Part shown: piece by piece, positions 1-64,000 of the stretch
How the letters are laid out: the number at the start of each line of letters is the position of its first letter
Position numbering within the stretch: position 1 is the stretch's first letter
Source of the DNA: an uncultured Sphingomonas sp.
GTDB lineage: Bacteria > Pseudomonadota > Alphaproteobacteria > Sphingomonadales > Sphingomonadaceae
Assembly (NCBI RefSeq): GCF_913777625.1
Contig: NZ_CAJYTI010000010.1
Coordinates: 175,095 to 239,094 of the forward strand
DNA length: 64,000 bases
Direction: 5' to 3'
The notes under the pieces: model-generated
The model's database searches: none
The model's input: only the letters and a program-made list of their open reading frames with translations
What the model was told of the DNA's origin: nothing
Position numbers and translations under genes: made by a program

Positions 1-2
1 TC

Positions 3-179
3 GACGCTGACGAGATCGCCCGCCGCAAGGGCGAGCCCGCCCCGCCGATCCCGCCGAGCAACACGCCGTGGGAAGAGCTGTACCGCGAGAAGTCGGGCCA
101 GCTGCACGAAGGCGGCGTGCTCGAGTTCGCGACCAAATATCGCGGCACCGGGCTGAAGGTGCCGCGGCACAACCATTGA
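3..179 (+). CDS. C-terminal fragment of an IlvD/Edd-family sugar-acid dehydratase (probably xylonate dehydratase); 5' end outside the window
   Basis: Frame from nt 3 reads ...PSNTPWEELYREKSGQLHEGGVLEFATKY...VPRHNH*, the typical TPW...PRxNH end of this family; xyl genes are adjacent. Confidence 0.75.
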   Translation, partial: DADEIARRKGEPAPPIPPSNTPWEELYREKSGQLHEGGVLEFATKYRGTGLKVPRHNH

Positions 180-217
180 TCGGGAAGGGGTGGGGGTACC
201 CTTTCCACGCATCCTCT

Positions 218-312
218 GTCATTCCCGCGCAGGCGGGAATCCATTTGCCAGGACGCTGGGGGAAAGGACCTCGGCAACAGCGCCAATGGATCCCCGCCTT
301 CGCGGGGATGAC
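218..312. repeat. REP doublet (REPIN-like): two inverted 26-nt palindromic units with a 43-nt spacer
   Basis: GTCATTCCCGCGCAGGCGGGAATCCA (218-243) and TGGATCCCCGCCTTCGCGGGGATGAC (287-312) are near reverse complements, each internally palindromic, in an intergenic position. Confidence 0.8.
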
Positions 313-441
313 GATGGTGGCGGGGCAACCCGCGTAATCTTTCCTAGCCCCAATCTCCCCACCTCCGGCCCATTCCGGAGATGGCAAGTGTCACCCGCCA
401 GTGATAGTTAACCCTTCGCCAACTACGGGGAAGGGGACGGC

Positions 442-1065
442 GTGAGCGAAGGGGCACCGGCGAAACGGCTGCGCAATGCAGCCAATACGCGGGGGGTAAT
501 TCTCGAAGCGGCGAAGCGGCTGCTGGCGGAGCAGGGCTTTGCCCGCTGGGGCGTCAACGCGATCGCGCGCGCCTCGGGCTACGACAAGCAGCTGATCTAC
601 CGCTATTTCGGCGGGATGGACGGGCTCGCCGAGGCGATCGCCGCCGACGTCTCCGCCTGGATGGAGACGGCGCTGGTGCGGCCCGAGAACGTGCCGCCGC
701 CCGCCACCTATGCCGAGATGATGGCGCGCGTCGCGGTCGCGCTGCTCGATGCGCTGCGCAGCGATCCGCTGGCCCAGAAGATCCTCGCCTGGGAGCTTTC
801 CGCCCCCTCCAAGCTCGCCAGCGCCTTCACCGAGGCACGCGGCAAGGCGCTGAGCAGCTGGATCGCCCGCGAGCGCGGCACGCTGCAGCGGCCCGCGGGA
901 GTCGACGCGCCGATGCTCAATGCGCTGCTGATCGCCTCGATCCAGCAGCTGGTGCTGTCCGGCGCGACCGGCGGGCGGTTCCTGGGGCTGGACCTGTCGG
1001 ACGAAGCCGGCTGGGAGCGGGTGCGCGGTGGCATCGCCGGGCTGACCAAGGCGATGTACCAGTAA
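442..1065 (+). CDS. TetR/AcrR-family transcriptional regulator
   Basis: N-terminal HTH ILEAAKRLLAEQGF...IARASGYDKQLIYRYFG. Confidence 0.92.
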   Translation: MSEGAPAKRLRNAANTRGVILEAAKRLLAEQGFARWGVNAIARASGYDKQLIYRYFGGMDGLAEAIAADVSAWMETALVRPENVPPPATYAEMMARVAVALLDALRSDPLAQKILAWELSAPSKLASAFTEARGKALSSWIARERGTLQRPAGVDAPMLNALLIASIQQLVLSGATGGRFLGLDLSDEAGWERVRGGIAGLTKAMYQ

Positions 1066-1070
1066 AATCG

Positions 1071-1103
1071 AATTCCTCCCCAAGCTGCGCCCGGGGAGGA
1101 ATT
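1071..1103. terminator. Hairpin between convergent genes, probable bidirectional terminator
   Basis: Perfect 11-bp inverted repeat AATTCCTCCCC / GGGGAGGAATT. Confidence 0.6.
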
Positions 1104-1109
1104 TAGGCG

Positions 1110-2003
1110 TTACGCCCCGACGCGGATCATCGAGGTCGGCTGGCCGGCCACCGTCACGCGGAAGCGGAACAGGTCGCCCGAGCTCGGCCGCGCGGCCTTG
1201 TCCTCGGCGGAGAGATGCTTGTTCGCGGTGGTGGCGAACACCGTCTTCAGGTCCGGGCCGCCGAACGCGATCTTGGTGATCGCATCCACGGGGAAGGGTA
1301 CCGTCTCGACCAGGTCGCCCGCCGGCGAATAGCGGCGCACCTCGGAGCCCGCATAGAGGCTCACCCACACATAGCCTTCGCTGTCGACGCAGGGGCCGTC
1401 CGGGAAGCCTTCGCCCTGGGCGATGCGGACGAACTCGCGGCGGTTGACCAGCGTGCCGTCGCCGTCGATGTCGCAGGCATAGACGACGGCGCCCAGCGTA
1501 TCGACATGGTAGAGCGTCTTGCCGTCGGGCGAGACCGCCGGGCCGTTGGTGATCGACACCTTGGGAGCCGAGGCCACGCAGGTCCCGTCCTCGGCAAGGC
1601 GATAGATGGTGCCGGTGGCGTCGCTCTCGCCATCGTCCATCGTGCCGAACCAGAGGCGGCCGTCGGGGTCGACGGTGCCGTCGTTCAGCCGGTTGCCGGG
1701 CAGTTCGGGCTCGGGATCGACCAGGGGCGCGAAGCTGCCGTCGGCCGGATCGAACCTGGCGAGCCCGGTCTGCAGCCCCGCGACGAAGCCGCCGCTGGCG
1801 CAGGGCAGCGCGAAGCCGACCTGGGCTGGCGCATCCCAGCTCGCCTTGTCGCCGGTGGCGGGATCATAGCGGTGGATCTTGTGGCTCTTGATGTCGACGA
1901 ACCACAAAGCCGCATCGCGCTCCACCCACACCGGGCCTTCGAGAAGCGGAGCGCTGAGCCCCCACACGCTCTCCGGCGCCGAAACCACCACCTTGTCGGT
2001 CAT
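1110..2003 (-). CDS. xylC: SMP-30/gluconolactonase family, xylonolactonase
   Basis: LEGPVW, RLNDG, GFPDG motifs; GGAG RBS before ATG 2003; directly downstream of xylB. Confidence 0.85.
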   Translation of the reverse strand: MTDKVVVSAPESVWGLSAPLLEGPVWVERDAALWFVDIKSHKIHRYDPATGDKASWDAPAQVGFALPCASGGFVAGLQTGLARFDPADGSFAPLVDPEPELPGNRLNDGTVDPDGRLWFGTMDDGESDATGTIYRLAEDGTCVASAPKVSITNGPAVSPDGKTLYHVDTLGAVVYACDIDGDGTLVNRREFVRIAQGEGFPDGPCVDSEGYVWVSLYAGSEVRRYSPAGDLVETVPFPVDAITKIAFGGPDLKTVFATTANKHLSAEDKAARPSSGDLFRFRVTVAGQPTSMIRVGA

Positions 2004-2004
2004 C

Positions 2005-2802
2005 TTATCTCCAGCCTGCATCCACGAAGAATTCGTGGCTCGTTATCAGCCGCGCATCGTCGGATGCAAGGAACAGTGCCAGCGCGGCGATGTCGTCGGG
2101 CACCAGGCGACCGGGCAGGCACTGTGCCTTGACGATCTCGGACTCGCCCTCGGGCGTGTACCACTTCATCTGGCGCGGCGTCTTGACGTTGCCGGGAACG
2201 ATGCAGACCGAGCGGATGCCGTCCGGGCCCAGCTCGCGCGCCAGGCTGCGGGTGAGGCCCTCGATCGCGGCCTTGGCGGTCTGGTAGAGCGTCAGCTCCT
2301 CCAGCGCGAGGTGCCAGGAGATCGAGCCGAGGTTGATGATCACCCCGGCGCGCTTCGCCTTCATGCCCGGGATCACCGCCTGCGCCAGGAAGAACTGGTG
2401 GCGCAGGTTCACGTTCATGCGGTTGTCCCAGTACTCCGGGGTCACCTGCTCGATCGTGTGGCGGTCGTCATTGGCGGCATTGTTGAGCAGCACGTCGAAG
2501 CCGCCCTCGGCCGCGATCAGCGCCTGCACCTGGGCCTGACTGGCAACGATGTCGGTCAGGTCCACCTTGTGGAAGCGCGGCGCGATCGCGGCGTCCGAAA
2601 GGCTGGCGACCAGCGCGTGGGAATCCGCCTCGGCGATGTCGAAGAAGGTCACGTCCGCGCCCTGGCGGACGAACCCCTCGACCAGCCCGGCGCCGATGCC
2701 CGAGCCGCCGCCGGTGATCAGGACCCGCTTGCCCTTGAGGCTCGGATAAACGGCGCGCTGGGCGGCCGGGATCGGCCCCTGCTGGAGATCGGCTTGCGTC
2801 AT
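2005..2802 (-). CDS. xylB: SDR-family D-xylose 1-dehydrogenase
   Basis: YPSLKGKRVLITGGGSGIG, NNAANDDRH, YxxxK (YQTAK), end DAGWR; closely resembles Caulobacter XylB as recalled. Confidence 0.9.
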   Translation of the reverse strand: MTQADLQQGPIPAAQRAVYPSLKGKRVLITGGGSGIGAGLVEGFVRQGADVTFFDIAEADSHALVASLSDAAIAPRFHKVDLTDIVASQAQVQALIAAEGGFDVLLNNAANDDRHTIEQVTPEYWDNRMNVNLRHQFFLAQAVIPGMKAKRAGVIINLGSISWHLALEELTLYQTAKAAIEGLTRSLARELGPDGIRSVCIVPGNVKTPRQMKWYTPEGESEIVKAQCLPGRLVPDDIAALALFLASDDARLITSHEFFVDAGWR

Positions 2803-2809
2803 GGACACC

Positions 2810-3940
2810 TTAGGAATTGGAGAGGAGGCCGCGGGCGGCGAGGTTGCGCATCAGGTCGCGGATGCCGAACGTCCAGGGCGCGGCGGCCTTCGACGTGGTG
2901 ACGCGGTTGACGAGCGTGCCGAGCTTCGGCGTGGCGATGCGGACGATGTCGCCGGGCTTGTGGGTGAAGCCGCGGCCGGGATGGTCACGGTCCTGCACCG
3001 GCGCGAACAGCGTGCCGAGGAACAGCGCGAACCCGTCCGGATACTGGTGCTCGCTCAGCGTCTGGCGCACGAGCTCGGTCGGATCGCGGCTGATCTCGCT
3101 CATCTTGTTGGTGCCCGAGAGGCGATAGCCCTCCGGCCCGTCGATGGTGAGGTCGACCACCGCGCCGCGCACATCGTCCATCGTGAAATGATCGTCGAAC
3201 AGGCGGATGAACGGGCCGATCGCGGTCGAGGCGTTGTTGTCCTTGGCCTTGCCGAGCAGCAGCGCGCTGCGGCCCTCGAAGTCGCGCAGGTTGACGTCGT
3301 TGCCGAGCGTCGCGCCCTTGATCGCCCCGTTGCGGTCGACGACCAGCACCACTTCCGGCTCGGGATTGTTCCAGTCGCTGTCCGAACGGATGCCGATCTC
3401 GGCGCCCCAGCCCATCGCCGAGAGCACCGGCGCCTTGGTGAACACTTCCGCGTCCGGCCCGATCGCGACTTCGAGGTACTGCGACCACATGCCGGCCTCG
3501 ATCAGCGCGGCCTTGAGCGCAGCGGCTTCGGTCGTCCCGGGGACGACCGAGCGGATGCCGGAGCCCACCTTGGCTTCGAGGTCGCCGCGAATCTCGGCGG
3601 CCTTGGCGGAGTCGCCGCGGGCGCGTTCCTCGATCACGCGCTCCAGCGCCGAGACCGCGAAGGTCACGCCGGCGGCCTTCACGCATTGCAGGTCGATCGG
3701 CGCGAGGATCTGCGGGGCCGAGTCGGTGCCGAGCGCCTCGACGCTGCACAGCACGGTGCCGGTCAGCGTGGCGATGTCGTCGCGCTCGAGTAGATCGGCG
3801 ACGGTGGCGGCGGTGGCCGACACGTCGAGCACCTGGCCGTCGCGCAGGAGCACGGGGCTGGGGCCGGCGGGCGTCGCCACACGGCCGACCAGAATGGCCT
3901 GCGCATGATCGGCAGGCAGCATGTCACGAAGCGCTTCCAA
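2810..3940 (-). CDS. xylX: Fumarylacetoacetate-hydrolase family, 2-keto-3-deoxy-xylonate dehydratase
   Basis: DLQCVKAAGVTFA, WNNPEPEV, GNDVNLRDFEGRSALLL, HQYPDGFALFLGT. Start uncertain: TTG 3940 (RBS GAGAGG), ATG 3922 or ATG 3985. Confidence 0.88.
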   Translation of the reverse strand: MEALRDMLPADHAQAILVGRVATPAGPSPVLLRDGQVLDVSATAATVADLLERDDIATLTGTVLCSVEALGTDSAPQILAPIDLQCVKAAGVTFAVSALERVIEERARGDSAKAAEIRGDLEAKVGSGIRSVVPGTTEAAALKAALIEAGMWSQYLEVAIGPDAEVFTKAPVLSAMGWGAEIGIRSDSDWNNPEPEVVLVVDRNGAIKGATLGNDVNLRDFEGRSALLLGKAKDNNASTAIGPFIRLFDDHFTMDDVRGAVVDLTIDGPEGYRLSGTNKMSEISRDPTELVRQTLSEHQYPDGFALFLGTLFAPVQDRDHPGRGFTHKPGDIVRIATPKLGTLVNRVTTSKAAAPWTFGIRDLMRNLAARGLLSNS

Positions 3941-3970
3941 GGGACCTCTCGCCAGTTTCGTTTCGAATTG

Positions 3971-3984
3971 TGATAGCGCTACCA
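3971..3984. promoter_or_regulatory. LacI-type (XylR-like) operator of the xylX-xylB-xylC operon
   Basis: TGATAGCGCTACCA, 13/14 identical to the recalled Caulobacter XylR operator core TGTTAGCGCTACCA; a minus-strand TTGACA lies at 4006-4011. Confidence 0.7.
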
Positions 3985-4041
3985 TTGCTGCTCCGCCAAC
4001 GCAAATGTCAAGCGCGGGAAATACGCGTGTCGCGCTGATTT

Positions 4042-4698
4042 TCAAATATGAGAGAGAATTTCGCCCACGATGGCATCCGGGGCGCGCATCGCGCCGTCTT
4101 CGCTGGCCCGCACGACGCGCCACGGGCCGAGCAGATCGGCCGCGACCATCGCCTCGTAATTGCCGCGCACGCGCTGCTGGAGGGCGATATCCGCCTCATA
4201 TTCGTCGAAGCTGCGGGTCGTGTAGCTGCGCTGCGCCTTTTGCAGGATCAGTTCGCGTGCCAAGTCCCACGGCGTGTCGAGATAGATCGACAGGCGCGGG
4301 CGGGGCAGGGCGAATTGCCCGGTCTCCAGCGCGAGGATCCAGTCCATCAGCGCCCGGCCTTCGTCGCCGCCCAGCTTGGCGCCCTGATAGGCCATGTTCG
4401 AGGCGATGTAGCGATCGAGCACGACCACGTCATGGGTTGCCTGCGCTTCCAGCAGCGCGTCGCGCCACTCGAAGCGATCGAGCGCATAGAGCACGGCGGC
4501 GGCATGCGGGGTGACGGGGACGGGCAGTTCGCCGGCGAGCATCTTGCCGATGGTGACGCCGGCGACGGTCTCGCCATAGCGCGGGAAGCCGAGCACGGTG
4601 GCGGTGCGCCCGGACGCCTGCAGCGCCGCGCACAGCCCCTTGGCGGCGGTGTTCTTGCCGACGCCGTCGGCACCCTCGATCGCGATCAATTCACCCAT
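4042..4698 (-). CDS. tmk: Thymidylate kinase, actinobacterial-type
   Basis: P-loop IEGADGVGKNT, FPRYG, LYALDR, DRYIASNMAYQG. Confidence 0.85.
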   Translation of the reverse strand: MGELIAIEGADGVGKNTAAKGLCAALQASGRTATVLGFPRYGETVAGVTIGKMLAGELPVPVTPHAAAVLYALDRFEWRDALLEAQATHDVVVLDRYIASNMAYQGAKLGGDEGRALMDWILALETGQFALPRPRLSIYLDTPWDLARELILQKAQRSYTTRSFDEYEADIALQQRVRGNYEAMVAADLLGPWRVVRASEDGAMRAPDAIVGEILSHI

Positions 4699-4898
4699 GC
4701 GGCTGCCATAGCAGGGTGGCGGGGATTGTCACCGGGGGAGGGGTGGCGTCTAGCAGGTCCCGCCCATAATCGACCCTTCGTTGTTGGGCTGAGCGGTCCG
4801 GAAATAGACACTCTCTAAAGTGCTGCGGCCTTTGCTGGCTTCCGTCAGGCGCAGGTTCGAGCGCCATGATCGATATCAAGGGGCAGGAGAGACCTGCC

Positions 4899-5831
4899 TC
4901 ATTTTCTTGCCGCTTGTTTTTCAGCGTCGGGCGACCCAAACAAGAACGTAAGCGCTGCGGGCAAACGCGTCGCCCATGCATCTTCGCCATGATGAGCGGT
5001 CGGATCGATGACCAACTTAACGCTGGGCGCGCTCAATGCGAGGGCAAGTCGATCGCGTAGTCGTTCAGCGCCGACGACGAGCCCGGTGTTGATGCGTGCG
5101 ATCCGTTCGCGGATGGCTGGTGGCGCACCAGGCGGTATCGCCGCCTCCTCGCCGCCCATGCCAATATAGATACGGTCGGGTAGCATGGCGGCGTCGGCCG
5201 CGTCGCGCAGCAATTGCCCATTGCCGACCTGCAAGGATGGGCTCTCGATCAGCGCCTTGCCGAATAGCTGCGGATTACTCAGCACCGTGTGCAACGTGGC
5301 TACGCCGCCATAGGAGAAGCCGCCGAGTCCAATCTCGGCTGGATCCGTTGATACCCGAAACGATGCCGCGACCAACGGCATCACGTCGCCCGCTAGGAAT
5401 GCTGCCAACCGATCGCCTTCCATCTGACCGGCTGCCGGCATGAACGGGTCGGCATAGGGGAGATACTCGTTGGCGCGACGCGCACCGGCGTTATCGATGC
5501 CAACGATGATGATCGGTGTGATCGCGCCGCTCGAGATCAGCCGAGTGGCGACTTCATCTAGCGTCCACTCATGGCCCTGGTAGCCGGTACAGGTGTCGAA
5601 GGCATTTTGCCCGTCGAGAACGTACAGCACAGGATAGCGTCGCGAACCCGTCGTGTCGTATCCGGGGGGTAGCCAAATGCGCAACGTGCGCTCACCCGGG
5701 AATACCTTGCTCTGCAGCGTGATAGTGCGAACCGTACCGACGATGCTGGAACGACACTCGGGATCGCTCGGCGCCGCAGGGGGAACCTGCGCGGGAATCG
5801 ACATGACAGCGGCGAGCAAAAAGGTCAGCAT
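4899..5831 (-). CDS. Exported alpha/beta-hydrolase esterase (IroE/Fes-like)
   Basis: IWLPPGY, YPVLYVLDGQNAF, nucleophile elbow GFSYGG, C-terminal His (HHGEDAW); hydrophobic N-terminus. Confidence 0.85.
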   Translation of the reverse strand: MLTFLLAAVMSIPAQVPPAAPSDPECRSSIVGTVRTITLQSKVFPGERTLRIWLPPGYDTTGSRRYPVLYVLDGQNAFDTCTGYQGHEWTLDEVATRLISSGAITPIIIVGIDNAGARRANEYLPYADPFMPAAGQMEGDRLAAFLAGDVMPLVAASFRVSTDPAEIGLGGFSYGGVATLHTVLSNPQLFGKALIESPSLQVGNGQLLRDAADAAMLPDRIYIGMGGEEAAIPPGAPPAIRERIARINTGLVVGAERLRDRLALALSAPSVKLVIDPTAHHGEDAWATRLPAALTFLFGSPDAEKQAARK

Positions 5832-6128
5832 CAGTCCGCGTCTCCTTGCATCAAAGCGTAGCAAGAATTGTGACCTTCATGCCTCCGCCTTGATCTCAAG
5901 CTTATCCTAAGGGACGTTTGCTTTCCACCAGATTTGGATATTTGTCGTTCCCTTTGGTCGCACCTTTGACCGCCCCCGCCAACAGCTTGTTCCGTGCGAA
6001 TTGTTTACTATATGTTCGATCGTCGTCCGGTTTGGGCAGCCGCTCTTTGATTCTGTCCGGTAACGTCGTCGTGCGCGCGAAACATCACGTCGTGCGGCTT
6101 CGATGATGCTTGAGCTGACGGTGCTCGC

Positions 6129-6213
6129 CCTAAACTTCCTAAACTTTGCGGCCTGCAGCGGGCGGATGGCTGCCATCCGCTGAAACGCGCGAGAGCCTAA
6201 ACTTCCTAAACTT
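6129..6213. repeat. Two tandem doublets of the 9-mer CCTAAACTT flanking a 19-nt palindrome
   Basis: CCTAAACTTCCTAAACTT at 6129-6146 and 6196-6213; GCGGATGGC-T-GCCATCCGC at 6162-6180. Confidence 0.85.
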
Positions 6214-6271
6214 CGGTGGCAGGATCATGCTGGCCTTCCAGCAGAAGCCCAACGTCGCCCGCCGTCCGGTC

Positions 6272-6784
6272 TCAATGGTACGATGCGGCCTCGACCGGCG
6301 TGCACAGCAGCGCGCACGGGCCTTCGCCGTCGAGCGGCAGGATGGTGGTGAGCGTCGCCAGGCCGCCGGCATGGTCGAGCAGCCAGCCCGGTTCCGCGAC
6401 GGCGGGGCGGTTGGGCGAGAAGGCGACGCCGGTGCCGTCGGTGATCACGCCCAGCCGGCGCGGCGGGCTGGGCCAGCGGCCGGCGAGATAGGTGAGGCAG
6501 GCGCTCGCCGCATCCTGCAGCGCGCCTTCGTCGGTGTCCTCGTCGCAAAAGCCCTCGGGGCTCGCGTCGATCTCGGCGACCAGGCGGAAGTCGTCGCCGC
6601 GCCACCAGATCATCCGCAGCGATCCGTCCATGTCCTGCTGCAGACCCAAAAAAAGCCGACCGCCGGCCGGGAGCAGCGGTTGCGCACAGCGCACCATTTC
6701 CTCGGCCAGTTCGGTCAGCTTGAAATTCGGCCGCGGCATCATCTGGGGTATGCCGCGGCCGTTGGTCTGGGAGTCTCGGGACAT
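6272..6784 (-). CDS. Hypothetical protein downstream of the sigma factor
   Basis: 170-aa ORF with coding-like composition and its own CTATAAT motif 30 nt upstream; no family recognised. Confidence 0.7.
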   Translation of the reverse strand: MSRDSQTNGRGIPQMMPRPNFKLTELAEEMVRCAQPLLPAGGRLFLGLQQDMDGSLRMIWWRGDDFRLVAEIDASPEGFCDEDTDEGALQDAASACLTYLAGRWPSPPRRLGVITDGTGVAFSPNRPAVAEPGWLLDHAGGLATLTTILPLDGEGPCALLCTPVEAASYH

Positions 6785-6814
6785 CGGATCGTTCCGCGAT
6801 AGGGTTACCCCTGC

Positions 6815-6823
6815 ATTATAGAA
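6815..6823 (-). promoter_or_regulatory. TYCTATAA -10-like motif
   Basis: Minus-strand TTCTATAAT upstream of the ORF starting at 6784. Confidence 0.55.
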
Positions 6824-6844
6824 CGATTGCGCAGGAAACGGATA

Positions 6845-7897
6845 TCAGTGCAGCGCGGCGCTGCTCTGCACGGCGGCAGCGACGGCCACGACCTCGACGG
6901 TATCGCGGTTCGCCTCGGCCGCCACCACCGCCTCGACGCTCGCCGGATGGATCGCGACGACGCTGGAGAGCAGGTTGTGGGGCTGGCTGGCGTCCGGCAG
7001 GATCGGGGTGACGCTGCGGGCCGGGGCCGGCTGGCGGCGCTTGGCGGTGGCGGGCTCGCCATATTCGGCCATCACCGAGAAGCGGGGGTCGGCGGCGGCG
7101 ATCTCGGCGATCACCTTGGCGGCGCGCTTGGTGATCTGGCGGACGCGCTCCTTGGTCACGCCGGTCTCGAGCGACAGATCGTCGAGCGTGGCGGTCTGGA
7201 ACACGCGGCGGGCGACGATCTCGCGGTCGCGCTCCAGCTTGGCTTCGAGCTTCTCCAATTCGGTCGGATCGATGCCGTGGGTGGCGGTGCGGAGGCGCGG
7301 GCCTTCGCGGCGCAGCGCGGCTTCTTCCCGCTTCGGACGGGGGCGGCGGCGGAGCTGCTCGATGCCCACCTTGCGGAGATGGTCGACATAGGCCTCGATC
7401 AGCGAGGAGATCGCGCCGTCGGCCAGGTAATCCGACGCGGCGCTCTCGGTACGCTCCAGGGCGTCCTCGTCCTCGATCATCGCCTCGGGCGACATCTCGT
7501 CGCCATCCGCCGAGGTGACCATCGCGCTGAGCGAAACGGTGGTGGCTTCGACCTTCTTCGCGGAGGGGCGCTGATCGGTCATCAGGCGGAAGCGCAGGCT
7601 CTGCAGTTCGCCGCGGATCTGCCAGTTCACGAAGGTGGTGAACTGCGCCTTTTCCGGCTCATAGGCCTGGATGGCACGGTGCACGGCGATGGCGCAGCAC
7701 TGCTCGGCATCGTCCCAGTGCGCGGTCAGGCCGTACTGGCGGATGAAGTGGCGGATGCGCGGTGCGATGAGCTTGAGAATGCGAGCGAAGGCCCGATCGA
7801 CTTCGGCGCGCTGACGGGCAGTCTGCTTGCTGTCCTTCGGCGAGTTCTCGATGACGGTTTGGACTGCGGCCTCGAGAGCGATCGTGATCTTCGACAT
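6845..7897 (-). CDS. Sigma70-family (group 3-like) RNA polymerase sigma factor, atypical
   Basis: Region 2 AIQAYEPEKAQFTTFVNWQIRGELQS, region 3.2-like VSLSAMV...MIED, region 4.2 HTH TLDDLSLETGVTKERVRQITKRA. Confidence 0.8.
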   Translation of the reverse strand: MSKITIALEAAVQTVIENSPKDSKQTARQRAEVDRAFARILKLIAPRIRHFIRQYGLTAHWDDAEQCCAIAVHRAIQAYEPEKAQFTTFVNWQIRGELQSLRFRLMTDQRPSAKKVEATTVSLSAMVTSADGDEMSPEAMIEDEDALERTESAASDYLADGAISSLIEAYVDHLRKVGIEQLRRRPRPKREEAALRREGPRLRTATHGIDPTELEKLEAKLERDREIVARRVFQTATLDDLSLETGVTKERVRQITKRAAKVIAEIAAADPRFSVMAEYGEPATAKRRQPAPARSVTPILPDASQPHNLLSSVVAIHPASVEAVVAAEANRDTVEVVAVAAAVQSSAALH

Positions 7898-7949
7898 TCG
7901 TATTCCCCTGGTTCAGCGCCGGTCCGATCGTTCCGGCGCCGTCGACAGG

Positions 7950-8091
7950 GGCAGATTTCGCCTGAAACCTTTAAAGGAGTGCTAATCGCGGGCTTAGGTA
8001 GTTTTCCGCAAAGGACCCCCGACCTTTATAGCAGTTGCGATTCGCAACGTGGGCCAAGTGCCTGAAAAAATGATGGTTAATCGCCGTTCAG
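7950..8091 (-). promoter_or_regulatory. Sigma-factor promoter region: ftr-like box (7950-7962), TGCTATAAA (8025-8033), CtrA-like half-match (8076-8091)
   Basis: GGCAGATTTCGCC; minus-strand CTATAAA; minus-strand CTGA-N7-TTAAC. Confidence 0.45.
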
Positions 8092-8133
8092 CATGTGCGC
8101 TAACGACGCTTCTCGCGGCCGGAAATGGCGGAT

Positions 8134-9168
8134 TTACGAGGAAAATTTTTCCGGTTGGATGTGCCGGTCGATGAATTGCAGTAACCATTCCCGATGGGCA
8201 CGGGTGGCGTCGCCGGCACTGGCGATGCGCTGTTCTGCAGCCGATCCGCCGATCTGGGCGGCGAGCAACTGGCGGGCACGGCCCGCGTCAATCCCGCCGG
8301 CGAGAAATTTTCGCGCATCGCCCAGCCCCAAATGGTGGCTGAGATAGGCGGCCTTGGCCAAGGTTTCCGAGTCGGCGCGCACGTTGAGCCCGGATGATTC
8401 GAGCTTATGCAAATTGTTGCGGGCCATATCTGCGACGGTGAGAATCGACGCCTGCGGATCGTAGCGCAACGCCAGCAACTCGCTGCGCCGGCTGGGATCG
8501 ACCTTGCCGTTCTCCTTCAGCCAGCCGCGCGCCTTGGCGACGTCGTTCAGCCAGGTGCCGCTCTGTTCGGCGAGTCCCTGCCAGGTGCCGCTGAGGAACT
8601 GGCCCAGCCCCGCCGCGCTCGAGCGCGGGTTGCGGGAGAGCGGGTTCCAGCTGCCGTCATGGCCCTTGCCGGCTTCGGCGTTGACGATTGCGGCGAGCGC
8701 ATTGGCAGGCACGCCGCTCCGTGCCTCGGCCGCCGCCAGCGCATCGGCGTAGCGGCTGTTGGCGCCGAGCGCGAGCGCACCGGAGGTGCCGCCGGCGGCG
8801 ACCCCGGACGCAGGGGCGGAGGCCATGGCGGCCGGCGGCGCCGCGATTGCCCGGGCGCGCTCGGCCGTCAACGGCGCCTTGGGCGCGACGGCTGCGTCCT
8901 GGGCGTCGTCGTGACATGAACAGGCGCATTGGCAGTTGCAGCGGCCCTTGGACGAACGCGGCGCCTGGGTGCCGAGCAGTTCGAGCAACGAGTCCATCTG
9001 CATGTCCGAACCCGGGCCGAGCGGCGAGCGGGTCTTGCCCGCTTCGCGGTCGCCGTCGCCGAGCGCGGCGCGCCAAAGCCGGGTCGAGAGCTCGGACTGC
9101 GCCTGGGCGTAGATCACGTTGGCGCGCTGGGCCGGCGTGAGCGCGGCGAGGTCGGTACGGTGGATCAT
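8134..9168 (-). CDS. Lytic transglycosylase (SLT-like), probable flagellar peptidoglycan hydrolase, with a Cys-rich linker
   Basis: AAIVNAEAG (catalytic Glu), SSAAGLGQFLSGTW, YLSHHLG; ATGA overlap with the fliJ-like gene. Confidence 0.8.
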   Translation of the reverse strand: MIHRTDLAALTPAQRANVIYAQAQSELSTRLWRAALGDGDREAGKTRSPLGPGSDMQMDSLLELLGTQAPRSSKGRCNCQCACSCHDDAQDAAVAPKAPLTAERARAIAAPPAAMASAPASGVAAGGTSGALALGANSRYADALAAAEARSGVPANALAAIVNAEAGKGHDGSWNPLSRNPRSSAAGLGQFLSGTWQGLAEQSGTWLNDVAKARGWLKENGKVDPSRRSELLALRYDPQASILTVADMARNNLHKLESSGLNVRADSETLAKAAYLSHHLGLGDARKFLAGGIDAGRARQLLAAQIGGSAAEQRIASAGDATRAHREWLLQFIDRHIQPEKFSS

Positions 9169-9596
9169 GCAGCCTTCACCGGCATCCGCTTGCGCTCGCG
9201 CAGGAAGCGCGCCGCGGCAATGTCATCAATCGCCGCCTGTTCGGCGGCTTCGGCCTCGCGCTCGGCATCGGCGCGGAAGCGCTCGGCGGCGCTTTCGATC
9301 GCGCGCAGCGTGCCAAAGGCCTCGCGCGCCTGTTCGCGCAGCTGCAGCAGGCGGTCCTGTTCGGCCGCGACTTCCTGGCCGAGCCGGGTCTGGGCGTGCT
9401 TGGCCGTGGCCAGCCAGGCGTCCGAGGCAAAGGGCAGCGCGTGGGCGAGCATCCGCTCCTCGCGCATCCGCTCGACGAGCGTGCGGGCCTGCTGCTCCAT
9501 CTCGGCGATGCGCTCGATCGAGGCGCCGATCGCGACCTTGAGGTCGTCGACGCTACGCTGCTGCATCCGCAGTGCGGTGTCGAGCGGCGTCCTCAT
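9165..9596 (-). CDS. fliJ: FliJ-like flagellar export chaperone
   Basis: 143-aa coiled-coil protein immediately downstream of fliI. Confidence 0.65.
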
Positions 9597-10954
9597 GCGG
9601 CGAGACCCACGTCATGGCCCGGCTCGCCCGCGGCGGCACCGGAGAGGATCGCGGCGAGTTCGGCGAACGCCGCCTCGGCATGGCCCTGGTCGTTCTTGCC
9701 CTGGTTGAGCAGCGCCTCGATCCGCGGCGCGAGCGCCACGGCGCGGTCGACCTCGGGTGAAGATCCCGCCTTGTAGGCGCCCAGCCGCACCATCTCTTCC
9801 ATGTCGGCATAGGTCGACAGGAGCTTGCGCGCCGCGATGCGGACGTCGTTCTGCTCTGGCTCCAGGCAATGGGGCAGGGTCCGCGACACGGACTTGAGCA
9901 CGTCGATCGCGGGGTAGCGGCCGCGCTCGGCGATCGCGCGGCGCATCACGACGTGGCCGTCGAGGATGCCGCGCACCGCGTCGGCGACCGGCTCGTTATG
10001 ATCGTCGCCGTCGACGAGGACGGTGAACAGGCCGGTGATCATGCCCTGGCCGGGGGCGCCGGGGCCGGCGCGCTCCAGCAGGCGCGGCAGCTCGGCGAAG
10101 ACCGTGGGAGTATAGCCCTTGGTCGCAGGCGGCTCGCCCGAGGCAAGGCCGATCTCGCGCTGCGCCATCGCGAAGCGGGTGACCGAGTCCATCAGGCAGA
10201 GCACGTTGAGGCCCTGGTCGCGGAAATGCTCGGCGACGGCCAAGGTCGTCCAGGCGGCCTGGCGGCGCATCAGCGCGGGTTCGTCCGAGGTGGCGACGAC
10301 GACGACCGAGCGGGCCATGCCTTCGGGCCCCAGATCGTCCTCGATGAATTCCTGCACTTCGCGGCCGCGTTCGCCGATCAGGCCGATCACTGCGACGTCG
10401 CACTGTGTCCAGCGCGCGAGCATCGACAGCAGGACCGACTTGCCCACGCCCGAACCCGCGAACAGGCCGAGCCGCTGGCCGCGGCAGAGCGGCACGAAGG
10501 TATCGAGGCAGCGCACCCCGGTCTCGATCCGCTCCGCCACGCGGGCGCGGCCGGCAGCGGCGGGGGGCGAGGCCTTGATCGGCTGCGGGTCGGCGCCGTT
10601 GGCGAGCGGACCCTGTCCGTCGACCGGCCGGCCGAGACCGTTGATCATGCGCCCGAGCCATGCCTTGGAAGGGCGCACGGTGAACTGGCCCGCGCCCAGC
10701 TCGGCGATCGCGCCCAGGCCGACGCCCTGCGGATCGACGAAGGGCAGGCACAGCGCCACGCCGCGATCGAGCGCGGTGACTTCGGCTTCCACCTTGCCCG
10801 AGGGCGACTGGATTTCGACGCGGCTGCCGATCTGGGCAACGCCGGTCAGCCCTTCGACTTCGATCAGCGCGCCGCGCACCGCCACCACGCGCCCGAAGCG
10901 GCGATCCGGAACCATCTCCCGGATTGCACGTGCGGCACTGGCGAGCGTTTGCAT
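9593..10954 (-). CDS. fliI: Flagellar export ATPase
   Basis: [45 protein letters not shown]; start ATG 10954, downstream of the flbT stop. Confidence 0.95.
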
Positions 10955-10968
10955 CGCGGCGGCGTCCT

Positions 10969-11373
10969 TCAGGCGGCCTGGGTGGCGCTCTGGTCGGCGG
11001 TGGCGGCGTCTTCCAGCGCGATCACCTCGCGAGCGGCGGCGAGCGCCTTGTAATATTCGCCCTGGGCGAGTTCGTTGGCGAAGCGGATGCACAGCTCGCT
11101 CGCCTGCGGCGTGCCGAGCGTGGTGATCACCAGGCTGATCAGCTGGACGATGGCATCCTGATGCGCGCTGCGGCCTGCCGGATCGATATAGGCCAGCATG
11201 GTCGCGAAATAGAGCTGGCGGGCAGGCGTGGTCGCTTCCTCGGGCCGCATCACTTCGCGACCGCGCAGGATCGATACCATATTCTCTACGGCAATCTGGG
11301 TACGACCGACGGCGCGCAACACGGCGCCGTTGACGATCGCTTTTTCACCGTCGCGGAGCGTGATGCGAAGCAT
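10969..11373 (-). CDS. flbT: Flagellar biosynthesis regulator FlbT
   Basis: [18 protein letters not shown]...[12 protein letters not shown]...[12 protein letters not shown]. Confidence 0.9.
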
Positions 11374-11403
11374 GGCACTGGCCTTTCGATAAGCGTTCCT
11401 AAA

Positions 11404-11519
11404 CTTATAGCGACGTTTGCAGCGCGCGGTGCGAATACCCGGCAAATTTTGCCGCCTCCCGTGCGCGGACAGGCAATTTCGCCCTATCGATTTGGGCCGG
11501 CCCGCCACCCCTCTACAAT
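11404..11519. promoter_or_regulatory. Divergent flbT/flgE control region with two ftr-like palindromes and two -10-like motifs
   Basis: Minus CTATAAG 11404-11410; GGCAAATTTTGCC 11441-11453; GGCAATTTCGCCC 11472-11484; plus CTACAAT 11513-11519. Confidence 0.6.
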
Positions 11520-11570
11520 AAAGACGTCGCCGGCGTGGGGATCGCGCGGGCATCTCGAGGAGTTTTGAAC

Positions 11571-12878
11571 TTGAGCCTCTATTCCGCTCTTTACGCTGGC
11601 GTTTCCGGGCTGAGCGCGCAGTCGAGTGCCATGGCCACGGTTGCCGACAACATCACCAACATCAACACCGTCGCCTATAAGGGCGTCGAGGCCCAGTTCC
11701 GCACGCTGGTGACCGATGGTCGCGCGTCGTCGAGCTACTCGGCCGGTGGTGTCGCGGCTTCGCCGATCGCCGAGGTCTCCAAACAGGGGCTGCTCCAGGC
11801 TTCGGGCAGCAGCACCGATCTTGCCATCGATGGCGGCGGCTTCTTCATCACCCGCAGCGGCCTCACGCAAAGCGACCCGGTCGCCTATACCCGGGCCGGC
11901 TCGTTCAAGCCGGACGAAGAAGGCTATCTGCGCAATTCCTCGGGCCAGTATCTCTATGGCTGGCGCCTGGATGCCACGGGCGGCTACACCAACACCGGCA
12001 ACCTCGACGCGCTGACGCCGGTGCGGCTGAGCGATCTGGTCGGCACGGCGGCGCCCACCACCAAGCTGCAGGCCCGCATCAACCTCCAGTCGGACGCCAC
12101 GATTTCGTCCGCCGCATCCACCTACACCGCGGGGCAGATGGCCTCGGGCGCGGTGACCCCCAGCTTCACCCGCTCGTTCACGGTCTATGACTCGCAGGGC
12201 GGCAGCCATCAGATGAACATGTCGTTCCTGAAGACGGCGGCGAACACCTGGAAGGTGGAGAACTACCTGGTTCCCGCCAGCGACACGACCGCCGCCGGCG
12301 GCGTCGTCAGCAGCGGCACCGTTCAGTTCAACGGCGACGGCAGCCTGAACAAGACCGCCTCGACCGCGGCGCTGTTCAGCCCGCTCACCATCAACTACAC
12401 CAACGGCGCCAGCTCGGTGCCGATCGACATCGAACTGGGTGACAATGGCAGCATCAACGGCCTGACCCAGTTCGGCCAGCCTTCGTCGCTGATCTCCGGC
12501 GGTGCCGATGGCGGCATCCTGGGCAACATCGCCTCGACCGAAGTGTCGAAGGACGGCGTGGTCAGCGCGATCTTCGACGACGGCTCGACCCGCAAGGTCT
12601 TCCAGCTGCCGATCGCGACCTTCCCGAACCCGAACGGCCTGACCCGCGTGTCCGGCAACTCCTATTCGGCCAATCGCTCGTCGGGATCGATGACGATGAA
12701 CCCGCCGGGGCAGCTCGGCGCCGGCAAGCTGTCGTCGAACACGCTGGAGGCATCGACCGTCGATCTGGCGGGCGAGTTCACCAACATGATCCGCTTCCAG
12801 CGCGCCTACAGCGCATCGTCGAAGATCATCACCACGGTCGACGACATGCTGCGCGAAGTCAGCGATCTGAAGCGCTGA
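11571..12878 (+). CDS. flgE: Flagellar hook protein
   Basis: TTG start with GAGGAG RBS; ADNITNINTVAYK, TDLAIDGGGFF, YTRAGSF, LEASTVDLAGEFTNMIRFQRAYSASSKII. Confidence 0.95.
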   Translation: MSLYSALYAGVSGLSAQSSAMATVADNITNINTVAYKGVEAQFRTLVTDGRASSSYSAGGVAASPIAEVSKQGLLQASGSSTDLAIDGGGFFITRSGLTQSDPVAYTRAGSFKPDEEGYLRNSSGQYLYGWRLDATGGYTNTGNLDALTPVRLSDLVGTAAPTTKLQARINLQSDATISSAASTYTAGQMASGAVTPSFTRSFTVYDSQGGSHQMNMSFLKTAANTWKVENYLVPASDTTAAGGVVSSGTVQFNGDGSLNKTASTAALFSPLTINYTNGASSVPIDIELGDNGSINGLTQFGQPSSLISGGADGGILGNIASTEVSKDGVVSAIFDDGSTRKVFQLPIATFPNPNGLTRVSGNSYSANRSSGSMTMNPPGQLGAGKLSSNTLEASTVDLAGEFTNMIRFQRAYSASSKIITTVDDMLREVSDLKR

Positions 12879-12906
12879 CGACCACTGAGGCCGGGGGACG
12901 CACGAC

Positions 12907-15012
12907 ATGGCACTGAACGATATCCTTGGAACCGCGGTTTCCGGCCTGGCAGCAGCCCAGGCCGGATTGCGCGCGGTATCGAACAACATCGCCAATGTCG
13001 GCGTCACCGGTTACGCCCGCGAAAAGGTCACGCTCTCGACGTCGGTCGTCACCGGCCAGGTGAGCGGCGTGACCGTCGGCGAGCCCGAGCGCGTTGCCGA
13101 CCGCTTCCTCGAGCAGACCGTCTATCGGCGGGCGGGCGATTATGGCCGCGCCGATGTCACCTCCAGCTATCTCGATCGCCTGCAGGCGCTGCTCGGCCAG
13201 CCGGGTGCTTCGTCGGGGCTACCCGCGCGGCTCGATGCGATCAGCGCCGCGGCAACGGCGATGACCGGCTCGCAATCCGCGGCGCAGACCACGGCGGTGT
13301 TCACCGGCAACGTCGCCGACGCGCTCGCCTCGATGCAGCAGACCACGCACGACGTGGACGGTCTGCGCGCCGACGTGGAGTCCGAGGTCGGCTATTCGGT
13401 CGACAAGATCAACACGCTGCTCACGCGCATCAACGATCTGAACAGCACCGTGGCGCAGGCAACCGGGCAGGGGCGCAGTTCCAGCGGTGCCGCCGATCAG
13501 CGCATGAACGCGATCGAGGAGCTGAGCGGCCTGCTGTCGGTCAATGTGCGCGACCAGCCGGACGGGCGGGTGTTCATCGAGACGACCTCGGGACAGATGC
13601 TGCTCGACGGCCGCCTGCGCCAGCTCGATTATCCGAACAACGGCAACGGTACCGGCAGTTCGCAGACCACCTATCCGGACATCAGCATCCGGTTCACCAA
13701 CAAGGACGGTTCGGTTGGCGCGCTGACCGGCGAGAAGCTGGACTCGGCGGCGGTCGGCGGCAAGCTGGGCGGCCTGCTTGATCTGCGCGATCGTGCGCTG
13801 CCGGCCTTTTCCGAACAGTTGGGGACCGTATTCAGCGGTCTTTCCGAGGCGCTCAACGCGGTATCCAATGCAGGCTCCACCGTGCCGGCGCCCACCAGCC
13901 TGACCGGCCGCCAGACCGGTCTTGTCGCTACCGACCGGCTGGGATTCACCGGCAAGGCCACCTTCGCGGTGACCAAGGCGGACGGCACGTTGCTCGCCAA
14001 GACCGAAGTGAATTTCGACGCGCTCGGCCCCAGCGCCACGGTCGGCGACATGATCAACGCGATCAACACCGGGCTGGGCGGCGCCGCGACCGCCAGTTTC
14101 TCGGGCGGGGTGCTGAGCTTCACCGCCACCGGGGCCGGCAACGGGGTGGCGATCGCGCAATCGGCCACGAGCCCCAGCCAGCGGGCCGGCGTCGGCGTCT
14201 CGCAATATTTCGGCATGAACGACCTGATCCGCAGCGACAGCAGCACGCTGGTGCCCAGCGGCTTCAACGCATCGGATCCGCACGGCTTCACCACCGGTCA
14301 GAGTGCGCAGATCGTTCTGCGCGATGCCTCCGGCCTGGCGCTCACCAGCTACACCCTGCAGCCGACCACCGGCGGCACGATGGGCGACATCGTCACCACG
14401 CTGAACAGCAGCCCGCTCGGCAATTTCGGCACCTTCTCGCTCGATACCCGCGGGCGGATGCGGTTCGATCCGGCGAGCGGCATGTCCGGCGCGGCGATTT
14501 CGATCGCGGCGGATTCGACGGACCGCTACGGCAGCGGTCGCACCTTTTCCGCGCTTTCCGGCCTCAGCGGGCTGAACAGCGGGCTGGACGTCGCCAAGGT
14601 TCGCGCCGACATCGCCGCCAATCCGAGCCAGCTTCCGCTCGCACGGCTGGATCCGACGGCTGCCCTCAACACGAAGGTGCTCGGCGCCGGCGACATCTCC
14701 GGGGCCACGGCGTTCGTCAACAAGCTCGCCGGCACGCTGGACATGGGCAAGGACGGCGTGACCACCGTCAATCGCCTGTCCACGCAGTTGCTGGGCAATG
14801 CCGGCCTCGAAGCGAGCCAGGCGAAGAGCCGGCTCGACGACGCGAGTGCCCGCAAGGACGACGCCGTCAACCGGCGCGACAGCTTCTCCGGCGTCAATAT
14901 CGACGAGGAACTGTCGCAGATGGTCGTCCTGCAGAACAGCTATTCGGCATCGGCGCGGGTGATGACCACCGCCACGCAGATGTACGACACACTTCTCCAG
15001 ATGGTCCGTTAA
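12907..15012 (+). CDS. flgK: Hook-associated protein 1
   Basis: VSNNIANVGVTGYAREKV...SGVNIDEELSQMVVLQNSYSASARV. Confidence 0.95.
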   Translation: MALNDILGTAVSGLAAAQAGLRAVSNNIANVGVTGYAREKVTLSTSVVTGQVSGVTVGEPERVADRFLEQTVYRRAGDYGRADVTSSYLDRLQALLGQPGASSGLPARLDAISAAATAMTGSQSAAQTTAVFTGNVADALASMQQTTHDVDGLRADVESEVGYSVDKINTLLTRINDLNSTVAQATGQGRSSSGAADQRMNAIEELSGLLSVNVRDQPDGRVFIETTSGQMLLDGRLRQLDYPNNGNGTGSSQTTYPDISIRFTNKDGSVGALTGEKLDSAAVGGKLGGLLDLRDRALPAFSEQLGTVFSGLSEALNAVSNAGSTVPAPTSLTGRQTGLVATDRLGFTGKATFAVTKADGTLLAKTEVNFDALGPSATVGDMINAINTGLGGAATASFSGGVLSFTATGAGNGVAIAQSATSPSQRAGVGVSQYFGMNDLIRSDSSTLVPSGFNASDPHGFTTGQSAQIVLRDASGLALTSYTLQPTTGGTMGDIVTTLNSSPLGNFGTFSLDTRGRMRFDPASGMSGAAISIAADSTDRYGSGRTFSALSGLSGLNSGLDVAKVRADIAANPSQLPLARLDPTAALNTKVLGAGDISGATAFVNKLAGTLDMGKDGVTTVNRLSTQLLGNAGLEASQAKSRLDDASARKDDAVNRRDSFSGVNIDEELSQMVVLQNSYSASARVMTTATQMYDTLLQMVR

Positions 15013-15025
15013 GGGAGCTGACCCG

Positions 15026-15934
15026 ATGTCCCGCGTAGCCACCGTTCCGCTCCAGCGCACCATGGCCCAGGCCATTTCGACCGCGCAGGAAAAGCTGGCG
15101 ATCACCCAGCAGCAGCTCTCCACCGGCAAGAAGGCGTCCGATTTCGCCTCGCTGGGCACCGAGGCCGTGCGCAACCTTTCGGCGCACAGCCTGCTCGAGC
15201 AGCAAAAGGCACAGTCGGCAGTGGCGTCGCGGGTCGGCACCACCATGTCGCTCTATCAAGGCCATATCGAAGGGATCGAGAAATCCGCGACCGATCTTCG
15301 CCAGCAGATCATGACGGCGATCGGCACGGGCCAGAGCTCGGGCCTGCAAGAGGCCATCGCAAGCTCGTTCGACCAGGTCCGCGCATCGCTCAATGCCAGC
15401 GAGGGCGGCGTGCCGCTGTTCGCCGGATCGCAGACGGACCAGCAGCCCTTTTCGGTGACGTCGCTGGCCGACGCCGCGACGACGACGGCGGCCGATGCGT
15501 TCCACGACGATAACAAGCTGGCCAGCGCGCGGGTCGGCGACGGTGTCGATGTGACCTATGGCATCAACGCCAGCTCGATCGGCAAGAACCTCTACGAGGC
15601 GTTCCGTACGCTCGCCCAAGCGGGCCCGATCGGCACCACCATCACCGCTGCGCAGAAAACCGCACTGCAGCAGGCCGTGTCGCAGCTGAACGGCGGCCTG
15701 AACGACGTCAGTACCGTCAATGCCGATAACGGCCGCAAGCAGAACCAGGTCGAGGACCTGACCCAGCGCGGCCAGGATCGCTCGCTGCTGCTGCAGAAGG
15801 TGATCGAGGACAATGAAGACGCCGATCTGGGCCAGGTCGCGCTCGATCTGTCGCAGCAGCAGACGGTGCTGCAGGCCAGCTATTCCGTGTTCTCGCAGCT
15901 CAGCGGTCTCAGCCTCGTCAAGTATCTGTCCTGA
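15026..15934 (+). CDS. flgL: Hook-associated protein 3
   Basis: Flagellin-like termini (QQLSTGKK; PLFAGS; EDADLGQVALDL) following flgK. Confidence 0.9.
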   Translation: MSRVATVPLQRTMAQAISTAQEKLAITQQQLSTGKKASDFASLGTEAVRNLSAHSLLEQQKAQSAVASRVGTTMSLYQGHIEGIEKSATDLRQQIMTAIGTGQSSGLQEAIASSFDQVRASLNASEGGVPLFAGSQTDQQPFSVTSLADAATTTAADAFHDDNKLASARVGDGVDVTYGINASSIGKNLYEAFRTLAQAGPIGTTITAAQKTALQQAVSQLNGGLNDVSTVNADNGRKQNQVEDLTQRGQDRSLLLQKVIEDNEDADLGQVALDLSQQQTVLQASYSVFSQLSGLSLVKYLS

Positions 15935-16031
15935 TCGACTGGATTTATCATGCGGGTGGCGCAGGCTGTAAGGTCTGCGTCATCTCCGCCGCGTAGCATC
16001 CGCACCGAACGAATATTCGGGAGGCTGGGGG

Positions 16032-17810
16032 ATGCTTCAAAAGGCACGACGGTTGGGCCGGGTCTTGGCCTTGGCGCTTGTCGTGGATGCGGGCGCGGCC
16101 GAGGCCGCCTGCAAGGTCAGTCGCATGGCCGAACTGCCGGTCACCATGCAGGGCATGCGAGCGATCGTCGACACGACCATCAACGGCAAGCCCGCGCCGT
16201 TCATCCTCGATAGCGGCGCCTTCTTCAGCACCGTTCCCCCGGCGGTCGCCAAGGCGTTCGGCCTGCCGGAAGAGCCGGCGCCTCCCGGCTTCCACCTGAA
16301 CGGCATTGGCGGGAGCGCCAGTGCAGGCGTGGTCCGCGTGGACCATTTCGGCCTCGCGGGCGTCGACCTGCGCAACGTCCAGTTCGTCCGCGGCGGCACC
16401 GATATCGGCCAGACCGGGCTGCTGGGACAGAACATCCTCGGCATCGCGGACGTGGAATATGACCTGCCGGGCGGCGCGGTGCGGCTGTTCCGGTCCGAGG
16501 GCTGTGCCAAGGCCTCTTTGGCCTATTGGGCGGTCGGCAAGCCCTATTTCGAGATCGCGATCGAACCCAAGGAGGTCGCCCAAAACCACACGGCCGGCAC
16601 GCTCGAGTTGAACGATGCCAAGATCCGGGCCTTTTTCGACACCGGCGCCAGCGGGACGGTGGTGTCGTTGCGGGCGGCGGCGCGCGCCGGCGTGAAGCCG
16701 GGCGATCCCGGCGTGGAGAAGTCGGGCTGGGAAACCGGCCTCGGTCACCATGTGACCCAGGGCTGGATCGGCACCTTCAAGCTGTTGAAGATCGGCAGTG
16801 AAGAACTGCACAATGTGCGGTTGCGGATCGCCGACCTGGGGGCGCTGGACGTCGATATGCTGCTCGGCGCCGACTATTTCGTGTCGCACCGGCTCTATGT
16901 GTCCAACGCGCTGCACCGCATCTTCTTCACCTATACCGGTGGCAAGCTGTTCCAGCAGGTTGCCCGGGTCGACGCGACCAGCGGCATCGAGGCGCAGGCA
17001 GCGGATACGACCGCTCCGCTCGATGCCGAAGGCTATGCCCGGCGCGGCGCAATGTTCCAGACGCAGCGGGACATGCCGCACGCCATCGAGGCATTCACCC
17101 AGGCGATCGCGCTGGCGCCGCGCGACCCGCGCTTCCCGCGCCAGCGCGCAATGGCCTATCTGGCCGAGGGACGCGGGGTGCTGGCGATCGACGATCTGAA
17201 CACCACCCTGGAGCTCGAACCCGGCGACCATCAGGCGCGCCTGACCCGCGCCCAGCTTCGCGTCCGGTTCGGCAACGCAGCGGGTGCGGTCGCCGATCTC
17301 GACCGCCTCAACGCCGAACTGCCGCGCGAGGACAATGAGCGGCTGCGCATCGGGCAGCTCTACGCCTCGGCCGACAAGTTCGACGCCGCGATCGCGCAGT
17401 TTGACCTGTGGCTGGCCGCACACCGCGAGGATGCGGCGCGGAGCACGGCCCAGAATGACCGCTGCTGGGCGCGGGCGCTCGCCAATATCGATCTGGAAAA
17501 GGCGCACAGCGATTGCGACGCGGCCGTTCGGGCGGTGCCGAACAACCCGTCCTTCCTCGACAGCAGGGCGATGGTGGCGCTGCGCCAGGGCCGGTTCGCG
17601 GCGGCGATCAACGACTTCACCGCCGCGCTGGCGATTGATCCCAAGCTCGCCTGGTCGCTCTACTGTCGCGGGCTGGCCGAGCAGCATCTCGGGCAGGCCG
17701 AGGCAGCCGCGCGCGATATTGCCGCTGCCGTGAAGCTCCAGCCCCGCGTGGCCGATCGCGCGAAGCGCTATGGTCTGGTCGAGGGGGCGAAGGCCGCTGC
17801 TGTCAACTGA
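16032..17810 (+). CDS. Exported aspartyl protease with two retropepsin-like domains plus C-terminal TPR repeats
   Basis: FILDSGA and AFFDTGA catalytic motifs, GLLG/MLLG psi-loops, TPR-like helices, signal peptide. Confidence 0.85.
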   Translation: MLQKARRLGRVLALALVVDAGAAEAACKVSRMAELPVTMQGMRAIVDTTINGKPAPFILDSGAFFSTVPPAVAKAFGLPEEPAPPGFHLNGIGGSASAGVVRVDHFGLAGVDLRNVQFVRGGTDIGQTGLLGQNILGIADVEYDLPGGAVRLFRSEGCAKASLAYWAVGKPYFEIAIEPKEVAQNHTAGTLELNDAKIRAFFDTGASGTVVSLRAAARAGVKPGDPGVEKSGWETGLGHHVTQGWIGTFKLLKIGSEELHNVRLRIADLGALDVDMLLGADYFVSHRLYVSNALHRIFFTYTGGKLFQQVARVDATSGIEAQAADTTAPLDAEGYARRGAMFQTQRDMPHAIEAFTQAIALAPRDPRFPRQRAMAYLAEGRGVLAIDDLNTTLELEPGDHQARLTRAQLRVRFGNAAGAVADLDRLNAELPREDNERLRIGQLYASADKFDAAIAQFDLWLAAHREDAARSTAQNDRCWARALANIDLEKAHSDCDAAVRAVPNNPSFLDSRAMVALRQGRFAAAINDFTAALAIDPKLAWSLYCRGLAEQHLGQAEAAARDIAAAVKLQPRVADRAKRYGLVEGAKAAAVN

Positions 17811-18414
17811 GCGTGGCGGCTAGAACCAGGGCGCGCTCGAACACGGCGGTGAGCATCGGTTCGGTCAGCCGGCCGATATTCTGGTTGTAGCGCGAGACAT
17901 GGTAGCTATCGAGTACCACCTGGCCCTTGGGCAGATGGTGCTCCGCCCCGTGGGCAAAGCGGGCCTTGGGCAACTTTCCGCCGAGCGCCTTCACCGCCGA
18001 CTGGTGCGCGATCTCGCCCAGCGCGACGACGATCGGCGCGCGGAGCTGCCCCGCCAGGAACGGCCGGCAGGCGTGGATCTCGGCCGGCGTCGGTCGATTT
18101 TCCGGCGGGAGGCAGCGCACCGCGTTGAGAATCTGCACACCGCGCGGCGCTTCCCCCTCGGCCAGGCCCAGCTTTTCCAGCACCGCGAACAACAAGGTGC
18201 CCGACTCGTCGCCGGTAAAGGCACGACCGGTGCGGTTCGCGCCCAGGCGTCCGGGCGCGAGGCCGACGATCGCGATCCTGGCGTCCGGGGTACCCAGCGC
18301 GGGGACGGGTGCGTTCCACCAGTCGGGCTGCTCGGCGCGCAACTGGCTGCGCAGCGCGACGAGGCGCGGGCAGAGCGGGCAATCGCGATCGGGTTCGGGG
18401 CTTGGCGTGGACAT
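17803..18414 (-). CDS. Uracil-DNA glycosylase (family 4/5)
   Basis: CPLCPRL, GLAPGRLGANRTGRAFTGD, NAVRCLPPENRP, SYHVSRYN. Confidence 0.9.
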   Translation of the reverse strand: MSTPSPEPDRDCPLCPRLVALRSQLRAEQPDWWNAPVPALGTPDARIAIVGLAPGRLGANRTGRAFTGDESGTLLFAVLEKLGLAEGEAPRGVQILNAVRCLPPENRPTPAEIHACRPFLAGQLRAPIVVALGEIAHQSAVKALGGKLPKARFAHGAEHHLPKGQVVLDSYHVSRYNQNIGRLTEPMLTAVFERALVLAATLS

Positions 18415-18437
18415 GGCATCGCGATAGGCGCGGCAGC

Positions 18438-18914
18438 GTGCCGGTCACAAGCTACATCCTCGCCCTGGGCTCCAATCGCCGCGGCCGCCACGGCAGCCCC
18501 CGCCGCGAGGTGGAGGCGGCGCTGGCGGCGATCGGCGGCGTCCGCGCGGCGTCGCGTATCCACGAGACGGCACCGATCGGCCCCTCGATCCGGCGGTTCG
18601 CCAACGCGGTGGCGTGGATCGACAGCGACGAGACGCCCGCGGCGCTGCTTCGCCGCCTGAAGGGGATCGAGCGGGCCTTCGGACGGCGGCGGGGCCAGCG
18701 CTGGGGCGCCCGGGTGATTGATCTCGACATCGTGCTGTGGTCCGAGGGGGCCTGGTGGACGCGCGACCTGATCGTGCCCCACCCGCAGTATCGCGCCCGC
18801 CGCTTCGTCCTGGCGCCGCTGGCAGAGATTGCCCCGCGCTGGCGCGACCCGGTGAGCGGCCGCGCGACGCTTCCGTTGCTGCACGCGGTTGACCGGCGGC
18901 GCCCCTGCGCCTAG
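18438..18914 (+). CDS. folK: 2-amino-4-hydroxy-6-hydroxymethyldihydropteridine diphosphokinase
   Basis: YILALGSN, ETAPIG, FANAV, WGARVIDLDI, VPHP; GTG start at 18438. Confidence 0.92.
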   Translation: MPVTSYILALGSNRRGRHGSPRREVEAALAAIGGVRAASRIHETAPIGPSIRRFANAVAWIDSDETPAALLRRLKGIERAFGRRRGQRWGARVIDLDIVLWSEGAWWTRDLIVPHPQYRARRFVLAPLAEIAPRWRDPVSGRATLPLLHAVDRRRPCA

Positions 18915-18927
18915 GGGGACGCACTGT

Positions 18928-19003
18928 GGGTCCGTAGCTCAGTCGGTAGAGCAAGCGACTTTTAATCGAGAGGTCCCGGGTTCGAATCCCGGCGGACCCA
19001 CCA
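18928..19003 (+). tRNA. tRNA-Lys(UUU)
   Basis: 76 nt, perfect 7-bp acceptor stem, D-arm, TTCGAAT T-loop, anticodon TTT, encoded CCA; two purine mismatches in the anticodon stem. Confidence 0.95.
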
Positions 19004-19220
19004 CCGAAAGCCCTCGAAACATAGATTTTCTGACGCTCGATGCCTCTCTGCGCGGGGGCATTCCAACACGCGTTTTGACGTTGGGCGCAGGCCGCGACGA
19101 TTGGCGGGACCGCGCTGCCGACCTCCGCATCAATAGTGCGGGACGCGGCACAAAGGAGTTGAGACTATATATCCTACGGGATATCGCCGCTTGTTTCCTC
19201 GTTGAAAGAAGCGGATTTTC

Positions 19221-21389
19221 ATGTCGCGTCGCGTGTTTCTCGCCACTACCGCCCTTGTCTTGCTGCCGCTGTCCGCCTTGGCCGATCCTCAGTCGGACGG
19301 CCCTGGGGACAACGCGCCCGCGCAGGCCAAGGATGCTGCGCCGGCCCAGCAGGGCGCGACGATCATCGTCTCCGCCCCCTATCGCCAGAGCGAGACCGAC
19401 GTGCTGTCCGGCACCTCGGTCGTTACCGGCGCGGAACTGACCCGCAGCCTGCGCCCGACGATCGGCGAGACGCTGGCGCACCAGCCTGGCGTATCGGCGA
19501 GCTCGTTCGGGCCCAGCGCCTCGCGGCCGATCCTGCGCGGCTTCCAGGGCGAGCGCGTGCGCGTGCTGACCGACGGCATCGGCTCGATCGACGTCTCGAA
19601 TACCTCGGCCGACCATGCGGTGATCATCGATCCGCTGCTTGCCGAGCGGGTGGAGGTGTTGCGGGGCCCTTCGGCCCTGCTGTTCGGATCGTCGGCGATG
19701 GGCGGCGTGGTCAACGTGATCGACAGCCGGATACCGCGTGCGGTGCCGGAAAAGGGGTACCGGCTGAGCAGCATCGCGACCTATGGGTCGGCGGCCAATG
19801 AGCGTTCGGTCGGCGGGGCGGGCGACGTTGCGGTGGGCAGCCACCTCGTGCTGCACGCCGACGGCTCCTATTCCAAGTCGGACGATCTCAAGATCGGTGG
19901 CTATGCCCTGACCCCGACCAAGCGGCGCGAGGCGCTGGCCAGTGCAGGCCTGCCGGCCGATCCCTCCGACCCCGATCCGATCGACTTCGCCGCCAATGCC
20001 GCGGTCAGGAACCGCCTGCCGAACACCGCCGCCACGACGTGGACGGCGGGCGCCGGCGCGGCGATCGTGACCGACAATGGCACGCTGGGCGTGGCCTATA
20101 GCCATTATGACAGCCTGTACGGGGTACCGATCCGCTTCGCCACCGAGCCGGGCGAAGGCCAGGAATCGCCGCGGCTGAGCGTGGTCCAGAACCGGCTCGA
20201 TCTGCGCGCCGAGGCCGATACCGGCGGCAGCGTCCTCCAGAAGGTGCGGCTACGCGCCGGCTATGCCGCCTATCGCCATTTCGAGCTGGCGCCCGACGGC
20301 AGCACCGGCACCGCCTTCTACAACAAAGGGCTGGAGGGCCGGCTGGAGCTGGTCCAGGCCGATCACGGTGCCTGGAAGGGCGCGAGCGGCGTGCAGGTGT
20401 TCGCGCGGGACTTCGACGTGAAGGGCGACGAGGCGTTCCTGCCCAAGAACAAGACCGAGCAGGTGGGACTGTTCACGCTCCAGCAGCTCGATCTCGGCGC
20501 GATCAAGGCTGAGGCGGGCCTGCGCTACGAGTTCACCGATCTTTCGGCCGATCCGGTGCAGGGCGATCTGCGCTTCTTCGGCGGGAGCCGCCATTTCGAG
20601 GCGCTCTCGGGTTCGGTCGGCGCTTCCTATGGCCTCAGCCACGACGTGCGGATCGGCCTCAACCTCTCGCACACCGAGCGTGCACCCTCGGCGGAGGAGC
20701 TGTTCGCCAACGGCGCCCATGCCGGCACCGAGGCCTATGAGCTGGGCAGCCCCGATTTTCGGCTCGAAAAGAGCTGGGGGCTGGAGGCGACGCTGCACGC
20801 GCATGGCGACGGCTACAGCTTCGACGCTTCGGCCTATTACACCTGGTTCTCCAACTATATCAGCGATGCCGAGACCAATTCGGCGGTCTGTGCGGCGGCC
20901 GCGGCGCCGAGCGGGCGGACGGTGGAACTGCCCTGCTTCCAGTTCACCCAGCGCGACGCGCGCTATTACGGGTTCGAGGCCGAGGGATCGGTGCGACTGG
21001 CGCAGGCGGGCGGGTACACGATCAACCTCGACGCGCTGGGCGATTATGTCCACGCCAATATCGTCGACCAGGGCCCGGCGCCGCGCATCCCGGCGATGCG
21101 CGTGCTCGGCGGCATCGAGGCGCAGTCCGATGCGGTGACCGGCCGCCTGGAGGCGGAGCATGTCTTCGCGCAGGATCGCATCGCGGCGTTCGAGACGCGC
21201 ACCGCGCCCTATACCATGGTCAACGCGACGCTGAGCCTGAAGCCCTTCCCGACCATGCCGGGCACCACGCTCACGCTATCCGCCAACAACCTGTTCGACG
21301 TCGATGCCCGGCGGGCGAGCAGTTACCTCAAGGACTATGCGCCGCTCGCGGGCCGCGACCTGCGGGCGACGCTGCGCTTCAGCCTCTAG
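19221..21389 (+). CDS. TonB-dependent receptor, ZnuD-like plug
   Basis: SRPILRGFQGERV, SADHAVIIDP, VEVLRGPSALLFGSSAMGGVVNVID, NNLFD; beta-barrel C-terminus. Confidence 0.92.
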   Translation: MSRRVFLATTALVLLPLSALADPQSDGPGDNAPAQAKDAAPAQQGATIIVSAPYRQSETDVLSGTSVVTGAELTRSLRPTIGETLAHQPGVSASSFGPSASRPILRGFQGERVRVLTDGIGSIDVSNTSADHAVIIDPLLAERVEVLRGPSALLFGSSAMGGVVNVIDSRIPRAVPEKGYRLSSIATYGSAANERSVGGAGDVAVGSHLVLHADGSYSKSDDLKIGGYALTPTKRREALASAGLPADPSDPDPIDFAANAAVRNRLPNTAATTWTAGAGAAIVTDNGTLGVAYSHYDSLYGVPIRFATEPGEGQESPRLSVVQNRLDLRAEADTGGSVLQKVRLRAGYAAYRHFELAPDGSTGTAFYNKGLEGRLELVQADHGAWKGASGVQVFARDFDVKGDEAFLPKNKTEQVGLFTLQQLDLGAIKAEAGLRYEFTDLSADPVQGDLRFFGGSRHFEALSGSVGASYGLSHDVRIGLNLSHTERAPSAEELFANGAHAGTEAYELGSPDFRLEKSWGLEATLHAHGDGYSFDASAYYTWFSNYISDAETNSAVCAAAAAPSGRTVELPCFQFTQRDARYYGFEAEGSVRLAQAGGYTINLDALGDYVHANIVDQGPAPRIPAMRVLGGIEAQSDAVTGRLEAEHVFAQDRIAAFETRTAPYTMVNATLSLKPFPTMPGTTLTLSANNLFDVDARRASSYLKDYAPLAGRDLRATLRFSL

Positions 21390-21418
21390 CCTGAATGTCA
21401 GGGCAACGAGCTGCACCG

Positions 21419-21451
21419 TTAAACAAGCCTTGATTCTCCTCCTGCTACGAT
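21419..21451 (+). promoter_or_regulatory. CtrA-like box followed by a -10-like motif upstream of the diguanylate cyclase
   Basis: TTAA-ACAAGCC-TTGA (21419-21433), CTACGAT (21445-21451). Confidence 0.4.
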
Positions 21452-21473
21452 CTGCGTTCACCAGCGTAGATGG

Positions 21474-22634
21474 GTGGTAGAGATGGCGGAGCGTACATTT
21501 CGTCCGAGATTTGGTCCCTTGCGCTGGCTTGCGGACGTTGGACGGGATCTCGATGATGTGGTTCGCTGCCAGTTCGAGAAATCGTTTTTCTCGTCGACCA
21601 TTCCACTGGTGGCGGGGGGGCTGAACTCGGCCCTGATCGCGGGGCTGGCCTGGGTCCGGATCGGCGCGCCGCTGCTGATCGCGCTGGCCCTGTTCGATCT
21701 GGGCACGATCGGGCTGCGGCTTCTCGCGATCCACAATGCGCCGCGCCGCGCGGGGTTTGCAGACCTGCTGTTTGCCAGCAGCCTGGCATGGTGCGTGTCG
21801 CAGGCACTTGCGATGACCATCGTCCTAGCGTCGAAGGACATGCTGCTCATCCTCATCTTCGCTGCCTCGACGGTGGCGACGGCGGCCGGAATCGCGTCGC
21901 GCAATTTCGGCGCTCCCCGCTTCGCGCTGGCGCAGATCCTGATCCTCGATCTGACCTTCAAGGTGAACATGGTGCTGCTCGACCGGGCGCTTGGCATCGT
22001 GGCGGTAATGCAGGGCAGCTTCTTCCTGTGCATCAACATGGGGTTGATCGCGGGGCTGCGACGGCTGACCATCAAGGCGCTGGAGGGCGAGGCTGCCAGC
22101 CGCGCGCTCGCCGCGCGCGACCCGCTTACCGGGCTGGCCAATCGCCGCGGGCTGGAGGACGCCTATGCCCGGCGGGCGGGGCAAGTCTCGGCGTTCGCCA
22201 TCGATCTCGACGGCTTCAAGCAAGTCAACGACCGGCACGGACACGCGGCGGGCGACGTGATCCTTGCCGGGGTCGCTGCACGCCTGCGGGAGTTCTGCGT
22301 CGGCGCGCTGTCGATCAGCCGTATGGGGGGCGACGAGTTCGTCGTGCTGGTCGAGCAGCTGCGGAGCGAGGAACGCGAAGGGCTGGCGGCGCGGCTCGTG
22401 GCGATATTGTCCGCGCCCTACCGGCTGGACGAGGCACAGCGTGCCCTGGTCGGTGCCAGTGTGGGCGTCGCCACCGCCGAGGCGGCTCCGCTGGAGGTGT
22501 TGCTGCGGGCGGCCGACCGCGCGCTCTATGCGGCGAAGTCCGCAGGCAAGGGCCGGTACATCCTCGCCGAATCCCTGCCCGCGGAGTGCCCGGCGTCGAC
22601 GGCGGATGCGGGTGCCACCCGCACCGCCGCCTGA
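21474..22634 (+). CDS. Membrane-bound diguanylate cyclase
   Basis: About 5 TM segments, DPLTGLANRR, IDLDGFKQVNDRHGHAAGD, RMGGDEF; no RxxD I-site. Confidence 0.92.
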   Translation: MVEMAERTFRPRFGPLRWLADVGRDLDDVVRCQFEKSFFSSTIPLVAGGLNSALIAGLAWVRIGAPLLIALALFDLGTIGLRLLAIHNAPRRAGFADLLFASSLAWCVSQALAMTIVLASKDMLLILIFAASTVATAAGIASRNFGAPRFALAQILILDLTFKVNMVLLDRALGIVAVMQGSFFLCINMGLIAGLRRLTIKALEGEAASRALAARDPLTGLANRRGLEDAYARRAGQVSAFAIDLDGFKQVNDRHGHAAGDVILAGVAARLREFCVGALSISRMGGDEFVVLVEQLRSEEREGLAARLVAILSAPYRLDEAQRALVGASVGVATAEAAPLEVLLRAADRALYAAKSAGKGRYILAESLPAECPASTADAGATRTAA

Positions 22635-24458
22635 TCAGCTCGTCGTCACGTCGAGCAGGTCGCCGATCATGCCGGTGGGACTGGCGGCGGGGATCGCCGC
22701 CATTGCCTTGCTGATCCGCGCCGGATCGATCGACGTCGACGGCTGAGTCAGCAGATCGAAGGCCTGGGCGCTCGGCAGCGACTTGAACGCCGCGGCATAG
22801 CGGGCGCGCAGCGCCTGCAGCTTGGCTTCCTGGTTGAGCATCGCCAGCGCGACCGCCTGGCGCAGCACGATCGCCTGGTTGGGGGCGTTGAGCGCGCCCG
22901 GCGAGGGCAGGGTGGCTTCGTTCTCGGTGATGAACGAGCCCCAGTTGCGGGTGCGCCAGTGGATCTCGCTGCGCACCCCGGCGCCGCCGGGCACGCCGTC
23001 CAGCGCCGCCATCGCCGCGGCTTCCCGGCCGAGCTTGTAGAGCGCCACCGCCTCGATCCGCTTGCGATCGAAGCGCATCCCGTCCGAATAGTTCGCCTGT
23101 TCGGTGGCGTGCAGCGTGTCGAGCGCCTTCACCGGATCGCCGGAAAGAATGAACAGCGTCGCCACCTTCACCGAAAGCGGCCCCTGCGCGACGTCCTGCC
23201 GGCGCTGCAGCAGCTGATATTGGAGCAACTCGGCGGCGCGGGGATAGAGACCGGCATCCTCCAGCCGTGCGGCGAGGCGCAGCGCCAGCGCGTCGCCCTC
23301 GGCTCCGGCAGGTGCCAGTTCCTTGTAATCCCAATAGAGGCCCGCAGCCTCGGGCAGCGGGGTGCCGCTGTCGGGCGCCAGCATCTCGGCGAGCCAGCCC
23401 TGGATCTGCTTGAGCATCGCAGCGGAATCGCCGTCAGGGCGGAAGTAGCGGAACAGCGTGGCGGCGCTGCGCAGCGCCGAGCGGTGATCGTTCTCGGCCT
23501 GGGCGAGCTGATATTCGAGCCGCAGCGCGCCCTGCTCGATCATGCCGCCGCGCCAGCCATAGCGGAGCGCCTCCAGCTGCTTGATGCCTTCCTTGGGATC
23601 GATGCGGTGCAGCTTGAGCTCGCCTTCGATGCGCGCGAGCTTCGCCTCGGCACGCACTTCGGGTGCGCCGCTCAGCTCGGCGCGCGAGAGGCGGAACAGA
23701 CCCTCGGCCGGGTCTCCCGAGGCGAGCAGCGCCTTGCCGCGGAGCACATTGGCCTGCGCATCCTGCTCGCCGAACAGCTTGAGCCAGGCGATCGCGGGCC
23801 TGCCCTGGCCGATCGCGATCGCGCCGCGGGCGGCGGCGAGGGTGAACGGCTTGCGGTCCTGGGGGGTGCGGCCGTTGATGGCGGGGACCGCGCAGTTGAT
23901 CTGGCGGGCGGCGGCAGCGGTATCGCCGGTGCCGGCCAACGCCCGGACCCGCCAGGCACAGGCTTCGGCATTCTGCTCGAGTTCGGGCAACGACAGCGCT
24001 TCCACCGCGTCCTTGTAGTGGCCGATCATCACCAGCGCCGCGCCGGTGGCGAGCTGGAACGGGGCGGCGAGCGCGAGGTCCTCGTCGTCCTGCGCCATCA
24101 CTTCCAATACGCTCAGCGCCTGTGCGCCCATGCCGCGGCGGATCAGCGATCCGGCATAGTTCCAGCGCGCCATCTGGCGCCCTTCGGGCTTGGCGCGGAT
24201 GATCGCGTCCCACGCCTCTTCCTCGCCGAGTTCGGGCCAGGCACGGCTGTCGGTGATCGTCGGCATCTGCGCGAGCACGGCGGCGAAGGGCGGCAGGTCG
24301 ACACGGGCCTTGCCGGTTTCGGGAGCTGCCGTGGCGGGGGCCGCGGCCGTACCTGCCGCCGCGGGATCGGCCGGCGTCGCCGCGTCGGCCGTCGGGTCGT
24401 TTGGCGGCGCGGCGGCGGTACTGGCGAGCAGTGCGACGATCAGCAAACGGCGCATCAA
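22635..24458 (-). CDS. Exported TPR-like alpha-helical repeat protein, probably a flagellar motor accessory
   Basis: Signal peptide, Ala/Pro linker, long helical repeats, WRGG motif; lies within the flagellar cluster. Confidence 0.75.
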   Translation of the reverse strand: MMRRLLIVALLASTAAAPPNDPTADAATPADPAAAGTAAAPATAAPETGKARVDLPPFAAVLAQMPTITDSRAWPELGEEEAWDAIIRAKPEGRQMARWNYAGSLIRRGMGAQALSVLEVMAQDDEDLALAAPFQLATGAALVMIGHYKDAVEALSLPELEQNAEACAWRVRALAGTGDTAAAARQINCAVPAINGRTPQDRKPFTLAAARGAIAIGQGRPAIAWLKLFGEQDAQANVLRGKALLASGDPAEGLFRLSRAELSGAPEVRAEAKLARIEGELKLHRIDPKEGIKQLEALRYGWRGGMIEQGALRLEYQLAQAENDHRSALRSAATLFRYFRPDGDSAAMLKQIQGWLAEMLAPDSGTPLPEAAGLYWDYKELAPAGAEGDALALRLAARLEDAGLYPRAAELLQYQLLQRRQDVAQGPLSVKVATLFILSGDPVKALDTLHATEQANYSDGMRFDRKRIEAVALYKLGREAAAMAALDGVPGGAGVRSEIHWRTRNWGSFITENEATLPSPGALNAPNQAIVLRQAVALAMLNQEAKLQALRARYAAAFKSLPSAQAFDLLTQPSTSIDPARISKAMAAIPAASPTGMIGDLLDVTTS

Positions 24459-24673
24459 TGGGCTCCCGCCAGGAAATAGGTGACGGCGCCGCCGCCAAGG
24501 ACACAGGCAATGATGAAGACGAGGGCGGGCACGATCGGCAGCCCGGCAGGTGCCGCCGCCTGGGGTGCCCCCGGCTTGGCGTTCTGCTCGGCTTTGGTGT
24601 CGACGGCGTTGCCGCGGGCGGCGCCGGCATCGGCGACGACGCGCATCCGGGCGGGGCGTTGATCGTGGCTCAT
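24455..24673 (-). CDS. Small protein with a C-terminal TM helix
   Basis: 72 aa, hydrophobic IVPALVFIIACVLGGGAVTYFL; ATGA overlap with the TPR gene; GGAA-like RBS and CTATAA motif upstream. Confidence 0.65.
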   Translation of the reverse strand: MSHDQRPARMRVVADAGAARGNAVDTKAEQNAKPGAPQAAAPAGLPIVPALVFIIACVLGGGAVTYFLAGAH

Positions 24674-24701
24674 TTGTATTCCGTTAAGTGCTTACCCCTT
24701 A

Positions 24702-24710
24702 TTTATAGGA
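24702..24710 (-). promoter_or_regulatory. TYCTATAA -10-like motif
   Basis: Minus-strand TCCTATAAA 28 nt upstream of ATG 24673. Confidence 0.5.
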
Positions 24711-24759
24711 CGTGCGTGGCCGCAGCGGCGGCTCGCCCCATGCGGAAACGGGAGAAAAT

Positions 24760-25176
24760 GTGGTGCGCGGCAAGCGAACGCTGGCAATGCTCGGGCTGGT
24801 GACGGTGGCGCTCTCGCCCCTGCCGGCAGGGCGCGCATTTGCATCCGGCGGCGGGGGCGGCGACGAGCCGCATCTGGTCAAGATGGAGCCGATTGCGGTG
24901 CCGATCGTCGATTCGGATCGCGTGGCCGGCACGCTCAACTTCAAGCTGGTGCTGGAAGCGCATGACGCCGCCACGGCCGAGAAGCTGGCGGCGGCGATGC
25001 CCAACCTGCGCATGGCGGCGATCTCCGGCGGCGTTGAGTTCGCGCGGCTCGATGCCTCGGCGCTGCGCGCGGTGAACGTTGCCGATCTCGACAAGACGCT
25101 GACTGCCGCGCTGAAGGCCGCCTCGCCCGAAATCGGGCGCGTGCTGATCGTCGAAGTCGGCGCGTCGCAGAACTGA
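24760..25176 (+). CDS. FliL-family protein (paralogue 2)
   Basis: GTG start with GGAG RBS; N-terminal hydrophobic segment; EPIAVPIV...LNFKLVLE...RVLIVE FliL-like pattern. Confidence 0.6.
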   Translation: MVRGKRTLAMLGLVTVALSPLPAGRAFASGGGGGDEPHLVKMEPIAVPIVDSDRVAGTLNFKLVLEAHDAATAEKLAAAMPNLRMAAISGGVEFARLDASALRAVNVADLDKTLTAALKAASPEIGRVLIVEVGASQN

Positions 25177-25211
25177 GGCACGCCCGCCCTTCGTGACGGC
25201 CATCCCGACAC

Positions 25212-25260
25212 AGCTTCGCGCGCCTTCCCCGGTCAGGGAAGGGCGCGCGAAGCTCTTTTC
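25212..25260 (+). terminator. Intrinsic terminator
   Basis: AGCTTCGCGCGCC...GGCGCGCGAAGCT stem followed by CTTTTC. Confidence 0.65.
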
Positions 25261-25309
25261 ACGATAGCGTGGAGCATGGCGGCGCGGCGGACGGATCCGC
25301 CGCGCGCGA

Positions 25310-25870
25310 TCAGCCGGGCTTGCGCGCCGCGCCCGTCGGGCCTGCCATGGTCGGGGCAGCAAGGGGCTTCACCGCGCTCTTGCGGGCCAGGGCCATGCTG
25401 AGCGACGCCGCGCCCTTGGGCGACATCGACGCGAGAATGGCGGCGGTGGAGGCGGGACGCATCCGCTGCGCCACCTTCATCTGCACTTCCATGTCCAGCT
25501 GCTCGAACACCGCCGCCGCCTTGGCCGGCTTCATCGCCTGATAGATGCGGGCAAGCTCGTCGAACTGCGCGTCGGCGGGCGAGGGGGCGCCCGGAGCGCC
25601 GGGTGCCGCCGTCGCAGCCTGCTTCTGCTGTGCCTCCACGCCTGCCGCGAGACGCGCTTCGGCCGCCTTTGCAGCCTGCTCGCGCAGGTCCAGCGCGCGC
25701 TGGCGCTTGGCGGCATCCTGGTCGCGCGCGCTCAGGTCGCGCTCGATCGAATTGCCCAGCCGGGTCTTGTTGCTGCCATCTTGGTCGGCGGTGGCGATGC
25801 TGGCCGCGTTGGCGACCGCGGCGATCGCCGAAGCCGCCGCCATCAGCAACAGGAGCGAAGGACGCGCCAT
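25310..25870 (-). CDS. motE: MotE/FlbB-family protein (MgtE-N-like domain)
   Basis: LDLREQAAKAAEARL coiled coil; LARIYQAMKPAKAAAVFEQLD...AAILASMSP. Confidence 0.8.
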   Translation of the reverse strand: MARPSLLLLMAAASAIAAVANAASIATADQDGSNKTRLGNSIERDLSARDQDAAKRQRALDLREQAAKAAEARLAAGVEAQQKQAATAAPGAPGAPSPADAQFDELARIYQAMKPAKAAAVFEQLDMEVQMKVAQRMRPASTAAILASMSPKGAASLSMALARKSAVKPLAAPTMAGPTGAARKPG

Positions 25871-26274
25871 TATGCGGCCTCGCGCGCGGCGGGGGTTTCG
25901 TCCTGGAAAGCCTCCGCTGCATCCGCCTCGGCCGCTTCCTCGCCCGCGACGCGCAGCGCATTGGCGAGGCTCACCGCCGACACGATCCGCTCGCAGGCAG
26001 AATCGGCGATGCCGATCATGTCGGAGAGCTCGTCGCGAAGGTCGCGGGCCTGTTCCACCAGCCGGGCATGGCGGGCGCAATCGGTACCCAGCGTCTGCTT
26101 CATGTCGGACAGGACCGAGCGCGCCTGCACCGTCGCATGATCGAGCGCCTTCACCACATCGGTAAGGGCGCCGTCCTTCACGGCACGCAGGCTGCGCATC
26201 ATCCGCATGCTCTGCACGAGCACGGCGACGCACAGGATGATCGTCAGCACATTGGCGAGAAGCGCGATACTCAT
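25870..26274 (-). CDS. Single-TM coiled-coil protein (DUF6468-like) between fliM and motE
   Basis: N-terminal TM, then coiled coil LSDMIGIADSACERI; ATGA and TAATG overlaps with neighbours. Confidence 0.75.
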   Translation of the reverse strand: MSIALLANVLTIILCVAVLVQSMRMMRSLRAVKDGALTDVVKALDHATVQARSVLSDMKQTLGTDCARHARLVEQARDLRDELSDMIGIADSACERIVSAVSLANALRVAGEEAAEADAAEAFQDETPAAREAA

Positions 26275-27290
26275 GATACTTTCTTCCTTGTGCGGGAGAC
26301 GTCGTTGACCAGGCGCACGGCGACGCGGCCGCTGCGCTGGCCGATCTGGGCCTGGGCGAGCTTGATCTCGCCACACGCCATGTCGAGCGCGTCGTCGGGG
26401 CTCTTGTCGAAGGCGATGGTCTGGCCGACCTGCAGTTCTTCCAGCTCGGCCAGCGGCACGGCCTTCTCGCCGAGCAGCACGTTGACGGTCACGTTGGTCT
26501 TGCGGATCTCGGAGGCCATGTGCGCCTCCCAGATGCTGTCGCGGCCGCTCTTCTCGCCCATGAAGCGCTGGAGCAGCTTGTGGCGTACCGGCTCCAGCGT
26601 GGCGTAGGGGAACACCATGGTGAAGCAGCCGCCGCGGCCGTCCATGTCCACCCGGAAGGTGGCGATGGCGCAGATGTTCGAGGTGGCGGCGATCGCGGCG
26701 AAGCGCGGGTTGGTCTCGATGCGCTCGAGCTTCATGTTGACCGGCTCGATCGGTTCGAACGCATCGGCGAAATCGCGCAGTGCCGTTTCCAGCACGCGCG
26801 AAACCAGCGCGGTTTCGATCGGCGTGAAGGCGCGGCCGTCGATCACCGTCGGCGAATTGCTGCCGCGGCCGCCGAGCAGTGCGTCGACCACCGAATAGAT
26901 CAGGCCCGATTCCACCGTGATCAGGCCGTAGCTCTCCCATTCGGTGACCTTGAACACACCGACCATGGCGGGCAGCATCACCCGGTTCATGAACTCACCG
27001 AAGCGGGCCGAGGTCACTTCCTCGAGGCTCACGTCGATTGCGTCCGAGGTCATGTTGCGCATCGAGCTGGCGAAGGTGCGGACCACGCGGTCGCACACCA
27101 CTTCCAGCATCGGCAGCCGCTCATGGCTGATGACCTTCGATTCGAGAACGGCGCGCAGGCCCTTCTTCTTCAGGATCGGCTCGCTGCCGCCGAACAGCGC
27201 GTCGATGTCCGCCTGGTCGAAGCGGATGTCGTCGCCGCCCATCGGGGCTGCGGGCGGGTCCGGAAGGTCGAAGTCGTCGAGATCGATCAT
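26271..27290 (-). CDS. fliM: Flagellar motor switch protein
   Basis: DQADIDALF, ERLPMLEVVCDR, GGRG, ETNPRFA, FPYATLEPV, SpoA C-terminus. Confidence 0.95.
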   Translation of the reverse strand: MIDLDDFDLPDPPAAPMGGDDIRFDQADIDALFGGSEPILKKKGLRAVLESKVISHERLPMLEVVCDRVVRTFASSMRNMTSDAIDVSLEEVTSARFGEFMNRVMLPAMVGVFKVTEWESYGLITVESGLIYSVVDALLGGRGSNSPTVIDGRAFTPIETALVSRVLETALRDFADAFEPIEPVNMKLERIETNPRFAAIAATSNICAIATFRVDMDGRGGCFTMVFPYATLEPVRHKLLQRFMGEKSGRDSIWEAHMASEIRKTNVTVNVLLGEKAVPLAELEELQVGQTIAFDKSPDDALDMACGEIKLAQAQIGQRSGRVAVRLVNDVSRTRKKVS

Positions 27291-27841
27291 TGCTGGATCA
27301 GGTCCTGAATGAGCACTTCCTTGATCATGCCCGGGCCGAGCGCCTGGGTGGCACGCACCATCAGCTCTTCCTTCAGCCGGAACACCGCCGCCGAGCCGCC
27401 CAGATCCTCGGGGCGCAGCTCGCGCAGGAAGGGCTGATAGGCATCGAGCACCACCGGCAGCTTGTCCTTGAGCGACGCCTCGGTCGCCTTGGGGCCGGGC
27501 ACGAGCATCAGGTGCAGCTTCAGGAACTTCGCCGAGCCGTCGGGCGAGCGCAGGTTCACCGAGACGGTGGGAACGTCGACGAACTTGCCTTCGCCTTCCT
27601 TGCCGCCTTCCTTGCCCTTGGCTTCGCCTTCGCCCTCGCCATGCCCTTCGTCGGCGGCGGCTTCGTCACCATGGCTCTTTTCGGCCTTGGTCGCGCTCTT
27701 GCCGCCCATGAAGAACGCCGCACCGCCGCCGCCCAGCGTAAGCGCGGCCACTGTCGCGGCGCCGATGATGATCAGCTTCTTTTTCTTGTTGGGCGCCGGG
27801 GCCACCTGCGCGCTCTTATCCTCGACGATCTCGGCCGACAT
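27287..27841 (-). CDS. fliL: Flagellar basal-body protein FliL
   Basis: KKKKLIII TM segment, VNLRS...KFLKLHL, FLRELRPEDL GGSA VFRLKEEL, VLIQDLIQQ. Confidence 0.92.
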   Translation of the reverse strand: MSAEIVEDKSAQVAPAPNKKKKLIIIGAATVAALTLGGGGAAFFMGGKSATKAEKSHGDEAAADEGHGEGEGEAKGKEGGKEGEGKFVDVPTVSVNLRSPDGSAKFLKLHLMLVPGPKATEASLKDKLPVVLDAYQPFLRELRPEDLGGSAAVFRLKEELMVRATQALGPGMIKEVLIQDLIQQ

Positions 27842-27897
27842 AGCTTCCCTGGACCTTCCGAAATATCGGCCGCGACGTCCGCACGTCCGATTTCCCT

Positions 27898-27930
27898 CTA
27901 TTATAGAACCGTCACCCGGCAATTTCTGCC
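27898..27930. promoter_or_regulatory. Divergent fliL/flgF control region: palindromic CTATTATAG plus ftr-like box
   Basis: CTATTATAG 27898-27906; GGCAATTTCTGCC 27918-27930. Confidence 0.6.
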
Positions 27931-27958
27931 TAGTGACCATTTTTCGAAGGACGGTCCG

Positions 27959-28699
27959 GTGGACATCTCTTCTTATGTGCTCCTCAGCCAGGAGCAGGCG
28001 CTGCGGCGCCGGATGGATGTGGTGGCGAACAACCTCGCCAACATGAATACGGTCGGGTTCAAGCGCGAGCAGCCGGTGTTCCGCGAATATGTGGAGAACA
28101 CCGACAGCGCGGTGAAGCCCGCCGAAAAGACATCGTTCGTGCTGGATTACGGCGCGGTGCACGATGCCTCGAATGGCGCCTTCCAGCCGACCGGCAACCC
28201 GCTCGACGTGATGATCGACGGGCCGGGCTATCTGGCGGTTCAGGCCGGCGACGGCACCACCGCCTACACGCGCGCAGGCTATGTGAAGGTGCTGGAGAGC
28301 GGCGAACTCGCCACCGCCGGCGGCCAGGTGATCCTGGGCGAGGGCGGCAAGCCGATCAAGATTCCGCCTGAGGAAGCCGGCAAGGTCAATGTGAATGCCG
28401 ACGGCACGGTGATGGGCGAGAACGGCCCGCTCGGCCGTATCGCGGTGACGGTGTTCAACGACGAGGCGGTGGTCGATCCGCGCGGTAACGGCATGTTCAG
28501 CGCGACCGGTGGCCGCGAGCTGCCGGCCAGCGCGACCAAGCTGGTGAGCGGCGGTGTCGAGGGCTCGAACGTCAATGCGATCGTCGAGACGACCGACATG
28601 ATCCAGATCCTTCGCGCCTACCAGACCAGCCAGAGCCTTTCGAACTCGATGTCGGACATGCGCAAGAGCGCGATCGACAAGCTCGGCCGCGTCAGCTGA
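27959..28699 (+). CDS. flgF: Flagellar rod protein FlgF
   Basis: GTG start with GAAGGA RBS; VANNLANMNTVGFK, TGNPLDVMIDG, YTRAG, EGSNVNAI. Confidence 0.95.
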   Translation: MDISSYVLLSQEQALRRRMDVVANNLANMNTVGFKREQPVFREYVENTDSAVKPAEKTSFVLDYGAVHDASNGAFQPTGNPLDVMIDGPGYLAVQAGDGTTAYTRAGYVKVLESGELATAGGQVILGEGGKPIKIPPEEAGKVNVNADGTVMGENGPLGRIAVTVFNDEAVVDPRGNGMFSATGGRELPASATKLVSGGVEGSNVNAIVETTDMIQILRAYQTSQSLSNSMSDMRKSAIDKLGRVS

Positions 28700-28721
28700 A
28701 TTTCATAGAGGAATCAAAACC

Positions 28722-29504
28722 ATGCGTACGCTCTCCATCGCTGCGACCGGCATGCTGGCCCAGCAGACCAATGTCGATGTGATCTCGAACAACATCGCGA
28801 ACATGAACACCACCGCGTACAAGAAGCAGCGCGCCGAGTTCCAGGACCTGCTCTACCAGCAGGTGTCGCGGCCCGGTGCCTCGACGGGGGGCGAGACCAA
28901 GGTGCCCGCCGGCATCCAGATCGGTTCGGGCGTGAAGACGGGCGGGGTCTATCGCATCAACGAGCAGGGCGCGACGACCCAGACCGGCAATCCCTATGAT
29001 CTGGCGATCCAGGGCCATGGCTATTTTCAGGTGAAGATGCCGGACGGTACCACCGCCTATACCCGCGACGGCTCCTTCCAGGTTTCCGACCAGGGCGAAC
29101 TGGTGACGCAGGACGGCTATCCGGTGGAGCCGGGCATCACGCTGCCGCAGGGTGCACTCGACGTCAGCGTGTCGAAGACCGGCCTGGTCGAGGTGACGGT
29201 GGCGGGCAACACCCAGCCGCAGCAGCTCGGCCAGCTCCAGCTTGCCCGCTTCATGAACGAGTCCGGGCTCGAGGCGAAGGGCGGTAACCTGTTCGTCGAG
29301 ACCGCGGCATCGGGCCAGCCGACGGTGGCCGCGCCCGGCGACCCGGGTATGGGCACGCTGACCCAAGGCTTCATCGAGGCCTCGAACGTCAACCCGGTCT
29401 CGGAAATCACCTCGCTGATCACCGCCCAGCGCGCCTATGAGATGAACAGCCGCGTGGTGAAGACTGCCGACGAGATGCTGGCGACGACCAGCCAGCTGCG
29501 CTGA
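28722..29504 (+). CDS. flgG: Flagellar distal rod protein
   Basis: ISNNIANMNTTAYKKQRAEFQDLLYQ, YTRDGSF, EASNVNPVSEI. Confidence 0.97.
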   Translation: MRTLSIAATGMLAQQTNVDVISNNIANMNTTAYKKQRAEFQDLLYQQVSRPGASTGGETKVPAGIQIGSGVKTGGVYRINEQGATTQTGNPYDLAIQGHGYFQVKMPDGTTAYTRDGSFQVSDQGELVTQDGYPVEPGITLPQGALDVSVSKTGLVEVTVAGNTQPQQLGQLQLARFMNESGLEAKGGNLFVETAASGQPTVAAPGDPGMGTLTQGFIEASNVNPVSEITSLITAQRAYEMNSRVVKTADEMLATTSQLR

Positions 29505-29932
29505 TGTCCGCGCTGCTGGGCCTCGCGCTGCTGGCGGCGGCTCCTGCCCAAGACGTACCGGTGGCGGTGGTTCAGCAGCCGGTCGCGCGTGGGGAGCGGA
29601 TCGAACAGGGCGACCTTTCGATCGAGACCCGGCCAGAAGCCGGAGCGCGCGGTGCGCTGCGCCCGGAGCAGGTCATCGGTATGGAGGCGGCGCGTGCGCT
29701 GTCGACCGGCACCGTTGTGCGCCAAGGCGACGTGATGAAACCGCAGCTGGTCAAGCGCGGCGAGCCCGTCACGGCGAAGATCGTGTCCGGCTCGCTCGTC
29801 ATCACCGCGGCCGGGCGTGCGCTCGGCGGCGGCGCCCAGGGCGATCCGGTGCGGATCGTCGTCACCGCTACCAACCGCACGCTCGACGGCATCGTCGATG
29901 GCTCGGGCACGGTGCGGATCTCCACTCCCTGA
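29504..29932 (+). CDS. flgA: P-ring assembly chaperone
   Basis: Signal peptide, SAF-like domain, LVKRGEPV...GRALGGGAQGDPVRI. Confidence 0.88.
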   Translation: MSALLGLALLAAAPAQDVPVAVVQQPVARGERIEQGDLSIETRPEAGARGALRPEQVIGMEAARALSTGTVVRQGDVMKPQLVKRGEPVTAKIVSGSLVITAAGRALGGGAQGDPVRIVVTATNRTLDGIVDGSGTVRISTP

Positions 29933-29943
29933 GGGACAGGTAT

Positions 29944-30693
29944 ATGCGTAAGATCATTCTGGCGGTGGCGCTCACCGCCACGCTTTCGGGCTGCGGTGCG
30001 GTCGGCCGGCTGAAATCGGTCGGCAAGGCGCCGAAGCTCACCGCGATGGACCCGGTCGATGCGCCGGATGTCGAGCCGTCGCTGGCCTCGCCGCTCGATC
30101 GCTCGAACCGTACGCGCCCGGCGCAGCCGGCCAGCGCGCCGACCGCGTCGCTGTTCCGCACCGGCGCCGGCGCCTTCTTCCGCGATCAGCGCGCCGGCCG
30201 GGTGGGCGACATCCTGACGATCAAGATCGCGATCGCCGACAAGGCCGATATCGGCAACAACACCTCGCGCACGCGCGGGGGCAGCGAAGCGGGCGGCGTC
30301 GCGGGCTTGCTCGGTTTGGAGACGCCGCTCAAGAAGCTGACCGGAAGCGATCCTTCAAAGCTGGTCGACACCAGCTCCACCTCCAAATACACCGGCGGCG
30401 GCACGACCAACCGATCGGAGACGATCAACATGACGATGGCCGCGATCGTTACCCAGGTGCTGCCCAATGGCAATTTGATGATCCGCGGCCGGCAGGAAGT
30501 GCGGGTGAACTTCGAGATGCGCGAGCTGATCGTCACCGGCATCATCCGGCCGGAGGACATCGCCCGCGACAATTCGATCCAGCACAGCCAGATCGCCGAA
30601 GCGCGCGTGATCTATGGCGGCAAGGGCCAACTGACCGACGCGCAGCAGGCGCGCTGGGGGCAGCAGATCTACGATGCCCTCTTCCCGTTCTGA
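29944..30693 (+). CDS. flgH: L-ring lipoprotein
   Basis: Lipobox LSGC, FRDQRAGRVGDILTI, VLPNGNLMIRG, IAEARVIYGG. Confidence 0.96.
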   Translation: MRKIILAVALTATLSGCGAVGRLKSVGKAPKLTAMDPVDAPDVEPSLASPLDRSNRTRPAQPASAPTASLFRTGAGAFFRDQRAGRVGDILTIKIAIADKADIGNNTSRTRGGSEAGGVAGLLGLETPLKKLTGSDPSKLVDTSSTSKYTGGGTTNRSETINMTMAAIVTQVLPNGNLMIRGRQEVRVNFEMRELIVTGIIRPEDIARDNSIQHSQIAEARVIYGGKGQLTDAQQARWGQQIYDALFPF

Positions 30694-30719
30694 TCGTCAA
30701 TAGCGCGTTGATATACAGT

Positions 30720-30755
30720 GAAGGGCTCGTCGCTTGTCGCGGCGAGCCCTTTTCA
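30720..30755 (+). terminator. Intrinsic terminator after flgH
   Basis: GAAGGGCTCGTCG...CGGCGAGCCCTTTTCA. Confidence 0.7.
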
Positions 30756-30757
30756 TA

Positions 30758-30841
30758 TTTACCGAAACTTTACCTTAATCATCCGGTAACCATCAAAATT
30801 TTCAGGAGAAATTTTGATGGAGGCGATTTTCTTCCCACAAT
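30758..30841 (+). promoter_or_regulatory. Flagellin upstream region: tandem CtrA-like boxes, 12-bp inverted repeat, -10-like motif
   Basis: TTTA-N7-TTTA 30758-30772; TTAA-N7-GTAAC 30775-30790; CCATCAAAATTT-N7-AAATTTTGATGG 30790-30820; CCACAAT 30835-30841. Confidence 0.5.
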
Positions 30842-30931
30842 GATCGTGCAGGGCGCAGCAAGCGCCCGGTCGAGGGTCGGCGCTTCCGGCCCGGGTCGCA
30901 GAAGCGGCTCTATTCCAAGAAGGAAATCACC

Positions 30932-31786
30932 ATGGCTTTTTCCGTTAACACCAACGTCGGCGCGATGGCGGCTCTGCAGAGCCTGAGCCAGACGCAGAAG
31001 GACCTGTCGACCACCCAGAGCCGCATCAACACCGGTCTCGCGGTTTCGTCGACCAAGGATGACTCGGCGACCTACACGATCGCCCAGGGCCTTCGCAGCG
31101 ATCTGGGCGGCCTCAAGTCGGTTTCTTCGTCGCTCAGCCGCGCCAAGAGCGTGACCGACGTCGCGGTTGCCGGTGCCGAGCAGATCTCCGACATCGTCAA
31201 CCAGATGAAGGCGAAGGCCTATCAGGCTGCTGACGCCGGCCAGACCACGGACAGCCGTACCCAGCTGAACAACGACTTCACCGCGCTGCGTGACCAGATC
31301 ACCACGATCGTGAACTCGGCCAACTTCAACGGCACCAACCTGCTGAAGAGCGGCGGCGGCACCGTGACGGCCCTGCAGTCGCTGCAGGACTCGAACACCG
31401 CGACCACGGCCTGGAACCCGGACTCGCTCTCGGTTGCCAACCAGGCGCTGGACCTCGGCGGCTCGAACATCACGATCGCCTCGACCGCGACGATCAGCAC
31501 CCAGGCTTCGGCCCAGGCGATGATCGACACGATCACCACCACGCAGAGCAACCTGACGGCGGTTCTGGGCAAGCTCGGCGCGGCTTCGCGCAAGATCGAC
31601 GCCCAGCAGGCGTTTACCAGCAAGCTCTCGGACGTGATCGACAGCGGCATCGGCAACCTCGTCGACGCCGATCTGGCGAAGGAATCGGCGAAGCTGCAGG
31701 CGCTGCAGGTCAAGCAGCAGCTCGGTGTGCAGGCTCTGTCGATCGCCAACCAGGCGCCGCAGACCATCACGTCGCTGTTCCGCTAA
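30932..31786 (+). CDS. fliC: Flagellin (short, Caulobacter Flj-like)
   Basis: SVNTNVGAMAALQSL, RINTGLAVSSTKDD, FNGTNLL, LVDADLAKESAKLQALQVKQQLG...LFR. Confidence 0.97.
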   Translation: MAFSVNTNVGAMAALQSLSQTQKDLSTTQSRINTGLAVSSTKDDSATYTIAQGLRSDLGGLKSVSSSLSRAKSVTDVAVAGAEQISDIVNQMKAKAYQAADAGQTTDSRTQLNNDFTALRDQITTIVNSANFNGTNLLKSGGGTVTALQSLQDSNTATTAWNPDSLSVANQALDLGGSNITIASTATISTQASAQAMIDTITTTQSNLTAVLGKLGAASRKIDAQQAFTSKLSDVIDSGIGNLVDADLAKESAKLQALQVKQQLGVQALSIANQAPQTITSLFR

Positions 31787-31820
31787 GAGCCCAAGGCCCA
31801 ACCCTGGGGGCCAAAGGCTT

Positions 31821-31862
31821 GAGGGGGTCGGGATGGTTCGCCATCCCGACCCTCTTTTTTTG
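31821..31862 (+). terminator. Intrinsic terminator after flagellin
   Basis: GGGTCGGGATGG-TTCG-CCATCCCGACCC followed by a T run. Confidence 0.9.
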
Positions 31863-31926
31863 TTTGCCGTGAGGGTGCAAGCTATACGCGGCGTTTCTAC
31901 AGGGATCGAGAAGGGGAGAGCCGGCA

Positions 31927-32328
31927 TTGTTTCCGCGCATTCGTGAAATTACCGATGCCTTTGGCGGGCGCCTGCGCGTGAGCGTCGAGGAGCATCCCGC
32001 GGGTGCGCTGGTGGTGCTGGAACGACCCGATCTGAACGGCCGTCCGCGCGTCCTGCTCGATGGATATGGCGTCGACGTGCTGGCCGGCTACATCATGTCG
32101 GCGCGGCTTTCGGTGCCGCAGGGGCTGCCGGAAGAGCATGTCGACGGCACCTTCTCCACGCGCCTCAGTCTCGATCTCGATCCGTCGGCATGCCTCGTGC
32201 TGCGCCAGGGAGGCCTGGAGGCCCTGGAGATCGCGGCGCCCTTCTGGGACCGGCTCTACGCCGAGCTTTCCATCGTTGCCGCCCATGCCCGCGAACTCAC
32301 CCGGCGGGCCGAAGCGCGCGTTCACTGA
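31927..32328 (+). CDS. Hypothetical protein
   Basis: 133-aa ORF, TTG start after GGGGAGAG, coding-like codon use; no family recognised. Confidence 0.7.
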   Translation: MFPRIREITDAFGGRLRVSVEEHPAGALVVLERPDLNGRPRVLLDGYGVDVLAGYIMSARLSVPQGLPEEHVDGTFSTRLSLDLDPSACLVLRQGGLEALEIAAPFWDRLYAELSIVAAHARELTRRAEARVH

Positions 32329-32334
32329 CCCCGG

Positions 32335-32645
32335 CGCGCAGCACGGTTTCCTCGTGCCCGGCGTGTCGTGCGGGGCTCCATCTCTGGAACCCGGGACGCA
32401 GAAGGAAGGGGGGAGGCGGCGCCGCCGGCTGGCGTAGCAGCAACCCGACATGGCGTCCGCTCCGCATCGGGAGGCAGGGCGGGCAGGGATGCAAGGCCGC
32501 GGCGCGGCAGGCCGGCTCGGCCGTTCCCCGAAATGCGAGCGGCAGGCCAGTTGGGGGGAACTGGCCTGCCGCTGTGCCAGGCGGGGGGGGCCCGGCAATT
32601 AGGGGAGAGCGAAGATCGTGAGGGGATCGGAACGTCCTCGCTGCT
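32335..32645 (-). ncRNA. Candidate structured sRNA with C-rich hairpin loops
   Basis: Minus-strand hairpins with C7 loop (32575-32597), C6 loop on a 15-bp perfect stem (32538-32573) and GAGA tetraloop (32373-32392); TATAAC at 32655-32660. Boundaries are guesses. Confidence 0.35.
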
Positions 32646-32758
32646 CCTGCTATTGTTATATCGGAAATCCCGCACGAAGAGAAACGAAACTGGTTCTATC
32701 GGGCTACAGGATTTGTACCTAGGCAGATCCCCTTACGTATCGTTACGGTAGAAGTAAC

Positions 32759-33424
32759 TTACTTGGTGATGCGTAGGATCATGCTCGTGGGGTACTGTGC
32801 TCCGTTCACCGAAATCACCGGGGATCCATTGATCATCTGGACGTCGTCAACCTTGCCGACTGCATTGGCAGTGGTGGTGATCTTTGCGCCCGCGTCCGTC
32901 GTCCCCGTCAGCTGCAGCTGGTAAAGACCGCTGTCCACCTTCTTGCCGGTGCTGGTGGTGCCGTCCCAGCTGAAGTTGCCCGACGTGCCGCTCACCTTCA
33001 GATCGAAGCTGTCGACCTTGCTGCCCTTGTCGTCGAGAATGGTGGCGGTGAGGCCGGAGACCGCGTTGGTCGCGCTCCAGTCCCATTGCGCCGGTGCCGA
33101 TGCGCTGAGCGCCGCCTTGTCGGAATCGAGCCGCACCGGCTGACCGATCACCGCCGAGGTGGTGGTGAGCGAGGTCATGTTGAGGTTCGACAGGATCGAA
33201 TTCAGCGTCGTGTTCTGCTTGATCGACTGTTCTACCTGCGAATACTGGACCAGCTGCTGCGTGTACTGGCTGCTGTCCATGGGATTGGTGGGATCCTGGT
33301 TCTGCAGCTGCGTGGTGAGCAGTTTCAGGAACATGTTGTAGTCGCCGGTGAGCGATGCGGTCGCAGCGCTGGTCGAGCTCTGCGCGGCGCTGGTCGAGCT
33401 GGTGGCGGAAGAAACGAGGGTCAT
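32759..33424 (-). CDS. flgD: Hook capping protein
   Basis: FLKLLTTQLQNQDPTNPMDSSQYTQQLVQYSQVEQ. Confidence 0.96.
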   Translation of the reverse strand: MTLVSSATSSTSAAQSSTSAATASLTGDYNMFLKLLTTQLQNQDPTNPMDSSQYTQQLVQYSQVEQSIKQNTTLNSILSNLNMTSLTTTSAVIGQPVRLDSDKAALSASAPAQWDWSATNAVSGLTATILDDKGSKVDSFDLKVSGTSGNFSWDGTTSTGKKVDSGLYQLQLTGTTDAGAKITTTANAVGKVDDVQMINGSPVISVNGAQYPTSMILRITK

Positions 33425-33433
33425 GCGCTACTC

Positions 33434-34987
33434 CTAGGCGATGAGGTCGACCTGGCCGTCGCTCCGGACCGGGCGATAGGCTGCGGTCTGGATGTCGGGT
33501 TCGTCCTGAAACTGCTGGTTGCTGCCGCGCGACTGCCCCTGCTGCTGCGAGGCCGACTGGCCGTTCGCATTGCTGCCGGTACCGCCGTCGCGGCTCTCGA
33601 AGCGGAAGCTGCCGGCGTCGCTGCGGATGCCCGCCTGATCGAGCGCGCGGCCGAGGTCGGGGGCGTCCTGGCGCAGCAGGTCGAGCGTGTGCTGGCTGTC
33701 CGCCCGCATCGTCGCCTGGACGCGGCCATTGTCGTCGAACGCCAGCGTCACTTCGACGCGGCCGAGCTCGGCGGGGTTGAGGCGAACCCGCAGCGTATCC
33801 TCGCCGGCATCCACCTTGCGCGCGATCTCGACGCCGAGGCTGCGGCCGAGTTCGCCGACGCGGCCGTTGATCACGGGCTCGCCGGACGCGGGCGCTGCGG
33901 TGTGGGCGGCGGCCGCCGGGGCTGCAGCCTGGGTCGGCGTGGCGGTAGGCAGCGGCTGAACGGCCACGTGCCGGGTATCGACCGCGGCGAGTTGCTGCGC
34001 AAAAGGCTGCGGGTTGCCTTCGCCCTTGGCACCGCTATCGGCGGCCCCGCTGCCCGCTTGGCCGGCCACGGCGCGGGCGAGCTCGGTCGTCTTGTCCGCA
34101 GCAGCCGGGGTGGGCGTGGTATCGCCGGCGATTGCCGTCTCCACTTTGCTCGTGCGGACCGCGATCGTGCCTTCGTTCTTCGCCGTAGCGGTCGTGCGAG
34201 GCGCTGCCGGCACCGTCGGGGCGGCCTGTACGGCGGTAGCCTGGGGCACCGCGACAGGCTGGGGTTGCGCTCGGGCGCCCGCCACCGCCACGTCGGGCGC
34301 GGCGGGCAGGTCGTCGGACGGTTTCGTGCGGAGCGGCTTGCCGCTGGTCTTCGCCGGGAGCGTGGCTTCCGGAAGCGCCAGTCCGTCCGCGTCGGGCTTG
34401 GCCGGGGCGTCGAGGGCGACACCGTCCCCCGCCTGCGGCTGCCCAGCGGTCGCATCTGCCGGCGGGGTGATTTTGGCCAGGACGCGCGTCACGGCCGTCT
34501 TCGCGACGTTGGCGGGTTGCGCGGCGGTCGGCGTCTTGGGCGCCGCCTCGACTGGGTTTGGCGTCGCGGCGGCGACATCGCTCGGTTTCAGCTCGCCGGT
34601 GGCTGGGGCGACAGGTTTCGCAAGGGCCTTGGCAATGGCATCGGCCAGCGGGTTGCCACCTGCCACCACCGTGGGGGCCGCGGCTATCGGGGCGGCGGTA
34701 GCGAGCAGCTGCGTCATCGGCACCTGGGGACGATCACTCGAGACCGGCAGCGTCTCGGCGTCCGCGCTGCCGGGCAGCAGCGCGGCGCCGGTCTGTGCTG
34801 GGATCGTCGCGGGCTGCGTCGTCGCGAAGGATCCGAAGACGGGCGTGCCGAACACCAGGCCGGCTTGTGCGGCATTGGCCGTGCCGGTGCCGAGCAGCCC
34901 TGCAAATCCTGTGCCCGTCGCGGCATCGGCACCAGCCGCTGGTGTGGCGGAGGTTGCAAGGGGAGAGCCGATGTTCGTGACGTTCAT
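33434..34987 (-). CDS. fliK: Hook-length control protein
   Basis: Long Ala/Pro/Thr-rich N-terminus; C-terminal LRVRLNPAELGRVEV...DLLRQDAPDLGRALDQAG; upstream of flgD. Confidence 0.9.
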   Translation of the reverse strand: MNVTNIGSPLATSATPAAGADAATGTGFAGLLGTGTANAAQAGLVFGTPVFGSFATTQPATIPAQTGAALLPGSADAETLPVSSDRPQVPMTQLLATAAPIAAAPTVVAGGNPLADAIAKALAKPVAPATGELKPSDVAAATPNPVEAAPKTPTAAQPANVAKTAVTRVLAKITPPADATAGQPQAGDGVALDAPAKPDADGLALPEATLPAKTSGKPLRTKPSDDLPAAPDVAVAGARAQPQPVAVPQATAVQAAPTVPAAPRTTATAKNEGTIAVRTSKVETAIAGDTTPTPAAADKTTELARAVAGQAGSGAADSGAKGEGNPQPFAQQLAAVDTRHVAVQPLPTATPTQAAAPAAAAHTAAPASGEPVINGRVGELGRSLGVEIARKVDAGEDTLRVRLNPAELGRVEVTLAFDDNGRVQATMRADSQHTLDLLRQDAPDLGRALDQAGIRSDAGSFRFESRDGGTGSNANGQSASQQQGQSRGSNQQFQDEPDIQTAAYRPVRSDGQVDLIA

Positions 34988-35031
34988 GCAGTCGCCTCAT
35001 GCGCAGGGCGGAAGTGCAGCCCTTCCAGACC

Positions 35032-35040
35032 ATTATAGAG
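35032..35040 (-). promoter_or_regulatory. TYCTATAA -10-like motif
   Basis: Minus-strand CTCTATAAT 44 nt upstream of the fliK ATG. Confidence 0.55.
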
Positions 35041-35064
35041 GGATCGTTCCACCCGCGGGCCCGA

Positions 35065-37146
35065 TCAGCCAATTACGCCGAGCGCGCGGATGCGCGCGCG
35101 CGCGTGGATTTCGTTCTGCGACAGGACCACCGTCGCAGGGCGCACACGTTCGATGATCGAGCGGACGAACGGACGGATCGACGGGCTGGTGAGCAGGCAG
35201 GGGATCTCGCCGTCCTGCGCCAGTCGGTCATAGGTCTCGCGCACCGCGCCGATGAACTGCTGGAGCGCCGAGGGCGCCATCGCCAGCTGGCGATCGTCGC
35301 CGGTGCCGAGGATGCTGTCCGCGAACGCCTGGTCCCAGTCGGCCGAGAGCGTCACTACCGGGATCGCATCGCCGCGCGCCTGCGAGGCGCTGATCTGACG
35401 GGCCAGGCGGCTGCGGACATGCTCGGTGATGTAGGTGAGGTTGTTGCTGTGCGGCGCCGACTCCGCGATGCCTTCGAGGATCGTCGGCACGTCGCGGATC
35501 GAGATGCCTTCGGCGAGCAGGTTCTGCAGGATCCGCTGCACGCCCGAGATCGAGACCTTCGACGGGATGATGTCCGCCACCAGCTTTTCCGATTCCTTGT
35601 GGACTTCGGTCAGCAGCTTCTGTGTCTCGGTATAGGAAAGCAGATCGGAGATATTGTCCTTCACCAGCTCGGTGAGGTGCGTGGCGATGATCGTGCCGCA
35701 GTCGACCACGGTGAGGCCGCGGAAGCCGGCTTCGTCGCGCAGCTCGCGATCGATCCACAAGGCGGGCAGGCCGAACACCGGCTCCTTGGTCAGCTCGCCC
35801 GGCAGGCCGACCGGGCCGCCGCCCGGGTTGATCAGCAGCAGCTTCTCCAGCCGGATGTCGCCGCGCGCCGCCTCGGTCTCCTTGATCGAGATGACATATT
35901 CGTTGGGTTTCAGGCCCATATTGTCGATGATGCGGACCGAGGGCAGGACGAAGCCGAACTCGGTCGCCATCTGGCGGCGCAGCGCGCGCACCTGGTCGTC
36001 GAGCCGCGGTTCGCGGGTATCGTCGTTGATCATCGGCAGCAGCGCGTAGCCGATCTCGACGCGCACCGCGTCGATCGCCAGCGTCTGCGAGATCGGCTGC
36101 TCGACGGCCTGGGCCTGGGCGACTTCCTGCGCGGCGGCGAGGCGGGCCTTGGCTTCCTTGGCGCGCGCGCGCCTCGACATGTCCCAAGCGGCCCAACCCG
36201 ACAGCGCCGAGAAGGCGGCAAACGGGATGAAGGGCAGGCCCGGCATCAGCGCCAGCGCGCCCATCAGGAACGAGACCATCCCGAAGGCCTTGGGATAGCG
36301 GCCGAGCTGGTCGCCGAGCGCGGCGCCGGTCTTGCCCGCCACGCCGCCCTTGGAGACGAGCAGGCCGGCGGCGGTCGAGACGATCAGCGCTGGGATCTGG
36401 CTGACCAGACCGTCGCCGGCGGTGAGCACGGTATAGGTGCGGAACGCCTCGCCCACCGGCACGCCGTGGACGATCACGCCCATGGCGAGGCCGACGACGA
36501 TGTTGATCGCGGTGATCAGCAGGCCGGCGATCGCGTCGCCCTTCACGAATTTCGAGGCACCGTCCATCGCGCCGTAGAAGCCGCTCTCGGCCTCCACTTC
36601 GGCGCGGCGGGCCTTGGCCTGTTCCTCGTTGATCATGCCGGCGGAGAGATCGGCGTCGATCGCCATCTGCTTGCCGGGCATCGAGTCCAGGCTGAAGCGC
36701 GCGGCGACTTCGGCGATGCGGCCCGCACCCTTGGTGATGACGACGAAGTTGATGACCACCAGGATGATGAAGATGGTGAGGCCGATCACGGTCTCGCCGC
36801 CCATCAGGAACTCGCCAAAGGCCCCGATCACGCCGCCGGCCGCGTCATGCCCCTCATGGCCGTGGCCGAGGATCAGGCGCGTCGAGGCGAGGTTGAGGCC
36901 CAGCCGCAACATCGTCGCGATCAGCAGGATCGTCGGGAAGGCGCTGAGTTCCAGCGGCTTCTCGATGAACAGCGCCGTCATCAGGATCATCACCGAGAGG
37001 GTGATGGACAAGGCCAGCCCCATGTCGAGCAGCCAGCCCGGCATCGGCAGGATCAGCATCGCGATGATCGCGATCACGCCACCGGCCAGCGCCATGTCGC
37101 GGTTGGCGCCGATGCGTTGGAACAGGTTCAGGACGGCGGGGGGCAT
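35065..37146 (-). CDS. flhA: Flagellar export gate protein
   Basis: FPTILLIATMLRLGLN, ITKGAGRIAEVAARFSLDSMPGKQMAIDADL, FYGAMDGASKFVKGD. Confidence 0.97.
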   Translation of the reverse strand: MPPAVLNLFQRIGANRDMALAGGVIAIIAMLILPMPGWLLDMGLALSITLSVMILMTALFIEKPLELSAFPTILLIATMLRLGLNLASTRLILGHGHEGHDAAGGVIGAFGEFLMGGETVIGLTIFIILVVINFVVITKGAGRIAEVAARFSLDSMPGKQMAIDADLSAGMINEEQAKARRAEVEAESGFYGAMDGASKFVKGDAIAGLLITAINIVVGLAMGVIVHGVPVGEAFRTYTVLTAGDGLVSQIPALIVSTAAGLLVSKGGVAGKTGAALGDQLGRYPKAFGMVSFLMGALALMPGLPFIPFAAFSALSGWAAWDMSRRARAKEAKARLAAAQEVAQAQAVEQPISQTLAIDAVRVEIGYALLPMINDDTREPRLDDQVRALRRQMATEFGFVLPSVRIIDNMGLKPNEYVISIKETEAARGDIRLEKLLLINPGGGPVGLPGELTKEPVFGLPALWIDRELRDEAGFRGLTVVDCGTIIATHLTELVKDNISDLLSYTETQKLLTEVHKESEKLVADIIPSKVSISGVQRILQNLLAEGISIRDVPTILEGIAESAPHSNNLTYITEHVRSRLARQISASQARGDAIPVVTLSADWDQAFADSILGTGDDRQLAMAPSALQQFIGAVRETYDRLAQDGEIPCLLTSPSIRPFVRSIIERVRPATVVLSQNEIHARARIRALGVIG

Positions 37147-37172
37147 AAGCGGTTACCGGTTCCCTGGAAGGA

Positions 37173-38507
37173 TCAAGGGGCGGGCGAGACGGCGATGCCC
37201 GCCTCGATGAAGGTGCGCAGCTTGTTGCGCATCGTGCGCACCGAGATGCCGAGGATGTTCGATGCCGAGGTGCGGTTGCCGTGGCAGCGCTCGAGCGTCT
37301 GGAGGATCAGCTCGCGCTCCACCTCTTCCACCGTGCGGCCGACCAGGCTGTTGATGTCGAGCGCGTTCGCATCGGCATTGAGGTCGGCAAGCGGGGTGCC
37401 GTCGGCACGCACCAGGTCGCCCGGCGTGATCGCGGCGCCGCGGCCGAGCAGGATGGCGCGATGCACCGTCTCGTCCAGTTCGCGGATGTTGCCCGGCCAG
37501 CTGTAGCGCTGGAGCAGCGCCAGTGCCTCGTCGGTGAAGGCGCGCTCGGGCACGCCGTCGACTTCGGCATGGCGCTTGGCGAAATAGCGGGCGAGGGCGA
37601 GGATGTCCTCGCCGCGGGCGCGGAGCGGCGGCACCTCGACGCGGACCAGCCCCAGCCGGACCAGCAGATCGGCGCGGAACGAACCGCTGTCGACCAGCGC
37701 GTCGAGGTTCAGGCTCGATGTCGCGATCAGCCGCGCATGGAACGGGATCAGCTCGTTGCCCGCCAGGCGGCGGAACTGCTGCTTCTGGAGCACGTCGTGC
37801 AGTTTGGCCTGGAGCGCGGGCGACAGCATGCCCACTTCGCGGATCAGCACGGTGCCATGGCCGGCCTTTTCGAGCCGACCGATGCGGCGGGCGACCGCGC
37901 CCGGAAAGGCGCCGGCCTCATGGCCGAACAGCTCGGATTCGAGCACGTCGGGGGCAACCCCGGCGCATTCGGCGACCAGCATCGGCTGCGGACGGCCCGA
38001 GGCATCGTGCACGGCACGCGCCATCATTTCCTTGCCGCTGCCCTTCTCGCCGGTGATCAGCACCGGCGCGCTGCTGGGGGCGACGCCCGCGGCAAGCGAG
38101 AGCGCGCGGGCGAGGGCGGGGTGAACGCCGATCCAGGCCGGGGCCTTGCGCTCGACGACCGAGGCAATGGCCGCCGCGATCAGTTCGCGTTGCGGCGGAA
38201 GCGGTACGTAATCGCGGGCGCCGGCGCGGATCGCCGCAACCGCGCGCTCGGCCGGGGCATCGATGCCGCAGGCCAGCACCGCGATGGTGAAGCGTTCGCT
38301 GCGGATGCTCGCCATGAAGCCGGCGATGTCCGCCTCGACGTCGATCATCACCAGATCTGCGCCGCCCTGGCGCAGCTGGATCAGGCCGTCGGCCGGCGTG
38401 TCGGCCATCGCCACTTCGGCGCCGGCGCTGCGCGCCAGCTCGGCGGCGAGGCGGAACTCGCTGCCCGGCGCACCGATCAGGAGCATGCGTATGGAGCTGG
38501 CCATCAA
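37173..38507 (-). CDS. flbD: FlbD-like enhancer-binding protein (REC-AAA+-HTH) with degenerate sigma54-activation motifs
   Basis: FlbD-like receiver (VLACGIDA...YVPLPP), Walker A GEKGSGKE, GAFPGA instead of GAFTGA, Walker B VLIRE, intact HTH GNRTSASNILGISVRTMRNKL; fliN-flbD-flhA synteny. Confidence 0.88.
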   Translation of the reverse strand: MMASSIRMLLIGAPGSEFRLAAELARSAGAEVAMADTPADGLIQLRQGGADLVMIDVEADIAGFMASIRSERFTIAVLACGIDAPAERAVAAIRAGARDYVPLPPQRELIAAAIASVVERKAPAWIGVHPALARALSLAAGVAPSSAPVLITGEKGSGKEMMARAVHDASGRPQPMLVAECAGVAPDVLESELFGHEAGAFPGAVARRIGRLEKAGHGTVLIREVGMLSPALQAKLHDVLQKQQFRRLAGNELIPFHARLIATSSLNLDALVDSGSFRADLLVRLGLVRVEVPPLRARGEDILALARYFAKRHAEVDGVPERAFTDEALALLQRYSWPGNIRELDETVHRAILLGRGAAITPGDLVRADGTPLADLNADANALDINSLVGRTVEEVERELILQTLERCHGNRTSASNILGISVRTMRNKLRTFIEAGIAVSPAP

Positions 38508-38863
38508 CGGTCGGGCCGCACGATTTCGGTGAGCGTGACGCCCAGCGCGTTGTCGATCAGCACGACTTCGCCGCGGGCGATCAGCCGGTCGTTGACGAAG
38601 ATGTCGACCGGTTCGCCGACCCGGCGGTCCAGTTCGAGCACGGTCCCCGAACTGAGCGCCAGCAGGTCGCCGATCGGCATCCGCGCGCGGCCGAGCACGG
38701 CCTGTACCTTGACCGGCACGTCATGCACGGCCTCCAGGCCGGCGCTGCTGTTCTGCGCTTCGGGCGTGCTGCCCGGCAGCTCGAAATCCTCGAAATCGGG
38801 GGCGGGGGCCGGCTGGGGCTCGGGGCCGTCCGACGGGATGATGTCGTGGGGATCGATGTTCAT
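38504..38863 (-). CDS. fliN: Flagellar motor switch protein FliN
   Basis: DVPVKVQAVLGR, VLELDRRVGEPVDIFVNDRLIARGEVV. Confidence 0.95.
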   Translation of the reverse strand: MNIDPHDIIPSDGPEPQPAPAPDFEDFELPGSTPEAQNSSAGLEAVHDVPVKVQAVLGRARMPIGDLLALSSGTVLELDRRVGEPVDIFVNDRLIARGEVVLIDNALGVTLTEIVRPDR

Positions 38864-38874
38864 CTGCAAAAATC

Positions 38875-40503
38875 CTATGCGTTCATCCACTGGCGGATCA
38901 CCGAGGCCGCCTCAGGCGGGCTCGCGGCGATGGCCGAGCCGATCCGCTTCAGCGCGGAGAGCTTGATCCGCCCATCCACCTGGGCGAGGGCGATTTCCTG
39001 ATCGAGCAGCGGGGCGTCGCTCGCCGTCATCTGCTCGAGCTGCTGGAGCGCTTCCGGATCACCGTCGGCGGCGCGGGCCGTGAGCAGGCGCATCTCTTCA
39101 TTGTGCTGCTGTTGCTGCTGGGCCTCGAGCGCCATCATCTCGGGCTCGATCGCCAGCGGCTCCGGCTTGGGCTTGAGCATGCGCAGCGCGAGCAGGCCGA
39201 CGCCGGCGATCAGGGCGAGCTGGAGGAAGGTCCAGATCTTGTCCATCGGCAGCTTGGAGAAGAGGCTCTCCTTGGCGTCCTCGACGGGCACCGCCGAGAA
39301 GGGCATGCTCTCCACCACCACGCTGTCGCCGCGCTGGGTGTCGATGCCGGTGGCATTCTCCACCAGGCGCTGGAGGCGCTGGATCTGGTCGGTCGGCAGG
39401 CCCTTGGGGCCGCCATCGACCATCACCGCGATGGTGAGGCGGGTGACCTTGCCCGGCGCGCGCAGCGTGACCGTCTTGGTCGAGCTGTTCGAGAAGGTGG
39501 TGTCTTCCGAAGTCTGGTTGCTGGCCGACTGGCGCGAGGTGCCGGGCGCGGCCGGATTGGCCTTGGCATCGGGCAGCTGGTTGGAGACCGAGGTGGTCTG
39601 CGGGCCGGCCTCGTTTTCCTTGTTCTGGTCGCCGGTCTCGACGCTCACCTTGCGGGCGACGACCTGCTTGTCGGGATCGAACACGTTCGATTCCTCACGG
39701 GTCTGGTCGCGGTCGATCTGGGCCGAGACTTCGGCGCGGACCTTGCCCTCGCCGACGATCGGCTGGAGCAGTGCCTCGATCTCGTCGCGCAGCTTGGCTT
39801 CCACCGCCTGCTGGCGCTCGTCGGCATCGGCGGCGCCGGCGGTATCGGGATCGCCCGCGCGGGCGAGCAGCGCGCCGGTCTGGTCGACGACCGAGACCGC
39901 GTCCGGCGAAAGCTCGGGCACCGAGGAGGAAACGAGATAGCGGATCGAGGCGATCTGCTCCGATCCCATATGCCCCTTGGTCTTCACCGTGACGGCAGCC
40001 GTCGCCTTGCGGCTTTCGCTCGCGAACATCGCGCGCTCGGGCATGACGATGTGGACGCGGGCCGCGGTGACGGTCTGGATGGTCTGGATCGACTTGGCGA
40101 GCTCGCCTTCGATCGCGCGCGTCTCGTTCATCTTGGCGCGGCTTGCGGACACGCCGAAGGGCTGTTCGGAGTCGAGTACCTCATAGCCGATCTTGCCGCC
40201 CAGCTTCTCGCCGGCCATGCTCATCCGCAGCTGGGCGAGCTTGTCCTCCGGCGCCATGATCGCGGTGCCGTCGGCGGAAAGGGTGTAGGGGACGTTCTGG
40301 GCCTTCAGCTTCTCGGTGATCGTCGACGCCGCGGCGGGATCGAGATCGGTGTAGAGATAGCCCATGTTCGACTTGGAGCTGCTCATTGCCACCACGGTGA
40401 GTGCCGCGAGCAGCGCGAACGCCACACCGCCCATCATCGCGAGCCGCTTGGTGCCGAGTTGCGTCACCAGATTCTTGATCGCTTCCAAAGCCGCCCCATG
40501 CAC
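38875..40503 (-). CDS. fliF: MS-ring protein
   Basis: Two TM segments, GYEVLD...FGVS, RAIEGELAKSI, ARVHIVMP, RLTIAVMVDG; start could be TTG 40488. Confidence 0.96.
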   Translation of the reverse strand: MHGAALEAIKNLVTQLGTKRLAMMGGVAFALLAALTVVAMSSSKSNMGYLYTDLDPAAASTITEKLKAQNVPYTLSADGTAIMAPEDKLAQLRMSMAGEKLGGKIGYEVLDSEQPFGVSASRAKMNETRAIEGELAKSIQTIQTVTAARVHIVMPERAMFASESRKATAAVTVKTKGHMGSEQIASIRYLVSSSVPELSPDAVSVVDQTGALLARAGDPDTAGAADADERQQAVEAKLRDEIEALLQPIVGEGKVRAEVSAQIDRDQTREESNVFDPDKQVVARKVSVETGDQNKENEAGPQTTSVSNQLPDAKANPAAPGTSRQSASNQTSEDTTFSNSSTKTVTLRAPGKVTRLTIAVMVDGGPKGLPTDQIQRLQRLVENATGIDTQRGDSVVVESMPFSAVPVEDAKESLFSKLPMDKIWTFLQLALIAGVGLLALRMLKPKPEPLAIEPEMMALEAQQQQQHNEEMRLLTARAADGDPEALQQLEQMTASDAPLLDQEIALAQVDGRIKLSALKRIGSAIAASPPEAASVIRQWMNA

Positions 40504-40538
40504 TAGCTACGGGGCGCGGAATGCCCCTGGTTGTTAGC

Positions 40539-40590
40539 TTTATAGAAAGGGGGCGGAGCGGCAGTTTCTGCCGGGTGGGAATTTTTTGCC
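40539..40590 (-). promoter_or_regulatory. fliF promoter region: TTCTATAAA plus two ftr-like boxes
   Basis: Minus CTATAAA 40539-40545; GGCAGTTTCTGCC 40560-40572; GGAATTTTTTGCC 40578-40590. Confidence 0.6.
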
Positions 40591-40683
40591 TAGCGGCTGC
40601 GCGGCCTTGTTCAGGTGGTAGCCATCTGAACCAATCCCAGAGAAAGTCGTTTGCGCGCCAGCGCCAAGGCCAAGGGGGACGGA

Positions 40684-41451
40684 ATGGAAACGAACAGGCG
40701 GGGCTTTACCGCCGGACTGGCATCGCTGTTGCTGGTGCCGAAAGCGGCGGCGGCGATCCAGACGCACGCCGGCGCGGTAAGCCTGACCTATGACGACGGC
40801 CTGTCCTCGCAACTCGACGTGGCGGTGCCCGCGCTGGAACGCCGAGGCTTGCACGGCACCTTCTATGTGACCTGGGACAATATCGTCGATCGCGTCGCCG
40901 ACTGGGCCAAGCTGCCCGCGCGCGGCCACGAACTCGGCGCGCATACGGTGCACCATCCCTGCAACCTGGGGCCGCTCAGCGCCCGGCAGTACGCCGATCG
41001 CGAGATGCTGCCGGTCGAAGCATGGCTCGATCAGGTGGCGGGCAAGGCCCGGCCGCACGACTTCGCCTATCCGTGCGATGTCACCAATCTTGGTCCTGGC
41101 ATCGCCAATGTGCAGCGCGCGCGTTTCGAGGCGATGCTGCACCGGCTGGGGCTACAGAGTGCCCGCAACAGTGAAGGTCCGCCCAATCCGGCGGGATGGG
41201 TACGGCGCCATCCGTTCCGCCTCCAGGCGCTCGCCGTGGGATATGATGCGCAGGCGCTCGACGTGTTCAACTATCTCCAGCGCGCCCGCAACGAGGGGCG
41301 CTGGGCGATCCTGGTGTTCCACCAGGTCGGCGACGGGCCCGAGAGCGACGGCGCCGTCACCGCCGTCCAGCACGACGCGCTGCTCGACATGGTGTTGGGA
41401 AGCGGGCTGGCAGTGCGGACGGTGGGCGAGCAGCTTCAGCACATCGCCTGA
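40684..41451 (+). CDS. Tat-exported polysaccharide deacetylase (CE4/NodB-like)
   Basis: Tat motif NRRGF; SLTYDDG, HELGAHTVHH, FAYP, ILVFH. Confidence 0.88.
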   Translation: METNRRGFTAGLASLLLVPKAAAAIQTHAGAVSLTYDDGLSSQLDVAVPALERRGLHGTFYVTWDNIVDRVADWAKLPARGHELGAHTVHHPCNLGPLSARQYADREMLPVEAWLDQVAGKARPHDFAYPCDVTNLGPGIANVQRARFEAMLHRLGLQSARNSEGPPNPAGWVRRHPFRLQALAVGYDAQALDVFNYLQRARNEGRWAILVFHQVGDGPESDGAVTAVQHDALLDMVLGSGLAVRTVGEQLQHIA

Positions 41452-41572
41452 CGGCGCACGCGCATCCGAACCGGTCGATGGGCGTTTGACCGCCGATGAA
41501 CGGCCGCTCCAGCCCCGGTTCAGCCTCGCAAGGGCAGAACGGCGGGCAAGGGGGCGGGAAGTAGGAGCTGTC

Positions 41573-43252
41573 ATGTCGGATCTCTGGAAACGCCCCGCCA
41601 TGGTCACGGCCAGCGTGATCGCATTGGCCCTGGCCGGTTGCTCCCCCTCGGGGACGACGGCGGATCAGGCGGCGAGCAACGCAGCCATGGCGAACATGAG
41701 CGCGGGCCTGCCCGCCTTGCCCGCGGCCGTGCCGCTGCAACCGGGTGCGCCGACGGCGCTCGCCGCTGCGCCACCCGCGGACGCGCTGCCGGCCACCCGT
41801 CGGGTGCGCGTGGCGCAGGTCGCGCGCCGCAGCGATGCCTATGCCTATCTCGATCGTGCGCAGGGCGTCGCCCATGCGATCGGCGACGCACCGCCGGACT
41901 ATGCCTATGACGATGGCCGGGTCTCGCCCTGGGTGTGGCAGACCAGCCTGGGCGACAGCCGCTATGCCGAACCGGTCGATGGCGGCTATCGCTATTATTA
42001 TTACCAGCCGGGTGCCGACACGCCCTATCTCGTCCGAGACCCGCGCTACAGCTATGCCTATTCGGGCGACGACTTGGTCGCGGTCTATGACGCCGGCGGC
42101 GATCTGCTGCCGCCGAACGACTATATCGGGCGTGCCGATATTGCTTCGCGCTATTATGACCGAGCGGAATATCTCTACGAGCTGTCGCGCCAGCGCGAGC
42201 ATCGCGGCGTCGTCGCCGCCAACTGGGCGGCGCGCCGCGCCGAGATCGCGGCCGCCAATGCGCAATGGGCGGAGGCACAGGCGCGGCAGGCCGAATGGCA
42301 GGCCTATCGCCAGGCCCATGCCGCGCAGGAGCAGGCCGCCTGGGAGCAGGAGCGCGAACGGCGGGCGCTCGTCGCCCAGCGCTTTGCCGCGTGGCAGCAA
42401 CAGGGCTTCCGGAGCCCGCCGCCGCAGCCCGTCGCCTATCTGCCGCCGGCGCCTCCGCCGCAGCCGCGCCGCGGATGGTTGCCCAACTGGTTCGGCGGAG
42501 ATGCCGCGCGCCAGGCGCAGGACCAGCAGCGCCAGCAGCAGTTCCGCCAGCAGCAGATCGCGCAGCAGCAGGCAGCGCAGCGTCAGGCCCAGATGCAGGC
42601 CCGCATTCAGGCGACGCAGCGCCAGCAGCAACAGCAGGCGGCCCAGCAGCAACAGCAACAGCAACGCTTCGCCCAGCAGCAGGCGCAGCAGCGCGTGGCG
42701 CTCCAGCAGGCGCAGCGTCAGTTGGCCGAGCAGCAGGCGCGGCAGCGCGCGGCCCAGCAGCAACAGCAAGTCGCGCAGCAACAGGCCCAGCAGCGGGTGG
42801 TCCAACAACAGGCCCAGCAACAGGTGCAGCAGCGCGCGCGACAGCAGGCCGTCGAGCAGCAACGGCTCCGTCAGCAGGCCGCCCAGCAACAGGCGCAAGC
42901 GCAGGTGCGTGCACGCCAGCAGCTACAGGCCCAGGCAGCGCAGCGGGCTCGCCAGCAGCAGCAGGCCGTGCAGGCCCAGGCTCAGGTTCAGCAACGCGCG
43001 CGGGCGCAGCAGATGGAGCGCCAGCAGGCCCAGCGCCAGCAGGCCCAGCAGCACCAGGCGGAACAGGCCCAGGCGCGCCAGCAGGCAGAGGCCCGTGCCG
43101 CCGCGCAGCTGCGTGAGGCCCAGGCGCGGGTGCAGGTCGCGCAGCAACAGCGTGCCCAGGCAGCCGCGCGCGCAGCAGAGCAGGCGCGCCCGCATCCCCA
43201 GCCGGCGCCGCAGCACGAGGCGCCGCGTCCTCGCACTCCGCACGAGGGCTGA
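41573..43252 (+). CDS. Lipoprotein with a Tyr-rich globular domain and a very long Gln/Ala/Arg-rich tail
   Basis: AGGAG RBS, lipobox LAGC, Tyr-rich middle domain, about 220 residues dominated by Q, A and R. Confidence 0.85.
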   Translation: MSDLWKRPAMVTASVIALALAGCSPSGTTADQAASNAAMANMSAGLPALPAAVPLQPGAPTALAAAPPADALPATRRVRVAQVARRSDAYAYLDRAQGVAHAIGDAPPDYAYDDGRVSPWVWQTSLGDSRYAEPVDGGYRYYYYQPGADTPYLVRDPRYSYAYSGDDLVAVYDAGGDLLPPNDYIGRADIASRYYDRAEYLYELSRQREHRGVVAANWAARRAEIAAANAQWAEAQARQAEWQAYRQAHAAQEQAAWEQERERRALVAQRFAAWQQQGFRSPPPQPVAYLPPAPPPQPRRGWLPNWFGGDAARQAQDQQRQQQFRQQQIAQQQAAQRQAQMQARIQATQRQQQQQAAQQQQQQQRFAQQQAQQRVALQQAQRQLAEQQARQRAAQQQQQVAQQQAQQRVVQQQAQQQVQQRARQQAVEQQRLRQQAAQQQAQAQVRARQQLQAQAAQRARQQQQAVQAQAQVQQRARAQQMERQQAQRQQAQQHQAEQAQARQQAEARAAAQLREAQARVQVAQQQRAQAAARAAEQARPHPQPAPQHEAPRPRTPHEG

Positions 43253-43262
43253 TTGCACGAAC

Positions 43263-43299
43263 GGCAAAGGGCAGCTCCGGAGGGGAGCGGCCCTTTGCC
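43263..43299. terminator. Hairpin between convergent genes
   Basis: GGCAAAGGGC...GCCCTTTGCC 10-bp inverted repeat. Confidence 0.6.
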
Positions 43300-43301
43300 A
43301 T

Positions 43302-44396
43302 TCAGGCCTTGGCGGTGAGCTCGTCCAGGGCATGTGGCTCGTGCATCGGGCAGCCATTGAACCGCCCGCGATAGTCTGCCGAGAATCTATATGGTTCCTT
43401 GCGCGCCCGATTGACCCCGCCCAGCGGCTGGTGGGCCGCCAGCCCATGCCAGGGCGCGAAGGACAGCCGGTCTTCGATCCGGTCGCTTTCCCCCGGCACC
43501 CAGCCGCGCTGCGGCGCAACTTCCAAAGTGGCAACGGTGCGATAGGGGCTCGCCGTCTCGTCCCAGACGATCGAGGCGTCCTCGACCGGCATGGTCTCGA
43601 GATCGGTGCAAAGCTGCACGCGGAACTCCCATATACCGCCTTGCTCGGCGAGCAGTTCGTTCACCTCCTCCCGGATCGCGTCGGGGCGACCGGTGGCGTT
43701 GATCGTCTCCTCGGCGAAGTCCTTGATCGCGGAGACCGGCGCGAGCTGGAACTTGGCGATATACTCGCCATAGCGATAGGGTGTCTGGCTGAAATAGGTG
43801 GCGCCCAGCGGGTGCACCGGCTTGGCGCCGCCCAGCGAGCTGAGCAGGGCGGACTTGCCGCCAACCGCCTCCAGCGCCGCCTCGAAGCTGCGCAGTACCG
43901 CGGAGAGCAGTTTCTTCGCGCCCTCCGCCTTGTCGGTCGTGCCGGCGAGCAGCTTGAGGTTGCCGAGGAACTTCTTCGCATCGGGGGCGGCGAAGGCGGG
44001 CGCATTGACCATCACGAAGTCCTGCGTCGTGTCCCCCTCGCTGCCCGGGAGGCGGTCGCCCTCGACGCCGAGCACCTTCAGCGCGGCGCCGCGGGGCAGG
44101 CGGATCGAGTCGTCGAGAATGTCGCCCGCGTTGGTGGAGAAGCGCAGGATCGCTTCGTGCGGGCCGGGGGTGGCGAACAGGCCTTGCGCCAGTTCAGGCG
44201 GGAGTCCCTCGGCCACCGTGAACGTGCCTCGCGCCAGGCCATGGCCCTTGGCATGTACCGAGCGCACGGCATGCTGGTAATCCCGCGACGTGGTGTCGAG
44301 GATCTTCTCGAACTGTTCCTTCAGCCCCGCGATCGTCTCCGCCTCGTCGGGCTGGGGCTGTTCGACGGACGGCGCGAAACGGACGGGCTGCGGCAT
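43302..44396 (-). CDS. Catalase-like heme protein (small catalase-related family)
   Basis: RSVHAKGHG (distal His), LRFS, DFVMVN, LSFAPWHGLAAHQPLGGVNRARKEPY. Confidence 0.88.
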   Translation of the reverse strand: MPQPVRFAPSVEQPQPDEAETIAGLKEQFEKILDTTSRDYQHAVRSVHAKGHGLARGTFTVAEGLPPELAQGLFATPGPHEAILRFSTNAGDILDDSIRLPRGAALKVLGVEGDRLPGSEGDTTQDFVMVNAPAFAAPDAKKFLGNLKLLAGTTDKAEGAKKLLSAVLRSFEAALEAVGGKSALLSSLGGAKPVHPLGATYFSQTPYRYGEYIAKFQLAPVSAIKDFAEETINATGRPDAIREEVNELLAEQGGIWEFRVQLCTDLETMPVEDASIVWDETASPYRTVATLEVAPQRGWVPGESDRIEDRLSFAPWHGLAAHQPLGGVNRARKEPYRFSADYRGRFNGCPMHEPHALDELTAKA

Positions 44397-44465
44397 GGTG
44401 ACTTCCCTTCGAGGTTGCGAAGGGAATGAACCGTCCGTGCCGTGCGCCGTTCCGTCGCCGGTATC

Positions 44466-45113
44466 TTAGTGGAGCAACAGGCTTTCCAACTCCGCCGCAA
44501 CTGCGTCGCGGCGCTGTTGCGCGTTCAGCGCCAGCCCGCCTTCGTCCCAGTTGATCAGCGCGTCGCCGAGCGCCAGCGTCGAATCCGGAGCGACGGTGAG
44601 GCTCAGCCTGCGGCGATCCCGGGACTGGCGGTCGGCAATCTTGGCCTCGATGTCGTCGACCAGATCGGGGTGGACGCGCACCTGCAGTTCGGTGCCGCGT
44701 GCCACCTGGCCCAGCACCCGGCCGATCGCGGCGTCGATCGCGTCGCCCGGTGCCCGCTGGATCGCCCGTGCGGCGATGTGGTCGGCCGCGGCAAGTGCCA
44801 CTTCGGTCGCCTCGCTGGTCACGCGCTCGGCAACCTCGCTGAACTGGGCGTCGATCACCTCGATGCCGGCGTGCAGCGCGTCGACCGCGCTCAGCAGCGC
44901 CACTTCGCGTTCGGCCCGCGCCTGGGCGAGCCCGGCCTCGAAGCCCTCGGCGCGCGCGCGATCAATCACCGCCTGCTGGTCCGCCTTGAGCAACGCAACT
45001 TCCGCGCGCAGCGCGGCGAGTTCGATCAGGGCATCCTCGTCGACCAGCTTCTTGTCGGACACGGGGGCGGAAAACACGCGGTCGAAGGCGAACCGCTCGA
45101 CATGGATGCTCAT
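44466..45113 (-). CDS. fliH: FliH/FlbE-family export regulator
   Basis: ERFAFDRVF N-terminus, ARAEGFEAG GxxxG repeat, LQVRVHP, WDEGG; downstream of fliG. Confidence 0.85.
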   Translation of the reverse strand: MSIHVERFAFDRVFSAPVSDKKLVDEDALIELAALRAEVALLKADQQAVIDRARAEGFEAGLAQARAEREVALLSAVDALHAGIEVIDAQFSEVAERVTSEATEVALAAADHIAARAIQRAPGDAIDAAIGRVLGQVARGTELQVRVHPDLVDDIEAKIADRQSRDRRRLSLTVAPDSTLALGDALINWDEGGLALNAQQRRDAVAAELESLLLH

Positions 45114-45126
45114 GCTGCCATGCTCC

Positions 45127-46167
45127 TCAGATAATCATCGCGTCGTCGGACTTGGGATCGACCAGCAGGATCTCGCCGCGATCGGCAAGGTCCTTGGCCA
45201 GGCGGACGAGGCTCGACTGCGCCTCTTCGCAATCCCGCGCGCGCACCGGCCCCATGCCGGCCATGTCCTCGCGCATCAGCTTGGCGGCGCGCTCGGTCAT
45301 CGCGTTGAAGAACATCTGCTTCAGCTGATCCGGGGCGCCCTTCAGCGCCAGCGCCATCTCGCGCTTGTCGGCATTGCGGACGATCGACGCGATCGCCGGC
45401 GGCAGCAGGTTGGCGAGATCCTCGAAGGTGAACATCAGCGCGCGGATCCGCTCGGCGCTCTCCGGCGCCTTGGCGTCGAGCGCGGTGAGCATCGCCTCCT
45501 CGGTCGAGCGGTCGAGCGAGTTGAACAGCTCGGCCATGCTCTCGTGCGGATCGCGCTTCTGCGAGCGGGAGAGGTTGGTCATGAACTCGGTCTTGAGCGA
45601 CTGCTCGACTTGGTTGATCACTTCCTTCTGCACCGTGTCCATCCGCAGCATGCGCATGATCACGTCCACGGCGAACTCGCGCGGCAGCTCTGCAAGCACG
45701 CGGGCGGCATGGTCGGGGCGCAGCTTCGACAGGATGACGGCGACGGTCTGCGGATATTCCTGCTTGAGCGCGCCAGCCAGCACCGTCTCGGAGACGTTGG
45801 ACAGCTTGTCCCACATCGTCCGGCCGGAGGGACCACGGATATCCTCCATGATCTCCTTCACCTTGTCGTTCGGCAGGATGCCGGCGAGCAGACGCTCGGT
45901 CGTCTCGTAGCTGCCATGGAGCGAGGCCATGCTGGCCACTTCGCCGGTGAACTGGACGAGCAGGAATTCCACGACCGTGCTGGGGATCCTGCCCAGCCCT
46001 GCGATCACCGAAGACAGCTCCTTGATCTCGTCGGTGGAGAGCTGGTCCCAGATCGGGGCGCCATGCTCCTTGCCGAGCGCAAGCATCAGCGCGGCCGCGC
46101 GCTGCGGTCCGGAGAATTTCTTCAGTTCGGGCGGTTCACCCACCGTGGCGACAGAAGCCATGCTCAT
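45127..46167 (-). CDS. fliG: Flagellar rotor protein
   Basis: GPQRAAALMLALG, MWDKL, EYPQTVAVILS, MFTFEDL, DMAGMGPVRARD. Confidence 0.96.
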   Translation of the reverse strand: MSMASVATVGEPPELKKFSGPQRAAALMLALGKEHGAPIWDQLSTDEIKELSSVIAGLGRIPSTVVEFLLVQFTGEVASMASLHGSYETTERLLAGILPNDKVKEIMEDIRGPSGRTMWDKLSNVSETVLAGALKQEYPQTVAVILSKLRPDHAARVLAELPREFAVDVIMRMLRMDTVQKEVINQVEQSLKTEFMTNLSRSQKRDPHESMAELFNSLDRSTEEAMLTALDAKAPESAERIRALMFTFEDLANLLPPAIASIVRNADKREMALALKGAPDQLKQMFFNAMTERAAKLMREDMAGMGPVRARDCEEAQSSLVRLAKDLADRGEILLVDPKSDDAMII

Positions 46168-46213
46168 CCCTGCAGAAAATGGTCCGCGCGCACCCGCAAG
46201 GCCGCGCTCTCCT

Positions 46214-46270
46214 CTATTATAGGATTGTTAGGGGAAGGGACGGATCGGATCATGGTTAATTATTCTTCAA
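46214..46270. promoter_or_regulatory. Divergent fliG/flaY control region: palindromic CTATTATAG plus CtrA-like box
   Basis: CTATTATAG 46214-46222; minus TTGA-N7-TTAAC 46255-46270. Confidence 0.55.
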
Positions 46271-49035
46271 ACCTAATCGGACTGAGTTTGTTGACCGGAC
46301 AGAATGCGTTCACGTCCGCGAACACCACCCCCGTCACGTTCGAGAGCAAAGCGGTGCGCACCGCGAAGGCGCAGTTCACGCTCGATCCGACCACCCCGCC
46401 CTGGAAGGACCCGGCGACCACGACTTCCGCGTCGTCGCAGCTGATTTCGATCCTCGCCGCACGCACCGTCGTCAACCAGCCGACCACGGACAGTGCCGGC
46501 AATCTGCTGCCGGACGACGTGAAGACCACGTTCACGTCGTACAAGGCGCTCGATCAGCTGCGTGTGCTGGCCGAGGCAGCGACCAACACCACGACCTCCG
46601 ATGCGCAGCGGGCGCAGTATCAGAAGGCCTTTTCGAAGGGGCTTGCCGATCTGCAGAAGTATCTGGCGACGGCGCCGTCGAACCAGGTGGACCTGGCGTT
46701 CGGCAAGCCGAGCACGACCGCGACGACAAGCCAGCTCCAGTCGGCAAGCCAGTATGAAACCCATGGCGCGCCGCTCGTCGCCAAGGGGGACGATCCGCTG
46801 CCGGGGCTTACCGGCAACGAGCAGTTCCAGATCACGCTCACCCGGCCCGGTCTCACGCAGAACTTCACCGTCGATCTGTCGCAAGGGCCGCAGCCGCCCA
46901 CGCTGGCGTCCGTTTCCGACGCATTGAACGCGCAGATCAAGTCGCAGCTCATCTACAACGATGACGGGACGGTGCGCACGGACGCCAAGGGCGATCCGGT
47001 CTCGCGCTGGTCGGCGCGGTTCCAGCCGGAATATGTCAACGGCAAATGGGGCCTGAAGCTCAGTACGCCGGACGGACTTGAACAGGTGAGTCTCAATCAG
47101 GTTGGCGCGAAGGATTCGCTGGTCGTCACCACCGGTCAGACCGCGCTTGATGCGCCGACCGCGACGCAGGTGTTCCGCCTCAACGATCCCGACGGCACCA
47201 GCAGCAGCGTGTCGATGGGCACGATCCAGGCGCTGGACCGCCAGGCGACCGCACAGAATGTCGCCGCCAACAAGACCACCACCGTCACCACCACGACCGT
47301 CGACATGGACGGCAAGGTCAAGACGAACAAGACGACGACCAGCAACGTCTATGCCAGCACCGATGCCGCCGCGGTGACGACGGACGGGCAGGGCTTCAGC
47401 TATGTCGTCGGCACCACCAAGGGCGACCTGGGCGCCAACCTCTCCGACGGCGACAACAATCTGTTCCTCACCAAGATGGACAGCACCGGGAAGGTGGTGT
47501 GGCAGCGCAACCTTGGCGCCGCCGGTGCCGCGACCGGGGCGGCGGTGTCGATCGCACCCGATGGCGGGATCGTCGTGGCCGGGACGGTGTCCGGCAATTT
47601 CAACGGCATCACCGCCGATGGCGACATGGTCGTCGCGAAATATGCGGCAAATGGCGACGAGCAATATTCGACCGTGGTCAGCTCGATCGGCACCGACAAG
47701 GCGCAGGCGATGACGATCGGCGCCGACGGATCCGTGTTCGTTGCCGGTCGAGCCGCCAACAAGGATGGCGGCGACGCGATGGTCGCGCGCATCGACCCGA
47801 ACGGCAAGTTTGCCGAGCGTCGCAGGATCGACAGCGGCGGCAGCGATACGATCAGCGGCCTCGCGGTCGACAAGGACGGCAACCTGCTTGCCCTCGTCTC
47901 GCAGAACGGGGCGTCCAGCGTAATGAAGATGCAGGCGGACTCGCTGTCGACCGATCTCGGCAGCATCAGCCTGGGCAGTGCCGATGCGCGCGCAATCGCG
48001 GTGGCCAGCGATGGCAGCATCGCGATCGGCGGCGCCACGGACAGTTCCATCCCCGGCGCCCAGGTAAACGGGACGAGCGGCGGCCGCGACGGCTTCGTCA
48101 CCCGGATCGATGCCGGCTTCACCTCCGCCAGCACCACCTATATCGGCACCAGCGCGGACGACCAGGTCGACAGCCTCGCCTTCATGAACGGCAAGCTCTA
48201 TGTCGGTGGCCGTACCACCGGTGATCTGGGCGCGACCAAGCGCGGCGCGGTGGACGGCTTTGTCAGCCGGCTCGACGCCGCGACCGGCACGATCGAGAGC
48301 ACCAATCAGTTTGGCCAGGCACTGCTGCGGACCGAGCCGGTGCGGGTGGCGGCGGACAGCGGTGGCGATACCGCAATCTCGGCACTCGGCTTCGGTCGCG
48401 GCACGATCAACCCTACCGTGTCGGACAAGGTGACGACGCAGACCACGCTGCGTCCCGGCGACTATTTCTCGATCAAGGCCGACGACTATGCCGTCCGCAA
48501 GGTGACGATCGAGAAGGGCGATACACTCAAGACGATCGCCGACCGAATCCAGGGCATGATCGGCGCCTCCAAGGGCACCGTGACGGCCACGTCCGTGAAT
48601 GGCGTCCAGTCGCTGCGGATCACGATGAAGGCGGGCCACGAACTCGAACTGCTTTCCGGCCAGGATGGCAGCGATGCGCTGTCCAAGCTCGGCATCGAGC
48701 CGCAGCGCATTTCCGCGGCGGCGACCGTGTCTGCTTCGGCTCCGAAGGTTCGGCCGGGCGGCAATTATGGCATGGATCTCTCCGACGCGCTGAGCCTGAC
48801 CTCGCTGGACAGTGCCAAGGTCGCGCTGGGCAAGATCAAAGATGCCATCTCGATGACCCAGACCGCCTATCGCTCTCTATATTGGGATGACAACAAGGCG
48901 ACGCTGGTCGACGGTACCAAGACCAATACCAAGACCGGCACCTCCTCGACCGCGGTCGAGCAGGCGCAGCTGAAAAATTACCAGGCGGCGCTGTCCCGGC
49001 TTTCGGGCGGCATCCCCGCCGGCACGGGGTTCTGA
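46252..49035 (+). CDS. flaY: FlaY/FlaEY-like beta-propeller flagellar protein (927 aa)
   Basis: Helical N-terminus, repeated DxxGxxYVxGxTxGxL propeller blades, flagellin-like C-terminal helices, end KNYQAALSRLSGG; no Sec signal; lies within the flagellar cluster. Call made from recall. Confidence 0.6.
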   Translation: MVNYSSNLIGLSLLTGQNAFTSANTTPVTFESKAVRTAKAQFTLDPTTPPWKDPATTTSASSQLISILAARTVVNQPTTDSAGNLLPDDVKTTFTSYKALDQLRVLAEAATNTTTSDAQRAQYQKAFSKGLADLQKYLATAPSNQVDLAFGKPSTTATTSQLQSASQYETHGAPLVAKGDDPLPGLTGNEQFQITLTRPGLTQNFTVDLSQGPQPPTLASVSDALNAQIKSQLIYNDDGTVRTDAKGDPVSRWSARFQPEYVNGKWGLKLSTPDGLEQVSLNQVGAKDSLVVTTGQTALDAPTATQVFRLNDPDGTSSSVSMGTIQALDRQATAQNVAANKTTTVTTTTVDMDGKVKTNKTTTSNVYASTDAAAVTTDGQGFSYVVGTTKGDLGANLSDGDNNLFLTKMDSTGKVVWQRNLGAAGAATGAAVSIAPDGGIVVAGTVSGNFNGITADGDMVVAKYAANGDEQYSTVVSSIGTDKAQAMTIGADGSVFVAGRAANKDGGDAMVARIDPNGKFAERRRIDSGGSDTISGLAVDKDGNLLALVSQNGASSVMKMQADSLSTDLGSISLGSADARAIAVASDGSIAIGGATDSSIPGAQVNGTSGGRDGFVTRIDAGFTSASTTYIGTSADDQVDSLAFMNGKLYVGGRTTGDLGATKRGAVDGFVSRLDAATGTIESTNQFGQALLRTEPVRVAADSGGDTAISALGFGRGTINPTVSDKVTTQTTLRPGDYFSIKADDYAVRKVTIEKGDTLKTIADRIQGMIGASKGTVTATSVNGVQSLRITMKAGHELELLSGQDGSDALSKLGIEPQRISAAATVSASAPKVRPGGNYGMDLSDALSLTSLDSAKVALGKIKDAISMTQTAYRSLYWDDNKATLVDGTKTNTKTGTSSTAVEQAQLKNYQAALSRLSGGIPAGTGF

Positions 49036-49038
49036 TCC

Positions 49039-49458
49039 ATGTCCGATATGCCCACGATTTTCTCCGCCATCCAGCTGCGCATGCAGAACCTGTCGCAGCG
49101 CCAGCAGGTGATCGCGCAGAACCTCGCAAACAGCGAAACGCCGGGCTACAAGTCCCGCGACGTCTCCGAACCGAATTTCGGTGACCTGCTGCAGGGGGCA
49201 GGGGGCATGAGCATTGCTCGTCCGCAGATCGAACTCACCGGCGCGATGAAGAATCTCGGCGCGACTCAGCCGGTGGGCAGCGGCCTCACGTTCGACAAGG
49301 ACGTGACCGAGACCAAGCCGGACGGCAACAACGTCACGCTCGAAGACCAGCTGCTCAAGATGGGCAAGGTCCAGGCCGATTTCAGCGCGATGACCAATAT
49401 CTACCGCAAGCAGATGCTGCTGCTGAAAACCGCGGTGGGCAAGGGCGGCGGCGGCTAA
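49039..49458 (+). CDS. flgB: Flagellar rod protein FlgB
   Basis: RQQVIAQNLANSETPGYKSRDV, KPDGNNVTLEDQ. Confidence 0.94.
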   Translation: MSDMPTIFSAIQLRMQNLSQRQQVIAQNLANSETPGYKSRDVSEPNFGDLLQGAGGMSIARPQIELTGAMKNLGATQPVGSGLTFDKDVTETKPDGNNVTLEDQLLKMGKVQADFSAMTNIYRKQMLLLKTAVGKGGGG

Positions 49459-49485
49459 GCCGATTCACTTTTTGAGCGATGACTG

Positions 49486-49516
49486 AGGGCCGCAACCGAT
49501 GGTGCGGCCCTTTTTT
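49486..49516 (+). terminator. Intrinsic terminator after flgB
   Basis: AGGGCCGCA...TGCGGCCCT followed by a T run. Confidence 0.85.
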
Positions 49517-49723
49517 CGTCGAGCGTCCGAGGGTCAGGCGGTGACGATGCGGATCGCGCAGCAGCGGCGCAGTGCCCCAGGCCGCCGCTTCCGCGACGCC
49601 GGCGAAACTCGGCTTCCCGTCGAACCCGGGCGCGACGGTATATTTTCTGTGCCGCATCCTTGCGATTCCGGCATGTTCCGTCTCAGCGGAGCGGCGGAAA
49701 GCACCGGAGGAGTGGTGCGCAAA

Positions 49724-49761
49724 CAAAGAAAAAGGGGCCGCGAGCGAACTCGCGACCCCTT
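49724..49761 (-). terminator. Intrinsic terminator of the PEP-CTERM gene
   Basis: Minus-strand AAGGGGTCGCGAG-TTCG-CTCGCGGCCCCTTTTT. Confidence 0.85.
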
Positions 49762-49782
49762 CGTCTTTCGACTGTCGATCGA

Positions 49783-50289
49783 TCAGGCGACCGCGACGCG
49801 CACGTTGCGGCGGCGACGGATCGACGCACCGGCCATGCCGAAGCCAGCGATCATCAGGCCCCACGCGGCCGGTTCCGGCACGGCGGCGAAGCTGTAGCTC
49901 GCCGAGTTCGACACCGGCGCGATGTTGCTGTTCGACGCGGTGAACGACACGTCGTACCAACCGGACTTGGTGACGAAGAAGTCATACAGCGTACCAGCGA
50001 CCGGCGACGCGATCGTCACGCCGTTGAACACCAGGTTGCTGAAGGTGATGCCCTTCTTGCCGGCGGTCAGGCTGATCTCGAAACCGCCAGCCTTCGGCAG
50101 CAGGATCGAGAACGACGACGTCGCGGTCTTGCCGCCGCCGACGAAGGCAGCGGCGCTGCCCGAGTTATCCTCGAACGTGCACGACGCCATCGTCGGGCAC
50201 AGGACCGTCGCGGCATTGGCCGCACCGGCAACGAACTGCGCGCCAGCGATGATCGCCGCACCAGCCAGCAAAGTCTTAAAACGCTTCAT
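49783..50289 (-). CDS. PEPxxWA-CTERM surface protein
   Basis: Signal peptide; C-terminal VPEPAAWGLMIAGFGMAGASIRRRR. Confidence 0.92.
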   Translation of the reverse strand: MKRFKTLLAGAAIIAGAQFVAGAANAATVLCPTMASCTFEDNSGSAAAFVGGGKTATSSFSILLPKAGGFEISLTAGKKGITFSNLVFNGVTIASPVAGTLYDFFVTKSGWYDVSFTASNSNIAPVSNSASYSFAAVPEPAAWGLMIAGFGMAGASIRRRRNVRVAVA

Positions 50290-50569
50290 GATACACACCT
50301 CCCTCAAGCCACATCCAGCCCTACGGGGTCACCCGGTATAAGCGGGCTAACACACCATCATTCCCATTCGAGCTGTCATCTTGTGTATAGCCTAACTCGC
50401 TTGTTTTACTAGATTTTAGTCAGATTCAGGTCATGCTGACAATAATCATGCAAATTCAGCAGGTTGGGATCGCCCTCTGGCGAATCCGAGGGGATTTGAT
50501 GCCCTGAAATGACACAGACTTTGTCGCACTGCAGCGTCAAAGCTGGTTAATGGCGAGTCGCTAAAGTCT

Positions 50570-50995
50570 TCATAATCTTGCATTTACAGAGATCGGCGCT
50601 GGGGCGTCGATGCCGCCCAGGCCGCCGCACGCGCTATAGGTGGTGCTGCGGCTGCCGGTCAGCCGTTGTGCTTCCGCAGCAATTGCGGCCATCATCTCCG
50701 CCGACAGCTCGATCTGGCGTGACAGGATGCGCGAGTTGACGAGCGACGCGTCCCGCAGCGCACGGCTGGCGTCGGACAGCGTCTCGCGCGCTTCGGGTTC
50801 CAGCGTGTCCAGCCAGTCGTCCGGATTTTCGCGCTTCAACCGCGCGATTTCCGCTTCGATCCGGCCGGCGAGGCGGAGCTTGGCGTTGGCAATCTCGCCC
50901 AGTTCGGGGATGTAGGGCGAGCGCGACAGGCGTTCGCTTTCCTCCTCCATCAGAGCGGTGAGGGATACCATCGCGTCAACGAGCTGGGTGATCAT
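50570..50995 (-). CDS. flgN: FlgN-like export chaperone
   Basis: Helical 141-aa protein (LMEEESERL...NSRIL...TTYSACG) after flgJ; position typical of flgN. Confidence 0.6.
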   Translation of the reverse strand: MITQLVDAMVSLTALMEEESERLSRSPYIPELGEIANAKLRLAGRIEAEIARLKRENPDDWLDTLEPEARETLSDASRALRDASLVNSRILSRQIELSAEMMAAIAAEAQRLTGSRSTTYSACGGLGGIDAPAPISVNARL

Positions 50996-51297
50996 TGCTG
51001 TCCTTGCTGAAGCTTGAGGATCTGGTCGAGTACGTGTGGTGCAAGTCCGATGCCGCCGCGGCGCGCCATTTCGGCACCAAGCTTTTCGGCGAGAACGCCG
51101 CGGAAGATCTCTTCCCCATTGCCGCCGCTGAACTGCTCGTCCTGCTGGACGCTCTGCAGCATCAGCTGGGTCATCTGGCCGAGAAAGACGCTTTCGAATT
51201 CCTGCGCGGTCTTGGCGTTCTTCGGATCGACCTTGGGCAACGGCTTGGCCGGCGTGGTCGCCGATGCAGCGGCGGGGAGGGGGGAGATGTCGGTCAT
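50992..51297 (-). CDS. flgJ: Rod-binding FlgJ (rod-cap domain only, no muramidase)
   Basis: AQEFESVFLGQM...FSGGNGEEIFRGVL...GGIGLA. Confidence 0.88.
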   Translation of the reverse strand: MTDISPLPAAASATTPAKPLPKVDPKNAKTAQEFESVFLGQMTQLMLQSVQQDEQFSGGNGEEIFRGVLAEKLGAEMARRGGIGLAPHVLDQILKLQQGQQ

Positions 51298-52403
51298 CAC
51301 TGCACCTCGATTTCGGCCTGGAGCGCACCGGCGGTCTTGATCGCCTGTAGGATGGTGATCAGGTCGCGCGGCGAGACGCCCAGGGTGTTGAGCCCGCTTA
51401 CCAGCGCCTTGAGCGACGGGCCGTTGATCACCGCCAGGCTGGCGCCGTTGCCATCGTTCACCTGCACCTGGGTCCGCGGGACCACCGTGGTCTGTCCGCC
51501 CTGCGAGAAGGGCTGGGGCTGCGACACCTGCGGCGCTTCGGTCACCGAGATGGTGAGCCCGCCCTGCGCGATCGCGACCGGGGTGATCCGCACGTCGCTG
51601 TTCATCACCACCGTGCCCGAGGCCTCGTTGATGACGACCTTGGCCGGCTGGTCCACCTTCACCTCGAGGTCGCCGACCTGGGTAACCAGATCGATCACCG
51701 ATCCGGCGAACTGGTTGGACGGGCGCACCTCGACGGTGGCCGGGTCGAGCATCTGCGCCGAGCCCGGATAGCGGCCGTTGATCGCCCGGGTGATGCGGTC
51801 CGCCGTGCTGAAATCGGGGTTCTTCAGCGCGAGCTTCAGGCTGTTCGCCGAGCGCAGCTGATAGGGCACTTCGCGTTCGACGATCGCGCCGCCGGCGATC
51901 CGCGCCGAGGTGGTGACGCCGCGGCTGACGCTGGCGGCGGCCCCCTGGCCCTTGAAGCCGGAGACCGCGACCGGCCCTTGCGCCACCGCGTAGATCTCGC
52001 CGTCCAGCGCGCGCAGCGACGAGGCGATCAGCGTACCGCCCTGCAGGCTGGTCGCGTCGCCAAGTGCGGACACCTGGACGTCGATCCGCGAGCCGGAGCG
52101 CGAGAAGGGCGGCATCGTCGCGGTGATCGAGACGGCGGCGACATTCTGCGTGCGCATCTGCGTGCCGCGAATGTTTACGCCCATCCGCTCGAGCATCGAC
52201 TGCATCGATTCCTCGGTGAAGGGCGCGTTGCGGATCCGGTCGCCGGTACCGGCGAGACCGACCACCAGGCCATAGCCTACCAGCTGGTTCTCGCGGACAT
52301 TCTCGACGTCGACAATGTCCTTGATCCGTGTCTGGGCCATCGCCTGGGGTGCGCCGACGAAGGCCAGCGCGAGCGCCAGGAACGATGCGGAGAGACGATA
52401 CAT
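51297..52403 (-). CDS. flgI: P-ring protein
   Basis: RIKDIVDVENVRENQLVGYGLVVGLAGTGD, GDATSLQGGTL, KTAGALQAEI. Confidence 0.97.
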   Translation of the reverse strand: MYRLSASFLALALAFVGAPQAMAQTRIKDIVDVENVRENQLVGYGLVVGLAGTGDRIRNAPFTEESMQSMLERMGVNIRGTQMRTQNVAAVSITATMPPFSRSGSRIDVQVSALGDATSLQGGTLIASSLRALDGEIYAVAQGPVAVSGFKGQGAAASVSRGVTTSARIAGGAIVEREVPYQLRSANSLKLALKNPDFSTADRITRAINGRYPGSAQMLDPATVEVRPSNQFAGSVIDLVTQVGDLEVKVDQPAKVVINEASGTVVMNSDVRITPVAIAQGGLTISVTEAPQVSQPQPFSQGGQTTVVPRTQVQVNDGNGASLAVINGPSLKALVSGLNTLGVSPRDLITILQAIKTAGALQAEIEVQ

Positions 52404-52441
52404 AAACCTCTCGGGCCAAGTGGAAAATTAACGCTACTCGT

Positions 52442-52450
52442 CTTATAGGA
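52442..52450 (-). promoter_or_regulatory. TYCTATAA -10-like motif
   Basis: Minus-strand TCCTATAAG 38 nt upstream of the flgI ATG. Confidence 0.55.
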
Positions 52451-52487
52451 AGAGGAGAGCCAACACGGCTTGAGAGGGCCTGATTTC

Positions 52488-52904
52488 GTGCGTATCGACA
52501 GCCTGTCACCGATCATGGCACGCAACCTGCTGGCGGCGCTGCCCAAATCGATGTCGGGCGCGGTTGTTTCGACCCAGGAAGCGGGCACGCAGCCGCAGCA
52601 GCCGCTCGCGGTGCCCGGCGCGGTTCCGGCTACCAGCGTACAAGCGCTGATCGCGATCGCGGTCAACAATCCGATCGCCGAGCGGCGCCGCAAGCAGGCG
52701 CGTGATGCCGAGCGGGGGATCGACGCGCTTGATCGCCTGCACAAGGAACTGGTGGCAGGCACCCCCAATGTCGCGCGGCTCCGCGAAATCGCGCAATGGT
52801 CGCAGGCGGTACCGACGCCTGAAGAGCCGACGCTGGCCCAGTTGATACGCGACATCGACCTGCGGGTGCGCGTCGAACTCGCCAAGCTGGACATCCAGGT
52901 CTAA
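52488..52904 (+). CDS. fliX: Flagellar assembly regulator FliX
   Basis: ERRRKQ...GIDALDRLHKELVAG...LIRDIDLRVRVELAKL; divergent from flgI as in Caulobacter. Confidence 0.8.
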   Translation: MRIDSLSPIMARNLLAALPKSMSGAVVSTQEAGTQPQQPLAVPGAVPATSVQALIAIAVNNPIAERRRKQARDAERGIDALDRLHKELVAGTPNVARLREIAQWSQAVPTPEEPTLAQLIRDIDLRVRVELAKLDIQV

Positions 52905-53023
52905 TCGTTCTCGCAGCGCGCCACTGATCTCCGTCGGCTGGATGTTCGAACCTGCATTGTCGTGCGGGTGAAATCGAGCGGACGTTCCCTAAATGAACCG
53001 CTATCCCGACTCGGTCTTCTTGG

Positions 53024-53039
53024 TTAACGTCTTGTTGAC
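53024..53039 (+). promoter_or_regulatory. CtrA-like box
   Basis: TTAA-CGTCTTG-TTGAC, one mismatch to TTAA-N7-TTAAC, 15 nt before the start codon. Confidence 0.4.
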
Positions 53040-53054
53040 AAGTGGGGAGATGCG

Positions 53055-54056
53055 ATGAGGATGCTTGCGCGGTGGTTCGCCCTGATTGCGCTGATGCTGG
53101 CGCCTTCGGCCTGGGCGGCGAACGGTAGCTATTCCGGGCTGTACGTCTTCGGAGACAGTCTGGTCGATTCCGGTAATGCCTATATCGGCACGCTTGGCGC
53201 CGAGCCGAGCCCGGCGAACGGCTATTTCGCCGGTCGCTTCTCCAACGGGTTCAACTTCGCCGATTATCTGAGCTTCATGATTTCGGGCAAGCCGACCACG
53301 GCGCTGTTGGCCGGAGGGCTGAATGCCGCAGTGGGCGGTGCGACGGCGGCCTATGACCCCGCCGAGACGAGCCCCAGCTTCCTCAGCCAGATCGGCTATT
53401 ATGACAAGCTGAACGGCAAACCTATCGATCCGAACGCCCTGGTGCTGGTCACCTTCGGCGGCAACGACGTGCGCGACACGATCGGCACGGGCGGCGCGGT
53501 AGATTTCTCCGCCTCGGTCCAGGCCCTCGCGTACGGGCTGAGCGAACTTTATCAGCAGGGCGCGCGCAATCTGCTCATCGTCGGGTCGCCCGACATCGGC
53601 CTGCTGCCGGCATCGGCCCTTCTCGCCGGCGGCGTGCCGGGGCGACTGGCGGAACTGACCGCACGATCGCAGGCGCTCAACACGCAATTGGCTGCACTTG
53701 CCGGGCTGGCCAACACGGTGCCGGGCGTGACCGCAGGCTATTTCGATCTGTTCGGATACGAACATGACCTTCTCGCCAACCCGGCGGCCTATGGCCTGCC
53801 GAGCACGCTGAATACGACGACACCCTGCCAGATTCCGGGCGCCGGATCGCCGCAACTCGTCAATTGCAGCAACGCGCTGTACTTCGATGCCATTCATCCC
53901 ACGACGCAGGTGCACAAGGCCATTGCTACCGCGATTGCCGGGCAACTCGGCATCCGCGCGGTGCCGGAAACGCAGATCTGGGTGATGCTGATCCTCGGCG
54001 TGGGCATGGCCGGCGCATCGCTGCGCCGTCGCCGCGCGCATGCCGTGCCTGCCTGA
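53055..54056 (+). CDS. SGNH/GDSL hydrolase with PEPxxWA-CTERM sorting tail
   Basis: FGDSL, GRFSNG, GGND, DAIHP; C-terminal VPETQIWVMLILGVGMAGASLRRRR. Confidence 0.92.
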   Translation: MRMLARWFALIALMLAPSAWAANGSYSGLYVFGDSLVDSGNAYIGTLGAEPSPANGYFAGRFSNGFNFADYLSFMISGKPTTALLAGGLNAAVGGATAAYDPAETSPSFLSQIGYYDKLNGKPIDPNALVLVTFGGNDVRDTIGTGGAVDFSASVQALAYGLSELYQQGARNLLIVGSPDIGLLPASALLAGGVPGRLAELTARSQALNTQLAALAGLANTVPGVTAGYFDLFGYEHDLLANPAAYGLPSTLNTTTPCQIPGAGSPQLVNCSNALYFDAIHPTTQVHKAIATAIAGQLGIRAVPETQIWVMLILGVGMAGASLRRRRAHAVPA

Positions 54057-54062
54057 AGACGC

Positions 54063-54101
54063 GAGGTCCGGGCGGCGGGTTTACTCCGCCGCCTGGACCT
54101 C
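54063..54101. terminator. Hairpin between convergent genes
   Basis: GAGGTCCGGGCGGCGG...CCGCCGCCTGGACCTC. Confidence 0.6.
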
Positions 54102-54722
54102 TCCGAGCCACGCAGCCAGTTCGGCATAGGGGATCATGTCGATAAAGGCGATGCCGGCGGCTTCCGCATCGCTCCAGCGGACCGTGCAACTGTGCGGCTT
54201 GAGGCCGGGGACGACCAACGTCATCACCCGGTCGAGATCGAGATGGCTGGGCAGGAGGATCCGCGCGCCGCTCTGCGAGATGTTCTCGAGCCGTACGGCG
54301 TTCGAGACACCGTTGCAGACCAGCCGGGCCGGACCGCAGACCTGGAAGCGGGGCGCGCGCGGAACGGCGCGACGCAGGCGGGCGGCAGGCGAACTGCCCT
54401 TCGCGGTGGCGAGCACGTCCTCGACGTCGATCCGCGCCTCGAACTGCACGCCCGCCCGGCCATCGCTGACCCAGACGATCTTGCCGGTCAGCGCCGGTCC
54501 GCCGCGCAGTTCGACGGTGATCCGATCACCGTCACGCAAGGGCAGGGGGCTGTCGAGCATCATGCCGCTGGCGGAGATGTTGCGCACCCGGCAAAGCTGT
54601 TCGCCGCCGCCTTCCCGCACCAGCTTTCCGACCATCAGCGTCGTCACGGTACGCGGCGCGCGTTCCGCCCAGGCGTCGCCGCCTTCGGTGCTGGGGTCGA
54701 AATTATGCTCGGCTGCGCCCAC
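54081..54722 (-). CDS. Tandem PilZ-domain protein
   Basis: Two NxSxxG motifs (NISASG, NISQSG), W...GxxF strand ends, Arg-rich linkers. Confidence 0.85.
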   Translation of the reverse strand: MGAAEHNFDPSTEGGDAWAERAPRTVTTLMVGKLVREGGGEQLCRVRNISASGMMLDSPLPLRDGDRITVELRGGPALTGKIVWVSDGRAGVQFEARIDVEDVLATAKGSSPAARLRRAVPRAPRFQVCGPARLVCNGVSNAVRLENISQSGARILLPSHLDLDRVMTLVVPGLKPHSCTVRWSDAEAAGIAFIDMIPYAELAAWLGEVQAAE

Positions 54723-54766
54723 GGCGTTGGTCTCCCACTGGCCGCGTACCTGCGGCCTCTACGCAT

Positions 54767-54775
54767 ATTATAGGA
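54767..54775 (-). promoter_or_regulatory. TYCTATAA -10-like motif
   Basis: Minus-strand TCCTATAAT 44 nt upstream of the PilZ gene start. Confidence 0.55.
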
Positions 54776-54815
54776 TGAATGACCGTTCAGCTTGGCATCG
54801 GTAGTGTTACAGTGC

Positions 54816-55268
54816 TCACGCCGGGTTGGCGTTGGTCACCGCAATCTTGTGGACAATCTTCGGCCCGAACGCTTCCGTGGCGGCGGCATCGACGACCTTG
54901 CGGAACCCTTCCAGGTCGGGGAGCATCCCGTCCGGGCCGGCTGCCATCGGCGTGCGATAGGTGCGCATGTTGATCGCGTGGAGCAGCAGCGGCATGCGCT
55001 GGCTGACGAAATCGGCCTTGGCCTCCTCGACCTGGAGTTGCACTTCCATCGAGGCATAGCCCGCCAGCCGGCCGTCCGGGAAGACGAGCGGCACCAGCAC
55101 CTTGCCGGTGGGCACGAACTTGCCGCCTTCGTCCTTCTCTTCCTTCTTCGTCTCCTGCTTGGTGGCACCGCCGCCGATGCCCAGCATCTTCACCATCGCA
55201 TAGGCAGTGCCCCCGCCGGCGGCGAGGCCGGCGATCAGCGCGACGATGAGGAACAGCATCTTCTTCAC
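54816..55268 (-). CDS. FliL-family protein (paralogue 3)
   Basis: MKKMLFLIVALIAGLAAGGG TM segment, KEE linker, FVPTGKVLVPL, MEVQLQV; directly after motB. Confidence 0.75.
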   Translation of the reverse strand: MKKMLFLIVALIAGLAAGGGTAYAMVKMLGIGGGATKQETKKEEKDEGGKFVPTGKVLVPLVFPDGRLAGYASMEVQLQVEEAKADFVSQRMPLLLHAINMRTYRTPMAAGPDGMLPDLEGFRKVVDAAATEAFGPKIVHKIAVTNANPA

Positions 55269-55277
55269 GGGAAACCC

Positions 55278-56123
55278 TTAAAACTTGAAGCTGGCATCGC
55301 TCGGCAGGGCCGACGTCTGGCCCTTGAGCACGATGCTGATGCGGCGGTTTTCCGGACGGTTGGGCTGGTCGGGATAGACCGGTTGGGTGGCACCCATCGC
55401 GACCACTTCGGCGAAGCGGTCCGGAGTCACGCCGCCGGCGATCAGTGCCGATCGTGCAGCGAGCGCGCGCTGGCCGGAAAGCTCCCAATTGGCATCGCTC
55501 TGGCCGCCCGCGCCGTCGGTATGCCCCTCGATCGCGATCTGCGCGCCAACGGTGGCGATCTTCGACGCGATCTTGGTAAGCAGCATCCGCGCATAGGGAT
55601 TGAGCTCGGCGGTGTTCGACTTGAACATCGGCTGTTGGTCGGTGTCCATCAGCGTGATGCGGACGCCCTCGCGGTCCTGCTTGACGTCGGTGTTCTTCTT
55701 GCCCTGCGCCTGCGGCGTCGCTTCCAGCGCCACCATCAGTTCGGACGCCATCACGCGCATCGTCGCCGGCACATCGGCGGTGCCGCCGCGCGCCGAACCG
55801 TTGGTGGTGACCTCGAAGGTGGGCTTGCCCTTTGCCGCGCTGGGATCGGCTTCGGATCGGCGGGTAGGGCCGCCGGCGCCGGGCGCGGTGTTGCTCACCG
55901 GGGTGGAAGGCGCGCTGTCGGCGATGGTGGGCGAGAAATATTTGGCCAGGCCCTTCAGCCGGTCCTTGTCCGGATTGGCGAGCAGCCACAGCAGCATGAA
56001 GAATGCCATCATCGCGGTCACGAAGTCGGCATAGGCCACCTTCCAGGCGCCGCCGTGATGCGCGGCGGCACTTTTCTTGACCTTCTTGACGATGATCGGT
56101 CGCGTATCCCCCCCGCGGGCCAT
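55278..56123 (-). CDS. motB: Stator protein MotB
   Basis: HHGGAWKVAYADFVTAMMAFF; OmpA-like IEGHTD, NWELSGQRA, NRRISI. Confidence 0.96.
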   Translation of the reverse strand: MARGGDTRPIIVKKVKKSAAAHHGGAWKVAYADFVTAMMAFFMLLWLLANPDKDRLKGLAKYFSPTIADSAPSTPVSNTAPGAGGPTRRSEADPSAAKGKPTFEVTTNGSARGGTADVPATMRVMASELMVALEATPQAQGKKNTDVKQDREGVRITLMDTDQQPMFKSNTAELNPYARMLLTKIASKIATVGAQIAIEGHTDGAGGQSDANWELSGQRALAARSALIAGGVTPDRFAEVVAMGATQPVYPDQPNRPENRRISIVLKGQTSALPSDASFKF

Positions 56124-56124
56124 G

Positions 56125-56457
56125 TTACTGCCCCTTCAACGCGGAGCGCAGGCGATCCTGGACGGCCCCCAGACGCACATGGCTGATCGCCGAGAGCGAA
56201 TCCTCGCCGCCCGCAATCCGTTCCAGCAGGTTGACGCATTCATCGGCGTGCTGGATCAGATAATCGAACGCCTGGAGCTGTTCGAGATAGTTGGCCGCGA
56301 AATGCTCGTCGCAGACGAGGACTTCTGCCAAGCCTTCCAGCTTCTTGCTGATTTCGCGGATTTCGCCCGCCATGACGCTGTGCAGCACGCCCGCGAACGG
56401 ATCGTAACCGGGCAGGGGCTGGGCGTGGGACGGTTCCGACATTGGCAGGCACGACAT
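56125..56457 (-). CDS. Small chemotaxis-operon protein (CheU/CheT-like by position)
   Basis: 110-aa helical ORF after cheD, the slot of Caulobacter cheU and S. meliloti cheT; LQAFDYLIQH...SHVRLGAVQDRL. Confidence 0.6.
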   Translation of the reverse strand: MSCLPMSEPSHAQPLPGYDPFAGVLHSVMAGEIREISKKLEGLAEVLVCDEHFAANYLEQLQAFDYLIQHADECVNLLERIAGGEDSLSAISHVRLGAVQDRLRSALKGQ

Positions 56458-56981
56458 CAGAAAAGCTCCAATTCTCCGTCGGGGGCGGCAACAGGCAGGG
56501 GGGCGACCGGACGTTCCTGAACGCGCTCCGCCACCTTGGTGCAGCGGCTCTTGCCCTCGTGCGGCAGGAACTCGACCTTGCGGGCGAGCGTGCCACCGAG
56601 ATCGCAATGCGCGATCGTTATTCCCTCGGTCTCCATGAACCGGCGGGCAAAGGCTGCGTTGGACGAGCCGATGCCCCCCAGGCCGGAGATGATGTTGGCG
56701 CCACCATAAAGATGGGCCTGCAGCCGCGGGCGCGAGGCGCCCTTGGCCATCATGCTGTTGATCAGCAGTTCCATCGCATGCACGCCGTAGCGTGCCATGT
56801 CCGAGCTCGACACCTTGTGGTCCGCGCCCGGTTCCCCGAGCAGGAAGTGGTTCATTCCTCCCACCTTGGCGACCGGGTCGTAGAGGCATGCGGCGACGCA
56901 GCTTCCGAGCAGGGTCGAAATCAGGACATGGGGCTCCGCGATGACCGCGTTTTCGCCCTGTACGATGGACACTCTGCGCAT
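56457..56981 (-). CDS. cheD: Chemoreceptor glutamine deamidase
   Basis: ISTLLGSCVAAC, GGMNHFLL, YGVHAMELLIN, ARKVEF. Confidence 0.95.
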   Translation of the reverse strand: MRRVSIVQGENAVIAEPHVLISTLLGSCVAACLYDPVAKVGGMNHFLLGEPGADHKVSSSDMARYGVHAMELLINSMMAKGASRPRLQAHLYGGANIISGLGGIGSSNAAFARRFMETEGITIAHCDLGGTLARKVEFLPHEGKSRCTKVAERVQERPVAPLPVAAPDGELELF

Positions 56982-56982
56982 A

Positions 56983-57372
56983 TCAGGTCAGCTCGCCAAA
57001 GACGCGTTCGATCTTTTCCTTCAGCGCCGCCGGCGCGAAGGGCTTGACGACATAGTTGTTCACGCCCAGCGCCGCCGCCTTCTGCACGACCTCGCGGTCG
57101 GACGAGCCGGTGAGCATGATGAACACGGTCTTGCCGATCACCGGGTCGGCGCGAACCGCCTCCAGGAACTGCAGCCCGTCCATCTCGGGCATGTTGTAGT
57201 CGGAGATCACCAGATGGACGCGGTCGCTCTTGATGGCGGACAGCGCCTCGGGGGCGCTGGCCTTGTCGCGAACGTCCTTGAACCCCAGGTCCTGCAGCGC
57301 ACGACGGATCATCGCCCGCATACTGGTCTGATCATCAACGACCATCACCTTGATTTGTGATGCAGCGGGCAT
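56983..57372 (-). CDS. cheY: Chemotaxis response regulator (CheY2-like)
   Basis: VVDDQ, ISDYNMPEMDG, MLTG, YVVKPF. Confidence 0.93.
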   Translation of the reverse strand: MPAASQIKVMVVDDQTSMRAMIRRALQDLGFKDVRDKASAPEALSAIKSDRVHLVISDYNMPEMDGLQFLEAVRADPVIGKTVFIMLTGSSDREVVQKAAALGVNNYVVKPFAPAALKEKIERVFGELT

Positions 57373-57374
57373 TG

Positions 57375-58421
57375 TTATGCGCTCCCAACCTTAACCGTTT
57401 CTCGACAAGCCTTCAGGATGGCCTCCGGCATCGCCGACAGGCCGACTTCCTTCTCTACTGCACCCGCTTCCTTGGCGGCGCGGGGCATGCCCCAAACCAC
57501 GCAGGTCTCCTTGGTCTGGCCCAGCGTCCGGGCACCGGCCCGGCGCATCGCCAGCAGGCCCTGTGCGCCGTCGCTGCCCATGCCGGTGAGGATCACCCCC
57601 ACGGCACCGGCGCCCAGCTTGGCGACCGACCGGAACAGCACGTCCACCGACGGGCGGTGGCCGGTGACGGGGTCGCCGGCAAGCAGCTTGATCCGGCCAT
57701 TGGCCCCGCCCGAAAGCTCCATGTGTCGTTCGCCTCCAGGAGCAATATAGACGGTTCCCGGGGCCACCTGGGCGCCATCCGTAGCTTCCACGACGTTGAC
57801 GCGGCATTCGGCGTTCAGGCGCTGCGCGAAGCTGCGCGTGAAGCTGGCCGGCATGTGCTGCACGATCAGGATCGGCGGCGAATCCTCCGGCAGCGAGGGC
57901 AGCAGCGAGAACAACGCTTCCACGCCGCCCGTGGACGATCCGATCGCGATCAACTGGCCGGCAGTGCCGCCGCTGGCGCCGACGCTGGGCTGTGCGGGCA
58001 GGCGCTGCGGTCCGGCGCGGGCGACCGAGCGTGCCGCGCTCTTCACCTTCTCGCACAACAGGCCGGCATCGCGCTCGATATCTTCGGGCGTGCCGCTCGG
58101 CTTGGTGACATAGTCGACCGCGCCGAGGCGAAGCGCCTCGATCGTCACTTCCGCGCCGCGCGCGGTGAGGGTGGAGCACATCACCACCGGCATCGGCCGG
58201 AGGCGCATGATGCGCTCGAGGAACGACAGGCCATCCATCCCCGGCATCTCGACGTCGAGCGTCAGCACGTCGGGGTTGAGCGCCTTGATCATGTCGCGGG
58301 CCGCAAACGGCTCCGGCGCCATGCCGACCACTTCAATCTCGGGGTCGGCCGAGAGCATCCGCTTCAACGTCGCGCGCATGGATGCGCTATCGTCGACGAT
58401 GAGCGTGCGAACTGGTTTCAT
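57375..58421 (-). CDS. cheB: Chemotaxis methylesterase
   Basis: Receiver LDVEMP; GSSTGG, QHMP, HRPSVDVLF, LTGMGSDGA. Confidence 0.96.
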   Translation of the reverse strand: MKPVRTLIVDDSASMRATLKRMLSADPEIEVVGMAPEPFAARDMIKALNPDVLTLDVEMPGMDGLSFLERIMRLRPMPVVMCSTLTARGAEVTIEALRLGAVDYVTKPSGTPEDIERDAGLLCEKVKSAARSVARAGPQRLPAQPSVGASGGTAGQLIAIGSSTGGVEALFSLLPSLPEDSPPILIVQHMPASFTRSFAQRLNAECRVNVVEATDGAQVAPGTVYIAPGGERHMELSGGANGRIKLLAGDPVTGHRPSVDVLFRSVAKLGAGAVGVILTGMGSDGAQGLLAMRRAGARTLGQTKETCVVWGMPRAAKEAGAVEKEVGLSAMPEAILKACRETVKVGSA

Positions 58422-59305
58422 GCCCTGGACTCCGGCTTTTGGTAAATAGTGTGCCCGCACGAGCGCATCTTGCTCGCCGCGGGGCCGATCAGCCGTTCCG
58501 AATGACCGATATAGAGGAAACTCCCCGGGGCGAGCTGCTCGACGAAGCGATGCTCCAGCTCTTCCTTCGCGGGATCCCCGAAATAGATCATGACGTTACG
58601 GCAGAAAATCACATCATAGGCGGCTTTCAGCGGCCACGGTTCAAACAGGTTGAGTACCTTTGCGGTGACCAGCTGGCGCGCCTCGTCGGCCATGATGAAG
58701 CCACCTTGCGTGGGCTTCATCCAGCTCGAGCGATACGGTTCCGGCACGCCCGCTGCGACGTTCTCGGCATAGACGCCCCGCTGCACGGATTCGACCACAT
58801 GCGGCGCGATGTCCGTTGCCAGCAGTCGCACGTCGGCGTTGCGCAACCACGATGCATGGCTGCGGTTCGGCCCGAGCAGGCACATCGCGATCGTGTAGAC
58901 TTCTTCCCCCGACGAGCAGCCTGCCGACCAGATCCGGATCGGCCCCTGCTTGCGCTGGAGCGTGGGGATCACGGTCTCGCGGAAATGGTCGAAATGGTGC
59001 GGCTCGCGGAAGAAATGCGTGTGGTTGGTGGTCAGCGCCACCACCATCGCATGGCGTTCCTCGGCATCGTTGTGCACCAGGTCGACATAATCGCAGAACC
59101 GGGTGAGACCGAACTTGCGCAGCCGGCGAGCGAGACGCGACTGGACGAGCGTCGTCTTCGCCTCGCTGAGCGAGATACGCGCATCCTGGTACATGATCGC
59201 GGCAATGGCCTGGAAGTCGCGCGGCGTGAGATCCGCCGTCTGACCCGGGGCCATCGCGGTCGCGGCGCCGGCGGACGCCGCGCTGGCGCCCCCGGCGGCG
59301 CTCAT
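58418..59305 (-). CDS. cheR: Chemotaxis methyltransferase
   Basis: TTNHTHFFRE, IWSAGCSSGEEVY, ATDI, DVIFCRNVMIYF. Confidence 0.96.
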   Translation of the reverse strand: MSAAGGASAASAGAATAMAPGQTADLTPRDFQAIAAIMYQDARISLSEAKTTLVQSRLARRLRKFGLTRFCDYVDLVHNDAEERHAMVVALTTNHTHFFREPHHFDHFRETVIPTLQRKQGPIRIWSAGCSSGEEVYTIAMCLLGPNRSHASWLRNADVRLLATDIAPHVVESVQRGVYAENVAAGVPEPYRSSWMKPTQGGFIMADEARQLVTAKVLNLFEPWPLKAAYDVIFCRNVMIYFGDPAKEELEHRFVEQLAPGSFLYIGHSERLIGPAASKMRSCGHTIYQKPESRA

Positions 59306-59796
59306 GCGGCCAGATCCAGATGCTTGGTAAGGCTCAGCGCGTTCAGGTCGAGCAGCAGCACCATGCTGCCATTCTCGTCCCGCGTGCCGTCCTTGGCGCG
59401 GGTTGCGATGCGGACGAGGCCCGCGATCACGCTTTCCTCAAGCGCCGTCTCCACCGCGGGCGCCGGCTGGATCTCGTTGACGTTGATGCCGACGATGTCG
59501 TTCACCTCGTCCACCAGGAAGCCCGCCTGCTTGCCCATGATGTTGACGACCAGGATGCACGAGCGGGCGTGCAGCTGGCTCGGCTCCCAGCCCAGCCGCT
59601 CGGCCAGGCCGACCACCGGGATCACGTTGCCGCGCAGGTTGGTCACGCCCTTGATGAAGCTGGGCACGTTGGGAAGCGGCGTCGGCTCGTCCCATTCGCG
59701 GATTTCGATGAGCGCGCTCATGTCGATCCCGAAAATCTGCTTGGCGAGCGAGAAGGTAACGATCTTACGATCATTGGCGGTGTCGGGGGTGCTCAT
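59302..59796 (-). CDS. cheW: Chemotaxis coupling protein
   Basis: TPLPNVPSFIKGVTNLRGNVIPV, GFLVDEV. Confidence 0.95.
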   Translation of the reverse strand: MSTPDTANDRKIVTFSLAKQIFGIDMSALIEIREWDEPTPLPNVPSFIKGVTNLRGNVIPVVGLAERLGWEPSQLHARSCILVVNIMGKQAGFLVDEVNDIVGINVNEIQPAPAVETALEESVIAGLVRIATRAKDGTRDENGSMVLLLDLNALSLTKHLDLAA

Positions 59797-62066
59797 GCTG
59801 CCAGTCCTTTGGGCGTGAAACGGGTAGGCGAGGAAACCAGCGCCTCGATATCGAGGATCAGCGCGATCGAGCCGTCGCCGAGGATGGTCGCGCCACCCAG
59901 GCCGCGGATCGGATGCAGGTTCTGATCGAGGCTCTTGATCACGACTTCGCGGCGGTCATCGATGGTGTCGACGACCAGGCCGACCTTGCCCGAGCTTTCG
60001 CTCTCGACGATCACCACCAGCGAGTCCTCGATGGCGCGGTCGTCGTTGAGGCCGAAGATCTCGGTCGCACGCTTCACCGGCAGATATTCGCCGCGCATGT
60101 CGATCACTTCGTGGTCGGGTGCGGTACGCTTCACCTGGCCCGGCTCGGGCTGGATCGTCTCCAGCACGTGCGTCAGCGGCAGCACGAAGCGCTGGCCGGC
60201 GAGCCGCACGATCATGCCGTCCAGAATGGCCAGCGTGAGCGGCAGGATCATCGTGAAGGTCGTGCCTTCGCCCGGCACCGAGTGGATCTCGACGCGGCCG
60301 CCCAGGGCTTCCACGTTCGACCGCACCACGTCCATGCCGACGCCGCGACCCGAGATGTTCGAGATCTTCTCCGCGGTGGAGAAGCCCGGCGCGCAGATCA
60401 GCTGGTCGATTTCCTCGTTCGTCAGCACCGCATCGGCGCTGATGATGCCCTTTTCGACTGCCTTGGCGCGGACGCGTTCGCGGTTGATGCCGCGGCCATT
60501 GTCCGCGACGCGCACGAAGATCCGGGCGCCCTTCTGCTCGGCCGAAAGCTTGATCGTGCCCGCCGGCTCCTTGCCGGCGGCGATCCGCTCCTCGGCGCTT
60601 TCCAGGCCATGGTCCGCGGCGTTGCGGATCATGTGGGTCAGCGGATCGCCGATCTTCTCGATCACGCCCTTGTCGACTTCGGTCGTCTCACCGATCGTCT
60701 CGAGGTTGATCTGCTTGCCGGTTTCCACCGAAAGGTCGCGGAGCATGCGCGGCACGCGGCTGAAGGCCTGCCGGATCGGCTGGGCGCGCAGCGACATGAC
60801 GTTGTCCTGGATCTGCCGGGTGAGGCGGGCCAGTTCGGGCAGTTCGACGCGCTGGCGATCGGCCGGCGACAGCCGGTCGGCCAGAATCGAGTTGCGGATC
60901 ACCAGCTCGCCGACCAGGTTGAGCAGCAGGTCGAGCTTGACCAGGTCGACGCGGATGGTCTGCGCGGCTTCGTTGACAGGCTTGGCCGGGCCGCCGGCGC
61001 CACCGCCTGCGCCGCCACCACCACCAGGACCACCGGTACCGCCGCCACCGGCGGGCGGACTTCCCGACGCCGCGGCGGGTTCCGGCGCAATCGCAACCGG
61101 TGCCGGCGCAGCCACAGGTGCGGGGGCAGGCTCGGACGCCGGAGGTGCGCCCAGGTCCATGAAGTCGTCGACCGTCGCAGTGACGGGCACGAACGGAATC
61201 TCGTCGCCGTCCAGCGCCGCTTCCGGTGCGCCTGCGGGCGGGGTCGCCTCGCCCATCCGCTTGATCTCGATGATCGAGTCCGGTGCGACGAAATCGAAGC
61301 AGTCGGAAAGGTCGCTCTCGGGCAGCTCGGCCGGGGCGTGTATGACCCAGGTGACGTAGCTGTCTTCCGGATCGATCTCGCGCAGGGACGGGATGGTGCT
61401 GGTGTCGACGGATGCGACACGCGCGCCCAGACCTTCGAGTTCGCGGACCGTCAGCAACGGCTCGCCGGCATTGGCCAGCGCGGCGCGTGACGGCTTGAAG
61501 CGGACTTGCCAGCCGGCAGCCTCGTCATCACCCGGACCATCCAGATCGGCAAGCGAAACGCCGACCGGGCGGAAGCCGAACTCGTCTTCCTCTTCCTCCA
61601 TCGCGGGCGCCGGCGCGGGGGCAGGCGCTGCGGGGGCAGGGGCGGGCGCGGCAGCAGCCGGGGCGTCGCCATCGGGCACGCCCTTGTTGGCGAGCACTTG
61701 CTCGAGCGCGCTCAGCGCAGCGCCGTCGTTCGGCCGCGAGGCGTTGCCCTTGGCCGCCTCGACATGGTCCGACAGCACGTCGAACGAGCTCAGCATCACC
61801 CGGATCACGCCGGGCGTAGGGACGATTTTCCCGGCACGCACTTCGTCGAGCACGTTCTCGAACTTGTGCGCGAAGGCGGTCAGGTCCGAATGGCCGAAGG
61901 CGCCGGCGCCACCCTTGATCGAGTGGATCGCGCGGAACACGCCGGCGATGGTCTCGCCGGACAGGTCGCCCGCCTGCATCGCCGACAGGCCTTCCTCGGC
62001 CGTCGTGAGGCCTTCAGTGCACTCTTCGAAGAAGATTGCCTGGATATCGTCGAATTCGTCGCTCAC
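59793..62066 (-). CDS. cheA: Chemotaxis histidine kinase
   Basis: Hpt FRAIHSIKGGAG, HMIRNAADHG, DNGRGI, GFST...SGRGVGMDVV, CheW-like domain. Confidence 0.97.
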   Translation of the reverse strand: MSDEFDDIQAIFFEECTEGLTTAEEGLSAMQAGDLSGETIAGVFRAIHSIKGGAGAFGHSDLTAFAHKFENVLDEVRAGKIVPTPGVIRVMLSSFDVLSDHVEAAKGNASRPNDGAALSALEQVLANKGVPDGDAPAAAAPAPAPAAPAPAPAPAMEEEEDEFGFRPVGVSLADLDGPGDDEAAGWQVRFKPSRAALANAGEPLLTVRELEGLGARVASVDTSTIPSLREIDPEDSYVTWVIHAPAELPESDLSDCFDFVAPDSIIEIKRMGEATPPAGAPEAALDGDEIPFVPVTATVDDFMDLGAPPASEPAPAPVAAPAPVAIAPEPAAASGSPPAGGGGTGGPGGGGGAGGGAGGPAKPVNEAAQTIRVDLVKLDLLLNLVGELVIRNSILADRLSPADRQRVELPELARLTRQIQDNVMSLRAQPIRQAFSRVPRMLRDLSVETGKQINLETIGETTEVDKGVIEKIGDPLTHMIRNAADHGLESAEERIAAGKEPAGTIKLSAEQKGARIFVRVADNGRGINRERVRAKAVEKGIISADAVLTNEEIDQLICAPGFSTAEKISNISGRGVGMDVVRSNVEALGGRVEIHSVPGEGTTFTMILPLTLAILDGMIVRLAGQRFVLPLTHVLETIQPEPGQVKRTAPDHEVIDMRGEYLPVKRATEIFGLNDDRAIEDSLVVIVESESSGKVGLVVDTIDDRREVVIKSLDQNLHPIRGLGGATILGDGSIALILDIEALVSSPTRFTPKGLAA

Positions 62067-62428
62067 GGGCAGACGCGGCGGATCGCCGCCCCCAGCTTGG
62101 TGGCCTCGAACGGCTTGGTGATCCAGCCGGTGGCACCGGCGGAGCGGGCGCGCTGCTTCTTCTCGTCCGAGAATTCGGTCGAGAGCACGAGGATCGGCAC
62201 GCCCTTGAACTCAGGCACCTGGCGTACTGCCTCGATCAGCTCGAACCCGTCCATCTTCGGCATGTTGATGTCGGTGATGAGCAGGTCGGGCTTGACCTCG
62301 TGCATGCGCTCCAGGCCATGCTGACCATCGTTCGCGCTTTCGATGCGAAAGCCCTGCGCGGTCAGCGACGTCTTGAGCAGCATGCGCATGCTCGCGGAGT
62401 CATCGACGGTAAGGATCAGCTTGGTCAC
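62063..62428 (-). CDS. cheY: Chemotaxis response regulator (CheY1-like)
   Basis: LTVDDS, ITDINMPKMDG, LVLSTE, GATGWITKPF. Confidence 0.93.
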   Translation of the reverse strand: MTKLILTVDDSASMRMLLKTSLTAQGFRIESANDGQHGLERMHEVKPDLLITDINMPKMDGFELIEAVRQVPEFKGVPILVLSTEFSDEKKQRARSAGATGWITKPFEATKLGAAIRRVCP

Positions 62429-62739
62429 AGAAGGTCTCCGGTATCAATGCCGACCGCCGCTGCGAGCTGGCAACGGTTCACACGATCGGTGAAGGCAGTG
62501 CTGGGGTTGAGGATGGTGAAGGCCTTGCCGAGCTTTTCGGCTTCCGCCTTGGCTGCGACGAGCAACTGGAGGACCGCCTGGCCAACGCTTTCGACCTGCG
62601 AGGCATCCACCTCGACCGGGCCGTCGCCGTCGACCGCCTGGATCAGGCGGGTCTGAAGATCCGCGGCCGTCACGGTCGAACCGTGCGCGGGGAGCGCGAC
62701 AGCGCCCTCGGCCTCAAGCGGTTGCAGGGGAATTTCCAT
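62425..62739 (-). CDS. STAS-domain chemotaxis protein (CheS / Caulobacter CheX-like)
   Basis: VEVDASQVESVGQAVLQLLVAA STAS pattern directly before cheY1-cheA. Confidence 0.8.
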   Translation of the reverse strand: MEIPLQPLEAEGAVALPAHGSTVTAADLQTRLIQAVDGDGPVEVDASQVESVGQAVLQLLVAAKAEAEKLGKAFTILNPSTAFTDRVNRCQLAAAVGIDTGDLL

Positions 62740-63598
62740 TCTTGGCCTCGTCGAGAGCGGATTCGAGTTGCTGGAAGGTCGGCGCGTACGCGGAAGGCGT
62801 CATGCGACGGGCGATCTCGATCGCGACCTGCACCGGCTGGTTCTGGGCGTAGGCGACGATCGCGGTCTTGATGATGGTGAAGGGCTTGGAGTCGCCCTCG
62901 ATGGTCTCCAGCAGCTTGGTGGCGAGCGGCGCGACCACGCAGTAGGAGAGCAGCACGCCCATGAAGGTACCGACCAGCGCGCCGCCGATCATCGCGCCGA
63001 GGATTTCGGTCGGCTGATCGATCGAGCCCATGGTCTTGATGACGCCGAGCACCGCGGCGACGATGCCGATGGCGGGAAGGCCGTCGGCCATCAGCTGCAG
63101 GGCGTGCTGCGGATGGGTTTCTTCATGGTGGTGCTTCTCGATGTCCGCTTCCATCGCTGCTTCCAGCTGGTGCGGATCCTCGAAGTTCACCGTCATCATC
63201 CGCAGATAGTCGCAGAGAAACTCGATCAGATGGTGATCGGCGAGCAGCCGCGGATAGGGCTTGAAGATGTCGCTTTCCTCGGGCTTGTCGAGGTGCGGTT
63301 CGATGCCGGTCGCGCCGCTCTTCTTGAACAGCGAGAGCAGGGTGAACATCAGCGTCAGCAGGTCGGTATAGTCGCTGGCCTTCCAGCGGCCGCCCTTGAA
63401 CGCGCGCATCAGGCCGGCGCCGGCCTTCTTCACCGTCGGCATCGAATTGCCGACGATGAAGGCGCCGATCGCGGCGCCGCCGATGGCCATCAGCTCGTGC
63501 GGCAGCGCCTCGGCAATAATCCCGAACTTGCCGCCCGACATGATGAAACTGCCGAACACGCAACCGAGAATGATGACGAAACCAACGGCGTTCAGCAT
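62714..63598 (-). CDS. motA: Stator protein MotA
   Basis: PHELMAIGGAAIG, ADGLPAIGIVAAVLGVI, GGALVGTFMG. Confidence 0.96.
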   Translation of the reverse strand: MLNAVGFVIILGCVFGSFIMSGGKFGIIAEALPHELMAIGGAAIGAFIVGNSMPTVKKAGAGLMRAFKGGRWKASDYTDLLTLMFTLLSLFKKSGATGIEPHLDKPEESDIFKPYPRLLADHHLIEFLCDYLRMMTVNFEDPHQLEAAMEADIEKHHHEETHPQHALQLMADGLPAIGIVAAVLGVIKTMGSIDQPTEILGAMIGGALVGTFMGVLLSYCVVAPLATKLLETIEGDSKPFTIIKTAIVAYAQNQPVQVAIEIARRMTPSAYAPTFQQLESALDEAKNGNSPATA

Positions 63599-63633
63599 GA
63601 CGAGCCTAAATTCTTTCCCTGGATGTTTCCAGA

Positions 63634-63642
63634 ATTATAGGA
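63634..63642 (-). promoter_or_regulatory. TYCTATAA -10-like motif
   Basis: Minus-strand TCCTATAAT 35 nt upstream of the motA ATG. Confidence 0.55.
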
Positions 63643-63691
63643 TGGTTTCCGTTCCCACCGGGTGCTTCGGGGATAATGCTTAGGTCCCCGT

Positions 63692-64000
63692 TCACCGCAC
63701 GCCGGGAGCATGCACCAGCGAGGGTTGCGGAACCGTTTCCAAGACGGCGGTTTCGCGGCGTGCAATCGGCCGGAAGACCAGCTGCAGTACCATCGGGCGA
63801 TCGTCGACCCTGGGCGGCGGCGGGACCATCATGAAGGCGAATTCGTTGTCGCAATGGAACAGGTTCGGGGCGACCTGGTGCATCCCTTCCAGCGAAGGCC
63901 GAGCGACCACTTCCTCCGCGCCCGATCGCTGCAGCTCGGCAAGGAAGCGGTCGACGGGCAGGAAGGTCGCGCTTTCGATCTGGACCCAATCGAACAACTG
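63692..64000 (-). CDS. Hypothetical protein, probably truncated by the window end
   Basis: Open frame from the window edge to the stop at 63692; no family recognised. Confidence 0.5.
   Translation of the reverse strand, partial: QLFDWVQIESATFLPVDRFLAELQRSGAEEVVARPSLEGMHQVAPNLFHCDNEFAFMMVPPPPRVDDRPMVLQLVFRPIARRETAVLETVPQPSLVHAPGVR

Follow-up and report, generated by a model that had tools for sequence, protein, structure and literature searches.

How the flagellar genes are switched on is the question raised by the window, the whole 64,000-nucleotide stretch of Sphingomonas DNA analysed here, which contains a flagellar and chemotaxis cluster of the alpha type. In Caulobacter, FlbD is the textbook sigma-54 activator. 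Here the flagellar genes are apparently without a sigma-54 switch, because FlbD has lost its residues for sigma-54 contact and ATP hydrolysis, TCCTAnAAT stands at every operon and an unusual sigma gene lies within the cluster. We suggest that an ancestral Caulobacter-type sigma-54/FlbD control was replaced in one Sphingomonadaceae clade, an explanation that, taken whole, we regard as evenly balanced between right and wrong. On its most specific form we lean slightly towards doubt: an unrecognised sigma-70-family lineage, with a partner of unmatched fold, would have taken the whole flagellar/chemotaxis regulon from sigma-54 by reading a -35-less extended -10 element (C-N-TCC-TAnAAT), and FlbD would persist as an ATPase-dead activator/repressor still reporting assembly via FliX.

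A Caulobacter-like gene set with an additional sigma factor

The window encodes fliF/G/H/I/J/K/L/M/N, flgB/D/E/F/G/H/I/K/L, flhA and motA-che-motB. The regulators and the flagellin are the following.

6272-6784, minus strand: orf170, conserved partner gene immediately 3' of the sigma gene
6845-7897, minus strand: divergent sigma-70-family factor of 350 aa (P0002), candidate flagellar sigma, with a Sigma70_r4 match
10969-11373, minus strand: FlbT (PF07378, 119 bits)
30932-31786, plus strand: flagellin, 284 aa
37173-38507, minus strand: FlbD-like enhancer-binding protein (Sigma54_activat, PF00158, 153.6 bits; HTH_8, 53.6 bits)
52470/52488-52904, plus strand: FliX (PF10768, 69 bits)

This set shares much with the CtrA -> FlbD/FliX + sigma-54 -> FlbT/FlaF hierarchy of Caulobacter crescentus: flbT, fliX, flbD in fliF..fliN-flbD-flhA, a short flagellin, ftr palindromes (some over the fliF/fliL core promoters), CtrA-type boxes and the lack of FliA. 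The first-pass annotation had listed flbT, fliX, flbD, a short flagellin and a flaY-like gene. Pfam recovers most of this list, the exception being the flaY-like gene, as Pfam detects no flagellin domain in the 927-aa ORF at 46252-49035. The gene flbT is the first of flbT-fliI-fliJ-orf344(-sigma). The differences from C. crescentus are an FlbD without the GAFTGA threonine and the Walker B aspartate, the absence of -24/-12 promoters with TCCTAnAAT at all operons instead, the extra sigma-70-family gene with its partner, and a divergent version of FliX, the FlbD partner in Caulobacter, which scores 69 bits against 100-138 in sigma-less relatives.

FlbD has lost its sigma-54 motifs in all orthologs read from genomes with the sigma gene

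In the window FlbD, GAFPGA replaces GAFTGA (aa 199-204, nt 37896-37913) and the Walker B motif reads TVLIREV, with arginine for the aspartate of hhhhDE (nt 37833-37850). Neither Walker A (GEKGSGKE) nor the Fis-type HTH is damaged, so the earlier description of an FlbD with broken GAFTGA and Walker B motifs but a sound HTH was accurate. Its Sigma54_activat score is the lowest among the full-length enhancer-binding proteins of the genome, and its best NCBIfam match (NF050807, 460 bits) falls under the cut-off of 750, while the fliF-fliN-flbD-flhA synteny is preserved. The Walker B substitution is found in 31 of the 31 orthologs read. Sphingomonas sequences (24) have (G/D/N)AFPGA with LLREVG or FLREVG, and in seven less closely related genomes FlbD reads GAFAGA, GAFASA, GAFDGA, GAFEGA, GAFPGA or GAIDGV with hhhR[E/D/N]. 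The threonine position is thus occupied by P, A, D or E, which is as would be expected of a residue freed from selection.

The first-pass annotation had asked whether the sigma gene and a GAFTGA-degenerate FlbD co-occur across genomes. They do: every FlbD read in genomes with the sigma gene has the degenerate loop and the Walker B change, whereas in the same GTDB order all 28 FlbD read from genomes lacking the sigma are intact, with G(A/S)FTGA and LLLDE(I/V) or LFLDEI. The degenerate proteins form one clade (100/100 support) on a long branch, sister to the intact FlbDs, and its limits match those of the sigma gene and the new promoter type. Since sigma, degenerate FlbD and motif occur together through one evolutionary event only, cause cannot be told from coincidence.

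Enhancer-binding proteins without GAFTGA are known to act at sigma-70 promoters (10.1101/2023.06.06.543975); examples named in that source include Rhodobacter capsulatus NtrC, Caulobacter NtrC, NtrX and V. cholerae VpsR. The window FlbD shares with these proteins a retained AAA+ sigma-54-activator fold, a lost sigma-54 contact loop and, probably, retained DNA binding. It differs in that the protein is FlbD, the loop carries point substitutions rather than a deletion, Walker B is also destroyed, and the target promoters have been replaced wholesale.

Sigma-54 promoters are absent upstream of the flagellar operons

A consensus scan for GG-N10-GC found no site 5' of flgE, flgF, flgI, flgB, fliK and fliC in the window, in agreement with the earlier failure to find TGGCAC-N5-TTGC upstream of flgE, flgF, flgI and fliC; the sole match at 11 of 12 consensus positions (52516) falls within the fliX coding sequence. 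A sigma-less relative of the same family (G080) keeps -24/-12 promoters 5' of flgI, flgB and fliK-flgD-flgE. Together with the 28 intact FlbDs and the match between the degenerate clade and the sigma gene with its new promoters, this gives strong support to the proposed loss of sigma-54 coupling, as judged from sequence comparison.

Could the regulon still depend on sigma-54, through non-canonical promoters or through another enhancer-binding protein replacing or partnering FlbD? The genome has rpoN and about seven other enhancer-binding proteins, and rpoN is retained in all 21 genomes checked, so that nature provides no rpoN-less test. Yet GG-N10-GC occurs at none of the flagellar operons here and is obvious in the sigma-less relative, the GG..GC spacing within ftr sites is 10 rather than 12, and the GAFTGA threonine has drifted across lineages. 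We consider this continued dependence very improbable.

A TCCTAnAAT element precedes every motility operon

An extended -10-like element, TCCTAnAAT, is found at every motility operon, with neither a -24/-12 site nor a common -35. The elements of the window are listed below.

6815-6823, minus strand: TTCTATAAT, -10-like, 5' of orf170
8025-8080, minus strand: sigma gene promoter region, with the CtrA-type box TTAACCAT (8073-8080), 39 nt, then TGCTATAAA (8025-8033)
11511-11519, plus strand: CTCTACAAT, 5' of flgE, whose true start is a TTG at about 11577
24702-24710, minus strand: TCCTATAAA, 5' of a 72-aa ORF and a 607-aa exported protein
27896-27908: back-to-back palindromic -10 pair, TTCTATAAT (minus) for fliL and CTCTATTAT (plus) for flgF
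30775-30841, plus strand: fliC upstream region, with CtrA-like TTAATCATCCGGTAACCAT (30775-30793), a 27-bp palindrome (30792-30818) and TCCCACAAT (30833-30841)
35032-35040, minus strand: CTCTATAAT, 5' of fliK
40539-40547, minus strand: TTCTATAAA, 5' of fliF
46212-46224: back-to-back -10 pair, TCCTATAAT (minus) for fliG and CTCTATTAT (plus) for the 46252-flgB operon
52442-52450, minus strand: TCCTATAAG, 5' of flgI
54767-54775, minus strand: TCCTATAAT, 5' of a PilZ gene
63634-63642, minus strand: TCCTATAAT, 5' of motA-STAS-cheY-cheA-cheW-cheR-cheB-cheY-cheD-...-motB

The exact motif TYCTATAA occurs eight times in the window, where 0.10 would be expected (0 of 100 shuffles). All copies are on the minus strand, and each lies 30-60 nt 5' of a motility operon. 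The first-pass annotation had counted 11 copies upstream of transcription units; the placement stands, the count does not. With up to one mismatch, TYCTATAAT has nine matches against 1.8 expected in the window. The genome as a whole contains 30 copies of TYCTATAA, including 11 on contig C10, ten of which are in or just past the flagellar cluster. Variants at promoter positions are those of flgE (CTCTACAAT), of flgF and the 46252 operon (CTCTATTAT), of the sigma gene (TGCTATAAA) and of flbT (CGCTATAAG). The fliC element, TCCCACAAT, stands about 95 nt before the ATG, and Novosphingobium flagellin genes have TCCTAGAAT at 73-95 nt. Across genomes, the motif is kept at fixed distances 5' of flgE, fliF, fliK and orf170 (88 non-redundant promoters), and in 52 non-redundant orthologous flgE promoters TCCTAnAAT is about 65 nt ahead of the start codon, statistics that are partly circular because the alignments were anchored on the motif itself.

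Is this element a -10? It might instead be that TCCTATAA is a transcription factor binding site, the sigma-like protein being a passenger or acting elsewhere. The core CCTATAGG is palindromic, copies stand back to back at two divergent junctions, and inverted and direct TATAGGA copies precede the sigma gene in many lineages. Against such a site, the motif at every operon points the same way as the gene, 30-95 nt ahead of the start codon, and in the back-to-back pairs each copy has a real operon in front of it. Moreover, T-A....A-T is kept across orthologs while hexamer positions 3-4 vary (TATAAT, TACAAT, TATCAT, TATGAT, TAGAAT), as is characteristic of a sigma -10 hexamer. We therefore find a binding site of this kind improbable.

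If the element is a -10, the question becomes which sigma factor reads it. Housekeeping promoters in this genome are built differently (TTGAC-N17-CTAnnGG): the 35 tRNA promoters found follow the pattern TTGnnn-N16/17-(C)TAnnnG. All 35 have TTGnnn at -35 and G or C at -7, and none has the TY prefix; these differences at -7 and in the prefix set the flagellar promoters apart as a distinct class. The new sigma may plausibly read TYCTATAA. In its favour, the motif is unlike housekeeping promoters and the partner gene orf170 always has it; on the other side, the flagellar -10 has the CTA core common to alphaproteobacterial RpoD promoters.

Alternatively, sigma-54 coupling was lost but RpoD reads TCCTAnAAT as a strong -35-less extended -10, with CtrA and FlbD activating or repressing and the cluster sigma serving a narrower set, such as orf170 only or a subset of late genes. 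Caulobacter class II flagellar promoters depend on CtrA and RpoD, a precedent for this arrangement. The motif combines the RpoD-type CTA core with a canonical TATAAT, and several flgE promoters have TTGGGC about 17 nt upstream, resembling an RpoD -35. Sigma-70 also works with GAFTGA-less NtrC proteins (10.1101/2023.06.06.543975). However, T at -7 and a TY prefix are absent from all 35 tRNA promoters, which have TTGnnn at -35, and the flagellar promoters have no -35 in common. The promoters of sigma, flbT and fliX are of a different form (GCTATAA or TTATAGG), as expected if only these depended on RpoD. Reading by RpoD also leaves the in-cluster sigma and partner module, and the constant motif at orf170, unexplained. 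On this evidence we think it rather unlikely, though the most serious of the alternatives.

The sigma factor and its partner

P0002 matches Sigma70_r4 (PF04545) with 28.9 bits, above the cut-off of 24.1, and its GVTKERVRQITKRAAK aligns with RpoS region 4.2. In region 2.3/2.4 an invariant QFTTFVNWQ.RGELQ aligns with RpoS RFSTYATWWIRQ, with a Pfam score for Sigma70_r2 (PF04542) of 19.7 bits, below the cut-off of 24. The AF2 model (pLDDT 69) has as its best 15 Foldseek matches in the PDB full-length group-1 sigmaA proteins (E 4e-4 to 5e-3, probability 0.89-1.0, at least 0.96 in 14 of 15), with low TM-scores because the domain arrangement differs. The predicted fold is thus sigma-like, sigma2-(sigma3)-sigma4. 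The family is tiny, with 194 representatives in a set of 1.84e9 proteins. The gene lies behind (flbT-)fliI-fliJ-orf344 in 38 of 42 loci. The protein had been described as an atypical group-3 sigma at the cluster edge: membership of the sigma-70 family is borne out by region 4 and the predicted fold, but not the assignment to group 3, and a place behind flbT-fliI-fliJ-orf344 is more than a position at the edge.

Immediately downstream, orf170 follows the sigma gene in many lineages with identity down to 25%, and it is also found, with a TCCTATAAT promoter, behind a non-flagellar sigma paralog (L045). The orf170 promoter TCCTATAAT is the best-conserved copy of the motif. The AF2 model of orf170 (pLDDT 85, pTM 0.80) has no fold match in the PDB at E<=0.001.

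The arrangement recalls FliA (sigma-28)/FlgM, in which an alternative sigma is also encoded in the flagellar cluster and a small adjacent gene (flgM, here orf170) is under the same promoter type. The sigma-28 -10 element is GCCGATAA, and TCCTATAA is like it at six of eight positions. But P0002 is undetected by the FliA/WhiG model (TIGR02479 is not among its NCBIfam matches), the window promoters lack the TAAA -35, orf170 has no FlgM similarity and a fold unmatched in the PDB, and TCCTAnAAT promoters serve early as well as late genes. A genome-wide TIGR02479 search found no FliA; its only matches, frames resembling RpoD (107 bits) and RpoH (72 bits), fall short of the cut-off of 189.6.

Candidate FlbD sites and the proposed circuit

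The palindrome GGCA-N5-TGCC with an A/T-rich centre occurs at six distinct places in the window (nine strand matches against about one expected), so the ftr-like palindromes noted earlier exceed chance. FlbD-type candidate ftr sites, cGGCAA-N3-TTGCCg, are retained near flagellar promoters:

7950-7962: ftr-like site in the sigma gene leader
11441-11453: ftr-like palindrome GGCAAATTTTGCC, between flbT and flgE, with an imperfect second copy at 11472-11483
27918-27930: ftr-like palindrome between fliL and flgF, centred at about -32 for fliL and 3' of the flgF -10
40560-40590: two ftr-like palindromes 5' of fliF, centred at about -34 and -52

The fliF palindromes are conserved in nine non-redundant fliF promoters, and the fliF ftr of G080 (CGGCAAAATTTGCCG) is identical in sequence to the window ftr. 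In six footprinted flgE promoters of other species, the edge of the single ftr and the -10 hexamer are always 28 nt apart; in the window, the imperfect flgE copy is 30 nt before the hexamer. Along with the conserved HTH of the degenerate FlbDs, these observations support the earlier suggestion that FlbD was kept as a DNA-binding regulator.

Under the replacement of sigma-54 by the cluster sigma, CtrA and RpoD would switch on the sigma gene, whose -10 has a conserved TTAACCAT box 39 nt ahead of it. The new sigma would then guide RNA polymerase to TCCTAnAAT at the promoters of the structural and motor genes, the chemotaxis and receptor genes, and orf170. FlbD, still coupled to assembly via FliX, would act as an ordinary DNA-binding regulator independent of ATP hydrolysis, activating from sites centred near -47 (e.g. 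flgE) and repressing from sites overlapping about -33 (e.g. fliF, fliL), which parallels its dual role in Caulobacter. FlbT would retain post-transcriptional control of flagellin.

The TTAACCAT box upstream of the sigma gene is kept in the closest lineages, and several lineages have forward TCCTAT(T/A)AA motifs 5' of this gene. Elsewhere in the genome, TYCTATAA stands 5' of a fliN-like gene, of two MCP genes and of glycosyltransferase-like or HAD-like genes with ftr sites; some copies lie upstream of non-motility genes.

Gene content and host lineage

Genes were called from GC3 together with Pfam and NCBIfam scans. The window holds an alpha-type flagellar and chemotaxis cluster that is broken up by a few unrelated genes:
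6272-11373, minus strand: orf170, sigma-like gene, orf344, fliJ, fliI, flbT
Motility genes flgE-flgK-flgL
Motility genes: a motE-like gene, fliM, fliL
Motility genes flgF-flgG-flgA-flgH
Flagellin gene, product of 284 aa
Motility genes flgD-fliK-flhA-flbD-fliN-fliF
Motility genes fliH-fliG
927-aa ORF, followed by flgB
Motility genes flgI, fliX
PilZ gene
motA-STAS-cheY-cheA-cheW-cheR-cheB-cheY-cheD-...-motB

The host belongs to Sphingomonas and has S. elodea, S. trueperi and S. azotifigens as close species; in its 4.17-Mb assembly, the window corresponds to C10:175095-239094. Its divergent sigma-70-family protein (P0002, the cluster sigma) is 96% identical to the S. elodea counterpart. Domain scans of the window ORFs did not confirm the identity of a gene that the first-pass annotation had called flaY-like. 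The product of orf344 (8134-9168, minus strand) has no match in Pfam or NCBIfam; by eye, its C-terminal half is transglycosylase-like, and it contains a CNCQCACSCH cysteine run.

Degeneracy of FlbD and its association with the sigma gene

The FlbD-like enhancer-binding protein of the window (P0001) reads GAFPGA instead of GAFTGA and has an arginine in place of the Walker B aspartate. Its Walker A is intact and its HTH_8 domain scores 53.6 bits. This bears out the earlier description of an FlbD with broken motifs and an intact HTH. The genome of the window also encodes rpoN and about seven enhancer-binding proteins (EBPs) besides FlbD. Co-occurrence of the sigma gene with degenerate FlbD had been proposed as a check, and we surveyed the relevant genes in the same GTDB order.

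Distribution of flagellar regulators among 151 genomes of the order
FliX: 102 of 151 genomes
FlbD match at E<=1e-90: 91 of 151 genomes
The cluster sigma: 5 of 151 genomes

In the 30 best FlbD loci, we inspected the sequences of loop 1 and Walker B. The sigma gene tracks with the degenerate form: all 28 sigma-less loci, including that of G080 (a genome of the same family as the window), are intact, with G(A/S)FTGA and LLLDE(I/V) or LFLDEI, and the two sigma-bearing genomes have GAFPGA and (V/I)L(I/L)REVG. The 24 Sphingomonas orthologs that we read (66-98% identity) all have (G/D/N)AFPGA with LLREVG or FLREVG. Among more distant sigma carriers the threonine position varies, and arginine always replaces the Walker B aspartate.

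FlbD loop sequences in distant sigma carriers
GAFAGA: S. echinoides, Ant H11
GAFPGA: Erythrobacteraceae MAG
GAFASA: Novosphingobium kalidii
GAFDGA: Sphingosinicella terrae
GAFEGA: metagenome chromosome
GAIDGV: Leaf20

Drift of the threonine site between P, A, D and E, with the rest of FlbD kept, is what is expected once contact with sigma-54 ceased to matter. In a maximum-likelihood tree, the degenerate FlbDs form one clade (support 100/100), and the branch separating it from the intact FlbDs has a length of about 2.2 substitutions per site. All these comparative associations go back to one ancestral event, and causation is not provable from them. No natural rpoN-less case was found, as rpoN is present in all 20 sigma-bearing or related genomes and in the window's own genome.

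Sigma-54 promoters and ftr-like palindromes

We scanned for sigma-54 promoters using the consensus with a mandatory GG-N10-GC and a threshold of at least 9 of 12 matches. There was no such site upstream of flgE, flgF, flgI, flgB, fliK or fliC, in line with the first-pass annotation, which had reported none at flgE, flgF, flgI and fliC. One match in the window, TGGCACGCAACCTGCT (52516-52531, plus strand, 11/12), lies in frame within fliX, where it encodes MARNLLA; it is probably a chance match given this coding position, and about 0.4 such matches are expected per window. G080, in contrast, carries sigma-54 sites about 90 nt before flgI (TGGCACGAGCCTCGCA), before flgB (GGGCACGTCGGTTGCA) and before fliK-flgD-flgE (TGGCCCACAGCTTGCA), as well as an ftr at fliF (CGGCAAAATTTGCCG). 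To judge from these sites, G080 shows how the ancestral sigma-54 state would have appeared. With the degeneracy of FlbD, this makes it very probable that the flagellar regulon of the window is independent of sigma-54. G080 also has a small DUF1153/SciP-like ORF between flgE and fliF (locus L162, about 15680-15960), as in Caulobacter; we saw no counterpart in the window.

The ftr-like palindromes noted earlier are indeed present. GGCA-N5-TGCC with an A/T-rich centre occurs at six places in the window, against about one expected: flbT/flgE, fliL/flgF, fliF (two copies), the leader of the sigma gene, and one probable chance match. Their GG-to-GC spacing is 10, compared with 12 in a -24/-12 promoter. 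The window and G080 have the same ftr sequence, so the DNA specificity of FlbD seems to have been kept while its output domain and target promoters changed.

The position of these sites relative to the promoters differs between genes. Six flgE promoters footprinted in other species have the edge of the ftr exactly 28 nt from the hexamer, with its centre at about -47; in the window, flgE has an imperfect second copy (11472-11483) 30 nt from the hexamer. The ftr of fliL overlaps about -32 and is shared with flgF, where it lies downstream of the -10. At fliF, one copy overlaps about -34 and the second is at about -52. This placement fits activation from the upstream site and repression from the sites overlapping the core promoter. 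FlbD has such a dual role in Caulobacter, and we consider it likely, from the domains and sites described here, that the window FlbD acts as a DNA-binding activator and repressor.

A distinct -10-like element upstream of flagellar operons

The first-pass annotation had counted 11 TYCTATAA motifs upstream of transcription units. Their location is correct, and the count is too high: there are eight exact copies in the window, all on the minus strand (0.10 expected), and each is followed after 29-59 nt by a start codon in the same direction. The genes behind them are orf170, a 72-aa ORF with a 607-aa exported protein, fliL, fliF, fliG, flgI, the PilZ gene and motA. Versions with one mismatch precede fliK (CTCTATAAT) and flgE (CTCTACAAT). 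On the plus strand, CTCTATTAT serves two operons, flgF and 46252-flgB, and each copy overlaps a minus-strand motif in the palindrome TyCTATAATAGAG. This results in two back-to-back pairs of -10-like elements, with one element per divergent operon:
27896-27908: fliL/flgF
46212-46224: fliG/46252-flgB

A different palindrome of 27 bp, ATCAAAATTTTCAGGAGAAATTTTGAT (30792-30818), separates a CtrA-like box from the putative -10 of fliC. It is no ftr; it may be an operator, or an element of the leader used in FlbT control.

The whole genome has only 30 exact copies of TYCTATAA. The contig of the window has 11, ten of them within or just past the flagellar cluster. Further copies stand in front of two chemoreceptor genes, a fliN-like gene, and genes of glycosyltransferase- or HAD-like type bearing ftr-like palindromes. 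A copy about 205 nt upstream of rpsF (TTCTATAAT) might have served as an RpoD counter-example, and was set aside as ambiguous: it adjoins the divergent fabD start, and a typical promoter, CTTGCC-N17-TAAGG, lies nearer to rpsF.

To characterize the element, we footprinted the flgE, fliF, fliK and orf170 promoters phylogenetically at about 100 loci from Sphingomonas, Novosphingobium, Stakelama, Sphingosinicella and the Erythrobacteraceae MAG, and removed sequences more than 80% identical. The 88 remaining promoters give the consensus C-N-TCC-TA(t/c)AAT-g. The hexamers are TATAAT (31), TACAAT (21), TATAAA, TATCAT, TATAAG, TAAAAA, TAGAAT and TATGAT, with a final T in 67 of the 88, and the preceding triplet is TCC in 63, CTC in 13 and TTC in nine; these statistics are partly circular since the alignments were anchored on CTA..A. 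The conservation of position is independent of the anchoring: the distance to the start codon is fixed within each orthologous set (about 65 nt for flgE, 38 for orf170 and 44 for fliF). The non-redundant set has no informative position around -35, and a weak CCG seen about 17-19 nt upstream in the window promoters disappears in it. The fixed T-12, A-11, A-8 and T-7, with positions 3 and 4 free, indicate a -10 hexamer of the sigma-70 type and not the site of a transcription factor.

Which sigma factor reads the element

The genome has no FliA/WhiG, which removes FliA as a candidate. We lean towards the cluster sigma as the reader of TCCTAnAAT. The upstream regions of 35 tRNA genes in the same genome follow TTGnnn-N16/17-(C)TAnnnG, with G (28) or C (7) but never T at -7 and no TY prefix. 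This form is unlike the flagellar one, so the flagellar promoters are a separate class in this organism, distinct from the housekeeping promoters. The sigma gene and its partner orf170 form a conserved module embedded in the flagellar cluster of a genome lacking FliA, the motif is always found at the orf170 promoter, and the presumptive early genes have RpoD-like elements (GCTATAA at the sigma gene and flbT, TTATAGG at fliX). The main alternative is that RpoD itself reads the motif. The -10 has the CTA core and includes the canonical TATAAT, several flgE promoters have TTGGGC at -35, and there is a precedent in NtrC proteins that lack GAFTGA and act with sigma-70 (10.1101/2023.06.06.543975). 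We regard this alternative as possible but rather unlikely.

The preferred candidate, the cluster sigma, passes the Pfam Sigma70_r4 threshold, falls just below the cut-off for region 2 and has only sub-threshold NCBIfam matches. Among 1.84 billion representatives searched exhaustively with HMMER, only 194 relatives reach E<=1e-3. By these searches its lineage is small and divergent, and would lie outside the large ECF, FliA and RpoH families. Full-length group-1 sigma chains match the AlphaFold model (pLDDT 69) with a probability of 0.99-1.0, and ECF, WhiG and sigma-28 structures do so more weakly. In 25 aligned orthologs, regions 2.1-2.4 are covered by the near-invariant block LKLIAPRIRHFIRQYGL.AHWDDAEQCCAI.VHRAI..Y.P.KAQFTTFVNWQ.RGELQSLRFR.MTDQR, with region 4.2 less conserved. 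Of 42 loci examined, 38 have the gene 3' of fliI-fliJ-orf344, and a few genomes have a second copy elsewhere (L045, L050, L056).

The promoter of the sigma gene varies across lineages. In that of the window, a conserved TTAACCAT box, which has the sequence of the CtrA 8-mer (24 copies genome-wide), lies 39 nt upstream of TGCTATAAA. Other lineages have RpoD-like TATAGG elements, and several a forward TCCTAT(T/A)AA, in Novosphingobium together with an ftr. This Novosphingobium ftr is perfect, and the window has an ftr-like GGCGAAATCTGCC in the sigma leader (7950-7962, minus strand); the two sites suggest feedback of FlbD on the sigma.

Immediately 3' of the sigma gene, most lineages have orf170 (6272-6784, minus strand, in the window), a conserved gene of 160-175 aa with identity down to 25%, which is also found behind the non-flagellar sigma paralog L045. 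A strong TCCTATAAT always precedes its start by about 38 nt. AlphaFold gives a confident model of the product (pLDDT 85, pTM 0.80), with no fold match in the PDB at E<=0.001. A gene that accompanies a sigma and is transcribed from its candidate cognate promoter is the classic layout of a sigma and its anti-sigma or feedback partner. As a lead, orf170 may be a new protein of either kind.

Relation to known systems

The cluster resembles the Caulobacter hierarchy in the parts that it has and in where its ftr sites lie. It differs from sigma-54/bEBP systems in their defining features, as GAFTGA, Walker B and -24/-12 promoters are all missing. The likeness to the GAFTGA-less NtrC, NtrX and VpsR class is one of principle, and the layout follows the logic of FliA/FlgM, although the cluster sigma itself is not a FliA. 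Our literature search found no description of this sigma, of a GAFTGA-less or degenerate FlbD, or of the motif. Work on Sphingomonas motility takes the Caulobacter sigma-54/FlbD hierarchy as given (PMC8921679). Should this prove wrong, transcriptome and CtrA studies of gellan-, welan- and plant-associated Sphingomonas would have to be interpreted afresh. The proposed arrangement, if true, would be a clean natural case of an entire regulon passing from one sigma factor to another, with its enhancer-binding protein and DNA sites retained. How bEBPs evolve into ordinary transcription factors would then be directly testable, and a new sigma lineage would be added, one that comes with a defined candidate promoter and also a candidate for its partner or anti-sigma protein.

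Further candidate genes of the regulon and the sigma lineage

Two paralogs of about 400 aa with a weak GT4 match, at C5:78874 (plus strand) and C26:11004 (minus strand), each have an ftr palindrome about 30 nt upstream of their TYCTATAA element. These paralogs, and likewise the genes of FkbH- or HAD-like type at C16:52455 and C10:241249, are candidates for flagellin modification within the same regulon. Distant non-flagellar paralogs of the sigma in the g6 genomes (L166, L167) were uninformative because these genomes have no flagellar genes and no adjacent motif. Three distant relatives from the HMMER search (P0092, P0095 and P0123; 26-31% identity, about 500-580 aa) are predicted to have a membrane segment, and their conserved C-terminal domain is SPOR-like by eye. 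They seem to form a branch of the same small lineage that is anchored in the membrane.

Follow-up and report, generated by a model that had tools for sequence, protein, structure and literature searches.

A conserved CTATAA box, very probably a -10 element, in a Sphingomonas flagellar cluster that encodes its own sigma-like protein

Flagellar genes and CTATAA boxes in the window

The stretch of DNA analysed here (the window, 64 kb, from a Sphingomonas genome near S. elodea, with 67% G+C) carries a flagellar cluster of the alpha type, that is, with flbT, fliX and flbD, together with a gene for a sigma-70-family protein. The hexamer CTATAA is found in the window in 12 copies, 11 on the minus strand and a single one on the plus strand, the latter at position 11675 within flgE. 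The eleven minus-strand copies had been listed in an earlier note on this DNA; all of them exist, but each true position is one base higher than the one given there. The boxes and their variants, including the plus-strand ones reported earlier before flgE and fliC, are listed below, with the identities of the genes that they head taken from Pfam and NCBIfam matches.

6816..6821, minus strand: CTATAA, 31 nt upstream of a 170-aa hypothetical gene (hyp170, 6272-6784); present in 12/14 orthologous regions
8026..8031, minus strand: CTATAA, 128 nt upstream of the sigma-like gene
11405..11410, minus strand: CTATAA, 31 nt upstream of flbT (flbT-fliI operon)
11513..11519, plus strand: variant CTACAAT, 52 nt upstream of flgE; CTACAAT in 13/18 relatives
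24703..24708, minus strand: CTATAA, upstream of a small ORF (24455-24646/24673; 63-72 aa) and a 606-aa gene
27898-27904, strand opposite to the fliL box: variant CTATTAT, facing flgF and overlapping the fliL box back-to-back
27901..27906, minus strand: CTATAA, 59 nt upstream of fliL (fliL-fliM operon); 14/15 relatives
30835..30841, plus strand: variant CCACAAT, upstream of the flagellin gene fliC; family consensus TTCCCAnAATG
35033..35038, minus strand: CTATAA, 45 nt upstream of fliK; 9/9 relatives
40540..40545, minus strand: CTATAA, upstream of fliF (fliF-fliN-flbD-flhA operon)
46214-46220, strand opposite to the fliG box: variant CTATTAT, facing the orf914-flgB operon and overlapping the fliG box back-to-back
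46217..46222, minus strand: CTATAA, upstream of fliG
52443..52448, minus strand: CTATAA, 39 nt upstream of flgI
54768..54773, minus strand: CTATAA, 45 nt upstream of a PilZ-domain gene
63635..63640, minus strand: CTATAA, 36 nt upstream of motA, with cheA and cheW next on the same strand

According to gene calls with a dicodon model, all eleven minus-strand boxes are intergenic and have a gene start of the same orientation 31-128 nt downstream, which agrees with the earlier description (about 28-130 nt). Dinucleotide shuffles of the window gave on average 1.37 copies of CTATAA and at most 4, and none of 100 shuffles reached 12. The whole genome contains 321 copies, so that 4.9 would be expected per 64 kb against the 12 present (Poisson p=0.005). 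The apt control for enrichment is the comparison of upstream regions rather than raw density, and by this measure CTATAA precedes genes in 11 of 32 upstream regions of the window vs 50 of 2472 elsewhere (Fisher p=6e-11). The idea that the box is an A+T-rich word accumulating by chance in the intergenic DNA of a G+C-rich genome can point to a raw density merely 2.4 times the genome average; it is refuted by the 17-fold upstream enrichment, the strict co-orientation and the invariance across genera amid diverging flanks, and is given practically no credence. The same enrichment disposes of the outcome named earlier as a refutation, namely, an equal frequency upstream of non-flagellar genes.

Many of the 50 upstream copies outside the cluster sit before chemoreceptor, c-di-GMP or FliN-like genes. 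CTATAA lies 42-92 nt upstream of 9 of the 18 chemoreceptor (MCP) genes (p=1e-11), and also precedes one FliN-like, two GGDEF and one EAL gene. About half of the outside copies stand before housekeeping genes (aconitase, dnaE, ahpC and others). The che clusters on C12, C19 and C41 are without the box.

Conservation, consensus and geometry of the box

Across Sphingomonas, Novosphingobium and related genomes (40-60 sampled), the box was exact at fliF in 58 of 63 cases, at fliG in 58 of 58 and at flbT in 18 of 18 relatives, though the flanks drop to 30-50% identity. The cross-genus consensus is (A/T)TC-CTATAA-T, with the positions -13, -10, -9 and -8 invariant across genera; of the -10 pattern TAnnnT, the T (-12) and A (-11) are invariant too, and T at -7 occurs in only 6 of the 11 window boxes, though in most boxes of other genera. 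Among the bases that precede the window boxes, a recount agrees with the earlier figures of 9 of 11 both for T at -2 and for a pyrimidine at -1. No shared -35 element appears in the box-anchored alignments, either of the window boxes, as had been noted before, or across genera, and no shared TTGACA-like -35 placed 16-18 nt upstream, as in the canonical RpoD promoter, was found at the boxes. The orientation of the box matches that of the downstream gene strictly, at more than 20 genes. The distance from the box end to the starts of flbT and hyp170 is 31 nt, which fits a transcription start site (TSS) and a ribosome-binding site and admits no separate promoter, and downstream of the box no other shared promoter element was found.

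CTATAA is, judging from its enrichment, conservation and geometry, very probably a -10 promoter element, as the earlier proposal of an unusually uniform -10-like element common to the flagellar transcription units had it. In this case (A/T)TC-CTATAA-T would serve as the -10 of the flagellar and chemotaxis regulon in the Sphingomonadaceae with the alpha-type cluster, with the TSS about 7 nt downstream and no -35 element, and the hook, rod and flagellin units would use the weaker variants CTACAAT, CTATTAT and CCACAAT. It is quite improbable that TCCTATAA is instead the site of a transcription factor, possibly of the sigma-like protein acting through its helix-turn-helix. Such a site could account for the 1-3 reversed tandem copies that distant genomes carry before the sigma gene, for the palindrome TCTATAATAGA that the box sequence forms at the fliL/flgF and fliG/orf914 pairs, and for the NCBI name of the protein, 'sigma factor-like helix-turn-helix DNA-binding protein'. 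However, a core promoter cannot be fitted into the 31 nt before two start codons, the co-orientation is strict, the region downstream of the box lacks another shared promoter element, the palindromes are accounted for by divergent -10 boxes placed back-to-back, and the protein retains region 2 with its melting tryptophan.

A -10 element may also be read by the housekeeping RpoD, the consensus-like extended -10 offsetting the absent -35 and FlbD, CtrA and others giving the specificity, with some other role left to the cluster sigma-like protein; this we hold to be unlikely, though deserving of weight. Alphaproteobacterial RpoD promoters are of the CTTGAC-N17-CTATAT type, CTATAT-like -10 boxes being typical of them, and the primary sigma consensus TATAAT is contained in CTATAAT; in addition, exact CTATAA precedes housekeeping genes as well. 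The likeness to RpoD/RpoH -10 elements that had been pointed out earlier is fair; the box also starts with CTATA, but it differs from RpoD promoters in having no -35 and an invariant A at the sixth position, and the evidence points rather to the cluster sigma. Against RpoD stands the invariance of the positions -13, -10, -9 and -8, which RpoD promoters are not known to require. Moreover, a genuine RpoD promoter, that of rpsF, served as a housekeeping control; 20 of the same genomes keep its -35 (CTTGCc) and let its -10 vary freely, the reverse of the box pattern. A distal CTATAA upstream of rpsF was rejected as its promoter, since it is not conserved and the real one lies nearer the gene. With CTTG(A/C)N as a genome-wide anchor, hardly any -10 signal emerged, and so no RpoD -10 consensus for the whole genome was obtained.

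Promoter classes at orthologous genes and the FlbD regulator

Flagellar hierarchies are textbook regulatory logic, and the known ones are driven by sigma-28, sigma-54, or CtrA with RpoD. The sigma-54 promoter TGGCAC-N5-TTGC (GG-N10-GC) had no match of at least 8 of 11 positions in any upstream region of the window, and occurs about 0 times per 22 kb in the ingroup loci. In relatives within the same order that lack the sigma gene, it is present 15-85 nt upstream of fliC, flbT and flgI, and at flgI this promoter stands in an outgroup where the window has CTATAA. The fliF genes of sigma-less relatives are preceded by an ftr site and a CtrA box, TTAAC-N7-TTTAC, with CTATAA in 0 of 18; these promoters were collected separately, since the outgroup FlbT loci held few early genes. 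The sigma-bearing lineage has neither the sigma-54 promoter at fliC, flbT and flgI nor the ftr and CtrA-box promoter at fliF. Raw CTATAA counts in the outgroup loci are uninformative because of their G+C content (40-58%). A whole, otherwise Caulobacter-like, flagellar regulon appears to have switched promoter class at orthologous genes, the box having taken the place of two ancestral types, sigma-54 promoters at the late genes and, at fliF, a promoter with a CtrA box. The use of these two types by relatives without the sigma gene, at the very genes that have CTATAA here, speaks against reading by RpoD.

The other known promoter elements do not coincide with the box. CtrA-type sites occur at the window promoters only at the sigma gene, fliG and fliC (as TAACCAT), 31-42 nt from the box; the box itself as a CtrA site (TTAA-N7-TTAA or TTAACCAT) was ruled out, such sites being few and off the box. 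A sigma-28 (FliA) promoter was excluded by the absence of TAAA and CGA and by the lack of a FliA match of the cluster sigma. FlbD and the sites of this kind are as follows, the ftr-like calls depending on a consensus which we take to be that of ftr:

8073..8080, minus strand: TTAACCAT, similar to a CtrA half-site, before the sigma gene and 42 nt further upstream than the box of that gene
11441..11483, unstranded: a pair of ftr-like sites in the space that separates flbT from flgE, about 36 nt away from their respective boxes
27918..27930, unstranded: palindrome GGCAGAAATTGCC, ftr-like, 11 nt before the fliL box
37173..38486, minus strand: FlbD homologue, with GAFPGA for GAFTGA and RE for the Walker B DE, HTH_8 kept
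40560..40590, unstranded: two ftr-like palindromes GGCAGAAACTGCC and GGCAAAAAATTCCC, at least 14 nt upstream of the fliF box
46252..46259, minus strand: TTAACCAT, upstream of the fliG box

The presence of ftr and TTAACCAT sites at some promoters is in line with RpoD as the reader; against it, both ftr and CtrA sites are missing at most CTATAA promoters, so that nothing else would unite the regulon. About 55 ingroup orthologues of FlbD have degenerate GAFTGA and Walker B motifs, whereas both motifs are canonical in the outgroup L076; ftr is retained in the outgroups. FlbD has lost both the sigma-54 contact motif and the ATPase motif, and its present role in this lineage is probably that of a simple DNA-binding regulator at the ftr sites that remain. 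The sites centred near -30 at fliF and fliL suggest repression, and those centred near -48 at flbT and flgE suggest activation.

The hierarchy of Caulobacter crescentus is composed of class II genes under CtrA and RpoD and class III/IV genes under FlbD/FliX and sigma-54, with ftr sites. The window shares with it the gene set, flbD, fliX, flbT, the ftr-like palindromes and the TTAACCAT sites, but has no sigma-54 promoters, an FlbD without GAFTGA and the Walker B aspartate, an extra sigma gene, and at fliF CTATAA in place of the CtrA box of the outgroups. Among relatives of enhancer-binding proteins, examples that work without sigma-54 are NtrC and TyrR of Rhodobacter capsulatus; FlbD resembles them as an AAA+ regulator that lacks GAFTGA and would act at sigma-70-type promoters, but is a flagellar protein that has lost the Walker B aspartate too, and its mode of action is a prediction. 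In Caulobacter, flbD is likewise situated within the fliF operon and the fliF promoter is overlapped by ftr (PMC3930126). The sole paper found on flagellar regulation in this group presumes the Caulobacter sigma-54 scheme (PMC8921679), and literature searches gave no description of the cluster sigma or of the CTATAA box.

The sigma-like protein as candidate reader of the box

The candidate reader is encoded within the cluster:

6845..7897, minus strand: sigma-70-family protein, 350 aa

In Pfam, this previously unstudied protein matches Sigma70_r4 with 28.9 bits (cut-off 24.1) and region 2 with 19.7 bits, below the cut-off of 24, and no match to the FliA models of NCBIfam was found. Its predicted model (pLDDT 72.8) resembles the three-domain sigma factors in fold; four structural matches have E<=0.001, all being mycobacterial SigA chains, and the matches are sigma factors through rank 23. 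In region 2.3/2.4 the melting tryptophan is retained, and the positions reading -12 are unlike those of RpoD/RpoS. The protein belongs to the sigma-70 family and, as such, would bind core RNA polymerase and direct initiation. The matches to primary-type sigmas also suit RpoD as the reader, a similar -10 preference being expected of both proteins.

All 43 genomes with a cluster of this type have the sigma-like gene, on the same contig, and none of the three outgroups has it; in the family sample it is confined to the genomes that have the cluster. This link between sigma and box is a co-occurrence, probably of a single evolutionary origin rather than of independent events. The CTATAA box is rather likely to be read by the cluster-encoded 350-aa sigma. 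A cascade from CtrA to the cluster sigma and further to all CTATAA promoters may be proposed, because the sigma gene has its own CTATAA and the CtrA-like TTAACCAT site.

In enteric bacteria and many others, the flagellar regulon is served by the FliA (sigma-28) promoter, TAAA-N15-GCCGATAA. The cluster sigma is similar to FliA as a dedicated sigma-70-family factor encoded among flagellar genes; its targets would likewise include motA, che, MCP and flagellin genes, reached through a strongly conserved -10 with an ATAA end. The differences are that the TAAA -35 is absent, the -10 is CTATAA and not CGATAA, the box is also present at the early genes fliF, fliG and fliL, and the protein resembles a three-domain primary or group-2 sigma, FliA having been ruled out by NCBIfam. 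The fullest form of the proposal, which we regard as evenly poised between right and wrong, is that of a third flagellar sigma in the Sphingomonadaceae with the alpha-type flagellum, neither sigma-28 nor sigma-54, primary-like and lineage-specific, which would use only the extended -10 (TCCTATAAT) and would have captured the whole regulon of motility and chemotaxis from sigma-54/FlbD and CtrA-box promoters, leaving FlbD as a sigma-54-independent repressor/activator at ftr. The switch of promoter class, having come with a new sigma gene and the decay of the sigma-54 activator, would be a clear example from nature of how a regulon is rewired. The nine-base signature may serve in Sphingomonas and Novosphingobium as a simple predictor of motility, chemotaxis and c-di-GMP genes; these genera are of relevance to the plant phyllosphere, bioremediation, and gellan and welan gum production.

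The sigma-like gene's own CTATAA is kept in the closest relatives only, and in distant relatives the spacer upstream of the gene contains the reversed box copies, which are unaccounted for by a sigma that reads the box. The sequence TTGGCCCACGTTGC, also upstream of this gene, has the wrong spacing for a sigma-54 promoter, and that reading was dropped. The gene hyp170 sits just downstream of the sigma-like gene.

Distribution of the CTATAA box in the window and the genome

The window (C10:175095-239094, on contig C10 of a 4.17-Mb genome of 67% G+C, whose FlhA shares 97% identity with the FlhA protein from Sphingomonas elodea ATCC 31461) contains 12 copies of the hexamer CTATAA versus 1.4 expected from shuffles, and 11 of them are found on the minus strand.

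CTATAA boxes on the minus strand of the window (position, strand, gene behind the box)
6816, minus, 170-aa hypothetical protein
8026, minus, sigma-70-family protein
11405, minus, flbT
24703, minus, small ORF
27901, minus, fliL
35033, minus, fliK
40540, minus, fliF
46217, minus, fliG
52443, minus, flgI
54768, minus, PilZ protein
63635, minus, motA, with cheA and cheW downstream of it on the same strand

By our own gene calls, all 11 boxes are intergenic, each of them 31-128 nt ahead of a gene in the same orientation. The earlier note had listed these eleven sites, all of which are present, intergenic and co-oriented, with each coordinate one too low; its counts of T at -2 and a pyrimidine at -1 were correct on recount. 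The genome holds 321 copies in total, and the raw density of the window is only 2.4 times the average. After genome-wide gene calling by a dicodon model (3710 genes, 89% coding), a co-oriented CTATAA was found in 11/32 upstream regions of the window versus 50/2472 elsewhere (Fisher p=6e-11), so that the proposed enrichment in the cluster holds against the rest of the genome.

Nine of the 50 outside copies precede genes of methyl-accepting chemotaxis proteins (MCP), which amounts to half of the 18 MCP genes with an upstream region (p=1e-11), and a tenth MCP gene is preceded by CTACAAT. Others stand before a FliN-like gene, two GGDEF genes, one EAL gene and polysaccharide genes, the remainder before housekeeping genes, while the che clusters of contigs C12, C19 and C41 of this genome carry no box. 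The box is hence the mark of a regulon for motility and chemotaxis. The boxed genes at C9:18673, C10:297303, C17:25503, C10:244063, C10:153354 and C26:9759 (two GGDEF, one EAL, an alginate-export, a PgaC-like glycosyltransferase and a GT4 gene; the GT4 gene also has an ftr-like site) hint at a regulon that takes in c-di-GMP and exopolysaccharide genes along with the flagellar ones.

The box as a probable -10 element and its conservation

As judged from sequence, CTATAA is very probably a -10 promoter element, and the -10-like reading of the earlier note is backed by the enrichment, the strict orientation relative to the genes, the invariant hexamer and the lack of a common -35. The sequence includes TATAA(T), and 31 nt separate the end of the box from the start codons of flbT and the 170-aa gene, here and in relatives, a gap wide enough for transcription to start and for a ribosome-binding site, but too short for a further core promoter. 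A transcription-factor site is highly improbable.

Among 75 loci gathered via FlhA, mostly of Sphingomonas and Novosphingobium, the exact hexamer is kept at the orthologous promoters of fliF (58/63), fliG (58/58), fliL (14/15) and fliK (9/9), with the identity of the flanking columns dropping to 30-50%; in the surroundings of the sigma gene in 20 genomes, it is kept at flbT (18/18) and at the 170-aa gene (12/14). The cross-genus motif is (A/T)TC-CTATAA-T(G/A), and no -35 is common to the promoters compared. In the rpsF upstream regions of 20 of the same genomes, taken as a control, the opposite is seen: the -35 CTTGCc is kept and the -10 drifts (GCTAAG, GTACAG, CCATGG, GCATAG and others), whereas in the flagellar promoters the -10 is invariant and the -35 absent. 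The rpsF leader, GACAGCCGGAGGGGCG...GTCAGCGATCGGCC (loci L153-L172; C8:157655-157860 in the genome), is strongly conserved between genera and presumably represents the leader of the ribosomal S6 operon.

All exact copies share one strand because the hook, rod and filament units, which happen to occupy the opposite strand, use weaker versions of the box: CTACAAT at flgE (13/18 relatives), TTCCCAnAATG at the flagellin gene, and CTATTAT facing flgF and orf914-flgB, overlapping the fliL and fliG boxes back-to-back. The same 12-mer, CCTCTATTATAG, at 27895-27906 and 46211-46222 forms these overlapping predicted -10 boxes of the divergent pairs fliL/flgF and fliG/orf914-flgB.

The cluster sigma factor as candidate reader

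The 350-aa product of the boxed sigma gene matches sigma region 4 above the Pfam cut-off and region 2 weakly, without a match to the FliA or RpoH models. Over regions 2.3/2.4 it reads FTTFVNWQIRGELQ against FSTYATWWIRQTIE of RpoS, retaining the melting tryptophan and differing in the residues that read -12 in RpoD. Sigma factors fill the top of the structural match list of its AlphaFold model (pLDDT 72.8), with primary SigA and RpoS best (about 330 columns), ahead of ECF sigma and sigma-28. Public database names are generic, and no earlier description of this sigma or of the box was found in literature searches. The gene is present on the flhA contig in 43/43 genomes with this cluster type and in 0/3 outgroups; in a family sample it occurs only together with the cluster, save a shorter, 43%-identical homologue in one genus. 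The co-occurrence of sigma gene and box probably goes back to one evolutionary event and not to several independent ones.

A TATAAT-like box could also be read by RpoD, but RpoD is not regulon-specific, and this reading is less likely. As these promoters have no element in common other than the box, the simplest model has it read by the cluster sigma, which is somewhat more likely than not to be the reader. On this model the system would be a variant of the alternative-sigma flagellar regulon.

The sigma gene's own CTATAA is conserved among close relatives only, whose orf344-sigma spacer has one co-oriented copy in place of the 1-3 reversed boxes of distant genomes. The latter (loci L180, L181, L185 and L189-L192; window equivalent 7898-8133) read (T/A)TATAGGA on the sense strand, in copies about 22 nt apart, and may act as antisense promoters or serve autoregulation; these distant spacers also have a TTAACC at about 100 nt from the sigma start codon. 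Two to four paralogues of the sigma, 60-71% identical, occur in some genomes (G152, G173, G169, G158, G162), either on different contigs or, where they share its contig, well away from the cluster copy. The gene directly downstream (6272-6784) has a box to itself and encodes the 170-aa protein, which matches no family; its position would be a fitting one for an anti-sigma factor or a partner of the sigma.

Promoter class, FlbD and a proposed CtrA link

As in the Caulobacter-type cluster, flbD, fliX and flbT are all present in the window, and the genome has rpoN. A sigma-54 promoter is absent from every upstream region of the window; canonical ones are found elsewhere in the genome. In 20 genomes of the same GTDB order with FlbT and without the cluster sigma, including one (G080) of the same family as the window genome, TGGCAC-N5-TTGC stands 15-85 nt upstream of fliC, flbT and flgI orthologues, and the fliF promoters have ctaGGCAAnnTTTGCCtag followed by TTAAC-N7-TTTAC, with CTATAA in 0/18 of them. 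The promoter class thus appears to have been exchanged in the lineage, from the sigma-54 and TTAAC-N7-TTTAC types of the sigma-less relatives to CTATAA here.

FlbD of the window has GAFPGA and LIREVG. Both motifs have degenerated in about 55 ingroup orthologues (the first to GAFPGA, GAFLGA, GAFDGA, TAFPxA or a deletion, the second to RE, RN, RD or AD), the outgroup L076 having GAFTGA and DE. FlbD still has its HTH_8 domain, and ftr-like palindromes persist at the promoters. The palindromes of fliF and fliL (40560-40590, 27918-27930) have their centres some 18-21 nt ahead of the box, near -30, and those of flbT and flgE (11441-11483) about 36 nt upstream, near -48, a placement which suggests that an FlbD unable to contact sigma-54 may repress early units and activate late ones. 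An ftr-like GGCAGATTTCGCC is also found at 7950-7962 in the sigma-gene leader, between box and start codon.

Sites of the form TTAACCAT upstream of the sigma gene, fliG and fliC fit a cascade in which CtrA would act on the cluster sigma and the latter on the regulon. In Sphingomonas sp. WG, where the gene order is the same, higher ctrA expression goes with higher expression of most of these genes, in a study that takes the Caulobacter sigma-54 scheme as given (PMC8921679).

The flagellin upstream region (30787-30931) contains TAACCAT and a perfect 12-bp inverted repeat, CCATCAAAATTT...AAATTTTGATGG, at 30790-30820; the 5' leader GCCGCAGAAGCGGC...CCAAGAAGGAA, conserved across genera, could be a FlbT/FlaF target. 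Within the flagellar region, a sequence of tRNA-gene-like appearance (18930-19005) adjoins a TonB-dependent receptor gene (19233-21389).

Follow-up and report, generated by a model that had tools for sequence, protein, structure and literature searches.

Flagellar control is a textbook transcriptional hierarchy, which the known schemes build on FliA (sigma-28), on sigma-54 with enhancer-binding proteins, or on CtrA. FliA recognizes promoters of the form TAAA-N15-GCCGATAA, in which GCCGATAA is the -10 element, and flagellin is the classic target of flagellar sigma factors. The Caulobacter hierarchy assigns class II promoters to CtrA and sigma-73 and class III/IV promoters to sigma-54 and FlbD, and it includes FlbT/FlaF. 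Among bEBP relatives, NtrC of Rhodobacter capsulatus lacks GAFTGA and works with sigma-70-type holoenzymes. The sphingomonad cluster considered here is of the Caulobacter type in its gene set, with FlbT, FlbD and fliF-fliN-flbD-flhA together. A previous account of the same cluster in Sphingomonas sp. WG assumed the Caulobacter scheme, made no mention of the sigma gene described below and did not include it in its supplement list (PMC8921679). Our literature search found no paper on this sigma protein family or on a sigma-54-independent FlbD in sphingomonads.

We analysed a 64,000-nt stretch of DNA from an uncultured Sphingomonas sp. (hereafter the window), in which an unclassified sigma-70-family gene (6845..7897, minus strand, 350 aa) lies in a flagellar gene cluster. 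The gene represents a sigma-70-family lineage of its own, a family hitherto undescribed, and it occurs together with TYCTATAA boxes and with an FlbD in which GAFTGA and the Walker B aspartate are no longer present.

The sigma gene, its protein and its locus

The open reading frame is uninterrupted, begins with ATG and has a GC3 of 0.89, which matches the expectation for a genuine gene of the source genome. Its product comprises a probable sigma2 (residues ~27-107), a sigma3-like helical part (144-197) and sigma4 (211-278), along with a basic linker (183-203) and two disordered segments, one that follows sigma2 (109-140) and the tail (279-350). Pfam Sigma70_r4 (PF04545) passed its cut-off of 24.1 with 28.9 bits on residues 222-261, and Sigma70_r2 (PF04542), with 19.7 bits on residues 45-99, stayed under its cut-off of 24. 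The best match of the family profile in the PDB was RpoS region 4 (E 1.7e-7), and a PHROG sigma-factor family aligned with residues 56-265 (E 3.6e-10). The top PDB and viral fold matches of the AlphaFold model were all sigma factors, over ~330 columns and with a probability of 1.0; those from the viral library were generic phage sigma factors only, none nearer than the cellular ones. Domain make-up and predicted fold are those of a three-domain sigma factor.

Conservation is strongest in the probable sigma2, which retains the core-binding and melting motifs, and the first 130 residues are near-invariant among species that share only ~60% overall identity. Regions 2.2-2.4 are alignable with RpoD, the segments AIAVHRAI..Y.P and FTTFVNWQIR being retained together with the aromatic core F86/F89/W92. 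A sequence-only reading of this DNA had called region 2 RpoH/RpoD-like, which proved too specific for what appears to be a divergent sigma2 with an aromatic FTTFVNWQIR core. The same description of region 4.2 is borne out by the alignment, in which GVTKERVRQITKRA matches SVTRERIRQIEAKA of RpoD and GVSRERVRQIEVRA of RpoH and does not align with LGTARISQIKKSA of FliA; the residues through which sigma4 contacts DNA show no variation and are of the RpoD type. That reading was also right that the RpoH box is missing, RPSAKKVEATTVSL standing where RpoH has QKKLFFNLRRMK, that a basic insert (RRRPRPKR...GPRLR, residues 183-203, with RRPRPK near-invariant in the family) separates regions 3 and 4, and that the protein ends in a low-complexity tail, its last 75 residues being variable and predicted to be disordered.

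None of the curated NCBIfam sigma subfamily models reached its cut-off on the protein. TIGR02937 gave 35 bits (cut-off 42.9) and the RpoH models 26-30 bits against cut-offs of 241-323 (28.2 against 323 for TIGR02392). The FliA model TIGR02479 (cut-off 189.6 bits), which is also missing from the NCBIfam matches of the protein, marked eight places in a whole-genome scan at E<=10, the sigma gene not among them. The genome scan found no FliA in the source genome; FliA is present in 36 of 61 genera of Sphingomonadaceae, and a genuine RpoH is encoded elsewhere in the source genome (C10:420987). In the tree, the family forms its own clade, split from RpoD, RpoH and FliA together (95/94) and from ECF sigmas, and the eight sphingomonad FliA proteins included group with RpoD and RpoH on the opposite side, as a 100/100 clade. 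The earlier view, that the sigma factor is atypical and belongs with neither FliA nor RpoH, is thus supported by the failed models and by the separate clade, and the sigma70-family phylogeny that it had proposed as a check shows no clustering with ordinary FliA or RpoH.

ECF (group 4) factors are two-domain sigma2-sigma4 proteins of ~200 aa, and an ECF identity was considered and rejected, given 350 aa with a helical middle domain, the score of TIGR02937 below its cut-off and the separation from the ECF clade of the genome. As for database labels, NCBI names the product a 'sigma factor-like helix-turn-helix DNA-binding protein', and homologues are labelled 'sigma-32' in some JGI records.

The gene is strongly conserved and is always found inside the alpha-type flagellar cluster, in one group of Sphingomonadaceae. 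Of the 80 species loci, 61 have the order FlbT-FliI-FliJ-transglycosylase-sigma-orf170, at identities down to 59%. The remote homologues and orphan paralogues are encoded away from flagellar clusters, and their surroundings (housekeeping genes or a mobile-element-like setting) gave no clue to function. The gene that invariably stands between fliJ and the sigma gene, orf344 (8134..9168, minus strand), is lytic-transglycosylase-like, with matches to phiKZ gp144 (E 0.002) and to a PHROG transglycosylase (E 3.5e-12). Directly downstream of the sigma gene lies its conserved partner gene orf170 (6272..6784, minus strand), for which no family assignment was found; its confident predicted fold had no PDB match (nothing at E<0.07), and a PDB sequence-profile search returned no match either. 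orf170 is a candidate partner of the sigma factor, in a role like that of the anti-sigma factor FlgM; the FlgM family itself had no match among the scanned ORFs.

TYCTATAA boxes, the sigma leader and FlbD

The window has eight copies of TYCTATAA where 0.1 would be expected, each of them 30-50 nt ahead of motility operons and on the minus strand. The form TTCTATAA stands ahead of orf170 (6816..6823, 31 nt before its start, in the 60 nt between the sigma stop and this gene), fliL-fliM (27901..27908) and fliF-fliN-flbD-flhA (40540..40547), and the form TCCTATAA ahead of orf72-orf607 (24703..24710), fliG-fliH (46217..46224), flgI (52443..52450), orf213 (54768..54775) and motA (63635..63642), the first in a series of adjacent minus-strand ORFs that resemble chemotaxis genes. 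CTATAA boxes also occur on the minus strand ahead of flbT (CGCTATAAG, 11405..11410) and fliK-flgD (CTCTATAAT, 35033..35038). Several of these sites have ftr-like elements nearby, namely the palindrome GGCAAAATTTGCC (11441-11453) near the flbT box, the palindrome GGCAGAAATTGCC (27918-27930) 9 nt upstream of the fliL-fliM box, where the opposite strand carries CTATTAT facing flgF, and two boxes (40560-40572 and 40577-40591) near the fliF box; at fliG-fliH, TTAACCAT lies 27 nt upstream. The flagellin gene (30932-31786) has no TYCTATAA box and is preceded by a full CtrA-type box, TTAATCATCCGGTAACCAT (30775..30793, plus strand).

Genome-wide there are 30 copies of TYCTATAA, of which ~17 are motility-linked and ~13 precede genes without a motility link. 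Ten of the 30 are in or adjoin the flagellar cluster, and further copies stand ahead of two chemoreceptor genes, a FliN-like gene and two genes that also have ftr boxes. In the sigma-carrying genomes, and in no others, the box precedes almost all motility operons, at a distance of 30-50 nt. The consensus, T-Y-C-T-A-T-A-A-(T/G), is near-uniform, and conservation extends past a plain -10 to T at -15 and Y at -14. Despite diverging flanks, 48 of 63 species retain the orf170 box, with an extended consensus of C-n-T-Y-CTATAAT-g and an A 7 nt past the hexamer. Novosphingobium rhizovicinum, whose sigma protein is 64% identical, has 11 boxes at equivalent places, and distant members have boxes in the flgE/flbT gap as well. 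Among 26 box promoters, no common -35 word rose above shuffled controls; a good -35 is uninformative as a separator of RpoD-type CTATAA sites from box promoters, because no more than 4 of the genome's 321 CTATAA sites have one. Nor do the box promoters share an activator site, since an ftr box is found at just 6-7 of the 26 and a CtrA site at few.

Upstream of the sigma gene, ~130 nt ahead of its start, lies the -10-like box TGCTATAA (8026..8033, minus strand), which can also be taken for a TGn-type extended -10. It fits CTATAA and is only a near-match to TYCTATAA, so that of the TYCTATAA motif attributed to this region by the sequence-only reading, the CTATAA part stands and the strict form does not hold in the source genome; several relatives have a full TYCTATAAT box upstream of the sigma start, at variable spacing. 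The two further elements that had been placed here were both found: the CtrA-like half site TTAACCAT (8073..8080, minus strand), 39 nt upstream of the TGCTATAA box, and the ftr-like (FlbD-site-like) box GGCGAAATCTGCC (7950..7962, minus strand) within the leader, where GCCAAA-N6-CC is partly conserved in an alignment of 27 species. Three genomes repeat this geometry ahead of their flagellin gene, there with a full TTAA-N7-TAACCAT box. A conserved palindromic leader/operator element, CCTAAG...TCCTTTAAAGG (7968..7999, minus strand), reads ATAGGA-N14-TTA(A/G)(A/G)G in the five relatives checked. Finally, a GC-rich leader hairpin (7905..7952, minus strand) is predicted to pair an anti-SD CCCCTG (7946-7951) with the Shine-Dalgarno sequence CAGGGG (7905-7910). 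Single-sequence folds gave this hairpin in 27/27 species, with a different sequence in each; it is tentative because the mean z is a modest -1.4 and RNAalifold found no consensus structure in the leader alignment.

FlbD of the window (37173..38507, minus strand) has GAFPGA in place of GAFTGA and RE in place of the Walker B DE, and keeps its HTH. Across 28 sigma-carrying genomes the motif is GAFPGA, GAFAGA or GAFVTA, in each case with Walker B RE, whereas GAFTGA and DE are intact in 11 genomes without the sigma gene; conversely, genomes chosen for a degenerate FlbD all carried the sigma gene (7/7). The boxes follow the same distribution. The ratio of TYCTATAA to a reversed-word control was 0.36-0.64 in three sigma-carrying genomes versus 0.09-0.22 in 11 genomes without it, about 9-11 relatives without the sigma gene combine an intact FlbD with an absence of boxes, and in eight FlbT+ genomes without it no TYCTATAA box was found ahead of flagellar operons. 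In the six sigma-less relatives inspected at fliF, the upstream region has an ftr and a CtrA-type box (TTAAC(C); full form TTAACC-N7-TTAC), and one sigma-less genome (G067) has a sigma-54 promoter at the place orthologous to the fliK-flgD box. The window shows no excess of sigma-54 promoters (5 versus 4.7 expected), and rpoN is present in the source genome. Shared descent from one ancestral cluster is possible, so the three-way co-occurrence may correspond to a single evolutionary event. The earlier suggestion that the gene is wired into the flagellar hierarchy gains support from the synteny, the CtrA half site, the ftr-like box and the co-occurrence with boxes and a sigma-54-disabled FlbD.

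Proposed role and alternative readings

We propose, with a probability of roughly 60%, that the protein is a flagellum- and chemotaxis-specific sigma factor of a new lineage that is under CtrA control and reads -35-less TYCTATAAT promoters. CtrA, probably with RpoD, would turn on the sigma and flagellin genes via CtrA-type boxes, and the sigma factor would guide core RNA polymerase to the TYCTATAAT promoters ahead of fliF, fliG, fliL, flgI, fliK, flgE and motA. Further putative targets are the chemotaxis-like genes adjoining motA, the chemoreceptor genes and orf170, and the factor possibly acts on its own gene too. A sigma-54-independent FlbD would tune a subset of the box promoters via ftr-like boxes 9-30 nt upstream, and the leader hairpin, which would cover the ribosome-binding site, may gate translation of the sigma factor. 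The factor would fill the job of FliA and supplant two promoter types of the Caulobacter scheme, class II with the CtrA box and class III with sigma-54. A more far-reaching version is tentative, and we would place it a little short of even odds: in one lineage of Sphingomonadaceae the sigma factor would have captured the entire flagellar and chemotaxis regulon by way of a -35-independent TYCTATAAT promoter, displaced the CtrA-box and sigma-54 promoters of an ancestral Caulobacter-type hierarchy and made FlbD a sigma-54-independent modulator, its own synthesis being gated by CtrA, the ftr-like site and the leader hairpin.

The proposed role is weakened by the remote homologues and orphan paralogues that are encoded away from flagellar clusters, and by the sub-threshold scores of Pfam Sigma70_r2 and of every curated sigma model. 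Two further observations sit uneasily with a sigma factor that reads the boxes: the flagellin gene has a CtrA-type box in place of TYCTATAA, and the sigma4 contacts are RpoD-like and invariant, yet the 26 box promoters have no common -35. The latter mismatch, between a region 4.2 that predicts -35 recognition and promoters that lack a -35, counts towards RpoD as the reader of TYCTATAAT, taken as a strong -10 without a -35 and aided by CtrA, FlbD or other activators; the sigma-like protein would then have a small or different regulon (e.g. orf170 and its own gene, or a conditional motility function). The -10 element of RpoD is CTATAT in Sinorhizobium and GCTANAWC in Caulobacter, and RpoD could read the boxes because alphaproteobacterial RpoD favours their TATAAT core with C at -13. 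The ftr-like boxes and a few TTAACCAT sites near some box promoters, and the boxes ahead of non-motility genes, also suit RpoD. However, the box excess is restricted to sigma-carrying genomes, sigma-less relatives with the same cluster type lack the boxes ahead of their flagellar operons and, where inspected, have CtrA-type or sigma-54 promoters, the conservation at -15 and -14 goes beyond what a plain -10 has, and no activator site is common to the 26 promoters. We regard recognition by RpoD as the main rival, clearly less likely than the proposed role.

It is less probable still that the protein is no longer a sigma factor and tunes flagellar expression as a sigma-derived DNA-binding regulator or an RNAP-binding competitor. 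Such a role would agree with region 4 alone passing a curated threshold while every subfamily model fails, with the unusual, strongly basic linker and long disordered tail, and with the conserved palindromic element in the gene's own leader. A mere regulator, however, has no need of sigma2, which is the best conserved part here and keeps its core-binding and melting motifs, and the fold searches matched sigma factors over the whole length. The flagellar-cluster location, the RpoH-like region 4.2 and the 'sigma-32' label might suggest an ordinary FliA or RpoH orthologue that evolves fast, but such an identity is very hard to reconcile with a FliA model that is blank at the locus, RpoH scores far under their cut-offs, the missing RpoH box, a genuine RpoH at another locus and a tree that splits the family from both; we give it next to no weight.

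With a dedicated sigma factor as the preferred reading, a whole regulon has apparently changed its promoter type and sigma factor while the structural genes were retained. Close relatives still have the old wiring, which offers a natural before/after pair for studies of regulatory-network rewiring. For sphingan-producing Sphingomonas, in which motility is linked to exopolysaccharide yield, the working model of motility control would be corrected accordingly. The locus would also provide a compact promoter/sigma pair that may be orthogonal to the housekeeping machinery.

Comparison with described systems

The proposed factor resembles FliA/sigma-28 in being an alternative sigma-70-family factor encoded among flagellar genes, with one dedicated promoter type proposed for motility and chemotaxis operons; the TYCTATAA box ends in ATAA, as does the sigma-28 -10, and the IRG motif of region 2.4 is common to both. 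It differs in its RpoD/RpoH-like region 4.2 and in its length of 350 aa with a basic linker and tail. The motility promoters of the source genome have TYCTATAA(T/G) instead of the sigma-28 form, without a TAAA-type or shared -35, and the proposed targets include the early fliF, fliG and fliL and exclude flagellin. From RpoD, RpoS and RpoH, with which it shares the predicted three-domain layout and similar region 4.2 contacts (KERVRQ versus RERIRQ in RpoD), it is set apart by the lack of region 1.1 and of the RpoH box, by its separate clade and by promoters without a -35. Sigma-S prefers C at -13, and the TATAAT-like -10 proposed for the new factor likewise has C at this position.

With the Caulobacter hierarchy, the locus shares the cluster type and gene set, the ftr-like boxes and, ahead of some genes, CtrA-type boxes. 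In contrast to that hierarchy, TYCTATAAT boxes stand at fliF and fliK, where sigma-less relatives have a CtrA box and a sigma-54 promoter, respectively, an extra sigma gene is present, and FlbD is without GAFTGA and the Walker B aspartate. In this last respect FlbD of the source genome is like the sigma-54-independent bEBP relatives exemplified by Rhodobacter capsulatus NtrC, as it keeps the AAA+ and HTH domains without GAFTGA.

The sigma factor and its family

The gene at 6845-7897 (minus strand), whose unclassified sigma-70-family product is here called sigma, is an uninterrupted ORF of 350 residues with an ATG start and a GC3 of 0.89, typical for real genes in this DNA of 68% G+C. Pfam places Sigma70_r4 at residues 222-261 above threshold (28.9 bits) and Sigma70_r2 at residues 45-99 slightly under it (19.7 bits), while none of the NCBIfam sigma models comes near its cut-off, the top scores being 43 bits for PRK06759 (cut-off 133) and 35 for TIGR02937 (42.9). 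The AlphaFold model (mean pLDDT 70.8) comprises a helical sigma2 (residues 3-107), a disordered stretch (109-140), a helical middle part (144-197), sigma4 (211-278) and a disordered tail C-terminal to sigma4. Its top fold matches in the PDB, and likewise in the viral structure library, are sigma factors (~330 columns, probability 1.0), and a PHROG sigma-factor family matches residues 56-265 (E 3.6e-10). Across 14 aligned family members the N-terminal 130 residues are near-invariant, region 4.2 is invariant and the tail is variable.

We aligned sigma region by region with the RpoD and RpoH of the same genome and with sphingomonad FliA proteins. The sequence-only reading had likened regions 2 and 4.2 to RpoH and RpoD; this holds for region 4.2 (GVTKERVRQITKRA), which is RpoD/RpoH-like and not FliA-like, but region 2 is a divergent sigma2 that is not specifically RpoH-like. 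Its 35-letter segment covering regions 2.2-2.4 aligns with RpoD DAEQCCAIAVHRAIQAYEPEKA-QFTTFVNWQIRG and retains the core-binding helix and the aromatic melting residues. As that reading also had it, the RpoH box is absent from the alignment, a basic insert (RRRPRPKR...GPRLR) separates the middle part from region 4, and the final 75 residues make up the variable tail. The phylogeny it had proposed as a check was run as a maximum-likelihood tree of the sigma family, its remote relatives, the genome's 13 other sigma-70-family proteins and eight sphingomonad FliA proteins. Sigma clusters with neither FliA nor RpoH: the family groups with its remote relatives in a separate clade (88/90), RpoD, RpoH and FliA form one group (95/94) and the ECF sigmas another (94/94). 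Because this clade stands apart from FliA and RpoH, we assign sigma to a separate lineage within the sigma-70 family; that it is an ordinary FliA or RpoH can be dismissed with near certainty, the RpoH models of NCBIfam also scoring just 26-30 bits against cut-offs of 241-323. Judged by its sequence and predicted fold, this real, conserved protein is very probably a sigma factor of a so far undescribed lineage, and a literature search turned up no publication on its family.

Hundreds of homologues exist, in Sphingomonas, Stakelama, Sphingosinicella, Novosphingobium rhizovicinum and one Erythrobacteraceae MAG, usually labelled 'sigma factor-like helix-turn-helix DNA-binding protein'. The order FlgK-FlgE / FlbT-FliI-FliJ-orf344-sigma(-orf170) is retained in 61/80 species loci, down to 59% identity. 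Across the order, a homologue occurs in only 7 of 151 genomes, versus 90 of 151 for FlbT; FliA is found in 36 of the 61 genera of the family. Other family members (loci L091, L092, L095-L098, L197, L198) include one or two orphan paralogues among housekeeping genes in some species that also have the cluster copy, short remote homologues (~250 aa, tail-less) outside flagellar clusters, and long relatives (520-580 aa) adjoining ParB-like and helicase genes in a mobile-element-like setting.

The flagellar cluster and the TYCTATAA box

The cluster is of the Caulobacter type, with flbT-fliI-fliJ-orf344-sigma-orf170 on the minus strand, flgE-flgK-flgL on the plus strand and, beyond a non-flagellar insert, fliL-fliM, flgF-G-A-H, flagellin, fliF-fliN-flbD-flhA-fliK-flgD, fliG-fliH, flgB, flgI, motB and a motA-led run of chemotaxis-like ORFs. 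A genome scan found no FliA; rpoN is present. The genes that split the cluster (16032-22634 and 4899-5864) encode an aspartyl-protease/TPR protein, a UDG-family protein, a TonB receptor and a GGDEF protein, and an esterase gene between orf170 and tmk is missing in Sphingomonas sp. HT-1. The gene orf344 (8134-9168, minus strand), between fliJ and the sigma gene, encodes a lytic-transglycosylase-like protein whose C-terminal part resembles phiKZ gp144; it has no match in Pfam or NCBIfam, and probably serves this flagellum as its rod-penetration enzyme. Next after the sigma gene in 57 of 80 loci searched comes orf170 (6272-6784, minus strand), which has its own TYCTATAAT box, a conserved GRWP..PP..GVITDGxGVAF motif and a confidently predicted alpha/beta fold (pLDDT 86, pTM 0.81) with no match in the PDB and no family; its product is a candidate partner or anti-sigma factor.

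The 8-mer TYCTATAA occurs eight times in the window against 0.1 expected, always on the minus strand and 30-50 nt upstream of the starts of orf170, orf72-orf607, fliL, fliF, fliG, flgI, orf213 and motA, with near-matches before the sigma gene, flbT and fliK. Genome-wide there are 30 copies, 10 of them within or beside the cluster and others before two chemoreceptor genes, one FliN-like gene and two off-cluster paralogues of ~400 aa (C5:78874, plus strand; C26:11011, minus strand), each of which also carries an ftr-like box and may have a motility role such as flagellin modification. The orf170 box is kept in 48 of 63 species with diverged flanks; its consensus extends to C-n-T-Y-CTATAAT-g, an A stands 7 bases past the hexamer, and there is no -35. 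When 26 box promoters were searched, no common -35 word emerged. N. rhizovicinum (sigma 64% identical) has 11 TCCTATAA boxes before motA, flgI, fliG, fliF, fliK, fliL, orf72/607, flgE and a FliN-like gene, among others, and distant family members have the box in the flgE/flbT gap too. Ftr-like palindromes (GGCA-N5-TGCC), resembling FlbD sites, lie 9-30 nt upstream of some boxes. At the fliL/flgF (27896-27908) and fliG/flaY (46211-46224) junctions the box sits within a near-palindrome, CCTCTATTATAGRA, with CTATAAT on one strand opposed by CTATTAT, so that the two divergent operons might share a single element.

Of the elements that the sequence-only reading placed upstream of the sigma gene, a CtrA-type half site (TTAACCAT, 8073-8080) and an ftr-like box (GGCGAAATCTGCC, 7950-7962) are present, and the TYCTATAA motif (TGCTATAA, 8026-8033) is a near-match. 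Several relatives have a complete TYCTATAAT box ahead of the sigma gene, and sigma may therefore read its own promoter. Relatives L030, L034, L068, L081 and L084 share ATAGGA-N14-TTA(A/G)(A/G)G at fixed spacing, 75-110 nt before the sigma start, an element that could act as an operator or as an atypical promoter; the window version (7968-7999, minus strand) is degenerate, TCCTTTAAAGG, and contains the 10-bp palindrome CCTTTAAAGG. The mRNA leader (7905-7952, minus strand) can fold into a GC-rich hairpin, with CCCCTG and the Shine-Dalgarno CAGGGG paired in the outer stem. A hairpin is found at the same place in 27/27 species examined, with a different sequence in each, and in about half of them the Shine-Dalgarno region is paired in the fold. 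In many species a CCCCTG-like stretch further upstream is able to pair with the Shine-Dalgarno sequence, which hints, with modest support, at translational control of sigma.

Degenerate FlbD and the proposed hierarchy

The window FlbD (37173-38507, minus strand) has GAFPGA for GAFTGA and RE for the Walker B DE. In 28 sigma-carrying genomes FlbD has GAFPGA, GAFAGA or GAFVTA with Walker B RE, both motifs are intact in 11 FlbT-positive sigma-less genomes (one in the same family), and 7/7 genomes chosen solely by degenerate FlbD carry sigma. Since the change is conserved in 28 genomes, FlbD would be a maintained sigma54-independent variant, not a decaying gene. TYCTATAA was not found before flagellar operons in eight sigma-less genomes, and, relative to a reversed-word control, its frequency is 0.36-0.64 in three sigma-carrying versus 0.09-0.22 in 11 sigma-less genomes. 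In six inspected sigma-less genomes, fliF is preceded by an ftr box and then a CtrA-type box (TTAACC-N7-TTAC in the clearest) and, in our reading, by a -10 similar to the GCTANAWC of Caulobacter; before fliK, one sigma-less genome carries a sigma54 promoter. The window fliF promoter retains the ftr boxes, with TTTCTATAAA where the CtrA box would be. The window has no excess of sigma54 promoters; one near-consensus word, TGGCATAGACGTTGC (47342-47356, minus strand), lies in the flaY-like region, where no gene obviously follows it, and may have arisen by chance. Because all sigma-carrying clusters could descend from a single ancestor, these co-occurrence counts may reflect one event, not many.

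The observed basis is thus a sigma-factor fold and domains, strict cluster linkage, a motility-specific box shaped like a -35-less promoter, and the three-way co-occurrence. The linkage, the box and the co-occurrence with degenerate FlbD support the earlier suggestion that sigma is wired into the flagellar hierarchy, and support linking it to an alpha-type hierarchy rewired to work without sigma54. CtrA would turn on the sigma gene through the half site and the flagellin gene through a full TTAA-N7-TAACCAT box (30775-30793, plus strand; conserved in three genomes), sigma would read the TYCTATAAT promoters that precede almost every structural, motor and chemotaxis operon, and FlbD, its sigma54 contact lost, would modulate the ftr-box promoters. 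With its CtrA-type box and no TYCTATAA upstream, flagellin seems to stand at the same cascade level as the sigma gene. We give this whole reading a probability of about 0.6.

The link between sigma and the box is suggested by comparative evidence only, and the main rival, possible though rather doubtful, is that RpoD reads the boxes: their core matches TATAAT perfectly, sigma4 seems suited to a -35 element although box promoters have none, and flagellin has no box. Against this rival, the boxes are missing in sigma-less relatives. That the protein is a sigma-derived regulator with its sigma function lost we consider improbable, since it fits poorly with sigma2 being the most conserved part of the protein.

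Relation to known flagellar systems

In Sphingomonas sp. WG, which has the same gene order, FlbD was taken as a sigma54 activator and fliA was noted to be absent; the sigma gene went unmentioned in that account, and the cascade was stated to remain unclear (PMC8921679). As a motility sigma factor, sigma would work like FliA, but by HMM, clade and promoter type, each of the tests applied, it falls outside FliA. The cluster is otherwise of the same kind as that of Caulobacter.
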